Source of the DNA: Eledone cirrhosa
Taxonomy: Eukaryota
Direction of reading: 5' to 3'
Length of the DNA stretch: 64,000 nucleotides
Assembly (NCBI GenBank): GCA_964016885.1
Contig: OZ024742.1
Coordinates: 213,404,001-213,468,000 of the forward strand
This document shows positions 1 through 64,000 of the stretch, one piece after another. The number at the start of each line of letters is the position of its first letter. Position 1 is the stretch's first letter. The position numbers and the translations under genes were made by a program. The notes beneath the pieces are model-generated. The model ran no database searches. It saw only the letters and a list, made by a program, of their open reading frames with translations, and was not told the origin of the DNA.

Positions 1-551
1 AAAATAGTGTCTGGAATAATTTGAAATAATATTAAGAGATTTCCTATAGGGAAATTTGATATCGATTGGATAAAATGATGGGTCATTGTGTTTCATAATT
101 AGATTCTAAATGAAGGTAATGAGTGGATATTTTCTTCACTATTCTTCTTAATTTTCCTGTTCATATTTCCTACATTATGTTTCAAACATATTTTCTCACG
201 ATATCAGGTGCTAAATTTCTACATATAAATGCATACTGTGATTAGGGTTCAACACTAAACCTTAATATATAACACCGGAGTTTTAATATTCTAAACACCT
301 ATGATGGCATAGTCTTTCTGGACACACTCCTAATATAGTTTTCGTTCATCTTGACGCAATGCATAGCGCTTTCATATAGAAAAGAAATGAAACGTTAAGG
401 TTTTTCTTAAGAAACGATCGATGTAAGCATGGTAAAAAATTTCTGTTAGAAAGCAGCATGTTGCTAGTTACTAACCCTTTCTTCTTGGTTTTGAACACAC
501 ACACACACACACACACGCACAAGCACAATTTTTACAATAGCTTACGTTTAA

Positions 552-762
552 CCCTTTAGCATTTAAACCGGTCATATCCGGCCAGAATTCTCTCACTTCT
601 TTCTGTTCAAACAGGCCACTCATACCAATGTTAAGGCATTGTGCTCAAAATAAATAATATCAAAATCTCATAGATTCAATATTATGTGAGATAATTATGT
701 GAGGTAAAGCCTTTACCGGGAAAATACAACAGTAAATATCGAATAATGAAAATGCTAAAGGC
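552..762. mobile_element. piggyBac-like MITE
   Basis: TTAA at 548-551 and 763-766 flank 13-bp TIRs CCCTTTAGCATTT / AAATGCTAAAGGC (1 terminal mismatch); no ORF. Confidence 0.75.
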
Positions 763-1436
763 TTAATACTCAGTTTGAAGGACAGTCGCAATGTAGTCTT
801 CTTCTAATGCTTGTTTATTCATTGTAAAGCGATCAGCTTGAGATAAAAAGAATAATTAACGCTGTCGGTAATTATTGCTGTACTTGTATTTGTTCGTAAA
901 TGCCTAGTTGAAAATCTGGAAAAGCTTATATTTTTCTGGTAAAACGGTTAACCAGCTAATACACATTAAAAATATCATGAGTAAGTGGAGCAGTAAAAAT
1001 ATGCAATAGTTTTCTAAATTTCAACATGTGACACTGTTTTTTTTTTATCCAAATTACAGCGCCTACCTTCACATAACTGAAAACGAAATAAATAGCATTT
1101 ATACACATGCCATTCTATCCACGGCGAAGCATCTAATTAAAAACAAAAACAACTTGTAATATCTATATAAAATGTATTTTAAATCATCTACTACACACTG
1201 TGGTCTGTATAGATGTTTATTATTTAATTAACTATATTGGTAAATGAATGTACGTTACGTAAATTAGTCTGGCCATTTCAGTTATGCTCTACATCCAGCA
1301 TGACGTAAATAGGAAGTAGAATAAAGATCTTTCTACAAGCATAAACATAGACATAATTATCTTCTGATGAAGAGACAAACAATTTCCGAGACGCAGAATG
1401 AATAGTAAATACTACTACACGACGTTATTTTCAACT

Positions 1437-1557
<121 letters not shown>

Positions 1558-1604
1558 CGACGTCACTGGTGCTAAGTTGTATCGCCCATTACCTTTTCCT
1601 TGTG

Positions 1605-1830
1605 TCAAAAAACAAGATGGTGTAGGACAGAACAAAGGAGAGACAGACAAAATATAAAATAGTCACTGAGGAGGTCACAGAATGTGTGACGAAAGAGCTT
1701 TGACAATATATAAACAACCTTCCGGTTATCGAACCAACCAATCAACCGGAAATTTATAATAAATTGAAGTGAAAACCGTTAGGTGCGTGTGTTTTTATTG
1801 ACAACGTGACCCTCCCAAAGTATAACAATA
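1605..1830 (+). mobile_element. Non-autonomous PLE pLTR-like fragment, family A (hammerhead-bearing)
   Basis: Similar copies at about 2218-2537, 52293-52548, 57995-58430 and an antisense piece at about 18985-19040; ends in (TA)n. Confidence 0.65.
1662..1704 (+). ncRNA. Minimal type-I hammerhead ribozyme motif (family A)
   Basis: gtca-CTGAGGA-g-gtcaca(gaatg)tgtgac-GAAA-gagc-TT-tgac; stems I and II pair. Confidence 0.7.
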
Positions 1831-1836
1831 TATATA

Positions 1837-1892
<56 letters not shown>

Positions 1893-1894
<2 letters not shown>

Positions 1895-2166
1895 AGGAGG
1901 TTATGGTTCACTTGAAGCATTGTGTAATGAGGTATAAACGTTTCAGTATGTATAATAAAGCCAAAACAATGCAGGCATGGACATAGAAAAAAGAATGCAA
2001 TTGCAAACGATATTGTTGACAAATCGTCTTTTACCTTAGATTTATCTAAAGGACATTTAAATAAATCTAAGGTAAAAGACGATTTGTCAACAATATCGTT
2101 TGCAATTGCATTCTTTTTTCTATGTCCATACCTGCATTGTTTTGGCTTTATTATACATATTCAAAC

Positions 2167-2173
<7 letters not shown>
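1893..2173. repeat. Fold-back insert in (TA)n (arms about 1933-2045 / 2061-2173, 15-nt loop, about 40-nt left tail)
   Basis: Near-perfect reverse-complement arms read directly. Confidence 0.9.
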
Positions 2174-2206
<33 letters not shown>

Positions 2207-2217
2207 GTTTGAATATG

Positions 2218-2534
2218 CGTAGGACAGAAGAAAGGAAAGGCACAGAAACAAAGAAAGGAATCCCAAGTCACTGAAGAGGTCACAGAGTGTGTGACGAAAG
2301 GACTATGACTATATATAAACAACTATCTGGTTGTGGAACCAACCAACCAACCAACCAGAAATTTATAAGTTTGTAGATTTGTAAATTTATAAATTTATAA
2401 ATATATAATAAATTGAAGTGAAAGCAACTGGTGCGTGTGTTTCTTATTGGCAACATGACCCCCCCAAAGTATAACAATATCGGTTTCAACACACGATTTC
2501 AGATAAAGAATCTTGCTAAACAAATTCAGAAACG

Positions 2535-2537
<3 letters not shown>
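2218..2537 (+). mobile_element. Family A pLTR-like copy with long (tailed) end
   Basis: Homologous to 1620-1830 but extends about 57 nt further (2481-2537) before (TA)n. Confidence 0.65.
2266..2310 (+). ncRNA. Minimal type-I hammerhead ribozyme motif (family A)
   Basis: agtca-CTGAAGA-g-gtcaca(gagtg)tgtgac-GAAA-ggac-TA-tgact; complete core, 5-bp stem I, 6-bp stem II. Confidence 0.8.
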
Positions 2538-2580
<43 letters not shown>

Positions 2581-2587
<7 letters not shown>

Positions 2588-3047
2588 AATAACAGGAGGC
2601 TGGACTGGTGTAATTCCTTAAAAGGTTTATTATACTATACTATGACCATTTCAATGACCGGTTTCAGTATGAATCCGGTGACATCATCAGGTATTCGAAA
2701 TATAACAAAGGAATATAATAGACAAGATCCATGGGGCTGAAAATCAGAGACAAGAGGGAGACCGAACATTTAGCAGCTTCTACTTCGGTCGGCCGCCCTC
2801 AAGTCTTCTTATATTTCGAACACCTGATGATGTCACCGGATTCATACTGAACCCGGTCATTGAAATGATCATAGTATAATAAACCTTTTAAGCAATTACA
2901 CCAGTCCAGCCTCCTGTTATTTTACAATAATTAACTCCGTACTCGCACCACCAACTACACGAACGAAGACGGGTGAATTTTGCATTACGTTGAGTGCTCT
3001 CCATAATATTACATCGAGGTAGGTTGATCATACAAACCGAAATAAAG

Positions 3048-3048
<1 letters not shown>
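2581..3048. mobile_element. Inverted PLE-like mini-insertion in (TA)n (arms about 2582-2705 / 2809-2930, plus about 120-nt right tail)
   Basis: Arms are reverse complements; each carries a hammerhead core. Confidence 0.75.
2652..2695 (-). ncRNA. Hammerhead-like motif with palindromic loop III
   Basis: Minus strand CTGATGA-tgtcaccggattcatact-GAAA-CCGG-TC; the plus-arm copy (about 2824-2858) has GAAC; stems I and II are weak. Confidence 0.55.
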
Positions 3049-3079
<31 letters not shown>

Positions 3080-3429
3080 TAAATAACAGATTAAAGTTTA
3101 AGCAAAGAATCGCTGCTTTCACCCTTAACGGGATCTTCTGAAACTAACAAAGTCAATCTGTAAACGCAGAACTGGATATTTCAAAAAACGTTGCAACCGG
3201 AGGAAGACGGGAAGACGATACTTTGGTTCGTGGAAACGTTCGCTGTCAAAGAACGGGAAAAAACGAATAATACGTCATTAATAGGAGCGGTGAAAAACAA
3301 TTACGCGCAAAGACAGAACCACGTTTATGGTATAAAAGAGGTCGTAGACTAATGTTCTCTTAGGTGGTGCATAGAGACGTTCTCTGGCAATGAACGACAA
3401 AATTATATATATATATATATATATAATTA

Positions 3430-3923
3430 CAATTTAGCTTCTTCGAACATAGCTGCATACAAATATGTATTTGAATTTCGTATTTCTAAAGAAATACGGT
3501 ATGTTTATAGATAAAAATTTAGAAACCCATATATACGAAAAAGACTGGCAACTAACACCACCCAGCGGTGTCCCAAAGAAGCAATATGGGACAATCGTCG
3601 ATGCATTTCGAACAGAACTGCTTGTCGTCAGGACGATCTCTCCCGTTGTTGCAACTGGTGGACTTTGAAAACAGGTGAAAATATATACTTTTTTCGTTTG
3701 TGTAAATGAAGTGATTAATCTGATTTGCATATGAAGCTGTATAAGTTGGCTCAGGAGATCGTCCTGACAAGAACCAGTTGATTTCGAAATGCATCGACGA
3801 TTGTCCACCTTGCTTCTGCCGGACACCGCTGGGTGGTGTTAGTTGTCAGTGTTTTTCATAGCTATGGTTTTCTATATGTTTATTTATAAACATACCGTAT
3901 TTCTTTATAAATTCGAAATTTAA

Positions 3924-3928
<5 letters not shown>
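3430..3928. mobile_element. Diverged inverted PLE-like mini-insertion in (TA)n
   Basis: Arms about 3466-3640 / 3755-3928 are imperfect reverse complements; hammerhead in both arms. Confidence 0.7.
3594..3637 (-). ncRNA. Type-I hammerhead ribozyme motif
   Basis: Minus strand atcgtc-CTGACGA-(15 nt)-GAAA-TGCA-TC-gacgat; 6-bp stem I, palindromic TGCA loop. Plus-arm copy 3758-3801 has CTGACAA. Confidence 0.7.
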
Positions 3929-4446
<518 letters not shown>

Positions 4447-4449
<3 letters not shown>

Positions 4450-5375
4450 CACGATAAATTAACGGAGCCATAGACTCTCGCTATTCCCTGTCAGTAATGT
4501 ACTCAAAGGAGAAGGAATCCCGAGCTCTTTATAATACAATATGTTGAAACACACCTAGAAATCCAAAGAGATCTGTTTCGCCAATAAGTTGTTGACAGAA
4601 ATGAATAGCCCATGGTTCATCAGCGTGTGTAAGGCTATACATTTCAGACGTACGTGTGTGTTAGATAGTTATCGAGGTATGTATTTACACTTTGAATTTA
4701 TACTTTTAATTATCGTGTGTCTACTCTGCCTTCCATGGGTTATAGATACCATACACTGGTGGTTTTTCCCTGTTTGATTGATGGCGCACTATCTCTCTCT
4801 CTAGTGTGTTACTTTTTCTACATATTGTATTATAAAGAGCTCGGGATTCCTTCTCCTCTCAGCACATTACTGACAGGGAATAGCGAAAGTCTATGACTCT
4901 GTTAATTTATCGTGATATTTTGCTCCTTATAACAGTCTTTCCTCTTTCTCTGTTTGGTTGAGTACACTTCTCTGAGTGGTTTCGGCTGACCTTTCTAGCT
5001 GCTCGTCCCTCAGAGGCCACTGGTTACTGCCTTGGGCACGCTGTGACTTCACTCTTCCACGTGTGGCTGGATGGTCGCTTTAGATTCTCTTACAGTTGTC
5101 TGAAATGTATAGCCTTACACACGTTGATGAACCATGGGCTATTAATTGCTGTCAACAACTTATTGGCGAAACAAATCGCTTTGGATTTGTACGTGTGTGT
5201 TAGATAGTTATCGAGGTATGTATTTACACTTTAAATTTATTCTTTTAATTATTGTGTGTCTACTCTGCCTTTCATGGGTTATAGATTCCATACATAGGTG
5301 GTTTTTCCTTGTTTGATTTATGGCGCACTATCTCCCTCTCTAGTGTGTTACCTTTTCAACATATTGTATTACATA
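4447..5375. mobile_element. Complex nested inverted/direct-repeat insertion (PLE-like pLTR rearrangement)
   Basis: IR about 4447-4545 / 4818-4918; IR about 4558-4650 / 5098-5190; direct repeat about 4650-4830 / 5190-5372. Confidence 0.6.
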
Positions 5376-5384
5376 TATATATAT

Positions 5385-7592
5385 ATGTTTTTTGTCCTGG
5401 GTATGACATTAAACTACATCCAGTGGCAATGCTCAGTTCGGGAGTTCAGGAGCTGTGGGTAATGTGGAGTTACCCCTTAGTTGTCATAACTCCCAGGTCT
5501 GCTCTGGCCCGGAGTAGTAGTACCTGTTAGGGCCCCATTTATGGGTTAAATAACTACCTTATTCGAGTGGCGCCGGTAAGGTATTGTCAGTCATTGAAAA
5601 GAAATATGGAGAGTCTATCTAACAGCACTAGGGTTAGAGCCTCTAATTACACTGTCAAGGAGCAGTCTGGTCGTTATGACTCTGCTGGCTTAGAGCCACA
5701 GGGAGGGCCAGTGGATGATGGATCAGCTGTCTCTGAGACAAATATAAAGAATGCAGTTTTGTCCTGCAGAAGAGCCATCAAAATGGGCACTTTAAATGTG
5801 AGGCCTATTTGGACGCTGGAGAAGAGAGAGGAGTTGGGACATCTGTTCGAGGAGAGTGGTATACAGATACTTGCGATCCAAGGACACAGGATCCTACACG
5901 ATGAGCCCGTGAGGAGTGTGATGATTGGGAAGATGAGTCAGCTCATCACCACATCGGCAGTGAGGAACATGACCAATGCTGCAGTGGGAGGAGTGGGTTT
6001 TGTTCTCAGCACAAAAAACAGTCTATTGTTGAGGGAAATAATACCTGTCTCCCCGCGAGTGTTCAGGGTGACTTTCAATGGAAAACCAAGACTGACAGTC
6101 ATCTCAGCCTATAGTCCAACCGAGGGAGACAGTGATGTGAGTGCGGAAGAGTTCCATGAGGAGGTGTGTAGAGCTGTCAACACCACACAAGCACACAACA
6201 TCCTGCTTGTTCTGGGGGACTTCAATGCACATCTGAGTAAGGAGGGCAGCGAAGATCCTTGCAGGTACTTCCATAACAACACCAACTGAAATGGAAGACT
6301 ACTGAGAGACACCCTGCTGGGGGCAAACTTGATAGCGACCAACCTAAGGTTTAGGAAGAATCCGGGGAAGATGTGGGCCTACATCTTAGATATGCACCTG
6401 TTCACATCCCAGATTGATTTCATTCTATTGAGGAAAAAGTGACAGAATAGCGTTCTGAACACAGAACTATACAACTATTTCAGTACACTGGGTAGTGACC
6501 ACTGGCTTGTTATGAGTGAGGTCCGGGTGAGCTTAAGAAAGAGCAAAGCTCAGCCGCGGAGAGCAATTTATGACTGGGAAGCTTTCAAGGAAGATGATAA
6601 GCTACAGGAGAGGTTCACATTGGAAGTGAGGAACAGGTTCAGTGCTCTGTGTGGAGAGACAGAGGAGAGAGAGATTGGGTGGACTGAGAAGAGTGTGACG
6701 AGGAGGTACGGGTACTTCACCAATGCAGTGGCGGAAGCAAGTGAGACCCTGGTGCCGAGGAGAAAGAACAAAAGGAAGCACGTCAGCTCTGTAGACCCAA
6801 AAGTGTGTGCGGCCAGAGAACACCTGAAAGCTGCCAAGGACCAATTCTATGCTGACCCTACGGAGGAGAGGATGGAGACTGTGGAGGTGATAAGGGAAGA
6901 ACTCTGTACCGCTTACACTGAGGCCAGAGAGGAGGTGCTGATAAAGAAGATCAGAAGTGTGGAGAGAGCAGTTGACAGGTTTGGATGTAAGGAGAGCTGG
7001 ATGATCATCAACAAGATCACAGGGAGGAAGAGAAGGAGTTCGAGTCAGATCCAGGGAATAGGGCCCGAGGATAGGAAGAGGAAATGGCTAGACCATTTTA
7101 GGATCCTACTAGGAGAGCCGCCCTCCACAACCGAGACCACTGGGGAATCAGGGCGGCTGTTTGAAGAACTGTATATTGAAACAGAGCCCTTCACCAGAGA
7201 TGATCGTTAAGGAACCAAGAAGAAGATCAAGGAGGGCAAGGCTCATGGAGAAGAGGGAGTGGCATCAGAGATGATGAAGAGGTGTGATTTTGATGATATC
7301 ATCCTGGGGTTCTGTAACCAGGCACTGGAGAAAGGAGTTGTCCCGAATCAGTGGAGGATCAGTAACATCGTCCCAGTGCCAAAGAAGGGAGATCTCTCTA
7401 ACACCAACAACTACAGAGGGATCTCACTGACGTCACTTGTGGCAAATACCCTCAACAGGATGATTCTTAACAGGATCCAGCGTGAGATGGAGAAGAAGCT
7501 CAGGGACAACCAGAACGGCTTCAGAGAGGGAAGATCAAACACCAGTCACATCTTGATGCTGAGGAGGATATTAGAGGGATCTAGAGCAAAGA
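5385..7592 (+). mobile_element. RTE-like LINE, 3'-truncated, degenerate
   Basis: APE endonuclease motifs (GTLNVR, ILAIQGHR, GGVGF, ISAYSPT, LGDFNAHL) followed by RT N-terminus (PVPKKGDLSNTNNYRGISL, NQNGFREGRS); in-frame stops; RT breaks off before the catalytic DD. Confidence 0.85.
5567..7592 (+). pseudogene. APE endonuclease-reverse transcriptase ORF (disrupted)
   Basis: ORFs 5567-6289, 6512-7210 and 7259-7636 are in the same frame, separated by stops. Confidence 0.85.
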
Positions 7593-7894
7593 GATTTAAT
7601 CTGTTTCGCCCTGAAAATTGTGTTTGTAACAGATAATCCGTAGGCTTTCCTCGGCAAGAGATAAGATCAAATGGAACAAACCACATGTAACTACAATCCA
7701 CACGAATGAATATCTCACCTCGTACGTTGGACGTTAGAAGTGGTGTGAGTGGATATGCTAGAAATAATAGCCTTAGTACACCCAACTTATAAAGCTCACC
7801 TTGTTAGGGAGCCAAAATACAAATAAAATACAGAGTTACTAACTCATATTGATACCCTGCAATTAGAAAGCTCAAAGTATAAATACTGAGCATT

Positions 7895-8080
7895 ATATAA
7901 TTTGACAGTATCGGTAGCGGGTTAGACGCCATGCTTTCCAGCATAGTTACGTCCCTTTACCATCTGAGTTCAAATCCCGCCGAGGTTGACTTTGCCTTTC
8001 ATCCTTACGGGGTCGATAAAATAAAGTACCAGTAATGCACTGGGTATTTGCTGGCCTTGTGCCTAAAGTAGAAACAATTA
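7895..8080 (+). mobile_element. tRNA-derived SINE with Nin/Deu-like domain
   Basis: B-box-like GAGTTCAAATCC, then TTGCCTTTCATCCTTACGGGGTCGATAAAATAAAGTACCAG; many copies in the window; flanked by an IR at about 7815-7856 / 8235-8272. Confidence 0.8.
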
Positions 8081-8431
8081 TATAATAATATATGTAGAAA
8101 TAAACACAGTGATTGTGTGTCTAAAATTACGAGGGTTGAAATACCACATTGGTTTGATAGATTTAACCTGAAGCAAAGGAAACAGATTAAATCTCTAATC
8201 TGTCCGAGAGATGAAATAGTTATTGAGACGGTCTGTATCAATATGAGTTAGTAACTGTGTATTTTATTTGTATATATGTATATATATATATGTATCTCTA
8301 AATGAAACGAAATTTCATTTCTCACTCTTAATACGGCTGTTACTTTAATAGAAGTATGTATACGTACATACATATATGTATACAGACGTACAGTAGTATG
8401 TATATATATTTATATACATGCACACATATGG

Positions 8432-8743
8432 AATGTACGTATGGATTCACCGATCATTTATTATAATGTTCGGTGTGTTTGTAAACAAACATCCCGAATT
8501 AAGCCGTACAGTGTCTAGCAACCATCGTTGCTCATTTGTTCAACACTGACAAAAGAATGCTGTACTAGTTTCAAGCTTATTAGCTATCGTCACTAATAAG
8601 CTTAAAACTAGTACAGCGTTCCTTTGTCAGTGTTGAACAAATGAGCAACGATGTTTGCTAGACACTGTACGGCTTAATTCGGGATGTTTGTTTACAAACA
8701 CACCGAGCATTATAATAAATGTTCGGTGAATCCATACGTACAT
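8432..8743. repeat. About 150-bp-arm fold-back with 9-nt loop
   Basis: Arms about 8432-8583 / 8593-8743; the turn coincides with a degenerate hammerhead core (CTAATAA-gctt-GAAA-CTAG-TA). Confidence 0.9.
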
Positions 8744-8954
8744 ATATACATGTATGTATATATATATATATATATATTCATTAGTTAAGCAAAACAAGAT
8801 CACACATTTCACAAGGAAGACATTATTAAAATATTGTCAACATATTTTAGTTTGATGTAAGGAATGTAGAGGATAATAATAATAATAATATTAATAATAA
8901 TAATGTCCGTTTACAATTGTTTCGCTACTCTGTATAATATTTCTGGATCAGATG

Positions 8955-9075
8955 ACTATGTTTCTACTTTTGGCACAAGGCCAGCAATTACCCAGTGCAT
9001 TACTGGTACTTTATTTTATCGACCCCGGAAGGATGAAAGGCAAAGTTAACCTCGGCGGGATTTGAACTCAGATCA
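8955..9075 (-). mobile_element. SINE (Nin/Deu-like), 3' part
   Basis: Reverse complement of the 7965-8080 sequence. Confidence 0.75.
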
Positions 9076-9644
9076 TAATTTGAACTCAATCCTTTAAAAT
9101 TATAATGATATAATGAAATAGTATGGTAGAATATTAAATGTTAAATGTTAATTGAACAAGTACTTTCATGCTTTCGCAATCTTCAGGTTCATAAACAGTG
9201 GTGACAGTCAAGTTGGCAATTTTCAAGTTGAAAATTGGGTGTCTGAATGTGTGTGAGAAAGTGTGTATGTACAAGTGCATGTGGGAGGAGTTCGAGTCAT
9301 TGGTGTTATATGTGGCGCATAGCAATTTAAGAATATATTATAAATGAATGGTACGACCGATAGACCGATAGATATATATAGAGAAAGAAACAGAAAGACA
9401 AACAGATAGAGAGATAAACATATAATTATAGGGAGGATGTGTGAAGACAGTATAGTAAAGTAGACAGGATTGTAGGACGGTAATGTTTTGTAAATACATT
9501 AAGTAGAATGACAGAGTTACAAATTACCATAGAATACAGTGAATAGGTTAAATTAAGTTAAATTGAATCATATTAAATTAACAACTTATCCAACAACAAG
9601 GCTCAAAATCCACAGTTGTTTGCTAGTTAATTCAATTCAATCTA

Positions 9645-9723
9645 CAGTGACCACCCAAAATATATACACACTTTGATTAGAATGTTGTTGAAGTGTGTAT
9701 ACGTTTTTGGGGGGGACACCGTG
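9645..9723. mobile_element. Tiny Tc1/mariner-like MITE (two TIRs)
   Basis: TA-CAGTG...CAAAATATATACAC ... GTGTATACGTTTTTGGGGGGGACACCGTG-TA; same TIR family as 31872-32217. Confidence 0.5.
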
Positions 9724-9779
9724 TATTTTGATTTCATTCATTCACTTTACATAACTATTATTGTATTTGGTAACAAAGA

Positions 9780-9910
9780 GGATGGTGGTGAATTGGCAAT
9801 ATCGGTAGAGCGTCGCACAACATGCTTTGAAGCATAAAGTTACATTCCTTTATGTTCTGTGTTCAAATACTGCCGAGGTCAACGGAATCGATAAAATAAA
9901 GCACCAGTAA
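9780..9910 (+). mobile_element. SINE (Nin/Deu-like), degenerate
   Basis: ttggcaatatcggtagag...gttcaaat...gccgaggtcaac...gataaaataaag. Confidence 0.6.
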
Positions 9911-10078
9911 CTCCCTGTCAAGCTATTCAATTTATCAATCATTTCTCCACAGCAATCATTTAACTTACATCATTGATCTATGATCATGTACACTTCCTCA
10001 AACAACCAATCTCTCTCTTTCTCAATTCTTCTAAATATATTCGTTACTATCTATCTATCTATCTATTTATTGTGAGAC

Positions 10079-10665
10079 TATGGGGCTATGTAGAACGACT
10101 ATTGTCGCGGGTGGGACCAATCCAGTTGACCACCGAGTCCATTGTCATGATCAAACCGCCACCCTCCTTCAAAAACGAAGGAGAGGCGGTTTTCCTTTGT
10201 GTGATAGCTATGGCGAAAGAGGTTGTATGGTGGACAAGGTTGAAAGGGCTGAGGTCAGACACCTTTCTCTCCGGCCAACAACTGATTCTTTTTTTCAAAT
10301 ACCACTTTGGAAGAAGAATCAGGATGGAGAGAGAGGTGCTGTACCCCAGCAAGTTTTATGAAAGGTGGGTGAAAGTGGCGAGAATGGCCCGAGTGAATGG
10401 GCCTTCTCTCTATATCAGCCTGTAGGTTGAGGAAAAGGCGGAGGAGAGGAAAGGAGTACAAGCTCTTCGTACTCCTGGAGATGAAGGTTGCACATTTTTT
10501 TTCGGGGGTATGTGTTACCCATATAAACTGTCTACCTCTATTGGGGAAAATCGACTAACTTTTAAATTCCATCTGTGATAACATTTTACACGTTTTTATT
10601 GTATGTAAACTTCCCCCTTTGTATTTGTCCCCTTCTTTTGTGCCCCTGTGGCTAATAAAGAAATA
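10079..10665 (+). mobile_element. Tx1/L1-clade LINE, 5'-truncated copy 1 (subfamily B)
   Basis: ORF2 C-terminus (LWGYVERLLSRVG...VNGPSLYISL*) plus 3' UTR ending GTGGCTAATAAAGAAAT; 19-bp TSD 10060-10078 / 10666-10684. Confidence 0.9.
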
Positions 10666-10675
10666 TATCTATTTA

Positions 10676-11697
10676 TTGTGAGACAAGCTCTTCCACAACT
10701 CGTCTCACTAACAGAGCTGCAGTCCTGGGTCAAGTGAAGACCGAAAATGGATGCCTGGTACCTCGAGTGCCCTCTACCAAGCGGAAACGGCAGTCAGCGG
10801 AGACTCCACTTCGACATTCTATAGGGGATTAGTGGAGGATAAGTGCGACGACGTTCTCGGGGAAACTCTAGGCATCGAGGAAGACGAACTGACCAGTCTG
10901 TTCGGGAGGACTTTCCGTCCAGGGCCTATGGATAACTTCCAGAGGTCTCTGGCCAGGCAGTGCTACCAATGAGTTCTACCAGTTTGAGACAACATATACA
11001 GGCACGGACGCCCTGGCAGAGGTCCTGCCAAAAGGACCTGTCCAAGATGCGAGCAGGACATCGAAACCGTTCTGCACGCAATTGTTCAGTGCCCAGGGGT
11101 GACCAACCTGTGGAATTATGTCGAACAGCTACTGTCACGTGTGGGACGCATCCAGTTGCCAGCCAAGTCCATCGTGAGGATCACCCGACCGCCTTCATTT
11201 AAGAGCGAAGGAGAGGCGGTTTTCCTGTTTGGTGGCTATGGCGAAAGAGGTAATATGGTGGACGAGGTTAAAAGGACTGAGGGAAAACACCTTTCTCTGA
11301 GGACAACAACTTATCCCCTTCTTTAAGTACCACTTCAGAAGGAAGTTGTGAGAGAGGGGCTACACCCCAGTAAATTCGCTGAAAGGTGGCTGAATGTGGC
11401 GAAAATGGCCCGAGTGAATGGGCCTTCTCTGTATATAAACCTGTAGGTTGAGGAAGATAAACAGAGGGAAGACAGGAACACTTACAAAACGTGTTCCTGG
11501 TGTTGAGGGTTATTCTATCTACGGGGTGTAAAACAACCCTGCAGTAACGTTCCCCCCATTGGGGATTTCAATTGTTATTTTATTATATATAGTTTAATGT
11601 TATTTATTAATGTTAAAGTTATTTTTATGTAAAACCCCCGCCGTCACGTCTTGTAATGTCCCATTTTTGTACGCTCCTGTGGCAAATAAATAAAGGT
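10676..11697 (+). mobile_element. Tx1/L1-clade LINE, 5'-truncated copy 2 (subfamily A)
   Basis: Highly similar to 15910-16950; 3' UTR followed by (TATC)n. Confidence 0.9.
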
Positions 11698-11758
11698 ATC
11701 TATTATCTATCTATTTGCAGCAACCGTTGCTAAGCAACAGGAATTTAAATATTACCCC

Positions 11759-13243
11759 ATGGACATTTTCCAAAAGTCCCAATATTTGGAAGAAGCTTTC
11801 AACTATGTGACGTTTGAGGGAGACGCCCCACACATACACATACTCCCACAAGTAAGAGAGATGACACAGAAAAAGAAACTAATCTATAGAACAGTTGACA
11901 TCATTACCAAAAAAACCTTAACGCTCCCAACAAGCACTATTGAAGCTGCACTAAAAGATATCAAGCCAGACGTGGCATACCTCCAAAGAGCTAAACAGTA
12001 TGGAAGTGTGTCAGTGCTCTTTAAGAGTGAAACTCTGGCTCAAAAACACTCGGTTCACCCAATAAAAATGGATCAACACATCTTCTTCCCCACATACATG
12101 GGAAGAAGATCCTACAAAATAAAAATAACCAGGATCCCAGCAGAGGTCAACATACGGTGGATCCTACGCTGCATCCTGAAGAAGGATGAGAACACCCTCC
12201 TATCTGTAGACAAGACAGACCGGAATAACTGGTTTGGAACCTGCATCAGGGTTCTGGTACAAATGAGGCCAGAGAGAGTTGAGAAAATCCCGGACAGGAT
12301 CGTCCTTGAGGAAGATGTCATCTCCATTTTAGTGGAGGGGAAAAGACCTCAGTGCCATAAGTGTGGGAAAACCTCACACTTAAAGGCCTTTTGCCCTCTC
12401 TTAAACAAACCGAAGACAAACAAGTTGTTATTATCAACACCAAAAACCCAACATCAACACCCCAAACCAAACACAACACAAAAACCTGCAACATCTACTC
12501 CCACACCACCACAGACCAGAGACAACTACACACACAAAATCGCACTAAAAAACCCTTCATTGCCTCCTCCGTGCCTGTCAAATACTTCCACAAACACCTG
12601 CACAAACACTCCACCACACAACATACCCCTCCAATCTACCCCTGATTCAGAAGTCTCAGACACAGGAACCTCTACATCTCCAAGTGAGAATGAAGAGGAA
12701 CCCCAAAAATCCCCAAAACAAAAAAAGAGACAAAAAAGCACAAAAACAAAAACATCTACAGAAAACACGCACACACCCAACCCCACCATAAACACACCAC
12801 TACAAACGACAAACACACCAACACAATCACCACCAACACAACCAAACACTTCACCAACAAAACAAACACCCACACCACCACAATCACAAACCCCAACCAC
12901 AAAAAGAAAACTACAAACAGAAACAGTACACATAAAAAACAAAACACATTACACATACATAAAAACAAGAAACAAAGAACTGGTGGAAACTGTCCGAAAG
13001 GACTCCACAATACAAACGGAAGGGAAAACCTTCCCCACCAACGACCCACCCCCAAACGTCAAACTGATCAGGATAACAACCCTGCAACATGAAACATTGA
13101 AAGGGACCTTCCCACATGATGTGGGCCCCCCTTGCCAAAAACCCCTTAACCGTGTCCTGCTAAAAGGATTCCCTTCCACCCCAAACCCCCCCAATCTGGA
13201 CATGGAGATGGAACAACCCGACCTCCAGGAAACGAAAAGGTAA
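11759..13243 (+). CDS. LINE ORF1 nucleic-acid-binding protein (CCHC zinc knuckle)
   Basis: Open 494 aa; CHKCGKTSHLKAFC knuckle, P/T-rich linker; lies immediately upstream of the APE domain. Confidence 0.85.
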   Translation: MDIFQKSQYLEEAFNYVTFEGDAPHIHILPQVREMTQKKKLIYRTVDIITKKTLTLPTSTIEAALKDIKPDVAYLQRAKQYGSVSVLFKSETLAQKHSVHPIKMDQHIFFPTYMGRRSYKIKITRIPAEVNIRWILRCILKKDENTLLSVDKTDRNNWFGTCIRVLVQMRPERVEKIPDRIVLEEDVISILVEGKRPQCHKCGKTSHLKAFCPLLNKPKTNKLLLSTPKTQHQHPKPNTTQKPATSTPTPPQTRDNYTHKIALKNPSLPPPCLSNTSTNTCTNTPPHNIPLQSTPDSEVSDTGTSTSPSENEEEPQKSPKQKKRQKSTKTKTSTENTHTPNPTINTPLQTTNTPTQSPPTQPNTSPTKQTPTPPQSQTPTTKRKLQTETVHIKNKTHYTYIKTRNKELVETVRKDSTIQTEGKTFPTNDPPPNVKLIRITTLQHETLKGTFPHDVGPPCQKPLNRVLLKGFPSTPNPPNLDMEMEQPDLQETKR

Positions 13244-13283
13244 GTGTTCCTGCCTTTTCTCTCCCTAACTCTTCTTCACCAAC

Positions 13284-16200
13284 ATGGCGACAATACAAGT
13301 TGGATGTTTGAATGTACGTGGCCTGGGCCTGCCCAGGAGACAGGGCCTGCTTTTAAATGATCTCAGGTCACATTGTATAGATGTGATAGCCATCACCAGG
13401 ATTCACGACAAGCAGCAGCTAACCCTCATGTTCGATGACTTTGAGATCTACGCATCTCTCTGTCAGCCAGGAGGTGGAGGGGGAGTTGCTGTTCTGTTTC
13501 GAAAAAACTTGGATCTCAAAGCACAAACGATTCACTTGGATGTGGGGGCAGCTTGGTGGTCCTGGACGTGAATGGTAGTGAAGGTGGAGCTTTCAGACTG
13601 GTGGCCGTATATGCTCCGACTGGGACATCACGACCAGAGTTCTTCAAGCGTCTGGAGCCATTCCTGGGAACATCTCGCTCCTTAGTGTTAGCGAGGGACT
13701 GGAATGGCATCTTAGATGTACGTTGGCACTATGTAGGAGCTTGTGATAATAGAGGGGGGGGGGTGTAATAGCCTAAAAAATATCATCAGCCAATTCCAAC
13801 TGGCTGATAGATATCGACTAGACTTCCCAAGTGTACCACTGTGGACGTGGAGCAACCGCACTGGGTCTTCTAGATCGTATTTAGATAGATTCTTAATTAG
13901 ACAGAAAGATAAGGAAACATCAAGCTGTCCACAAATGCACATGGTTGCCTATTCAGAGCACAAATTAGTCACCTGCGTAGTCAACCTTGATAGAACACAT
14001 AGACAGGGACCCGGATACTGGAAGCTAAACATGTCGCTTCCGGCGCGTAAAGCCTACAGTAAACGAATTAGCACCTTAGTTAAGTGCCAGTTGACGGGTG
14101 CGATCGTCAACAACAGGTGGTGGAGCTCTCTCAAGAGAGCAATTAGAATAGAATCGATAGCATTTAGTAAGGAAGTAGCTTTAGAAAAAAAAAACGAAAA
14201 GGAACTGGTAGCTAAAGTAGAAGAGCCACTTAGGAATGGCAGTACAGCTGACGTGCTAGCAGCGAAAACGACACTAGACCAGTCCTTCAACGTGAAACAC
14301 AAAGGTTGTATTGTCAGAACTAGAACACGTGCTCTAAGAAACGTAGGAGCCAAAGCTGTTAGGTGGGCCCGAGTGGCAGAGGCTAAAAGTGGCAACAAAT
14401 CCACAATTCGGTCCTTGCAAGACAAAGATTGACGCATTCTACTTGAATCCAAGCAGATGTGCACGGCCTTCCAGCAGCATTTTGCACAACTGTTCGGGCA
14501 AATCGGTACGTCAAGAGAGGTGATGGACTTCAGCTCCTACCTCGACGGCATACCACGACTCTCGACCACGGATGCGGAGAGCTGCGAAATAACGATCACA
14601 GCGGGCGAAATAGAAGATGCCCTAGGCCGCTGTGGGAAACTCAAATCACCCGGTTTAGATGGTCTGCTCTATGAGTTTTACATAGGCATGCCAGACTAGT
14701 TCTCTGGCGTCCTCGAAGCGGTCTACTGCAACAGCCAGCAGAACGGGAGGATTCCCAGTTCTGTAGGCAGAGACGCAGTAACGCTGATCAGGAAAGATGA
14801 GAAAAAGGGGGATGAGATAAGCAATTTCAGGCCCATAACTCTACTAAACACAGAGTTAAAGATTTTGGCCAAGGTGTTAGCAGCGAGGCTGGCGCTTGTT
14901 GTCGAGAACCCGGTAGGGGAAGCGCAAACGTGTGCAATGCCGACCAGGTCCATAAACGACAACCTCCACCCCATGCGATACATCATAGAGCGGATAGGGT
15001 GTAAACCTGGCTTCGGTGGGGCTCTGATCAATTTAGATCAGTCTAAGGCATTTTATAGAGTCGGCCATAAATACTTGGAAGCCGTTCTCAAGGCGGCCGG
15101 CTTCGGTCCCGTCTTCAGAGGCTGGATCGCTGCCATGCACAGCAGCATCTGCTTGGCAGTCAAGGCGAATGGCTACCTATCGGAGCCATTCCAAATCATG
15201 CGTTCCATCCGTCAGGGGTGCCCTATCTCCTCCATTGTGTATGTAATGACTCTCGAGCCATTATTAGTAGTTGGAGCTGTTGCAGGGCATCCTGATCGAA
15301 CCAGGACTGCGGAAAGCAGCGTCGGCCAATGCCGACGACATAACCGTAATGGTGTCGAGCACCTCGGACATCGGGGTAATCGGCAACCTATTACAAGAAT
15401 ACGAAACGTTGACAGGAGCAAGACTAAACCCAAACAAGTCTGTCGGTTTGCAACTCGGCACATGGAGAGGCAAACCCATGCCTTCCGACAGTGTCGTTGG
15501 ACGCTGGACGGAAGGACCGGTGAAATTGCTCGGGGTCTGCTTTGGTCCAGACCTCGAGGTGGACAAGAACTGGAACGAGGTCACGGCGAAGGTGTTTGCA
15601 CTCACCAAGAAGTGGGCTGAGTGCAAACTCTCCTTGAAAGGTCGAGAGGAGGTGGCGAACACTTACATAGCATCCGTCATCTACTACCGCTTGACAGTCG
15701 TGCCTTGTCCCGCGAATACCTCACCAAAATTGAACACCTACTCTTCAAGTTCCCCTGGAAGAAACATACTCCATTGGTGAGGAGATCCATCTGCTGTCAA
15801 CACCCTTCTAACGGAGGGCTGGGCATACCGTGGCTGATGATGCGCAAACACGCGCTGAGGCTACGCCATCTCCAGGTGTTCCTGACCGGCGAACCGGTGT
15901 GGCTATGGTTTGTGAGACGAGCTCTTCCACAACTCGTCTCACAAACAGACTTTCAGTCCTGGGTCAAGCGAAGACCGAAAATGGGCGCCTGGCACCTCAA
16001 GTGCCTCCAGGCTCTCACAGCCCTCTACCAAGTGGAAACGGCAATGAGCGGAGACTCCGCTTCGACATTCTATAGGGGATTAGTGGAGGATAAGTGCGAA
16101 GACGTCCTCGGGGAAACTCTAGGCATCGAGGAAGATGAACTGACCAGTCTGTTCGGGAGGACTTTCCGTCCAGGGCTTATGGTTAACTTCCAGAGGTCTC

Positions 16201-16699
16201 TGGCCTGGCAGTGCTACCGAGGAGCTCTACCAGTTCGAGACAAAATCTACAGGCACGGACGCCCTGGCAGAGGTCCTGCCAAAAGGACCTGTCCAAGATG
16301 CGAGCAGGACATTGAAACCGTTCTGCAGGCAAATGTTCAGTGCCCAGGGGTGACCGACCTGTGGAATCATGTCGAACAGCTAATGTCACGTGTGGGGCGC
16401 ATCCAGTTGTCAGCCGAGTCCATCGTGAGGATCACCCCGCCGCCTTCACCTAAGAATGAAGGAGAGGCGGTCTTCTTCTGTCTGGTGGCTATGGCGAAAG
16501 AGGTAATATGGTGGACGAGGTTAAAATGACTGAGGGAAAGCACCTTTCTCTCCGGTCAACAACTCATCCCCTTCTTTAAGTACTACTTCAGAAGGAAGTG
16601 GAGAGAGAGGTGCTACACCCCAGTAAATTCGCTGAAAGGTGGGTGAATGTGGCGAAAATGGCACGAGTGAATGGGCCTTCTCTGTATATAAACCTGTAG
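13284..16699 (+). pseudogene. Tx1 ORF2 (APE endonuclease, RT, C-terminal Cys motif), frameshifted
   Basis: CLNVRGL, VAVYAP, SYLDRF, GYWKLN, KSPGLDGL, FRPITLLN, DQSKAF, IRQGCP, ADD, CPRC. Confidence 0.9.
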
Positions 16700-16974
16700 G
16701 TTGAGGAAGATAAACAGAGGGAAGACGGGTACACCTACAAAACGTGTTCCTGGTGTTGAGGGTTATTCTATCCACGGGGTGTAAAACAACCCTGCAGTAA
16801 CGTTACCCCCCTCCCCATAATGGGGATTTCAATTGTTTTATTTTATATAGTTTATTGTTATTTATCATTGTTAAAAATTTTATGTAAAACCCCCGCCGTC
16901 ATGTCTTGTAATGCCCCATTTTTGTACGCCGCTGCGGCAAATAAAGAAAGATATCTATCTAACTATCTATCTAT

Positions 16975-18985
16975 GCAAGGTTAAGTTCTGCGAAAGGCCG
17001 ATTTCGGCCGCGGGAGATAGGGGACGCCCTGATCCTATGCGGCAAACGCAAATCTCCAGGTCTCGACGGTCTACCCTACGAATTTTACGTAGCAATGCGT
17101 GACTTGTTCTCCGGTCTCCTGGAAGCGGTCTACTGCAACTGGCAGCAGAACGGGACAATTCCCAGTTCTGTGAACAAGGACGTAATCACGTTAGTCAGGA
17201 AGGACGAGAATAAGGGGGATGACATAGGCAACTTCCGGCCCATAACTCTGCTCAACACAGAGTTACAGATTTTGGCCAAGGTGTTGACAAAGAGGCTGGC
17301 GCTTGTCGTCGAAAACCTGGTGGGAGAAGCGCAGACATGCGCAATCCCGACCAGGTCCATACACGACAACCTCCACCTCATGCGATACATCATAGAGACG
17401 GTAGGGTGGGGCCCTGATCAACTTAGATCAGTCTAAGGCTTTCGATAGGGTTGACCATCGTTACCTGGATGCGGTGCTCGAGGCGGCAGGCTTCGGACCC
17501 GTGTTCAGGGGCTGGATTGCTGCAATGCACAGCAGCAACATCTGCTCAAGGGTCTAGGTGAACGGTTACCTCTCGGAGCCGTTCCATATCACGCGATCCA
17601 TCCGACAGGGATTCCCTCTCTCCTCCCTTCTGTACGTACTGACTCTCGAGCCACTACTGCGGAGGTTGGATATATTGCAGGGCATCCCTTTTGAACCGGG
17701 ACTGCGGAGAGCGGCGTCGGCCTACGCCGACGACGTGACAGTAATGGTGTCGAGCACCTCGCAAATCGGGGAGATCGGCACCTTACTGGAGGTATACGAA
17801 AGATTCACAGGAGCGAAGCTGAACCGGGACAAATCCGTCGGTTTGCAACTCGGAACGTGGAGAGGCAAGCCGATGCCTTCCGATGACGTTGTCGGAAGCT
17901 GCTCGGGGTCTGGTTTGGTCCGGACCTCCAGGTGGAGAAGAACTGGAACGAGGTGACGGCCACGGTGTTTCCGCTCACCCAGAAGTGGGCCGCGTGCAAA
18001 CTATCCTTGAAAGGTCGAGCGGAGGTGGCGAACACTTTCATAGCGACCGTCATCTACTGCTGCTTGACCGTCATGCCTTGTCCAGCCAAAACGCTCACCA
18101 AAATGGAGCGCGCGCTCTTCCAATTCCTTTCGAAGAAACGGGCTCCTTTGGTGAGAAGATCCATCTGTTGCCAACACTCTTCAAACGGAGGGCTGGGGAT
18201 ACCGTGGCTGACGATGCGCAAACACGCGCTCAGGCTGCGGCACCTCCGCGTATTCGTCACCAGACAACCGGTGTGGGCCGTGTTCGTGAGGCTAGCCTTC
18301 CCACGACTCGTCTCGCTGACCGAGCTGCAGTCCTGGGTCAAGCAAAGACCGAAGAAAATGGGCGACTGGCCCATCGAATGTGCTCAGGCGCTCACTGTCC
18401 TCTGGCAAACGGACCCGGCGATCAGTGGAGACTCCATTTCGACATTCTATAGAGGGTTGGTCCGCAGCAAGTGCGACGACACGCTCGGAGAAACTCGAGG
18501 CGTAGAGGAGGACGAACTGGCCAGTCTGTTCGGTAGGACCTTCCGCCCGGGACCAATGGACAACTTCCAAAAGTCCCTGGCCTGGCAGTGCTACCGAGGA
18601 GCTCTACCAGTTCGAGACAAGCTTTACAGACACGAGTGCTCGGGTAGGGACCCTTCGAAAAAGATCTGTCCGAGATGCGTGCACGACGAGGAAACCGTCG
18701 CACACACATTCATACACTTCCCGGGCGTTACTGACCTGTGGGGCTATGTAGAACGACTATTATCGCTGGTGGGACCAATCCAGTTGACCACCGAGTCCAT
18801 TGTCATGATCAAACCGCCACCCTCCTTCAAAAGGGAGGGAGAGGCGGTTTTCCTATGTGTTATGGCTATGGTGAAAGAGGATATATGGTGGCCGAGGTTA
18901 AAAGGGCTGAGGTCAGACACCTTTCTCTCCGGCGAGCAACTGATTCGTTTTTTCAAATATCTTTTTGGAAGAAGAATCAGGATGG
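16975..18985 (+). mobile_element. Tx1/L1-clade LINE copy 4 (subfamily B), 5'-truncated and 3'-interrupted
   Basis: RT (KSPGLDGLP, FRPITLLN, YADDVTV) to C-terminus; breaks at about 18985 into an antisense family-A fragment. Confidence 0.9.
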
Positions 18986-19163
18986 ATTATTTTCTGTTTT
19001 GTGCCTCTCCTTTGTTCTGTCCTACGCCATCTTGTTTTTGTGTGTGTTGTGCGCTTAGTTTGCGCATATATATATATTTATATATATATTTCAGAAGATC
19101 CCGTTAAGGGTAAAAGCAGCGATTCTTTGCTTAAACTTTAATCTGTTATTTTAATAAATATAT

Positions 19164-19204
<41 letters not shown>

Positions 19205-19209
<5 letters not shown>

Positions 19210-19488
19210 AAGAAATTAAATGATGGTTAGAAAAGTTCCATGTATTTTATTATGCGCATTTCAAAAACAAATATCATCCATGGACGATATTTGCGTTCCC
19301 ATCAGATAAGAGAACGCAAATATCGTCCCTGGATAATATTTGTTTTTGAAATGCGCATAATAAAATACATGGAACTTTTCTAACCATCTTTTAATTTCTT
19401 CTTATATATACTCCAGTCCAATAAACTGTTGAGTGCTTCTTATTCGATATTTGCATTGCTTTATTGTGTTACAATAAAACTCACCTCC

Positions 19489-19490
<2 letters not shown>
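19205..19490. repeat. Fold-back insert in (TA)n (arms about 19205-19298 / 19311-19408, plus about 80-nt right tail)
   Basis: Arms are reverse complements read directly. Confidence 0.85.
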
Positions 19491-19554
<64 letters not shown>

Positions 19555-20614
19555 TTCACGAATCGATACGATACTATAATCTATAAAAGCATTCTATATC
19601 TTTTCAAACCGGTCGCTCTCCGACTTACTCAATAATCACAAGGATAATTTGTGAATTAGAGAACATTTATTTAGATTCAGTGCTGAGGCAACAGTACCCA
19701 AACAAAGTATACTGGGGTGATCAACAAAATTTGGAAACACTAAACTTATTGCTAACTTACCCGTATTGAGTGAATGTGACAGTCACAACAATAGTGAATG
19801 TGACAGTCACAACAGTAACAAAATGAATCTGGTAAAGTTCTCTAACTCTACTTAATGCTACAAGGTATAGATAAACTTTTACAAAAGAAAGAAACAATCC
19901 TTTTAAATGGCACTTCGAAATATTTTATCGTATTTAGTTGCGGTCTTAGAACACAATATAATGTCTACGCAAAGTTTAGAAATGTTGATTTCTAACTTTA
20001 GTATGTAATAGATTAAATAGACTCCAGCGTTTGACTCGTGCCTATTTTAGAAGGCAAAGAATAACGGAACTTAATTAAATATCGCAAAAGTGTTTTGTTT
20101 AGTCTTCTAAATATCCTGCCATCCACTGCTCTCAAACGTTGAATGTTGAAACAAATCTAAGCCATACTGTACTGTTTTGTAAGGAGCGAGAAAAATCACC
20201 CCAGGAGACCATCTGTATTGAAAATGTTTATAAAGAAAGCACTAAGACACTTGATGTAACGAGTAGCATGAAAACTTTAATTAATTAAGACTACTTGAAT
20301 TGAAGAGGAAAATGAAACATTGGATCAATGCTGCAATTTACCCGAAGCAGGAAAAGGGCGACAATCACCAATCTCCAAATATCAAAATGGGTTGACAACA
20401 TCAAAGTTTGAATTGATTAGAATTGGAGATAGTAATGAAGTGAAGGGAAAGTTAATCTGATCTCTGACAGACACAGTGACAACCCCGGGCGTGTTTGGAT
20501 CTTAGACTTTTTCAGAGAAACATAGTTGTTACCGTGACAGCCAAATTCACAATAATGCATTCTATAGTTATTTACTTATTCATTTAATCAAGTTAAACGT
20601 CCGTATAGAGCTAG

Positions 20615-20775
20615 TATGTTGTGAATTGGCAGAGTCATAAGAACGTGGGATAAAATGCTTTATGTTGTTCGTTCCGGCTCTCTGCTCTCTGAGTTCATAT
20701 CCCGTCGAGATCAACTTTGCCTTTCATACTTTCAAGGTCGATAAAAAAGTACCAGTCTAGTACTGATGTCGATTC
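20615..20775 (+). mobile_element. SINE (Nin/Deu-like)
   Basis: ctgagttcatatcccgtcgagatcaactttgcctttcatactttcaaggtcgataaa...gtaccag. Confidence 0.7.
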
Positions 20776-21630
20776 TTCCTCTATATCTCTTTCTAATTTC
20801 CTCTCTTTGACTTTCTATCTTTCTCTGGAAGAAATCTGTACACAGGCCGGGAGAGGGATGGGCTCCAGCAGGCTTTAAAAATGCCCAAGAAACGCCGTAA
20901 GTCAATATGGCGTCCTTACGACTCTACCAGGAGTTACGGGACCATACCATAGAGCTATTAACCCATGACAGGCTAGGGGAAGTATCTAGTACTTGTTACA
21001 GTTGAGAAACAAAGAACAAAGTAGATAGAGGTAAGTGAATATAAAAATAGAAATAAAAAATAGAAAATAAATTTAGAACAGAAAAGGCCAACGGGAGGCT
21101 AAATAAGCATTAAAAAATAAAGAAAAATGGAAAACAAGGGAAGCTGTAAAGAAGCTAGGAGGTTTTGTTGTTGAATCTTTTCGTAACTTCCATCTATTCA
21201 AAGATTTTGTTTATAGTTGGTAGATCTTTTACAATATATTGTATCTCCAATCTTGGTAGTTACACATGTAGTCGTGAGAACTAGACTGTGCGAGATATGA
21301 TATATAGAGTTATGAGGACGCATATTTATTTGTTCATAACCCAAGTAGAATTTATACTTTTTTGAATATACAACACTATACTACACTTAAACACATCTAC
21401 ACTAGTCTACATAATTTGTCTTTTCTCCCGGAAGTAAATAATTCTTTCTAGCACAAGGCTAGCAATTTGGGGGCAGGGTACTTTATTTTATCGGCCCCGC
21501 TGGAAGTAAACGGTTTTAAAGCGTATATAGCTAGCATACTACACTTGTCAAGATTACACTTTAATCAACTATTCTACGAAATATTGTAGTACACTAGATT
21601 GCATCTTTAAATAATTACACTTTACCTTAA

Positions 21631-21755
21631 TGTGAAGGCACGTAGCTTAGTAGTTAGAAAATCGGATCCGCAATCTTACGGTTGCGAGTTCGATTCCAGG
21701 ACTGGGCGATGCGTATGTCCTTGAACAAGACACTTTATTTTAAGTTGCTCTTTCT
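21631..21755 (+). mobile_element. Second tRNA-derived SINE family (CORE-like), 5' part
   Basis: A-box-like AGCTTAGTAG, B-box GAGTTCGATTCC, TCCTTGAACAAGACACTT; homologous to 61780-62103. Confidence 0.65.
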
Positions 21756-22829
21756 GCCAAGAATTTTGACCGGTAGCTAGTATCAGCAATGGTAAGACCA
21801 ATAGAAACATTGTTACCTTGGTCCGATTTGATTAGTTACACCCCACTCGGTAAGCGAATGAGACCTGGGAACTTATCGATTGATTTTAATGCTGTAGTAC
21901 CTCCTACAAATGTATACTACACTGAAATCTACTACTACACTGTAATATCATGCTACATTAAATTTTCACAGAACTACATTTACAGCCGGATTCAGACGTA
22001 CAGAATTTCTGGGGTATGGAATCTCTTGTAGAAACTCTTTTGGGCAATTGTTCGTAGAAAACAGATCTGTTTAACAAGTAAACACATTAAGAATGCCAAC
22101 AAATCCATGTGGGGATGAGTAGAAGAGGTGTTGTTCTTTTAGAGCGACAAACGAGAGAAAATGTTATTAACTATTCAATTATTCAGAACATTTTCATTAA
22201 TACAGAAAATTGTTTCCTAGTGAAGCATATAACTAAATGTATTTTATTCCTAGTTGTAAAATAGGTTTCAATTAAAAAAGAATAGCCACTGAAAATATAA
22301 AAGGAAGTAGGTAAGTATATTCTACAAAATACATCATACACATATTGAAACATTATTAATTGGATGTAAAAATTAATAAAATTTAAAACAATTATAGCAA
22401 ATATTATAGAAGTACAAGGTAATAATTATGATACTATTATTCCCATGATAATAAAAAGCAAGTATAATTAAATGTAACAAAAATTGATATTTAAGCATAA
22501 TTATGAAAGAACGAAATCCTACAAAACTTGTGTAAATAATTATCTATTGTTAATAATTGGATCTAATTTGTTAATTGCTGTTAATTAGGTTAATTGGGTT
22601 AAATAATTACATAAATATAAATTATAATAGGACTGTAACTAATTAAATGTATCAACGCCATTGCTCTATACAATACATGCATGATCCCATAACAGCGTTC
22701 CCAGGGCATTTAAAAATGGTTGAGCCCATCTCCTCTACAGGTCTGAATACAGTAGATTCCTTCCTGAGAAAAGTAAGTGAAGGGAAGTGAAAACGAGATA
22801 TAGAGGAAGAATCGACCACAATACTAAAC

Positions 22830-23475
22830 GTACTTTTATCGACCTCAAATGGATGAAAGACAAATTTGTCCTTGGCAGGAATTGAACTCAGAGAGCAGAG
22901 ATTCGAAACAAATACCACAAAGCATTCTATTCGATGTTCTAACGACTCTATCAAGTCACCACCTACACACACAAATATATAAAAGTATATATTGTACAAT
23001 GACAGTTACTATATAGTTGACTGGTACTTTATTTTTTCGACCCCAAAAGGATGAAAGGCAAAGTTAACCTCGGCGTGATTTGAACTCAGAGAGTAGAAGA
23101 ATGCAAGTAAATACCGCTCTCAACACCATCTGTAATAATCACTTCTCATTAATGGTTTCTCAGCAAGTTTTATTTTAGTGGTGGGGAGACGTTGATTACA
23201 TAAGCTCCAGTACATCACTGATACTTTATTTTATCGACCTCATAATTTGAAACCAGAACATAAAGAACCAGAATTTTCCCGACGCTTTAGCAATTCTGCC
23301 AATCCACCCTCACAACAAGGATAATAACTGTTTCTACTTTTAGACAAGACCAGCAATTTGAAGGGAAGGGGGAAAGTCGATTAAATTGAGTGGATTACTC
23401 GTACTTTATTATTATCGGTCCCGTAAAAATGAAAGGCAAAGCTAACCTCGGCGTAATTTGAACTCAGAATGTAAC
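22830..23475 (-). mobile_element. Cluster of about 4 antisense SINE (Nin/Deu-like) copies
   Basis: Repeated gtactttattttatcgacc...gatgaaaggcaaag...tttgaactcag units. Confidence 0.7.
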
Positions 23476-23751
23476 ACAACACGGATAATAAGAACAACGA
23501 TAGGAACAAAATAATAATAATAATAACAGCAATAGAAACAGCAGTAACTATAAATTGTCTTATCCTGAAATTTCAACTCTTGATAGAATCGTAAAGAAAC
23601 CGTCATAGATTTTGTAGAAATTCATGAAAACAACTCAACTGTTCTTTCTTAACAGGGTGGCTTCTGGGCGGTAAGACACAGTCCAGATTTTAACTATTCA
23701 ATATTTTAGTTAATGCCAAATAAGGGAAGATAAACAGCAGGTCTTTACAAG

Positions 23752-23821
23752 CTTCTTCTTCTTCTTCTTCTTCTTCTTCTTCTTCTTCTTCTTCTTCTTC
23801 TTCTTCTTCTTCTTCTTCTTC

Positions 23822-23861
<40 letters not shown>

Positions 23862-23890
23862 ATTTCTTCTTCCTCTTATTATTATTATTG
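23752..23890. repeat. (CTT)n(CAT)n(TAT)n compound microsatellite
   Basis: Directly visible. Confidence 0.95.
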
Positions 23891-24680
23891 TTCTTTGAGT
23901 CTCAGTCGTTGATGTTATTTAACTGGAAAGTTTGTTGAAATGAATATCAAGCCACTACCTGCAGCCTCAGACATTAAGGATGTATCGGAGGGTTCTTGCT
24001 GTTCCGAGCAAGCATGCCCTTTGAAGTGTTCCAAAAAACGGGGCTGAACTAATCTTATTTAACCATCCTTGGAAACTCTTTTAGATAGTACCTAGCGGAC
24101 CTATGACAATCGGGACGACCTTGATCTCATGGCAGTTCCAAATCATTTTTAACTCCCACTTTAAATCCTGGTAGCGGTTAATTTTCTCCCTCTCCTTTTC
24201 TTGCACTCTCGTGTCAAATGGGCAGGCAACATCTACAATCAGATACGATATTTTTTCCTTGTCCAAAACCAGCAGGCCAGGACTATTGTGTTTTAATTTA
24301 TTGTCCGTCTGTATCCCAAAATCCCATAGCACCTTCACCTGATCGTTTTCTATCACCGACTCTGGCTTCTTCTCATACCACTTCTCAGAATGTGGTAAAT
24401 TGTTTAGTTTGCATAGATGACAGTGTATCACCCTGCCCATCACATCATGTCTCCAGCCTTTATAGTGAGTCTGGGCTAGGTGTTTACACTCGGATACAAT
24501 GTGAGCCACAGTCTCCTGTCTCTCTCTCCACAGATCCTACACAGTGAGCTAGCCTCCTTCTTGTCAATATGGTGTTTCACCCATTACGTCCTGAGAGCTT
24601 GCTCTTGCGCAGCCATTAACATTCCTTCTGTAGCTTTTTTAAGGTCTCCTCTTTTTAACCAGTTCCATGTCTGTGGATCT
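23891..24680 (-). mobile_element. R4/Dong-like RLE non-LTR retrotransposon, 3' fragment
   Basis: HIVSEC..LAQTHYK..RHD, ENDQVKVLWDF.IQTD, IVDVACPFD, EKINRYQDL, VVPIVIG.LG; (TAA)n on both sides. Confidence 0.85.
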
Positions 24681-24914
24681 TATTATTATTATTATTATTG
24701 AATGCCATGGTTGACGGAGGCTCGGCTCTGTAAGGTATAGTAAATTTTGACCGCTATAACAATTGTAAATTGTTTAAAATTTTAACCAAATTGTAGACAA
24801 AAACACCCTCCTCCTCGTGAGAGGGGTCTTTCTGCCCGTTATTTGGCCCTTCGGTGGTTAAATAACCGCTTATTGGGGTTTTGTGCCCAATATTTATTTT
24901 AAACCAAAAAAAAC

Positions 24915-27045
24915 ATGTCTACGAAAAAGAATTTTTACAAGTCACTCCCACTCATTCCGTCTTCTTCTTCCTCAATCGTCACTACAGCAGAGAGAAGATT
25001 GTCTCTCTCCCTCCCTTCTCTAAATGTATCTCTCTCCCTCGCTTCTCTTTCGCAAGCGACGCCAGTAAAGAAAAATAGTTTCCAAAATCTCGTGCAAAGC
25101 ATGGAACATTTCTCCACGACGACGACAACGACGAAAAAGGTGTGCGGTAAATACGAAAACCCATTTAATTCGTCTGACGTCATGAATAATAGCAGTAGCA
25201 GCCGTAATAACAGCAGCAGCAGCAACGGTGACAAGGAAAACAACAGTAGCAGCCGCAACAGCATCATCAGCAGCATAAACAACAACAGCATTAGCAGCAA
25301 CAGCAACAACAACAGCAGCAGCAGCAGCAACAACAACAACAACAACCACAGCAACAGCGGCGGCGGCGGCAGTAGTCGTAGTACTTGCAGCAACAACAAA
25401 AGTAACAGCAGCTCTGACGACAACAACAACAACAACAACAGCAGCAAAGAAAAACCAATCTCGTTTGCAGGTATTGCAAAGAACCTGGAAACCATCCTCA
25501 TAACAAATGAGGAATTACAGGAAGCGAAGAAGATGGTGACGAAAACCGGACACCGAGCAATCTGCAAGGCAGCCGAAAATTTTTTCGAAACCCAACAGCA
25601 CTGTACGGTCACGTACCGTACAGTAAGCACAAAATCCCGTAGGGTTGAAAGAGCCACAGAGGGTCAAATACAAAAAGCCTTAGGGTCTGTGTGGCAGCGG
25701 AAAACGCATATCACCCGAGGCAAGAAATATGCCACCGTAGACGTGCTTTTTGCCACACCCCAGGAGGCAAAGGCTCAATCCTTAGTGACCCTAAGGAGCG
25801 AGGAAATGGTGTTGGTGCCCTCCTACTGCGGGCAAAAAATTGTGAGGGTCAAACTGACCCACGTCCCCCCCCCCGCCGGGATGGCCCCTTCTTGGCTGGC
25901 CGCGTCTGTCCTCGTCGGAATCGAGGACAAAACAACTGTACTGCAAGTACAGAAAAGAGTAAGAGAAGATTGGGTCGGCACCTCCATTGAGATGTTAATC
26001 CAAACCAACCAGGAGTGCATCGAAGCTATCCCGGATGTTCGATAACGGCACTCAACTGCCCATAAGTGTTGAGGGCAAACGCCCGAAATGCTTTTGCTGT
26101 GGATCGAAGACTCACCTCAGGGCCTTCTGCAACGAGAAGACCATGAGAAAGGAGAAAACCCCCCTCTTTCCGAAACCGGCTCCACGGCTACCAGCAACAG
26201 GACAAGCGGCAACCAGGAACGATAGGTCCGTGGCACCCATACCCACGCTACGGAAATCAAGAACAGCAGCAGCAGTGGAAGTATTAACAAAAACAACAGT
26301 AATACCAACTGCAGCTCCAACAGAGACTCTACTGAAAACATCACCAACAACAACAAGTGAAAGAGTGGAGCTGGTACCCCTCCCCGACCTCACAGAATCA
26401 GACATGGAGTGTGAGGTGGGAGAGGGATGGCAAAAGGTCGCAAGAAGGCACAAACGCAGAAGTAGCGCATCGTCGCCTTCGAAAAGGGAGGAAAGAAATA
26501 AAAAAAGAGTAAAGGCTACTGCAAAGAGACTCACAACAGCAACACCACCAACACCATCACCACCGGCGACAACCCCACCGCCAACAACAACAATACCTTC
26601 AACACCACCACCAAAAGCACCAACATCGCAAACACAATAACAAAACACACACACCCAGCAACAACGACAAGAAAATAGCAGAACCACACCCCACTCCCAG
26701 AAAAACAAATGCACGGCAATAAATACACACAACAAGAAACTAATGACTTACATAATTGAACACACAGACATTTCACAGCACGACTACATAATACCAGCAC
26801 CAATCAAAACACCAACGAACATAAGACTGGTAAGAATAGCACAGAAACAATACACAAACATTAAAACGAAATTCCCCATCGCAGTTAGTGATTTCAGAGA
26901 CCTAGGAGGGACTCTCAACCGGAGAGTATATTCGGACATACTCATAGAAGAGCCGACGACCAGCCGAAGGGACGATTCAACGGTCCCTTCACCAGACAAT
27001 CAAGTGAAAAGGGATGGAGAAACCATCCTTCCTCTACGAAAATAA
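24915..27045 (+). pseudogene. Tx1 ORF1 (zinc knuckle CFCCGSKTHLRAFC; N/S-rich and P/T-rich tracts), disrupted
   Basis: Frameshift near 26040 and stop at 26640; homologous to ORF1 at 11759. Confidence 0.8.
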
Positions 27046-27084
27046 CGGTAAGTGGTTTTTCCCATCTTTTCCACTCCATTTCAA

Positions 27085-30000
27085 CTTGACCTCACTCAGA
27101 ATAGGCATCATAAATGCGCGTGGCTTGGGGTCGTCATGGAAGTAGAGCCACCTGCTCAACGACCTCAGGTCACTCAACATAGATGTAGTGGCCATCAGCG
27201 AGACCAGAATCTCCGAAGCACGGGCCTTCGCACCGATCTTCGGCGGCTACGATGTGTACGCATCTCCCAGCCGTCCTGGATCGGGGGGAGGAGTTGCTGT
27301 GCTTTTTCGGAGAGGTTTGGATCTCGCCATACGGGCCATCTTCCTGGACCCAGAGGGAAAGTTTGTGGTGCTGGATGTGACCAGCGGAGACGAGCAAGCT
27401 TTCAGGCTAGTGGCCGTCTATGCCCCGACAGGAGCAGGGCGGCCTGATTTTTTCCGGCGTCTGGAGAACTTTCTTGGAACGTCCCGCTCTTTAGTGTTAG
27501 TGGGCGACTGGAACGGGATCTTAGATGCACGCTGGGATTGTGTGTGATTAGCGAATAGGGGAGGAGGGTGCACGAGCCTCACCAACCTGCTCAGGCGTTT
27601 TGAACTGTCTGACAGGTACCGAATGGATTTCCCGAATGTGCCAATGTGGACTTGGACAAATCGCATAGGGTCATCCAGATCATATCTAGATAGAGTATTT
27701 TGTAGGGAAATAGATAGGTCTAGCATAGGCTGTCCACAATTCAAGATAGTCAGCTACACAGACCACAAATTCTTGATCTGTGTGCTTGACTTAGATAGGC
27801 TTCATAGACGAGGACCCGGCTACTGGAAGCTAAACGCGTCCTTACCAGCGCGCAAGGCCTACAGGGACCGGATTACCAAACTAGTTAAGCGGGCGTTGAC
27901 GGGGGCCATCGTCAACAACAATTGGTGGTTTGCTCTGAAAAGAGCGATTAGAATAGAGTCCATTAGGTTTAGTAAGGCTTTAGCAATAGAGAAAAATAGA
28001 GCAGAGGGAGAACTAGTTAGAAAATTAGACGAGGCGCTTAGCCAATGCATCACGACCGACGTGTTTGCGTTGAAATTAGCTCTTGGCCAATTCTTCAATG
28101 TAAAGCACGAAGGCTGCGTTGTCAGAGCTAGGGTGCGTGCTCTCAGACACGAGGGAACGAAAGCCGTTCAATGGGCCCGAGTGGCGGAGGCGCGTCGTGG
28201 CAACAGAACCACGATCTGGTCTTTGGTGGACCACGACGGGCGCATGCTACTCGATCCCGGGCAAATGTGTGAAGCTTTTCAGCGACACTTCGCTCAGCTG
28301 TTCGGGGGCAGCGGTGGGCCGGGTCGAGGGATGGACTTTAGTGTCTACCTCGACGGACTGCCGCGGCTCTCGGCCACTGAGGCGGAGTGTTGAGAAAATC
28401 CCATAACAGCCGCTGAAGTACGGGAGGCAATAACTGGCTGCACAAGGGGTAAATCGCCTGGTTTGGATGGTCTGCCCTATGAATTTTACGTACAGATGTC
28501 AGACTTGTTCGGAGGCCTCTTGGCGGACGTCTACTGCAACTGGCAACAGAACGGGAGAATTCCCAGCTCTGTGAGCCAAGGAGCGGTGGCACTGCTGAGA
28601 AAGGATCCGAACAAGGGGGATAACATAGATAATTTTAGGCCCAGAACTCTGCTAAACACACAGATCAAGATTTTGGCCAAGGTGCTAGCAAAGAGGTTGG
28701 CGCTTGTCGTTGGTGGTCTGGTGGGAGAGGCGCAGACATGCGCCATTCCCGACAGATCCATCCACGACAACCTCCACCTCATGCGATACATCGTAGAGAG
28801 GGTAGCTAGGTAACCTGGCACGGGTGGGTCTTTGATCAATTTAGATCAGTCGCAAGCTTTCGATAGGGTCGACCATCGTTACCTAGCGGCAGTCCTGAGG
28901 GCGGCTGGTTTTGGGCCCGTCTTCAGAGGCTGGATCGCTGCCATACACAGCGACATCTGCTCTGTGGTGAGAGTGAACGGTCACCTTTCGGAACCGTTCA
29001 ACATCATGCGCTCGGTCCGCCAAGGATGTCCCCTCTCGTCCCTCTTGTACGTATTGACTCTCGAGCCATTACTGCACAAACTGGAGACGTTGAGGGGCGT
29101 CCCGCGCGAACTAGGATGCGGAAGATCCGTGTCAGCATATGCGGACGATGTCACCGTAGTGGTGTCGAACGCCAAACACATCGAGGCGATCGGCACTACA
29201 CTAAGAGAATACGAAGCGGTGACAGGAGCAATGATCAACCAGGAAAAGTCAGTGGGCCAGCAGCTCGGCACCTGGAGAGGCAGGTCCATGCCGTCCAACA
29301 GCCTCGTCGGACGCTGGACGGGCGGACCGGTTAAATTGCTAGGGGTCTGGTTCGGTCCGGACCTCCAGACGGACAAAAACTGGAATGAGGTGACGAGCAG
29401 GGTGGCTTCTCTCACCCAGAAATGGGCGGAGAGGAAGCTATCCCTGAAAGGTCGAGCGGAGGTGGCTAACGCGTACATCGCGTCTGTCATCTGCTACCGC
29501 CTGACAGTCGTACCTTGTCCTAAGCCTCGCCTGACTGCGCTGGAGCGTTTGCTCTTTCGCTTTTTGTGGAAGGGACGCGCTCCGATTGTCAGGCGGTCCA
29601 TCTGTTGTCAACACCCGCTACGTGGAGGGCTGGGCATGCCGTGGCTGATGATGCGCAAGCACGCGCTCAGGCTACGACATCTCCACCTCTTCCTCGACGG
29701 TGATCAGGTGTGGTCGCCGTTTGCTAGACACGTATTTCCCGAGCTCGTTTCCTTGACGGAGTTGCAGTCCTGGGTCAAGCGAAGACCGAGAGGGAGCGCC
29801 TGGAGACTGGAATGTCTTCAGGCGCTCACAGCCCTCGACCAATCGGGCAATGTGATCGGTGGAAACTCCACCTCGGCGTTCTATAGAGGATTAGTGGAGG
29901 GGAAGAGCGACGACGTACTTGGGGAAACTCTAGGCGTCGACGAAAATCAACTAGCCAATCTCTTCGGAAGAACTTTCGGGCCAGGGCCTATGGACAACAT

Positions 30001-30505
30001 CCAGAAATCTCTGGCCTGGCAGTGCTACCAAGGAGCCTTGCCAGTTCGGGATAAACTCTACAGGCATGGAGGTGCCGTCAGTCGGGCATGTCCGAGATGC
30101 GCGCAGGGCGACGGAACCGTCCTGCACGCACTCGTCCAGTGTCCGAAAATTGCTGACTTGTGGGTTTATGTCGAACACCTGCTGTCGCGTGTAGGAAGGA
30201 TCCGGCTATCATCTGAGTCCATCGTGAGGATTGCCCCGCCCTCCTCCTTTAGCCGGGAAGGGCAGGCAGTTTTTATCTGTCTGGTGGCCATGGCGAAAGC
30301 GATAGTATGGTGGACACGTTTGAAAGGGCTGAAGACGAGCACTTACCTCTTCAGTGATGCTCTGATTGACTTTTTCAAATTTCATTTGAAAAGGAAAATC
30401 AGAGTAGAGAGGGAAGTGCTCTCTTCCCAGCATTTTGTTGAAAGATGGGTGAGAGAGGCAAGAATGGACCGAGTGAATGGGCCTACTCTGAGTATATATC
30501 TGTAA
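27085..30505 (+). pseudogene. Tx1 ORF2 (APE-RT), single frame with premature stops
   Basis: INARGL, AISETRI, VGDWNG, YLDRVF, TDHK, YADDVTV, CPRC; in-frame stops near 27143, 27545, 28391 and 28811. Confidence 0.92.
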
Positions 30506-30752
30506 ATTAAAGGTGGAAAACTGGGAGAGGGCACTTGCCTTGGTGGTCAGGGTCACTGTGGCCTTTTACTGGGCTTTCTCCACAAATGTCCCTCCGAAGT
30601 CTCCCCCCTATTGGGGAATTTTTCATTGTTATTTTTGTTACATCCTCTGTTTTTGTTTTTTACACGCAGAAATGCCCATTTGTACCGTACTGTATTGTCC
30701 TGCACTGTCCTTAATGTCTACTTTATGTAAACCCTTGTGGTTAATAAAGAAA

Positions 30753-30795
<43 letters not shown>

Positions 30796-30828
30796 TATTA
30801 TTATTATTATTTGAGAGAGAGAGAGAGA

Positions 30829-30865
<37 letters not shown>

Positions 30866-31244
30866 AGAGAGAGAGAGAGAGAGGGCGTGTGCGTGGGAGA
30901 GTGTATGTATGTGTAGGGAGACAATTACATATCTAGCGACCCCGAAATGCTGAAAACAAAGTTGAGCTCGGTGGGATGAGAACTGAAGATGTAGGAAGCC
31001 GCCGGAAAGAATACTGCAATGTATTTCTATTGGAAGCTCTAACGACACCGACAAGTCACTGCCAATAAATTATAGCAAAGCAGGAAACAAGCTAGAGCTA
31101 GCACTTCAATTACAACACTAAAAATAATAACACCAATATTAACATCAATGCGAGCAACAAGGACATCAGTAGCAATAAATACTACAAAACAAAAGCAAGA
31201 ACAAAGAAACCAAAACAAACATCGACTACAGTAGATACTTATGG

Positions 31245-31400
31245 TGTCCTTGGCCCTAGGACCACCTCGCTACACACCACCATCAGCACAAAGTTGGCCA
31301 CCCACAGGTGCGAGCATGGAATGGCTCTTCCAGCGCGTTTCACTCACCATCCTCCGGGGAAACGCCTTCTCTAATTCTGTACACCGGGGTCGCGAGGCAA
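31245..31400 (+). mobile_element. CRE-like RLE retrotransposon, 3' remnant
   Basis: GVLGPRT...EWLFQRVSLTILRGNAFS; homologous to 60850-61120. Confidence 0.65.
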
Positions 31401-31514
31401 CCAGCGCGTTGACCCCTATTTGCTCAATATAGTGAAATATGGGGAGAACGGGTGAGACGGAAGCAGTAACAGTGGGAGTCTGGTTCCATTGTGTTCGGAC
31501 CTGGTATATGTACG

Positions 31515-31547
<33 letters not shown>

Positions 31548-31604
31548 AACAATGGTATATCGTGCAATGGCCATACTCGATAACGAGGGGGCAGTCATCA
31601 TCCT

Positions 31605-31801
31605 TCTATGTTTGTTTACTTGTCTCGCTCGCTTTACGCGACTTACTTGTCCCAATAGCTTTATTTAGCTATTGCTCGTACCAACTGGAGGTATATGATT
31701 TTTAAAGCGATGAAATACCAATGAAGGTTGGAAAATCACTGATGAAGGACTATTTTTATCATATGTAACCCATGTGCAACCACGCAGTATTCATTATTCT
31801 C

Positions 31802-31810
<9 letters not shown>
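31605..31810 (+). repeat. Dispersed copy of the 51230-52090 repeat family
   Basis: Shares tttacttgtctc...aaatcactgatgaaggact...aaccacgcagtattc; ends in (TA)n. Confidence 0.8.
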
Positions 31811-31871
<61 letters not shown>

Positions 31872-31874
<3 letters not shown>

Positions 31875-32217
31875 GGTGTCCCCAAAAAATATATACACAA
31901 GAAATCTTTCAAAAATGCATTAAAATAAATTCTGTTTTATATGCAATTATAAAATCCCGCCCAGGTTAACTTTGCCTTTCATCCTTACGGGGTCGATAAA
32001 ATAAAGTACCAGTAACATACTGGTGTAATTGCTGGCCTTGTGCCCAAAGTAAAAACAGTTATGTAAATTATGTAAACATGTTTAGGTGTTTACATACAAT
32101 TGAATTATGTCTGTAAATCATTTTATTTTGGGGAAAGGCTGTGCATTCTAATAAATATTGCCTGTACAGGTAATCAAAGTGTGTATATATTTTTGGGGGG
32201 GAGAGGGGGGCATCCTG
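31872..32217. mobile_element. Tc1/mariner-like MITE containing a SINE fragment
   Basis: TA-CAGGGTGTCCCCAAAAAATATATACAC ... GTGTATATATTTTTGGGG..CATCCTG-TA; SINE 3' half at about 31955-32060. Confidence 0.65.
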
Positions 32218-32718
32218 TATTTGTAGCAATAGCATCATCAGCGGCAGCCAATAGAATGTGTGGGATTCTGATAATTCCTATAGTCTTTTTGTTTTTTCTT
32301 TCTTTCATCAAACCCTTCCTCTGTCATTCTTCCCCTCTCCCTCATGACAACTCTAGAGGTTCTATTTTATTTTGCTATGCATTTGCTGTTTTATTTGTTG
32401 AGTGTAGCATATTGGTTATGGGTGTTAAAACATATTGAACAACCAATTCAATGACGTTGATGGCACTTACTGGTTTCAACATAGAAGTGTCACGTCATGA
32501 TAGTTTTTCTTTTAAATCATTTTTTACTTTAAACAAATATTGTTTGTTAATCTTTCTCATTAAGCTGTGGCAGGAAGTTATTATATATGAAAAAAACAAC
32601 AACAAACCAACAAAAAACAAAACAAAAATGAAATGGCATATATCAATTTATATAGAGGTATGTAGTGTTTTTTGTCCATATATATATGTGTGTGTGTGTG
32701 TGTGATATGATGTATATG

Positions 32719-32756
<38 letters not shown>

Positions 32757-32798
32757 ATGAAGTCAACAGGTTATTATTCACTTCGTTTATTCATAATC

Positions 32799-32846
32799 GC
32801 TGTTATACATATTTCGGTGATAACAGTTATGACCTCATCAGGCAGC
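32799..32846 (-). ncRNA. Type-I hammerhead ribozyme motif
   Basis: Minus strand gctgc-CTGATGA-ggtcataactgttatcacc-GAAA-tatg-TA-taacagc; stem II pairs, stem I is bulged. Confidence 0.6.
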
Positions 32847-33291
32847 TAGAAGTTGAACAGAAAAATAGAAAAAACATAAAGATGAAATGAAGCTTACTTC
32901 TGTTGTTTCGATTCATTGATATGCTCCGGGCTGGTATTTGGTGTTGGTCTCTTATCAGCATCGGTAGCATATTATTTAGAATAAACACCCTTACAGCATC
33001 AGTAGAAGGAGTTTATAAAGGCACCTTCCTATTGTCAGATTTATATATATATAAACATTTAGACGTTCATCTACATGTGATAACACATCTGAGGAGCTTC
33101 TGAACATTATTCGATCGTTCCTCGAGCTGATCGACAGTGAAGCATATGTAATAAGAAATTAAATATGTATATGATGCAATACTGATTCTTTGTTCCCTGT
33201 TTTTATTATTATTGATACTTTGCTCCCCAGGAGCATTGAGTACTCATCTTCGCATAACGCATGTGAATACAATTCAATTGCACCTCTACTA

Positions 33292-33360
<69 letters not shown>

Positions 33361-33495
33361 GAAGGGATATTTAATTTGTTGGAAATACGACAAATATAAA
33401 TATTTATAACTGATTCAGAGCACTCGTCAGATTTCTGGAGTAAATATTCAATGATATTAAATAAATGGAAACTATATTTATAAAACCATATTTAT

Positions 33496-33552
33496 CCTAT
33501 TATATATATTTCAAGGGTACCAAAAAACTTTGGTACGCTTTCATCAGATAAA
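33496..33552 (-). ncRNA. Type-I hammerhead ribozyme motif
   Basis: Minus strand tttat-CTGATGA-aagcgtaccaaa(gttt)tttggtaccctt-GAAA-tatata-TA-atagg. Confidence 0.7.
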
Positions 33553-33873
33553 GTACAAAGAGTGTTTTATAAATTTTGACATACCCAAGAAAATCATACC
33601 TTATCAGTTGAATTTTCATGCAAGAAAATCCAACTGATAAGGTATGATTTCCTTGGTTCAGCGGACTTGTGAGATACCAAACCCAGCATGAGTCCATTGA
33701 AGTGTGTCAGACGGAGAGTAGCTGATGACCAGTGTGGCAGCAAATATTGACCAGAATTTATGATGACGTAGAAAAACAACAGCCAATGGCAAAACAAGAG
33801 TGGAAGATGTTTTTTGAAGGTGTTTTTTTGAAGCTAACACCCCAGTGAGAAAATTTGCTCCGAAAGCATTGCA

Positions 33874-33963
33874 TGTGTCCGAAGAACCCGCAGTTATAGA
33901 ATCAGGCAGAGCCATACAATGATCATGATTCGAGCTATATGCCGGCGAAACAATTGTAACACG
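33874..33963 (+). ncRNA. Variant hammerhead (CCGAAGA core, extended stem II)
   Basis: tgtgt-CCGAAGA-(61 nt)-GAAA-CAATTG-TA-acacg. Confidence 0.55.
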
Positions 33964-34094
33964 CAATAAACTGAGTCTAGATGCATCACTGATTTTTCGT
34001 TTTTTTATATTATATCACACTATGCTCTGTAAGAACATAGAGTGCTCAACTGGCATACCGCCTATTGAAGCACCATAGCTACCATTAAATACAC

Positions 34095-34176
<82 letters not shown>

Positions 34177-34221
34177 AATGAATAATAACAGGTAGACATC
34201 ATAAAAAGAATTTATTCCGAG

Positions 34222-34338
34222 TGCTTACAAATTTTTCAACAGTAGTTATACAGCCTAGTCATACTATGTGCAAATTGGTCATTATTTGTTTGCAGAAACT
34301 CAATTTTCAAGTGCTGCTTCTACCGTTTCCTCGGAGCA
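34222..34338 (-). ncRNA. Variant hammerhead (CCGAGGA core, extended stem II) in P1 3' end
   Basis: Minus strand tgct-CCGAGGA-aacggtag-(74 nt)-ctactgtt-GAAA-aatttg-TA-agca. Confidence 0.6.
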
Positions 34339-34661
34339 GAATGGTTAAAATGTAAATACCCTTGTATTTCTTAAAGGAAGTTATTGGGGACGATAGAGTA
34401 GAAAAGGAAGAGAGAAAGAAGGGGAGAGAGAGAGAGAGGGAGAGAGAGAGAGTAAGAAAGAGAGATAGAGAGGAGACAGACGAAAGCTACGAGAAGGGGA
34501 TACATCGAGTTCATAGTTGTAGCCTGAAAATCGCACTCAAGTATCTATAATGATAAGCAGGGTTTTGGCTTGTAGTGTGGAGGTGGGGGATATAGTTAGG
34601 AAGTAGTTATTGAGAGGAATTAGTTAGCGAGAAAGCGATGTTGTAGTCTCGGGTTCGAATG

Positions 34662-37000
34662 TTAAGTTATTTTATAGTGAGATAATTTAGCCTTCAGTTT
34701 GTGGTTGCAATATAACGATCGTTCGATTCTGTCATTTAGCACTTTGTTTTGGGATTTTAAGATATAAAAGAGTTCAAGATTGCATAATCTGCAGTACTTC
34801 AATCCACTCCGATATGCACTAGCGCTGGATAATTTATTCCATTTCAAGGTGAACTGCCGGTTGCATTCTTGGAGTTGCCAGGTCTTATTGGCGAGCGTAG
34901 TCACAAGACGGTGTTTAGGATGTTTAATCGAAAATCGATGACGAAACCAGCGAGGTTTAAAGGAGGTAGTGGTAGACCCGATGTAATACCATTTCTGGTC
35001 GTTCGATTCGACAGTGCTTTGATAAACAATGTTGGACTCTAGGCATTTATTCTTCAATGGGCATCTTTCGGGTAGGTGGCAGTTGCAGTTTTTGTTGTGG
35101 GTAGCAGGTATACCATGGATAGGTTGAGATAACAGTTCAGGTGGGTTGTGTAATACCTGTCTCCCATTTGCTGGTTGGGAGGCTGATATTACATTATGCT
35201 CATCTGTTACTAAAATATTTTGTTTTGTAGTGTTGTTTAATAATTGCTTTAAGTTAAATTTATTTATGTATGTTTCAAGGTTTGGTGCAGTGGAGTATGA
35301 TAGCTTAATAGTCTTAGAGTTTAGAATCTTACTGTATTTATGGGAACTAGGGAAATGGTTGTTAATTAACTTAAAGAATGAAAGAGATAGTTTTGTACTT
35401 ATCGAAGGGATTATACCAGATATACTTTCTACAACGTAATTTATTTGAGTCTGGTGATGATTTTCTATTATTAGTATGTCTGGTGGTACTGCGTGTGTGC
35501 GCTTGTATTTCTGTACCCCGGTTACATATTCTTTGATTTCGTGTGTAGCTATGTGTGTTATGAAGATTCTTATCAATGTATTCTATTTTATCCCGGTGGT
35601 CTGCTTTCCTTAATGCGTTATTATAGTATTCAGCATGTTCACTGAAAATCTCAGAGTTAGACGATAGGCGCGAGATTCTGAGCGAAATACTACGGGGAAC
35701 CGATTTGATCATGGAAAGTGGGTGGTTTGAGTTAAAATTGATATAGGTAAGGTTCTCATTTATCTTGTGGAAGGGTCGTATCAGTCCGGTATTTAAATTA
35801 AGAGTTACGTCTAGAAAATTTACCACTTTAAGATTGTATTCGTACGTTATTTTTAGACCCAGTTCATTGAAAGATTTTCTAATGATTTTCCGTAGCTTTT
35901 CAAGATTTTGGTTATTTAAGTTATTAACTAATAAAAGTGCGTCATCTCTATATATTCCCCCCTGTAGATTACTAAATGTTCCATGTAGTATGTGGGCAAT
36001 GTAAATTCCCACAAGATCCGTGACCTCCGCTGAGTCGTTAGAGCCCATGGTGATGTCGAAGTTTGTGGGTCTGTCCCTACGTTCCCAGTAGCAGTTATCA
36101 AACTTGATAATAGTTTTCCTAGCCTCTAGAATAATATTAATTTCGTCCTCCGTTAGGTCGGAATTGACCTTGGCAAACGATAGGGCCTTACGTAAAGTAC
36201 TGTGTGAGATTGAAGAGTAGTATTCGTCTATGTCGAATTGTATAAACTTAGACTTACTCTTGTTCTTAACGTTATTAAACCAGCGAATTGCTTCGCTAGT
36301 GTTACCCCATAATTTAATTTCTATTTTCTTTTTCACTTGAGTAATTACGTTGTTAGGTATATGTTTGTTAATTTTTCCTATGTCTGATTTAGAAGGGCAT
36401 ATAAGTCTAATCTTAGGGTTAGAATCAATATTTATCTTATGGTCCTTCAGGTTAAAGGTGAGGGTTGCAGGTATAATCGGCTCGGGTCTATCGTCTATCT
36501 TGAGATTCTTCACTACTTTATATGCTTCGTTGTTAATGTTCGTTAGTGTAGTTTCACTCGTTTTTCTATATTTCTTATGTAGTTCTTTGCCTATTAAGCT
36601 GTTGTATGTATCGATATCCATGGTATACACGTTAGAGGTCTTATCAGCTTTCACAACAATCCCATTGGTATTTTGCAGCCTTCGGAGTAGTGCTTTCATG
36701 TTGTTCTGCAGCTTATTACTTCTATGTTTGGTAAACTTGATATTCATTGTCATATTCATCAAGTCTTGTTCGAAAGCATCGAGATGGGGATTTGTGGATG
36801 GGTTTTTACATGATTTAAAAGCCATATGATTCATTGATTGATTCAGACGAGTGACTAGCGTGTGCCTTATCGAAATGGAAAGCCTTCCATCGTACACGCC
36901 GAATAAAGTCATTATTGCGTTGTATCATACCAAGAATGTATTCCCTTTTGTTAGGTATAGGGATGTTTTTAAGTGACATACCTATATGATGTCTTTCCAT
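34662..37000 (-). pseudogene. PLE RT-GIY-YIG ORF, two frameshifts
   Basis: ORF pieces 36815-37000, 35371-36912 and 34662-35576 join into one PLE protein. Confidence 0.88.
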
Positions 37001-38322
37001 ATTACTGCCGTATGTCAGTGTGGTTGCTCAACTGTGCAGGAGGCGATTATTAGGTTATGCAAGAAATGCTTAGGATTTTCCTGAATGCAGTAATGGTTAA
37101 TTACTACACTAGATATATATATATATTAATTACTACACACACTATATATATATATATATATATATAGGAACCAGTAAGACCCCGACAGCTGAGCTCAAGC
37201 CGTTTCGACGGCTAATTCTGGACTAAATGAAAATTTATCCTGGTATTTAAATAGCCGATCTTCTCAAGGGGTAATTCCATATATGGTCAAAGTGATTGTC
37301 AAAAATCAGTAGTAATTCTGTGGTTGCAAATTAGTAGGGGAGATGGTGGCTAAACCTGCCAGTAGGAGAAAGAGGGCATGAGGTCAAAGAAGATACAGGG
37401 GGAGGGGGGGGGGAGTCGGACGGTAGGTAGAACAATGGGGGGTAGAAATAGGAAAGAAAAAATACTGAGAGTGAAGAAAAGCAAATAAGTGTAAAGAAAA
37501 AAGTAAAGTAAATTAAATTCTACGACCTAGGTGTCAGGCTATGGTTAGGCTAGAATAAAATAAAGAAAGAAAGAAAGAAGTAAAGAAATAAATAAATAAA
37601 TAAATAACGAAATAAGTAAAAGAACTAGGTGGGACGAAATAGGCAAGGACCCTTTTAAGAGGTATAAGTACGTAAATGATACGGTGACGGGTCAACAAAA
37701 GGGGCCAAAATACTAAAGAGACTACCACGAAATAAACAATAAAGGCTTCCATCCCGGGCCAGCAACGACCCAGTGCAGCAAAGTGAACTTGTACGAGATA
37801 ATAATTCTGAGTCCCGAGAAAAATATATACTAATGCTAACTCTAAAAGATCTAAAACAAGCTACATGAAGGTTCGTACGAAATAAAGGTAGAATGCGGAG
37901 AAATAAATTCAGAATCCACCCCGCCCAGAAGAAAAGCGAAGCAAGAAATACTGAAACGAAAAAATAAGGCATAAGTGCCACTAAGAAATATAGAGGGCAC
38001 AGAGAATAGTGGGAGCGGTCGGAAAAAGGGGGCAAGTATCCGGGGTCTAAGCCAACTGCTATAAAGGGCGGAGTCCGCCAAATCTATCATAGACTAGGGG
38101 AGGGGGTGGTGGGGGTACTAAGGCTACATGGGGCCAAAGGGCAGCCTCGGGTGGGCGAGAAAAGACGCCGACAAAGGAGAAGAGCTGGGGTAGAAGGACA
38201 AAGGAGAGAGGGGGGAAGGAAATAAAGGAAGTGATAAAAGAATACAAAGAAGATCTTACGTCTTCCTTGGCAAGCAGGGATACCCATTGCAAAATCGGCA
38301 AGTGGGGTGTTATAGCCCTAGT

Positions 38323-40468
38323 CTACCCCCCCGGGTCATTATGGGGTTTGAGGGCGAGGTAAGTCCTACGCAATCTATGTTTACATGCAGTAACCAGTTC
38401 ATCTTTCTTGTTTAGGAGTTGGTCCGTCGAAAACAGCATTTGTAAAGTTTCCTCCGAGCATAAATTGCACGGACGGCGTCCTCCCGTGTAAGAATTGGCT
38501 CTGGACAGTAATCTCCAAGTGAGATCATAGGTGATGTTGTTGTCCTTGAGGTCCCATATGTGGCCCGAAAGTGTAGTGGCGTGACGCCGGGCCGGGTTTC
38601 GGAAGGTATGTCTATGTTGGTATAGCCGGGTCTTGAAGTCACATGCGGTAAGTCCTATATAGGCTTTGTTGGAGGTATCCGTCCTCACGTTGCACTGGTA
38701 GATCACATTACGGTCTCTGCATCTATTGTCGAGTGGGCAAATAGATCTATCCGGGCAGTTACACCTCCTGGTCGGTTCTCCACTGCTATTTAGGTTATTT
38801 CTGCCATCGGGGTTGAGTTTTTTGTTGTTAGAGGAGACGATGTTTTGTGCGAAGTTTGGTGTAGTGCTGTAAGAGAGTTTGATGGTATTTTTGTTAATTA
38901 TGTTGTGGTAGCGGTGTTGTAATGGGAAGTGTTTTTCAATGAGCCTAAAGAATAGTTTCCCGATGGGAGTAGTCACCTCTGCGTTGTGGGGAGGATTGAA
39001 CCATGTTACATTGCGTGAGCGGCGGTGTCTCCTGCTGGTTCCGCTAATGGGAGCTGGACAGTAGGATATTTCCTCCCGGAAACCACTCCGCTTGAGGGCC
39101 TGGTTGTAATAAGGCGCATGTTCATCGAATATCCGCTCATTAGCTGACAAACGGGATATGCGGAGGGAGATGTTTTTGACCAGGTTGTTTGTGATGTTCC
39201 TAGGATGGTTTGATCGGCGGTGGATGTAGTGCAGATTGTCATTAGGTTTCCTGTATGGGTAGTACAGGTCGTTTTCGAGGTCGAGGGTCACGTCCAGGAA
39301 GTTTACTCGGGTCAGGGACGTTTGTAGGGTTATTTTAAATCCCCAGTCGCGGAAGAATCTGATTAATTGTTTCCGGACCCGATCTGTACTACTGGGGTTG
39401 TACCCTTTAAGGGTAAGGAGCCCATCATCACGGTACAATCCACCACCGAATGCAGGAAACATATCAGTGAGTTTGGCTATTAGGAATAATCCTATAAGAT
39501 CAGTGACCTCCGCCGAATCCGTGGCGCCCATGCTGACGTCGAAGGGTGAGTCGGGAGCTCTTTTTATCCATTTAGAGTCGTCAAAGAGTAAGACTGTCTT
39601 CCTGGATGATTTTTCTTTCCTGGTCGGTGATGGGCACGAGTGTTTCGGCGAAGTCCAAGGCGGCAGTAAGTAGCGGTAAGGTGATTGAAGCATAGTAGCT
39701 CTCTATGTCGAACTGTATGAATTTAGTTTCTCGTTTATCCTCCATATTGCTGAACCAGGAGATTACTTCCTGGGTGTTGATCCATAGGCTAAGTCGGGTG
39801 TGTTGCTTGACTTTTGGTATCACGCGGTCTAGGATTTTTTTGCTGATTCTCCCTATGTCGGACTTCGTTGGGTTAATAAGCCCAATAGAGGGTTTACGGT
39901 CAAAATCGGATTTATGGTCCTTCAGTGTGAAGTATGGTGTCCGTGGGTCTAGAGGTTCCGTGCGGTCGGCGACCCCGAGGCTGGAGGTGATTTGTTGTCC
40001 ATCTCGATTTATGTCCTCGATGCAAGAGTGGTTGGCCTTTTTATAGGTGGAGTTTAGGCTGCTCTTGATCAGTGTGTGGTATCTGTCAGGGTTGACAAAG
40101 TACAGGTTCCCAGTTTTATCCGAATGCACCATGATGTCAATTGTGTTATCATACTCTGTTAAGTTGCTACGGAGTGTTTGTAGGAATCGGTTGTGTCTGG
40201 GTTTAAATTTAATGTTCTTGACCAGTCGGAAGAGGTCATTCTCGAAGAGTGCGAGCAAGGGGTTCAGGGGCGGAGATTTGTAGGTAATAAATCCGAATCT
40301 CTCCTTGGTGCCGAAGTCTTGGTTGTCGCAATATCTGTCATAGAAGAAAGTTCTCCATCTAAGTCTTTTCGCAAATAGATCGATTTTTTGCGTGAGCATC
40401 CGAAGGTAAAGTTTTTTCGGTGGGATTAGGATGTTCTTGGTAGAGAAGTCAATGTTGTGTTTTCGCAT
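38323..40468 (-). pseudogene. PLE RT-GIY-YIG ORF with one frameshift near 39600
   Basis: MRKHNIDFS...QFDIESYY / VSMGA...LYRDDGL...FLDVTL...CNCPDRSICPLDNRC...NVIY...YIGLT...CNLC. Confidence 0.9.
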
Positions 40469-41225
40469 GGTGCGGGTGAAATGAATTGAGCTTAGCGGAA
40501 AAGTCTGGATACGGCGTGGTAGGGTCGGAAAGTGCTCTACTACGGGAGTAGGAGCTAGATAACGAAGGAAATGTGGTAAGGAACCAGGTGGACCATAACG
40601 CACCAAAGTACTCAATACTTGAGGTAGTAGAGTGGGTAATAGAAACCAGTAAGACCCCGACAGCTGAGCTCAAGCCGTTTCGACGGCTAATTCTGGACTA
40701 AATGAAAATTTATCCTGGTATTTAAATAGCCGAACTTCTCAAGGGGTAATTCCATATATGGTCAAAGTGATTGTCAAAAATCAGTAGTAATTCTGTGGTT
40801 GCAAATTAGTAGGGGAGATGGTGGCTAAACCTGCCAGTAGGAGAAAGAGGGCATGAGGTCAAAGAAGATACAGGGGGGGGGGGGAGTCGGAACGGTAGGT
40901 AGAACAATGGGGGGTAGAAATAGGAAAGAAAAAATACTGAGAGTGAAGAAAAGCAAATAAGTGTAAAGAAAAAAGTAAAGTAAATTAAATTCTACGACCT
41001 AGGTGTCAGGCTATTGTTAGGCTAGAATAAAATAAAGAAAGAAAGAAAGAAGTAAAGAAATAAATAAATAAATAACTAACGAAATAAGTAAAAGAACTAG
41101 GTGGGACGGAATAGGCAAGGACCCTTTTAAGAGTTATAAGTACGTAAATGATACGGTGACGGGTCAACAAAAGGGGCCAAAATACTAAAGAGACTACCAC
41201 GAAATAAACAATAAAGGCTTCCATC

Positions 41226-41982
41226 CCGGGAGGAAATATCCTACTGTCCAGCTCCCATTAGCGGAACCAGCAGGAGACACCGCCGCTCACGCAATGTAAC
41301 ATGGTTCAATCCTCCCCACAACGCAGAGGTGACTACTCCCATCGGGAAACTATTCTTTAGGCTCATTGAAAAACACCTCCCATTACAACACCGCTACCAC
41401 AACATAATTAACAAAAATACCATCAAACTCTCTTACAGCACTACACCAAACTTCGCACAAAACATCGTCTCCTCTAACAACAAAAAACTCAACCCCGATG
41501 GCAGAAATAACCTAAATAGCAGTGGAGAACCGACCAGGAGGTGTAACTGCCCGGATAGATCTATTTGCCCACTCGACAATAGATGCAGAGACCGTAATGT
41601 GATCTACCAGTGCAACGTGAGGACGGATACCTCCAACAAAGCCTATATAGGACTTACCGCATGTGACTTCAAGACCCGGCTATACCAACATAGACATACC
41701 TTCCGAAACCCGGCCCGGCGTCACGCCACTACACTTTCGGGCCACATAAGGGACCTCAAGGACAACAACATCACCTATGATCTCACTTGGAGATTACTGT
41801 CCAGAGCCAATTCTTACACGGGAGGACGCCGTCCGTGCAATTTATGCTCGGAGGAAACTTTACAAATGCTGTTTTCGACGGACCAACTCCTAAACAAGAA
41901 AGATGAACTGGTTACTGCATGTAAACATAGATTGCGTAGGACTTACCTCGCCCTCAAACCCCATAATGACCCGGGGGGGTAG
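41226..41982 (+). pseudogene. Inverted duplicate of the P2 GIY-YIG region
   Basis: The 217-aa ORF is nearly identical to the C-terminus of the 38323-39693 ORF. Confidence 0.9.
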
Positions 41983-43218
41983 ACTAGGGCTATAACACCC
42001 CACTTGCCGATTTTGCAATGGGTAACCCCTGCTTGCCAAGGAAGACGTAAGATCTTCTTTGTATTCTTTTATCACTTCCTTTATTTCCTTCCCCCCTCTC
42101 TCCTTTGTCCTTCTACCCCAGCTCTTCTCCTTTGTCGGCGTCTTTTCTTGCCCACCCGAGGCTGCCCTTTGGCCCCATGTAGCCTTAGTACCCCCACCAC
42201 CCCCTCCCCTAGTCTATGATAGATTTGGCGGACTCCGCCCTTTATAGCAGTTGGCTTAGACCCCGGATACTTGCCCCCTTTTTCCGACCGCTCCCACTAT
42301 TCTCTGTGCCCTCTATATTTCTTAGTGGCACTTATGCCTTATTTTTTCGTTTCAGTATTTCTTGCTTCGCTTTTCTTCTGGGCGGGGTGGATTCTGAATT
42401 TATTTCTCCGTATTCTACCTTTATTTCGTACGAACCTTCATGTAGCTTGTTTTAGATCTTTTAGAGTTAGCATTAGTATATATTTTTCTCGGGACTCAGA
42501 ATTATTATCTCGTACAAGTTCACTTTGCTGCACTGGGTCGTTGCTGGCCCGGGATGGAAGCCTTTATTGTTTATTTCGTGGTAGTCTCTTTAGTATTTTG
42601 GCCCCTTTTGTTGACCCGTCACCGTATCATTTACGTACTTATACCTCTTAAAAGGGTCCTTGCCTATTTCGTCCCACCTAGTTCTTTTACTTATTTCGTT
42701 ATTTATTTATTTATTTATTTCTTTACTTCTTTCTTTCTTTCTTTATTTTATTCTAGCCTAACAATAGCCTGACACCTAGGTCGTAGAATTTAATTTACTT
42801 TACTTTTTTCTTTACACTTATTTGCTTTTCTTCACTCTCAGTATTTTTTCTTTCCTATTTCTACCCCCCCCCCATTGTTCTACCTACCGTTCCGACTCCC
42901 CCCCCCCCTGTATCTTCTTTGACCTCATGCCCTCTTTCTCCTACTGGCAGGTTTAGCCACCATCTCCCCTACTAATTTGCAACCACAGAATTACTACTGA
43001 TTTTTGACAATCACTTTGACCATATATGGAATTACCCCTTGAGAAGATCGGCTATTTAAATACCAGGATAAATTTTCATTTAGTCCAGAATTAGCCGTCG
43101 AAACGGCTTGAGCTCAGCTGTCGGGGTCTTACTGGTTCCTATTACCCACTCTACTACCTCAAGTATTGAGTACTTTGGTGTGTTATGGTCCACCTGGTTC
43201 CTTACCACATTTCCTTCG

Positions 43219-43311
<93 letters not shown>

Positions 43312-43330
43312 CATATATATATATATATAC

Positions 43331-44425
43331 AAAATTAAGATAAATCAAAATGAATTTAATCTAAATCAAAATTATGGGTGTCATGCCAGAAAGGCATGCA
43401 CCATATCACCCGCAAAATAAGCTCTAAGATTCTAACGAATACGTCCGAGCATTTTATAACAACTAGAAATTGATTAACATATAAATAAACATGAATAATC
43501 ACAGGAGATAATTTTTACAAGTGTGTAAGCACACATAGCTAGGTAGGTAACTAAATAAAGTTAACTAGAACTTCAAAAATAGATACCTTATAATATGATT
43601 AATCTTCCCTGTATATATTCCACTAAAGAAATATATTTCACCAATTAATCGAATGGTAAACCACGGATGCCGATACTTGGATTTTCAACAAGGAAGAAGT
43701 CCAGCGATCTATGTTTACGCATCAAGTTCAAATCACCGACTGGCCAGTAACACGTGCTGTATCTACTAGAAATACACACATCACACCAGCTTCGTCCCAG
43801 TGGCGTGAATAGAGTTATCGACAACTAGAAACAGCAGTCAAGTCCTTTCAACAGAGTTAGCTCTACAATTAAGGAGCCGTATTTATATATCTATATCCAA
43901 AATTAAGATAAATCAAAATGAATTTAATCTAAATCAAAATTATGGGTGTCATGCCAGAAAGGCATGCGCCATATCACCCGCAAAATAAGCTCTAAGATTA
44001 TAACAAATAGGTCCGAGCATTTTATAACAACTAGAAATTGATTAACATATAAATAAACATGAATAATCACAGGAGATAATTTTAACAAGTGTGTGGTGGG
44101 TAGATCGGGGGTAGAGGGAGAAGGAAACAGGCGTCCAAGCGGGGAGAGCGGAAGGTGGTGTGTGTGTATGTGTGGATGTGAGTGTGAGAGTTTGGGGAAG
44201 AACGAGATTCCATGTTCGGGTAATAGGAAAACCAGTGTGTACATGGGGTGGGGTGTAAATCAGTGTGTGTGCGTGTGGATGGAGTGGTGTCGGAGGGGGT
44301 GGGGGAGAGATGGCGGGCGGAGGCCGTATGTGTATGTGAGGATAAGCACGTGTGTGTGTTTGTGTGGTGTGAATACGTGGCAATGTATGGTTGCGTGTGT
44401 GCGAAAATAGTGTAAGTGTTTGTGT

Positions 44426-44466
<41 letters not shown>

Positions 44467-46955
44467 CCTGAATGTTCCTGAATGTATGGACAGATGGTGA
44501 AAAAATCCGAGTATATAAAGGTGGATGTTTGCAGCGTATGACCAGTGGTGTAGGATCCGTGGAATGGTGCGGAGGAAGTAGGAGATTTACGGGGTGCGCG
44601 CGCAACAGGAAGTGGTCAAGAAGGTTAAGGCAGGCGGTGGAGAAGGCGGGGAGCAGGATGCAAGAGAGAGGAGATAAGCAGTTAGGAGGATGACAGACAG
44701 GCGAGTGATAATGGGCAGGGGTGGTCTGTATGTGTGTGTGGAATGTGTGTATGTGTGTGCGGAGGTGAGGTGGACAGGGGTGGAGGTGGGTTAGTGTGAA
44801 CAGTTGAGGGAGAGGGCGGCGGTGTGTGTGCGGGGGTTGTGTGTATATTAGTGGAGGTGTTAGTAGAATGTGTGTGAGGAGAGTGAGGGGAGGTAGTATG
44901 GGGGAGAGAGAGGCGCTAGGTACAGTATGAGTGAGTGTAATATACTGGTGTGTGTGCGTGTTTGGGTATGAGTGTGTGTGTGTGTGGTAGGGTGGGTGTT
45001 AGTATTATTAGTGGTGGGGGGTCGAATACGGGTGTATGAGTGGGGGTTAGTGGTGGTAATGCGGGCGTGGGGTGGGTTGTACTTCGGTGTGTGCGTGGGT
45101 GTGAGTAAGTGTATGTATGCTGGTGTGTGTGTGGTGAGGTGGAACGTGGGTTGGAGGATGTTTAGTATTATTAGTGGTGGGGTGGTCGGATGTGGATGTG
45201 TAGGTGGGAGATAGTGGTGGTGGTTGGGTGTGTGAATAGTGTGAGTGAGTGTATATATATATATGTACTGGTGTGTGTGAGCACGTTGAGGGTGTGGGTA
45301 CGTGTGTGATAGGGGAGGGGGAGGGGTTTGTTAGTATTATTAGTTGCGGGGTGGACCAAGGGGGTGGGAGTGGCTGGAAGTGGAGGGGACGGTGAATCTC
45401 TGGAGTGTTTTCGTGGTGTTAGTAGGGTGTGTGTGTAGGGGAGGGGGAGGGGGACGGTCGAAGGCTACAGGAAGAGGGGTGGTGAGTTCAGGCCAGGGGT
45501 GTGTGGGTCTGTAGGGTGAAGATGGTGTGTTGTTCGGCCCTAAAGCGGGTTTCGGGGTCCCATGGCATTCGATCAGGCCACAGACGGTGAGGTTGTTAGC
45601 GGAGTGTTCAGGGGAACCAAAGTGGCGGGCGATGGGGGAACTCCCGCCGAGACGAATATCTGGGAGGTGCTCCGTGAACCGATACGCCAGGCGACGTCCG
45701 GAAGTCGATAGATGATGTTGGAGGAGGTGCAGCGGAAGGCATGCCGAACAGAGAGAGAGGGCGTTGGGACCCTAGAAGGTGGTGGTGTTGGTAATGTGGG
45801 GGCAGGTGTGGCAACGGGGTTTGGAGCAGGGAAGGGAACGTTGGGACGCGTTAGGGAGCTGCGGACGAGGAAGTTGCGGAGGTTGCGCACGCGTTTGAAG
45901 GAGGGGAGGGTGGGGATGGTAAGAAGGGGGAGGTGGAGGGGTCGGAGTGGATGCGTCGGAAGAGGCGGGGGATGGTGCGGGAGGGGTACGGTTGGGGGGG
46001 GGGGGGGGGGGTACGGTGGGTGGGGGAGCGGGAGCGTGGGGTGAGGGTGGTGCAGCGGTGCGAATGAGGCCGGCGTCGACTAGGGAGGGGGTAACCTCTC
46101 CGGATGAAATGGCTGACTAGAGACAAGGCCTGAGTCTCGAAGTCAGCATCTCGGCTGCAGAGCGGCGGATCTGGAGGAGTTGGGGGTAGGGAATGGAGTA
46201 TTTAGTGTGTGTAGGGTGGGAGGAGGTGAAGTCGAGGTAGGGGTGGGAGTCGGTGGGTTTGAAGAAGGCGGAGGTGACGAGGGAGCGGTGGGAGGGGTCG
46301 ATGGCGACAGAGATGTCCAAGGCGTGGACGTGGGTGGTGGAGATAGAGGTGGTTTAGTGGGGGGAGGGATGGAAGGAGCAGAAGAAGAAGAGAAAGGAGT
46401 CGAGCTGTTCTCGGGTGAGGGTCCGATGCAGTCGTCAATATAACGACCGTACAGTTTTTGGCCTGTGGTCGGGGGAGGAGCAAATGTCAAGGTAGTGCCG
46501 GAGGGCGCGTAGGCCGTCGGCATGGGAGATGACGGTGTAAAGGGACTTAATGTTTAGGGTGAAGAGAAGAGGGTGTGGGCCGGGTGGGAAGTTGAGGGAG
46601 TCAAAAAGGCGAAGGGCGTGATTGGTGTCGGAGATGTGGGAGGTGATGAGTGGGCGAGGATGGAGTCGAGGTGTTGGATGGTGGAGGAAACTTATTGTTG
46701 GTAGAGGGGGTGGGGTCGGAAAAAAGGGGGCGGTAGAAGAGAGGATTGCGGAGCTGCCTGAGGGCTTCGGCCGTGTAGAGGTCGGTGCTCCACACAACCA
46801 AAGCGCCTCCCTTGCCCTCCGGTTTGATGACGATGTCGTCGCGGTTACGGAGGGAGCGGAGAGCGAGGAGTTCGACCCGTGAGATGTTATACCGTTTGGA
46901 GCGGCGGCGGAAATCGAAGTGATTTACTGCGCTACGACAGGCGTCAACGAACACA
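43331..46955 (-). mobile_element. Degenerate Penelope-like element P3 (Neptune-like) with duplicated terminal repeat
   Basis: DIVIKPEGKGGALVVW, IKSLYTVI, GRYIDD, FKPTDSHPYLDFTSSHP, CTSSNIIY, ..PPGLN; direct repeat about 43331-43526 / 43899-44094; long CA-rich 3' UTR. Confidence 0.8.
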
Positions 46956-47249
46956 CATGTGTGTGTGTGTGTGAGTTTTAGACTCCCATGACTAATTCTC
47001 AAATAGACGAGATGTGAAAGGACATGCATTACAAACGGTAATCATGTTTGTTCCCCGCCCAGGAATATTTTCAGGTGCTGCAGCCATAGTGCATGTTTAT
47101 GCACCATCAATTGCGAAACACTGAGCTCTCCTTCTCTTCTAAAACTCCACATTCCTTCTAGTTATCATTGTTTGTTTCTTTCTTTCCCTATTTCCTTTAT
47201 CACCTCAACAGTAACAACAACATTATTATTATTGTTGTTATTATTATTA

Positions 47250-47475
47250 TTAGGGTGGTGGGTTGGACGAATCGGTAGGGCGTCGGATACCCTGCTTCGT
47301 GGTATAGAGTTATGGCCCTTTACGTTCTGAGTTCAAATCCCGCCGAGATTAGCTTTGTCTTTCCTCCTTACGAGGTTGATAAAATAAAGCAGCAGCAATG
47401 CACTTGGGTCAATTTAATCGACTTTCTCCTCCCCTTCAACTTGCTGGCCTTGTGCCAAAAGTAGAAACAATTACT
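47250..47475 (+). mobile_element. SINE (Nin/Deu-like), full length
   Basis: Matches the family consensus from head to gtagaaacaatt. Confidence 0.8.
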
Positions 47476-47819
47476 ATTAGCATCTCCGCGTGTGACCACA
47501 CCACTCTATGATTTAACTTCATCCTGTCAGCGTTTTGTAAAAGTCGGAGAGATCGGCTTCACATACTTTTGTTTACATTTAAAAGCTGTGATTCAGCTAT
47601 CTAATTTAAAAGGGTAAGGGCCGTCACCGTCCGTAGGCTTAATGGTTCAAATTGCCTTAATGTTTCAAATAGTCGGTATCTGGGAGATACAAGTGTCGTA
47701 GCGGCCCATGGCAACTCCCCTTTCCATCTTTTAGCGTCTTCACTTTATTTTATAAGCTATTTCCTAGCATCTCTGGGCATGAGCATAGCACTCTTTATAT
47801 TAGCATTATCAATAGTGGC

Positions 47820-47821
47820 AA

Positions 47822-47889
<68 letters not shown>
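47820..47889. repeat. (AGT)n microsatellite
   Basis: Directly visible. Confidence 0.97.
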
Positions 47890-48344
47890 TAACATGTCGG
47901 CCTCTTTGTCACATTAGCAAGCTGTCATTTTTCAACGCTAATAACACGCTAACTCATGTTCTAAAGACTCCGTCATAAATAAAAGAAAACAAACCAACAC
48001 GAGCAACAAAACAAAACAAAATGGTGACAATGACGTCGACGACGATCATATCTACGGTGATGATGACAACGACTGCAGCAACAATAGCAGCAAAACTGAC
48101 AAAAAAGGTTTCTAATGTCATTAAACTGACAGTTCATGGAATGCCGATACATTAAGAACAAATGCGACACAGTCTTTGTGAGAAATCGACCTGTTTCTAC
48201 CTCAGTACTGAAACTCGTGTATATTCAGCAGATTGGGTGGTGAGATAAAACCTTAATATCAATAATATATAATATTAAAAGAATATTGAACATATAAATA
48301 CAAACAAATAATGCGAAAAGAGAAATGGTTAAAGATAAATGGAA

Positions 48345-48960
48345 TAATTGTTTCTACTTTAGGCACAAGGCCAGCAAATACCCAGCGCATTACTGGTACT
48401 TTATTTTATCGACCCCGTAAGGATGAAAGGCAAAGTCAACCTCGGCAGGATGTGAACTCAGATCGTAAAGGGACGTAACTATGCTGGAAAGCATGGCGTC
48501 CGACCCTCTACTGATACTGCTAATCCAATGGAATAATGGTTTGTGGTTTAGGCACGAGGCCAACAATTTCGGGGGAGGGAAAAGTTGAATCAACACCAGT
48601 GCATTACTGGTATATTATTTTACCGAATGTAAAGAGACGTAACTATATGCTGCAAAAGGACGTAAGTACATGTCCGACGCTCTACGATACTGCCAATCTA
48701 TCGCCCTAAGATAATGGCTTCTGATAAAAGCATAAAGCCGATGTAAGCATTAGGGGAGTGGAAAGTCGATTAAATCGACCCTCGTGCATTACTAATACTT
48801 TATTTTATCGACCCCCGTAAGGAGGAAAGACAAAGCTAACCTCGGCGAGATTTGAGCTTAGATCGTAAAGGGTCGTAACTCTATGCTACAAAGTATCGTG
48901 TCCGACGCTCTGCCGATACCGGTAATAATTGTTTCTACATTTGGCACATTGTTTCTACAT
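48345..48960 (-). mobile_element. Tandem cluster of about 3 antisense SINEs
   Basis: Three consecutive family copies in the same orientation. Confidence 0.75.
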
Positions 48961-49267
48961 TAGGACCTAAGACGTTGGGTATATTAGGAATATATAATAC
49001 ACAGGGAAACAAGAAATAATGGGGGTAATATCCTAAAACATTAGCAAATACCCAGGAGTTATACATAGTATAAAGAAAATTACTGTTTGGCATAAAACAC
49101 GTACATAATGTTAAGTACTTTCAATATAATAGAAAACACACATATACACACGCAAACGAATAAAAATAACAATAAAGCATAACAGTGCACTAAACAAAAG
49201 CGCTCAGAGATGTGTTTAGTTGTGCAATGAAATCAAACAATACTAATAAGGCTTCAGGAACAATAAC

Positions 49268-49590
49268 GATTTATCTATTAGCCACACGGAGCTCACATTA
49301 AGAAACATTAAGGACGGCACAGGACGGTATAGTGTGGAGTTTTGCGTGTAAAAGAAATTAAACGAAAACAACGTAAACCGTAAAATTCAAACAAAAAACA
49401 AAATCCCCAATAGGGGGAAACTTCCGAGTATCACTCGTAGAAAAAGCCCACAAAAAATCACGGTTACCTTAACAGCTAAGGAAAGTGCCATCTCCCAGTT
49501 GTCCTCATCCAATCTACAGGCTAGTACTCAGAGCAGTACCATTCACACAGGCCATGCTCGCCACTCTCACCTACCTTTCAAAATGGTTGC
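49268..49590 (-). mobile_element. Tx1 3'-end remnant
   Basis: Minus strand encodes ...VRVASMACVNGTALSTSL*, has the CCCCTATTGGGG hairpin and ends GTGGCTAATAGATAAATC. Confidence 0.75.
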
Positions 49591-49799
49591 AAGGTAGCAC
49601 GATGGAATCAGTAATAGCCAGATCCATCCTACACGCGAGAGGTGTTGAAAAATAAAACTACGAGTCAGCAATACTCGACCTCACTGTCTTCGCTTGACCC
49701 AGAACTGCATCTCAGTGAAATAGATGAACTGCGGAAAGACGTGTCTGAGAGACAGTTACCACACTTGTTAACGGAGGACTGCAGCTCCGTTAAGGAGGT

Positions 49800-50430
49800 A
49801 GAGGACAGTCGATTAAGTCGACCCCAGTGCGTGACTGGTACTTTATTTTATCGACCTCGTAAGGATGAAAAGCAAAGCTAACTTCACAGGATTTGAACTC
49901 AGATCGTAAAGGGGCGTAACTCTATGCTGCAAAGCATGGTGTCCTACATTCAAGTGATACTGCCGATCCATCGCCTTAACAACAACAATGATAATATTAA
50001 TAATAATAATTGTTTGTACTTTTGGCACAAGGCCAGCAAATACCAGTACATTACTGGTACTTTATTTTATCGACCCCCGTAAGGATGAAAGGCAAAGTTA
50101 ACCAATAATAATTGTTTCTACTTTAGGCACAAGGCCAGCAATTAACCAGTATATTACTGGTACTTTATTTTATCGACCTCGTAAGGATGAAAGGCAAAGT
50201 TAACCTCGGCGGGATTTGAACTCAGACCGTAAAGGGAGGTAACTACGCTGGAAAGCATGTCCGACCCTCCATCGATACTGCCAATCCACCGAATAATAAT
50301 TTTGTTTCTACTTTTGGCACAAGGCCAGCAATTACCCAAATAATAATACTTTCTGATTTAGACACAAGGCCAGCTTTTTTTTGGGGGGGGGGAGTCAATT
50401 ACATCGATATGACACTTGACTGCTGCTTTA
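49800..50430 (-). mobile_element. Tandem cluster of about 5 antisense SINE copies/fragments separated by (AAT)n
   Basis: Repeated aataattgtttctacttt(t)ggcacaaggccagc starts. Confidence 0.75.
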
Positions 50431-50457
50431 TTGTTACAACTCAGGAAAGGTAGAGTT

Positions 50458-50680
50458 AATGATGATGATGAGGGTGATAATGAGGGGGAGGAAGAGGAGG
50501 ATGAGGAGCAGGATGAGGATGATGATGATGAGGAGGAGAAGGAGGAGGAGGAGGAGGAGGAGGAGGGGGAGAGGAGAGGGAGGAGGAGGAGGACGGCGAC
50601 AACGATGATAACTACGACGACGACAACGACGACAAAAACGACGACGACGACGGGGATGACCATGATGGCGACGACGATGA
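50458..50680. repeat. (GAT)/(GAG)/(ACG) low-complexity trinucleotide tract
   Basis: Directly visible; produces poly-D/E/T pseudo-ORFs. Confidence 0.9.
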
Positions 50681-51192
50681 AAATGGGGTTGATCATTTCT
50701 TTTTACTTTGATAATAATGAATTCTATATGCGAAAGCAAAAATAGAAAAAGAATTTGATTTTGAAAATTTTATGACAGATGTACAAAGTACGTGGGATGA
50801 AAAGCCAACGTGATAAACAATTCATAATCCACAGAGATATATTGAATGTATTTTATTATATAAACGAACATTTATGGAAATTTTATTACAAAATCAAGAG
50901 GAGCAGGCGGGTTTAGAATTCGATTTTGAACATATTCTATTGAAACACACACGCACGGACACACATTCACGCACGAAAGATATTTACTAAAGCATGCTTA
51001 TAGATATTTTTACTGGTTTTGTTAACACTGGGCGGTAGCCATAGTTGGGTATTGCTTTCCAAGGAATCATCATTACATCAACTTCAATGCATATTTTATC
51101 AATGTAGGGGTGGAATGGAAAAGCAAAGTCGCCATGAACATAACATAGTACCATATGATATATGTCTAATGCTCAAACACTTCTACACTTCT

Positions 51193-51229
<37 letters not shown>

Positions 51230-51233
<4 letters not shown>

Positions 51234-52090
51234 TCACGTCGGACGGTCTGTACCTTGATCGCTCATGAAATCCACCCAGCTTATGCTGACCGGATAACCA
51301 TGTTGCTTGTTTAATTTCCTATCTTCGGTTTGCCCTTATCCCTCTATGTTGTTTACTTGTCTCACTCGCTTTACGCGATTTACTTGTCCCAATAGCTTTT
51401 TTTAGTTATTGCTCGCACCAACCTGAGGTATATGATTTTTAATGCGATGAAATACCAATGATGGTTGGCAAATCACTGACGAGGGACTAATTTTTTCATA
51501 TGAAACCCATGTGCAACCACGCAGTATTCTTCTTTCTTCTCATGTTTTTTATACATATTTACCTCGGCTGCGTTTGTCTGTTTCTCTCTTACTGCTTCCC
51601 CGTTCTCTCTGTTTCTCTCACCTTCTTTCGCCCCCTCTGTCAGTAACACTTTCTCTCGACTGACCTCTTCCTTGCATTTCCACTCACTCACTCTCTGTTT
51701 AATCCCCTTCTCACTTCCTCCCGTTTGGCTAGTAGTGGGGTCTTTTCTTGCTCACATCTCACTCACGTCGGGCGGTCTGTATCTTGATCGCTCATGAAAT
51801 CCACCCAGTTTATGCTGACCGGATAACCATGTTGCTTGTTTATTTTCCTATATTCGGTTTGCCCTTATCCTTCTATGTTGTTTACTTGTCTCACTCGCTT
51901 TACGCGATTTACTTGTCCCAATAGCTTATTTTAGTTATTGCTCGCACCAACCTGAGGTATATGATTTTTAATGCGATGAAATATCAATGATGGTTGGCAA
52001 ATCACTGACGAGGGACTAATTTTTTCATATGTAACCCATGTGCAACCACGCAGTATTCTTCTTTCTTCTCATGTTTTTTGTTTTTTATAC
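51230..52090 (+). repeat. About 325-bp direct repeat (about 530-bp period) between (TA)n tracts; PLE pLTR/retrozyme-like
   Basis: 51230-51555 is nearly identical to 51760-52085; contains CTGACGA...GAAA. Confidence 0.85.
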
Positions 52091-52110
52091 ATATATATAT
52101 ATATATATAT

Positions 52111-52260
52111 AGGAACGAGTAGGACCCCGACGGCTGAGCTCAAGCTGTTTCGACGGCTAATTCTGGACTAAAAGTCGTTCCTATTACTCACTCTACTACC
52201 CTAAGTATTGAGTACTTTGGTGCGTTATGGCCCACCTGGTTCCTTACCACATTTCCTTCG

Positions 52261-52262
<2 letters not shown>
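52111..52262. mobile_element. 152-bp mini derivative of PLE P2 made of both termini
   Basis: Left part matches 37166-37228; right part matches 43135-43220; (TA)n on both sides. Confidence 0.85.
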
Positions 52263-52292
<30 letters not shown>

Positions 52293-52296
<4 letters not shown>

Positions 52297-52548
52297 CGTT
52301 TTTGAATTTGTTTTGCGAGATTTTCTTATCTGAAAACGTGTGTTGAAACAGATATTGTTAAACTTTGGGAGGATCATGTTGCCAATAATGCTGCCAGAAT
52401 GCGTTACGAAAGAGCTTTGACAATATATAAACAACCATCCGGTTATCGAACCAACTAACCACCCGGAAACTTATAATAAATTGAAGTGAAAATCAACAGG
52501 TGCGTGTGTTTTTATTGGCAGCATGACCCTCCCAAAGTATAACAATAT
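52293..52548. mobile_element. Family A inverted mini-insertion
   Basis: Antisense long end (52293-52388) joined to a sense copy starting inside the hammerhead (cgttacgaaagagctttgac). Confidence 0.75.
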
Positions 52549-52759
52549 ATATATATACATATATATATAACAAAAATTTGGATTTGATTTCTCGCTCTTA
52601 CATAGCTGGATACATTAGGGCAATAACCCTAAAACAACGTAGCCGATTGTTTCTCCATGCCACTGCTAGAACAAAAGGATAACGACGGTCATCTAAAAAA
52701 CATACCGTTATGAGGCTGTTTGCTTGCAAACGAATCGAATACTATTATTATTATTCGAT

Positions 52760-52950
52760 ACGGCGGGGGATTGGCAGTATCGGTGGAGAGTCGGACGCCA
52801 TGCTTTCCAGCATAGTTACGTCTCTTTACGGTCTGAGTTCAAATCCCGCCGAGGTTAACTTTACCTTTCATCCTTACGGGGTCGATAAAATAAAGTACCA
52901 GTAATGTACTGGGTAATTGATGGCCTTGTGCCGAAAGTAGAAACAATTAT
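52760..52950 (+). mobile_element. SINE (Nin/Deu-like) with probable TSD
   Basis: Family consensus; TTATTATTATTCGATAC occurs on both sides (about 52745-52761 and 52947-52963). Confidence 0.8.
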
Positions 52951-53572
52951 TATTATTCGATACCCCCCAACCACACACACACGCACACACACACATATAC
53001 ACACGCAACACACACATATATATATATATAGTTAACAGAGTTTTGTAGCTCGCTTAAAGCATTGTTGAATAGGAAACGCAAATTTAAATTTTTAAAACCG
53101 AACAATGCGTTAGAATGAACATTAAATCGCCAAGATAATAAAAGAATCTTACCTCAGCAAATTTAATGGTCCTAAATATTTTCGAGTTTAAAAAACCATT
53201 ATCAAGGGAATAACCCTATGAGAGAATGAAAAAAATCTATCGGATTGACTTGGTTGTTTGGAGAGCAGATTTAAGTTAAATGAAATGAAAAAAAAAAAAA
53301 AAAAAAAAATTCGAACGTGTGCGTTGTGAAATTTATGATAAATACATGTGTGCGTGAATGTAAGTGTGCTTAGTGGGATGTTTGTATGTGTGTGCATGAA
53401 TGTAAGTTTATGTAGTGAAAGGTGTGTGCGAATATGTATATAATAAAACGGGAAAAATATGTGTGCGATACATGTATGTGTGTGAGTCTAAGTGTGTTTT
53501 GCCTAGTGAAGATATAGATTTAATTTGAAAGAAAGAATGGAACTGGTCGCTGGGATGTTGGAATACAGGCTT

Positions 53573-54935
53573 TTAAATTAGCCATTCTGGTGCACTTCTT
53601 TCCATTCGATTATTGATCTTAGTTATTAATTGCTTGATTAAGAGGTTTTCCTTAATTCTCAGCGTGCCTATACTTCGTTCGGTAGCTAAGATTGTGGTGG
53701 TAATGTTGACCTGGTTTCCATATTTGATGATGTGTTTGTGGAAGGAAGAGGAGTTGGTGTTAACATGCTCTTTAATACGGAGATGTAACGGTCGAATAGT
53801 GCTGCCTATGTAAAATAGATTGTACTTGTTACATTCTGGCATGTATACTACGTAGGTACGTAGGCAACAATTAGTGTTGCGTATAGGGCAGTTGGCTAGG
53901 GTGCATCCCTTATCCTCATTGGAGGGTTTACTTGTGGAGAGGCATCTTCGCAGGGAAGATCCAGAGTGAGCTAGTTTGATATTGAGGCTCTCTCTTCTGG
54001 TTGATTTGCGTTTGGCGTTGGTGGTTTCTTCGCTGAGATGTGGGATCTTGAAGAAGCAACTGTTGTTTGGGTTGGTCCGATCTCTGGGTCTGGGGTTTCG
54101 TCGTGGAGTGGAGAAGGTAGCTGGGTAGCCGTTAATCTCTAGTACCTTGTGGAATTGTCTGATATGGGTGGCTCTGTTAGCAGTGTTGCTGCATCGGTTG
54201 CGTTTGCGAGCCATTTTGTTGAAGATATACCCTCTTTTAGAGCTGTTGAGGACAGATTTGTAATGAACAAACAGGACTCTGCTGGTGACTTTGCGGTAGA
54301 AATCGGTGTGGATTTCACCGCTATCAGAGATGTTCAGTCTGAAATCAAGTAGAGCGAAAAACCCGGAGTCGGTGGGATGTTTGATGCTGAACTTGATGTT
54401 GTCAGCATTGTTGAAAGATTCGAATATCTTGTTTGCATTCTCCTTGGTGGATGTAAGGATGGGTATATCATCCACATATCTAGTGAAGTGTCGCAGGAGC
54501 TGAGTACTCGGCGTTCAGGCCTGTTCATATATGAAATGGCCAGTAAACCCGAGAGGCTGGATCCTATGGGTAGTCCAGAGGTCTGTCCATGGGTAGTCCA
54601 GAGGTCTGTCCCAGGAAGTTGAAAGAGGCGTTGTTTACAATGATGGATAGGAGCTGGAGGTTGTCGGTGGTGATGAGGCCGAAACCATCCATGTCGCTGA
54701 AAGCGACACATTCAGTGAGTATGTCTACTGCCGGGAGTGTAGGTACCGATGTGTAGAGGGAAACTACACCTAGGCTAAAGGCGTACCTGATGGATTTGAG
54801 GGTGTCAAGTTCTAATTGGTTGAGTCGCTGGATGACAACATCCAAGCTGTAGACGTGGCCCGGGAAGGTTGTCAAAAGGGGCTTTAAAATCTTGGACAGA
54901 AGCCAAGAGATTATTTTGTCACGCTCTCTCAAAAT
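53573..54935 (-). pseudogene. Penelope-like element P4 RT-GIY-YIG fragment
   Basis: FSLGVVSLYTSVP, QTSGLPIGSSLSGLLA, MDDI, LLDF, CTLANCPI...C..YVVY...FYIGSTIRPLH.R..EH; frameshifted. Confidence 0.85.
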
Positions 54936-54939
54936 ATTA

Positions 54940-55520
54940 CCCCTCTCTCACTGAAACATCATACCTTTCTCACCCTCTCTATATACTACTACATGCCTCA
55001 CTCTCTCTTACTAAACCACCAAACTGTCTGTCACTCTCTATATCCCACTACATACCTCACTCTCTCACAATTTCCCTCTCACACTAGATCACCAAATCTA
55101 TTCCCTCTCTATATACCAACACATATCTCACGCTGTTTCACTCTCGTAATTCCCACTTTCTCATAAGCCCACCAAACTCTCTCCCCTTACTATATCCCAC
55201 TACATGCGTCACTCTCTATCGCTTTCACAATTACGCTTCTCTCACTATACCACAAAACTCTCTACCCCTTTCTATATCCTACTACATACCTCACACTCAC
55301 AATTCACCCTCTTTTAATAAACCACCAAACTTTATCCCGCTCTCTATATCCCGCTAGATCCTCACTCTCTCTCATAATTCCTCCTCTCTCACTAGACCAC
55401 CAATCAATCTCCCCCTCTCTATATCCCCTCTTTATATCCCACTACATACCTTACTCTCTCTCACAATTCACCCTCTCTCATTAGACCACCAAATCCTCTC
55501 TCCTTCTCTATATCCTACTA
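54940..55520. repeat. Degenerate minisatellite, about 65-70-bp unit, about 8 copies
   Basis: Recurring tatatcccactacatacctcactctctcacaatt...ccaccaaa motif. Confidence 0.75.
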
Positions 55521-55884
55521 CAATATGTTTTACTTTGAAACAACAAATGTTTTTATCTTCCGTAAAGAACGATAAAGTTCTCCACCCTCTCCCACCTTTT
55601 GAGCCTCTGGGGTGTGGCAGAGATCTTTTTTTTTGTGTTCTTTTGTGGAATTATTTGACAGGAATTTAAAATATGTGGTGGTGGAGGGTGGTGGTGTGAT
55701 GGTGTTGGTAGTAGTTTGGTGGTGGTGTTAGTGGTTGTGTAGTGGGTGGTAGTGGTGGTGGTAGTGGTGGTAGTGTGGTGTTTGTTTATTTTGAATGTAT
55801 CTATCTATAATCAGCTCCTGATTATTACTGGAATTCTATAAGAATCCAGCTTCTATAATTTTCGGTGGAAGCAGGGGAGTGCGT

Positions 55885-55926
55885 GGTTCTGATGAACGCC
55901 AACCAGCGCGAAACAGACTGTCAGCT
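55885..55926 (+). ncRNA. Type-I hammerhead ribozyme motif
   Basis: ggtt-CTGATGA-acgc(caacca)gcgc-GAAA-cagactg-TC-agct. Confidence 0.65.
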
Positions 55927-56050
55927 TCCCCCATTTCTTTCGCCGAAAAGAAGTAAGTGACATAGTCACTACTTTATAACTGATAGCGTATGGTCTTCTA
56001 AATGTTTTTAATTAAACATACGGTATATTGCCAAATATACTATACATACA

Positions 56051-56099
<49 letters not shown>

Positions 56100-56312
56100 T
56101 AACAAATTATCGTTATAGGTAATCCAGTTAGAGGTTGTGAGTACTCAGTATTGTTGATAGTTTTAACATACGGCGTTGTTTGACTCAACAAGAGGTTTCC
56201 TTAGTTAGGTAGCGAGTTCACAGGAATTCCTATGCAGGTTAATCTTGGAGTAATAATAGTGGAAGAGTGAAGAATAACAAGATCAACAGTACAAAAAGGG
56301 TTTTATTTACAG

Positions 56313-56417
56313 TATTAACAATTGTTTCATTGATTACTGTGTCTAAAAATTGCTAATCACTTGAAGTTGTGTCACTCAATTTTAAATACATGCATGCCTA
56401 ATCAAATCATCGGAATA
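56313..56417 (-). ncRNA. Variant hammerhead (CCGATGA core, extended stem II) in P5 3' end
   Basis: Minus strand tatt-CCGATGA-tttgatta-(62 nt)-taatcaat-GAAA-CAATTG-TT-aata. Confidence 0.6.
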
Positions 56418-56984
56418 ACTGATTAAAATTATACACGGCATGTGTAATATACTAGGAAAATTCAAATCACAACATCAATAATAAAGAAAGAAAAAGAAAA
56501 AAGAAAAAAGAAAAAAGAAAAAGAGAGGGAGAAAAAGAAAAAAAGAAAATATAACAAATAAATAATAAATAATAATAAATAAGTTAGAATGAAGAAGGTA
56601 AAAAATAAGTAATATATATGTGTGAAAAAAATGAACATAATATGATTGTTGAAAATAGTTGTGGTGGTGGTTAAAGTTATAGTGGTGTGTAAGTATAAAG
56701 ATGTGATGGTATAAATATGAAAATATTAAATATATACATTCGTATTGGTTAAATTACAGAGGGTTATATTAGGAAGAAATGATGCAGTGATAAATAAAGG
56801 ATAAATTAATAAATTGGAAATTATGTGAGAGGTGAAGAGAACATGATAGGATATAATGGTAGAGGTGAAATAGTTTTAGGGAAAGAGAGTGAAATAAAGG
56901 TTAGGAGGTTATGATGTTGATTTAGTGATTAGTTGGTCTATTGACAGTTAATAATAGTGGATTATTATTATAGACTCTAAGTCA

Positions 56985-57200
56985 GGGCGGTGGATTGGCC
57001 GTATCGGTAGAGGGTCGGACGCCATGCTTTGCCGCATAGAGTTACGGCCCTTTATGATCTGAGTTCAAATCCCGCCGAGGTTAACTTTGCCTTTCATCCT
57101 TAGGGGGTCGATAAAATAAAATACCAGTCACGCACTGGGGTCAATTTCATCGACCCCCCCCCCCCAAATTGCTGGCCTTGTGCCTAAATAAGAAACCATT
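56985..57200 (+). mobile_element. SINE (Nin/Deu-like), full length
   Basis: Family consensus; attattatagactctaagt-like duplication on both sides. Confidence 0.82.
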
Positions 57201-57796
57201 ATTATAGAATCTAAGTGGTTTAGTTTGAATTATGGGATTGTTGGATCGAATCATGCTGGTTTGAAATTTACGAATTGAGTAGCCTACAGAAAATTGATCG
57301 TTCTATTTTGCTGTTAAGCAGCATTTTGTCATACTTTAAAATATGGAACAACTCCATATTGCAAAGTCCGCAGTGGGACATTCCATTAAATAGGCTTTTG
57401 CTCCCGATAATTTCGACCAGCTAATCCTGTATTCTTGGTTTGTATCCTTAAGCTGCCAGATTTTATTGGCGAGCGTTGTTGTGTTCACTACTCTACGGTT
57501 TTTTTATAGAATGTCTGCGAACGTACCATCTTTTTTTGAACTCTCCAGCCGTAGAACCTATGTAGTGCCATGCTAAGTTGCTCGAATATATAGTACACAG
57601 GTACACTATATTTGACTCCAGGCATCTATTTTGTAGTGGGCACTTATCCGGTAACTGACAGTTACATTTGGAGGCCTTCCTTGAGTGACACAACTTCAAG
57701 TGATTAGCATTTTAAGACACCCTAATCAATGAAACAATTGTTAATACTGTAGATAAAACACTTTCTGTACTGTTGACCATGTTATTCTTCACTCTT

Positions 57797-57833
<37 letters not shown>

Positions 57834-57834
57834 A

Positions 57835-57978
57835 AGAATATTTTCGAAACACCGAGTGGGTTTGAAATTATTAGAAATGTAAGCTATCGCCGTATTTTGA
57901 CTTAACCCCACTATCAGGCTAAATAATTTCTTTAATTTCTTTAGTCAAAATACGGCGATAGCTTACATTTCTAATAAT
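57835..57978. repeat. Small fold-back insert in (TA)n
   Basis: Arms about 57868-57903 / 57942-57978. Confidence 0.8.
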
Positions 57979-57994
57979 ATATATATATATATAT

Positions 57995-58423
57995 ATTTCG
58001 TTTCTGAATTTGTTTAGCAAGATTCTTTATCTGAAAAAGTGTGTTGAAAATCGATATTGTTATACTTTGGGAGGGTCATGTTGCCAATAAGAAACACACG
58101 CACCAGTTGCTTTCACTCCAATTTATTATAAATTAAATTATAAATTTAAAAATTCATAAATTTCCGGGTGGTTGGTTCCACAACCAGACGGTTGTTCTTA
58201 TATTGTCAAAGTTCTTTCGTCACACATTCAGTCACTGAAGAGGTCACACAACGTGTGACGAAAAAGACTTTGACAATATATGAACAACCGTCCGGTTGTG
58301 GAACCAACCAACCGGAAATTTATAAATTTTTAAATTTATAATAAATTGGAGTGAAAGCAACTGGTGCGTGTGTTTCTTATTGGCAACATGCGTGTGTTTC
58401 TTATTGGCATACTCCCAAAGTAT

Positions 58424-58430
<7 letters not shown>
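57995..58430. mobile_element. Family A inverted mini-insertion with hammerhead at the junction
   Basis: Antisense long arm 57995-58229; sense short arm 58230-58430 starts gtca-CTGAAGA-g-gtcacac(aac)gtgtgac-GAAA-aagac-TT-tgac (58231-58274). Confidence 0.8.
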
Positions 58431-58506
<76 letters not shown>

Positions 58507-58508
<2 letters not shown>

Positions 58509-59595
58509 TTGCTTGGTTGCTTGTCTGTAATGTAATACAGCCAAAAAGGCGCATAATGGGAAGATACTTTGAAAGGAAGTTGCCCCTGAAATGGGAATTT
58601 AAATGGAATAAAAACAAGTCTCGCGTAAATCGAACCGCGGGTTCCCGAGATATGGGGGGCTTCCGGGTACCTTCATAAACAAAGAGAGAGAAAGAGAGAG
58701 AAAAAGAGATAGTGGTTGTGACAGAGTAGATTAAAGAGAGACAGAGAGAGAGGGAGAGGAGACAGAGAATGAAAATGGAAGAGGGCTGGTGGTGTTGTTG
58801 TGTAATATATACGTGTGTTTGTGTGTCTATGACGAGTGTATATAGATCACAGACACCCATATATATATATATATATATATATATACAAACACATACATAT
58901 ATACACACACTCATTTATATATATACATACACACACGTATATATATGGGTCTTCCAGTTTCATTTCACATTATATACATGTCTTTGTATATTTTAATTAT
59001 TTAAGAATTATTTTTAAGTGAACATGATTTTTTAAAAATATTTTAAAGTGAACTTGATCCAACGGGGGTGGTCGAGTATAGTACTAAAACATTGTCATTG
59101 TGTGCTTGTCTGTTATTTAATACAACCAAAAGGGTGCATAATGAGAACATACTTTGAAAGGAATTTGCCGCTGAAATGAGAATACAAATTGAATAAAACA
59201 AGTTTCGCGTAAATCCGAGCACAGGTGCTCGAGATGCAGGGATTTTCCGGGTACCTTCATTAATAGAGAGAGAGAAAGATAGAGAGAAAGAGATAGTGGT
59301 TGTGAGAGAGTAGATTGAAAGAGAGACATAGAGAGAGAATGAGACAGAGAAAGAAAATGGGAGAGAGAGAAGACAGTGAAGGAAATTGGAAGAGAGAGAG
59401 AGAGTGAGAGAGAGAGAGAGCTGATGGTGTTGTTGAATGAAATACACACACACACAGATATATATATATCAAATTTCATTTTTCATTAATACATGTCTAT
59501 GTATTTTGATTATTTAAAAACTATTTTTAAGTGAACATGATTTAAAAACAAATATTTTGAAGTAAACGTGACCCAACGGGTCACAGGTGGTCTAG
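58507..59595 (+). mobile_element. Two tandem non-autonomous Helitron-like units
   Basis: About 58507-59076 is similar to about 59100-59595; unit 2 ends with hairpin GTGACCC-aac-GGGTCAC, 7 nt, then CTAG|T. Confidence 0.6.
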
Positions 59596-59780
59596 TATAT
59601 ATATAAATCACAACCACGCCAGCAAGCGTACATACATATATACATACATGCATGCATACATGCATGCATACATACATACATACATACATACATACATACA
59701 TGCATACATACATACATACATACATACATACATACATACATACATACATACATACATACATACATACATACATACATACA

Positions 59781-60146
59781 TGGTGGTTGCTAACTCATTT
59801 ACGAGTTCGGCCACTACTTTATATCCATATAGGAGAACCCCTACCGATGCGCTGAATGAGTGTGACTCTTTAGTCCAGCTAGCGACTTGAAAACTCTGGT
59901 ACAAACACTACACTTGTGACAATTACTGACACATAGTGCTGGGCCCATGGTACCATGTGATGACAAGTGCAGAGAGATCTCCAGATATAAAGCAATGCTT
60001 GTGCCGTGAAGCTTTTATAGTGAGCAAAGGCACTGCACAAAGCCAGTCCCACTCTCTTAACCAAGATGATATTTACCAAAAAGAAGAACAAGTCAACATC
60101 TTTGGATACTATCAGGGTTGCAGGTATTATATCAGAGTTTTCCTTC
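59781..60146 (-). mobile_element. RTE-like LINE 3' fragment with C2H2 finger, embedded in (TACA)n
   Basis: Minus strand CSVCTRVFKSLAGLKSHTHSAHR* (about 59841-59912), short stem-loop 3' UTR, (TGTA)n on both sides. Confidence 0.65.
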
Positions 60147-60272
60147 ATACATACATACATACATACATACATACATACATACATACATACATACATACAT
60201 ACATACATACATGATGATGGCTGCCCCCTCGTTATCGAGTATGGCCATTGCACGAGAAGAAAAAAAAAAAAA

Positions 60273-60311
<39 letters not shown>

Positions 60312-60426
60312 AAACAAATTAAAAAAAGAAATATATATATATATACATACATACATATATACATACACACATACATACACATACACACACACATATACAC
60401 ACACACACACATACATTAATAACAAC

Positions 60427-60463
<37 letters not shown>

Positions 60464-60849
60464 GCAATAATAATAATAACGACAACAATAATAATATACA
60501 TATTCATATATATATACACACGCACGCACATAAGCATATCTACATACACACACACACACACACGATAACAACTAACATACATACATACATATATACATAC
60601 ATACATATGTGTGTATGTAGTTTTCATGTTTATTTAGTGTGGTGTTTATGTGAAATTATGATTTATAATTTAGGAGGATCTTTCTGCCAATAGAATTACA
60701 CAGATGGGTTGTGGTTTGTTTCTTTATTGTTATTGATTCAGCTACTTATCTAATTGATAAGTAGCTGAATCAATATGCATATAATTAAAGACTGTGTTTT
60801 TATTTAATCAGACATAATACGCCAGCTGGTGCGTTTGGCTACTAGCCCA

Positions 60850-61120
60850 AACTTTGGTGCTCGCCAGGCTGAAGAGGGTAAACTAAGCATAAGCCACTCG
60901 CTGATAGATTTGTGGTCGAGCCTGTGATAGTGGAGACATCCGGCGTTCTTGGCCCCCGGACCACATTCCTACTCATTGCTACCGGGGAGGAGGTGGCTAC
61001 CAGCAAGTGCGAATCCTGCTAGGTGGAGTGATTGTTCTAATGCGTCTCCCTCACCATCCTCCTGGGTGATGTCTTCTCCTTCCTGTCGACCAGGACCACG
61101 AGGCGGATTGACTCTTGAAC
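60850..61120 (+). mobile_element. CRE-like RLE retrotransposon, 3' remnant
   Basis: KHKPLADRFVVEPVIVETSGVLGPRTTFLL...VSLTILLGD, with stops. Confidence 0.65.
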
Positions 61121-61178
61121 AGTGTGGGGGTATATACAGATATCATACATAGAAAGAAAGAAAGAGAGAGGGGGAGTG

Positions 61179-61226
<48 letters not shown>

Positions 61227-61779
61227 TAGTAAGTACACTAGTTCATTGTGCAATTCTTTCCGTACATATAACCATTGAAACCCTCGTCGTCGAAACTGAG
61301 GAGTTTTATTTACATCCACGTACTCTCAGATCTTGAATAATGCCCCCCCCCCCCCCTCACCCGCCCGCTTTTATTCCAATCACACCTCACTTATTAGATT
61401 TTGCTATTCTATGTCCGGTGAAATTTTACTGTGAGTGATTCACATTGATACAGCAGCTGGCGAATCTTAATATAGTTTTATTTTACATTAAAAAACATTA
61501 TATATGACAAAAAATAACATTACAAGAAATCCCATATTTACGAACGTAAATTATACAATTGCCGACCCCCGTTTATCCCGCCTCTGCTTATAAGAATTTA
61601 AGCAAATACCCCCCCCCCCCCTCCTATTATTTGGGACTCGAGAGTACTTATATTTTTCACTCTTATTGTTGTTGGTTGAGATGGTATTGGTGTTTCTCTT
61701 GTTAATTTGTCGTTCATATTGTCTTATACTCTGTGTAGTAGACCTTCATCTACTATTATCATTATCATTGTATCATTTT

Positions 61780-62103
61780 GTGAAGGCGCATGGGTTAGTG
61801 GTTAGATTGTCGGGCTTACAATCATGAGGTTGTGAGTTCGATTTTAGTGGTGTGCTTTGCGTTGCGTTCTTGAGCAAGACACTTTATTTCACGTTGCTCC
61901 AGTTCACTCAGCTGTAGAAACGAGTTGCGACGTCACTGGTGTCAAGCTGTATCAGTGATTGCCTTTCCATTTGATAATATCAGTGGAGAGAGGAGACAAG
62001 TATGCATGTGTGACTGCTGGTTTTCCACAAACAACCTTGCCCGGACTTGGGGAACTTTCTAGATGCAAATTCCATGGACATTCGTGACCGAAGGTGGTCT
62101 TTA
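61780..62103 (+). mobile_element. CORE-like tRNA-derived SINE
   Basis: A box GGTTAGTGG, B box GAGTTCGATT, TTGAGCAAGACACTT; fragments also at about 1557-1600 and 21631. Confidence 0.7.
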
Positions 62104-62427
62104 TCTTTACCTGTATCATTTTAGTGGTAATAGATGCTATTAATGATTGTTTTTGTAAGGGTGTGTTTGTTTTTAGAGTTGTTGTTATTCATCCATTTTT
62201 TTCTCTTGAGAAGAGTTTGTATTTGGATTCTTTCTCGTCTATGAATATTGAATGAGCATCAAATCATGTAAATGGTTGCTTAAGAAATAAATCTATTGTT
62301 TGGTTTATGTACGGAGCGATGATATAGTAGAGATGTTGGTATCTATACTATTCATCTCAATAACACTTCGACCACACCCAGTTATAGATATCTCTCCCCA
62401 ATAAAATATTACCTATACTATAAAGAT

Positions 62428-62615
62428 AATTGTTTCTACTTTTGGCACAAGGCCAGCAATTAACCAGTGCATTACTGGTACTTTATTTTATCGACCCCGT
62501 AAGGATGAAAGGCAAAGTTAACCTCGGCGGGATTTGAACTCAGAATGGCAAGGGCCGTAACTATGCGTCAAAGCATGGCGTCCGACTGTCTACCGATACT
62601 GCCAATCCCCCCTAA
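62428..62615 (-). mobile_element. SINE (Nin/Deu-like)
   Basis: Family consensus antisense; TAAAGATAAT on both sides (possible TSD). Confidence 0.8.
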
Positions 62616-62944
62616 AGATAATAGAAGGTGATGGTTAACTACACAGGATGCTAGATTAACTTGCTACCTACCCAATAAACAACAGAAGTATCAACTCATT
62701 ATCAGCTACATCAACAAAAGTATCTAGAAGAATAGCAACAAAAACAACAAAAGCAGCAAATGTATGTGTGTACAAAAAGAAAAACACACACACATGTACG
62801 CTAACACCATGACCTCAGCCTCAACTACAACAATACACATCCTCTGAGCCCGGATGAACCAGCAGTACTGTCAGTAGGGTCGAAATTGTGTAAGTCCATT
62901 TCGACAGCTGATGACTAAGGATTTATCTTATATAAATATATATA

Positions 62945-63510
62945 CTAGCAGAAGCACCCGGCGTTTCCCGGGTACAAGTCGACCTTTGCTCTGTTGTTAA
63001 AATGTGTGCAAAAACCTTCGAACCTCTAGGAAAAAGACAGAGGTTAGTAGACGCAGGTGTGTAATTGAGCATAAATAATGGATCAATTGTAGGTTCACAG
63101 TGTATCGTTGAAATTGTTCTTTGCACGACTGACGGAAGTCAAATTCACATGAAATTGAATTTTCAGTTGATTTTTAAAGCAGGGTGAAAAAGTCGAACTT
63201 TTCACAGTTTTTTTTTTTTCTACAATTTTCGCGCTCACATGTGCAGAAGGAGAAATAAAAGGGACTTTATCTGAACTGCGGCATAATGGCGAGTCTTTTG
63301 CGACAGTTTTCAAGAAAATCGGACGTTCCTGTAAAAAGTTTTCCCATGTGCAACTTTGCCTTGTTTTTTGCGCAAAGTCGAACCCCCGCTTCAATTTTTT
63401 ACATGAATGCGAGACCTCTGAAGTAGATTTGAGTATCTAAAAACCTGTCCCGGTAAATTTGCTATATGTGGAAAAAAGTTGATCAAAATTGTGTCTAGGG
63501 TTATGCCCTT
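62945..63510 (-). mobile_element. Non-autonomous Helitron-like element
   Basis: Minus-strand end ACCCGG-gaaacg-CCGGGT, 7 nt, then CTAG|T (62945-62973); right boundary uncertain. Confidence 0.55.
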
Positions 63511-64000
63511 TGCAACAGCCTCAACGTGTCTTCAAGTATGGTTTGTTAATTTGTTGTGGAACTAAATCGACTTTCGTCAAATGGGACCGAAGAAACAATG
63601 TTTCCATTTGTCTTTCTAGCTGGTGTACCCGGTTACACTCGGAGTTATAAGGCGTTGGATTTAAACGGGTCTGCCCTAAATTCCAGCAGGATGCTTTAAC
63701 CGAAATAAATGAAGAACAAACGTTTCTTTTTGTGCTCCAATCTGTGATATTGGTATTTTGAAAAAATAGTCCACAAACATCCATGGAGCATGTGTAACGC
63801 ATGTATCAGGTTATGAGAAAAAGGGATTTCGATTCTCCATTCATAAGATACCAACAAATTGCACGCCCAATTCATAGCTGAAAGGTAAGAATCAAGTGGA
63901 ATAGTGTTTTGCGACATTGTTAAATGTACAACCGTACAAAAGCAAAGGATGTGGCCATTGAAATTTAGGTAGACCAAAGAATTTGGTGGGGTTGTATATC

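Follow-up and report, generated by a model that had tools for sequence, protein, structure and literature searches.

The locus described here bears on the role of the hammerhead ribozyme in Penelope-like elements (PLEs). Within the window (the whole stretch of 64,000 nucleotides of Eledone cirrhosa DNA that was analyzed), three motifs have the hammerhead fold with C instead of U at position 4 (C4), a near-invariant core letter. Are these worn copies, or is C4 a property of the families to which they belong? The three CCGANGA strings reported in an earlier note on this DNA were all present, each flanked by a paired stem I, on the following strands and at the following positions.

33874–33963, plus strand: H1, type I hammerhead (CCGAAGA core 33879–33885, C4 at 33880)
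33874–33878 with 33959–33963, plus strand: stem I of H1, 5 pairs
33886–33946, plus strand: helix II domain of H1, 61 nt between CCGANGA and GAAA
33950–33957, plus strand: palindromic helix III of H1; predicted cut between 33958 and 33959
34222–34338, minus strand: H2, type I hammerhead (core 34334–34328, C4 at 34333); stem I of 4 pairs; helix II domain of 90 nt between CCGANGA and GAAA; copy-specific change in helix III at 34233; predicted cut between 34226 and 34225
56313–56417, minus strand: H3, type I hammerhead (CCGAUGA core 56413–56407, C4 at 56412); stem I of 4 pairs; helix II domain of 78 nt between CCGANGA and GAAA
56325–56318, minus strand: palindromic helix III of H3; predicted cut between 56317 and 56316

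A descriptor of this fold found three sites in the window and one in total over 200 dinucleotide shuffles (mean expectation 0.005). All core letters other than position 4 were present in the three window copies, and the complete canonical string CUGANGA...GAAA...UH was absent from them. The suspicion that standard descriptors miss such motifs was borne out: neither the 116 matches of the Rfam covariance models at E ≤ 10 in the window nor the 23 in 33400–34500 included a hammerhead family. A model of the H1 lineage recovered H1 at 101.7 bits and H3 weakly at 21 bits, and did not find H2. The sequence AAAATTGAG occurred twice in the window, in the H2 and H3 motifs, as the earlier note had observed of the stem II inserts. 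Taken singly, the three motifs were no more stable than their shuffles (z = 0.89, −0.06, and 0.25), and private changes in the H1 window copy weakened its helix II (−15.4 kcal/mol versus −22.6 kcal/mol in the sister copy L062).

Judged by the sequences around them, all three hammerheads sit in the 3′ repeats of Hydra-clade PLEs; two had previously been placed in PLE 3′ ends, which was correct for those two but one short as a count. The carriers are as follows.

33660–34015, plus strand: 5′-truncated Hydra-clade PLE 3′ end (pLTR) carrying H1, with borders common to sister copies
To about 34170 and (TA)n, plus strand: optional tail of the H1 carrier
34168–37115, minus strand: Hydra-clade PLE carrying H2, with its 3′ end about 57 nt beyond the cut site
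35371–36924, minus strand: frameshifted RT of the H2 carrier (DKT, YRDD)
34662–35582, minus strand: linker–endonuclease of the H2 carrier (CxC-x5-C-x5-C, YIG)
37048–37115, minus strand: 5′ tail piece of the H2 carrier
56035–57687, minus strand: 5′-truncated Hydra-clade PLE carrying H3 (main 3′ end 56256, longer tail to 56035)
57283–57669, minus strand: endonuclease remnant of the H3 carrier (CxC-x5-C-x5-C)
57681–57834, plus strand: inverted 5′-truncated piece of the H3 element pLTR, the usual PLE inverted arm, with the hammerhead 3′ half only and no CYGANGA

The motif DKT, in place of DKG, was found in 35371–36924, in 39581–40669, and in L162, a copy in which a C4 hammerhead lies downstream of a 620-codon open Hydra frame. 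The CxC-x5-C linker preceded a C-terminal GIY-YIG endonuclease at 35087 (minus strand), at 57666 (minus strand), and in L168, a fuller copy of the H1 family in which a Hydra RT-EN is followed by a long microsatellite-rich 3′ UTR (common to L161 and L179) and then by H1. DKT, YRDD, and CxC-x5-C-x5-C are Hydra motifs (Craig et al. 2021, PMC8557442), agreement with the published alignment being judged by eye. At the place of the N-terminal RWK motif of the Hydra clade, the neighboring element at 39581–40669 had RWR; the motif was not seen in the examined frames of the frameshifted H2 element, and the 5′ part is missing from the window copies of H1 and H3. Pfam named none of the four Hydra ORF pieces correctly, with one sub-threshold PDZ match, and the viral contigs searched contained no relative. 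The hammerheads were located about 55–60 nt before the usual element 3′ end, (TA)n started 50–60 nt or 130–220 nt beyond the cut site, and inverted 5′-truncated arms were present. The coding copy L168 ruled out H1 as a non-coding retrozyme. Rather than the non-coding tandem repeats of 170–400 nt with a hammerhead in each that characterize retrozymes, the three window families, to which this comparison applies, were coding PLE 3′ ends; no ORF was linked to the short-helix C4 families.

In the alignments of family representatives, helices I and II covaried. In stem I, 122 of 132 cells were paired, compared with 47–51 when the strands were slid, and in pairs 2–5 of helix II, 98 of 120 were paired, compared with 45–48. 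Within the H1 lineage, 94.6% of cells were paired and both sides had changed in 11 of 21 pairs; a lack of covariation, which the earlier note would have counted against its idea, was thus not observed in helices I and II. As regards a loop I–loop II tertiary contact, pairing in stem I fell at pair 5 (12/33) and partly resumed at pair 6 (21/33), with no helix II partner identified. In the H3 lineage, RNAalifold recovered only the inner arm and missed both stem I and the helix II base. The helix II domain ranged from 11 to about 100 nt across sister families, about half being 50–100 nt, and the long arm had invariant internal letters within lineages. What had been called a 6-nt loop III was correct in its letters but is not a loop: it consists of C15.2–G16.2 plus a central A–U pair, in the 8-nt palindrome ACAAUUGU. 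The duplex of this palindrome was computed at −6.4 kcal/mol, versus +2.4 kcal/mol for a 2-bp hairpin; the helix III of the H2 family state formed a weak duplex (−2.9 kcal/mol), and other families had different perfect 8-nt palindromes. A stable monomer helix III was thus lacking, which fits the dimer class. In a crude calculation on 30 representatives, a fixed double-hammerhead structure outscored a pair of monomer ensembles in only 6.

Genome-wide, 30,245 pattern matches were found, of which 12,131 (~40%) had C4, compared with 25 in the reversed-pattern controls. Matches with C or U at position 4 and a long helix II numbered 15,047, comprising 5,836 with C4 (reversed control 13) and 9,211 with U4 (22), and those with a short helix II numbered 15,198 (20), 6,295 of them with C4 (12). 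Searches for CUGA with a short helix II would miss most of the motifs in this genome, since both terms are satisfied by the short U4 class alone (about 8,900 of 30,245). Long matches with a purine at position 4 (868; reversed control 67) or with G5A (1,010; 60), many of which are chance upstream hexamers, set an upper bound on per-site decay near 6–7%. These same two counts, G5A serving as the mirror control, ruled out CpG decay as the origin of the U4 copies and U-to-C decay as the origin of C4. The proposal of one subtype linking C4, a long stem II, and a 6-nt loop III had to be abandoned: the traits vary independently, C4 accounting for 39% of long and 41% of short helix II matches, and the helix III is the published Hydra form. 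In 33 representatives, position 4 did not evidently covary with either position 7 or position 17, and CCGA co-occurred with all four letters at position 7 among the matches listed.

The proposal that C4 is lineage-specific was upheld at the family level. C4 was fixed in the H1 family (68 of 71 copies), and the H3 family (37 of 74) was split into C4 and U4 subfamilies (37 and 37), both amplified. Among the copies listed, the H2 family had CUGA in 97 of 100 and C4 in 3 of 100; its family state is CUGA and CATTTG (ACAUUUGU), from which the window copy departs at C4 and AATTTG, and almost the full depth of contigs from a second sample had A at 34333 and G at 34233. Of four sample runs labeled or guessed as RNA (a share of 0.05), the two compared with the locus gave no alignment, which argues neither for nor against cleavage. 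The earlier note had regarded a family consensus of CUGA rather than CCGA as fatal to its idea; such a consensus is absent from H1, present at one of the three loci (H2), and half present in H3. Its argument that the same U4-to-C change three times is unlikely to be decay holds for the most part, and in part fails for H2. In trees of 14 endonuclease rows, from which cluster 6 was left out and in which the cluster 30 row was relabeled as a neighbor family, five U/C changes were needed, at least three of them forced, indicating that C4 arose several times; it also persists through nested families. The links of endonucleases to hammerheads in clusters 6 and 30, and some in cluster 3, were rejected as neighbors from other elements. 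C4 is mostly a trait that entire families have inherited, not wear acquired copy by copy.

The account that we favor, with moderate confidence, is that these are type I hammerheads in Hydra PLE 3′ repeats, with U or C at position 4 according to family, that probably cleave themselves slowly, as pairs, and with some help from the protein of the element. So short a helix III would not form a hairpin; two copies, either both pLTRs of one tandem transcript or separate RNAs, would instead pair via the 8-nt palindrome to form a double hammerhead, which would then be likely to cut at the predicted site after U16.1–H17. U4C is a natural variant with weaker cleavage in vitro that supports viroid infection (Perreault 2011, PMC3088659). 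PLE hammerheads cleave weakly as dimers (Cervera and de la Pena 2014, PMC4209133), and one PLE hammerhead requires the PLE protein (Frangieh 2024). C4 would lower the rate yet be tolerated, and purines at position 4 and changes of G5 would not have spread to a comparable extent; the long helix II, a conserved arm lying outside the core, would have no part in the origin of C4 and would not make up for it. According to work attributed to Ambros and Flores in 1998, the U4C viroid is reportedly peach latent mosaic viroid, and U4A and U4G are said to be inactive. Counting against the favored account, genomic copies continue beyond the cut site, so the cut RNA is not an obvious template; the ordinary stability of the single motifs, the double-hammerhead result in 6 of 30, the incomplete consensus of the H3 lineage, and the weak helix III duplex of the H2 family also weigh against it, as do the anole PLE mutants described next.

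That cleavage is now dispensable in this lineage is unlikely, although several observations point that way. Copies extend 50–60 nt or more beyond the cut site, and the invariant internal letters of the long arm are in keeping with this idea. For an anole PLE, mutating the hammerhead left insertion in vitro unhindered, and none of the reads had an end at the cut site (Frangieh 2024), and Naiad PLEs thrive without canonical hammerheads (Craig 2021, PMC8557442). Against this, the other core changes tested are much rarer than the 15,047 long C/U4 matches, the change tolerated here is the very one that an active ribozyme has been reported to withstand (Perreault 2011), and helix III remains palindromic despite its sequence changes.

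A more doubtful suggestion is that C4 was selected as a brake: a C4–G16.2 pair would extend a C4-G5-A6/U-U-G helix stacked on stem I, holding a single RNA off until the palindrome or protein opens it and leaving more uncut template for reverse transcription. The RNAalifold consensus of the H1 lineage holds this helix (C–G in 8 and U–G in 8 of 16 rows), and the computed probability of the 4–16.2 pair in 30 representatives was 0.34 with C and 0.017 with U. The several origins and the persistence of C4 would also be expected, and of the 28 representatives with a central A, 15 had U at position 7, compared with 0 of 5 with a central U (p = 0.049, kinship ignored). However, U4 families given C4 would gain pairing too (0.29); the gain is generic and is therefore no sign of selection. 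Moreover, 13 foreign motifs with a helix III ending in UUGU all have U4, and both subfamilies of the H3 family were amplified. A broader version, in which the lineage has repeatedly tuned its ribozyme, with C4 as an adaptive brake (the C4–G16.2 off fold) released by palindrome or protein and the 50–100 nt helix II as a protein docking platform, seems similarly doubtful to us; if true, it would describe a protein-gated hammerhead setting the balance of cut and uncut template. Finally, the reading that dead copies came by C4 through decay or chance, with the fold an artefact of the pattern, is very improbable, being partly valid for H2, where loop III has also changed, and compatible with the ordinary stability of single motifs, but largely refuted by the family counts, the genome-wide excess over reversed controls, the bound on decay, and the covarying helices.

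The U4C variant (Perreault 2011, PMC3088659) and the Hydra-form helix III were already known; what is new is the repeated fixation of C4 in amplifying retrotransposon families and a helix II reaching about 100 nt. Sister families differ in the length of helix II and at one core letter that is otherwise nearly invariant, and the C4 and U4 forms, each at thousands of copies, offer natural pairs for testing whether the cleavage rate matters to PLEs.

Among known systems, the closest are the Hydra PLE hammerheads (Craig 2021, PMC8557442, File S2), which share the type I fold in the 3′ pLTR, the short AC..GU helix III, and, at the helix II base, an often unpaired position on either side (many Hydra rows have U–U; here, only 10 of 30 are paired), as well as host traits (DKT, the CxC-x5-C linker, the C-terminal GIY-YIG, and (TA)n targets). 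In contrast, CUGA is present in all 26 Hydra rows, and their helix II domain does not exceed about 26 nt. Similarly, among 64 motifs at foreign Hydra-type loci, 63 have U4 and a helix II domain of 10–31 nt and one has C4, whereas here ~40% have C4 and half are 50–100 nt. The minimal, palindromic PLE hammerheads (PMC4209133; review PMC6765202) share the short stem I, palindromic helix III, and expected dimer-dependent weak cleavage, and a U3–A8 core variant has about 1,300 matches in Schistosoma; they differ in that the sections of PMC4209133 consulted give a helix II of 6–8 bp and report no U4C families. The viroid U4C hammerhead (Ambros and Flores 1998, as cited in Perreault 2011) has the same core change, with lower activity in vitro that suffices in vivo, but is a single viroid variant rather than thousands of copies in several retrotransposon families. 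The PLE-X1 hammerheads of spike mosses (PMC8557442, File S2, marked as deviating) resemble ours in a long loop II of about 30–35 nt and a domain above 50 nt, and differ in belonging to another PLE clade and having a CUGA core and another helix III.

The three hammerhead strings described in the earlier note (H1, H2 and H3) are present in the window, and a descriptor of their fold returned these three sites, compared with a mean of 0.005 across 200 dinucleotide shuffles. The Rfam search gave no hammerhead match at E ≤ 10, bearing out the suspicion that standard models miss them. Since the motifs taken singly fold no better than their own shuffles (z = 0.89, −0.06, and 0.25 for H1, H2, and H3, respectively), the case for them is comparative rather than energetic. 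The window features are as follows.

33874–33963, +, H1
34222–34338, −, H2
56313–56417, −, H3
34168–37115, −, frameshifted Penelope-like element (PLE) with Hydra-clade protein motifs, ending in H2
about 56035–57687, −, truncated PLE ending in H3, endonuclease part only
37179–37272, −, hammerhead with a U3-A8 core, 3′ end of a neighbouring Hydra PLE (ORF pieces 38323–40669)
8895–8955, −, truncated hammerhead (3′ half alone, 5′ side cut off) from the 95-nt-helix C4 family (cluster 2)
Nine further hammerhead-like CUGA sites:
2259–2317, +
2629–2702, −, inverted pair with 2812–2883
2812–2883, +, inverted pair with 2629–2702
3600–3631, −
9158–9186, −
19239–19317, −
32792–32853, −
33077–33162, +
33495–33552, −

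Several of the nine CUGA sites have different palindromic helix III strands, and some are decayed. In the U3-A8 hammerhead, the helix II domain spans 54 nt and helix III 6 bp, and the minimum-energy fold is the three-way junction. Long near-perfect hairpins at 33583–33658 and 8507–8669, with sub-threshold microRNA matches, are likely to be inverted arms of mobile elements.

H1, H2, and H3 are all 3′ ends of Hydra elements, not only two of them as first described, because the hosts of H2 and H3 carry the protein marks of this clade and the copy L168 supplies the layout for H1. The host proteins contain DKT, YRDD, CxC-x5-C-x5-C, and then a C-terminal GIY-YIG (only the endonuclease part in the H3 host), which are the marks given for Hydra in the available text of Craig et al. 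(2021, PMC8557442). The H1 window copy is a 356-nt 3′ fragment; L168 reads inverted arm, Hydra RT-endonuclease, long 3′ UTR, H1, and (TA)n, and its long 3′ UTR is common to other copies. This UTR (L168:3900–7600), with abundant (TG)n and (TA)n, spans >2.5 kb between the ORF and the hammerhead, whereas those of sister families span ~400–800 nt. Elements usually end ~50–60 nt beyond the predicted cut, although some copies have a longer tail.

In exact-pattern counts with N allowed at position 4, C (C4, in place of the canonical U4) was the family state of H1 (68/71; T, A, and G once each), was split in H3 (37 C and 37 T of 74, by hand count), and was not the state of H2 (3 C and 97 T among the 100 listed of 109), so that the proposed C4 core stood for one family, half of another, and not for the third. 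Among 33 close H3 copies, all eight with U4 have the same one-base insertion, and U4 therefore marks a subfamily. The H2 window copy reads AATTTG, and all other aligned copies read CATTTG. Contigs of organism E (runs X5–X7), one other sample, perhaps close to the source and not independent support, matched the family letter at each of the two H2 places in nearly all depth and had no listed change at H1 position 4, where depth was present.

A census of the 3.0-Gb genome, in which helix III was held to ACAWTTGT-H and reversed patterns served as controls, counted pattern matches. Decayed copies escape such counts, some sites are counted twice, and chance upstream hexamers enter as well, with obvious frequency in the purine-4 and G5A listings. 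Long matches (50–100 nt between the core halves) numbered 5,836 for C4 (control 13), 9,211 for U4 (22), 868 for purine-4 (67), and 1,010 for G5A (60); short matches (8–45 nt) numbered 15,198 for C/U4 (20), with 6,295 C4 among them (12). C4 thus accounted for 12,131 of 30,245 matches, 39% of the long and 41% of the short. The finding as a whole falls short of one new subtype, as had been proposed, but its scale is greater. Because G5A mirrors CpG decay at C4–G5, decay contributes ~7% at most and cannot interconvert the classes, in agreement with the original view that C4 is unlikely to be decay. Most of the 6,295 short C4 matches belong to an abundant group with a 20-nt helix II (e.g., L181–L210); in 17 upstream stretches of its main cluster, no endonuclease could be linked to the group, which may lack autonomy or may carry a long 3′ UTR.

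An endonuclease tree of 14 labelled rows, one being a single C4 copy from the H2 family, needed five U/C changes, at least three of them forced. In DNA trees with position 4 masked, the H1 lineage had a single C4 clade lying within U4 relatives (support 95), and five changes were found in the H3 lineage and two in the short group, some of which may be single-copy. In L162, a 620-codon open Hydra frame precedes a C4 motif, indicating that C4 families were recently mobile.

The 210 own-genome loci gave 192 distinct motifs and 33 clusters at 80%, with C4 in 10 of the 33 representatives, which is not a frequency because the sample was picked by core type. The first four pairs of stem I were paired in 122/132 cells (47–51 when slid), a value that leans high because this pairing partly guided the choice among candidate cores; helix II pairs 2–5, which were not a selection criterion, were paired in 98/120 (45–48 when slid). 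Across the 16 rows of the H1 lineage, 94.6% of cells are paired, and 11 of the 21 pairs show two-sided changes, including in the lower long arm, on a structure partly derived from the consensus fold of the same alignment. For the H3 lineage, the consensus fold recovered only the inner arm (eight pairs, six with double changes). The "6-nt loop III" is instead the palindrome ACAAUUGU, with a computed energy of +2.4 kcal/mol as a 2-bp hairpin and −6.4 as a duplex. Helix III of other families consists of other perfect 8-mers, which fits what a dimer predicts. Arm lengthening looks genome-wide across families, because long helices II (48–104 nt) also occur alongside other helix III palindromes, all with U4 (L018, L027, L056, L067, L071, L090, L131, L140, L143, L169, and L175).

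We lean towards reading H1–H3 as predicted slow, dimer-dependent, probably protein-assisted hammerheads whose task would be to process tandem PLE transcripts; on this view C4 is tolerated, and the long arm is an independent trait. In a crude calculation on dimers, the double hammerhead came out ahead in only 6/30 cases. It is rather unlikely that the fold is kept for structure and cleavage is dispensable. A protein-assisted PLE hammerhead has been described, mutants of which still inserted in vitro (available text of Frangieh et al. 2024, PMC11167929). More doubtful still is a selected brake through C4–G16.2 pairing, for which the pairing is computed (4–16.2 pair probability 0.34 with C vs 0.017 with U), but such pairing would arise in U4 families too. 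The natural U/C pairs form a useful set.

A natural U4C variant cut much less in vitro but supported viroid infection (available text of Perreault et al. 2011, PMC3088659, citing Ambros and Flores 1998). For PLEs, the accessible part of Cervera and de la Peña (2014, PMC4209133) gives a helix III that is palindromic, weak cleavage by dimers, and a variant with U3-A8, and that of a review (PMC6765202) gives the dimer model. The available text of PMC7229834, bioRxiv 2026.07.22.740005, and PMC3907566 reports no U4C families, and our literature search turned up no C4 families described for PLEs, although Lünse et al. (2017), on PLE hammerhead variants, or the supplements of the 2014 and 2020 papers could contain such cores. 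The helix II base, paired in 10/30 here, is mostly unpaired, as in many published Hydra rows. Hammerheads near foreign Hydra-type elements on metagenome contigs (L230 and L214, L276) included one core with U3-A8 and two with C4. Hammerheads were present in 70 of 97 foreign Hydra-type loci, which came from both metagenome and genome contigs (80 retained from 428 confirmed loci and a further 17), with none in shuffles; the second foreign C4 core has another helix III type. Both the abundance of C4 and the long arm set this lineage apart from the others examined, because the 64 distinct foreign AC..GU-type motifs comprise 63 U4 and one C4 with a helix II of 10–31 nt, and all 26 Hydra rows in the available part of File S2 of Craig et al. 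(2021) have CUGA.
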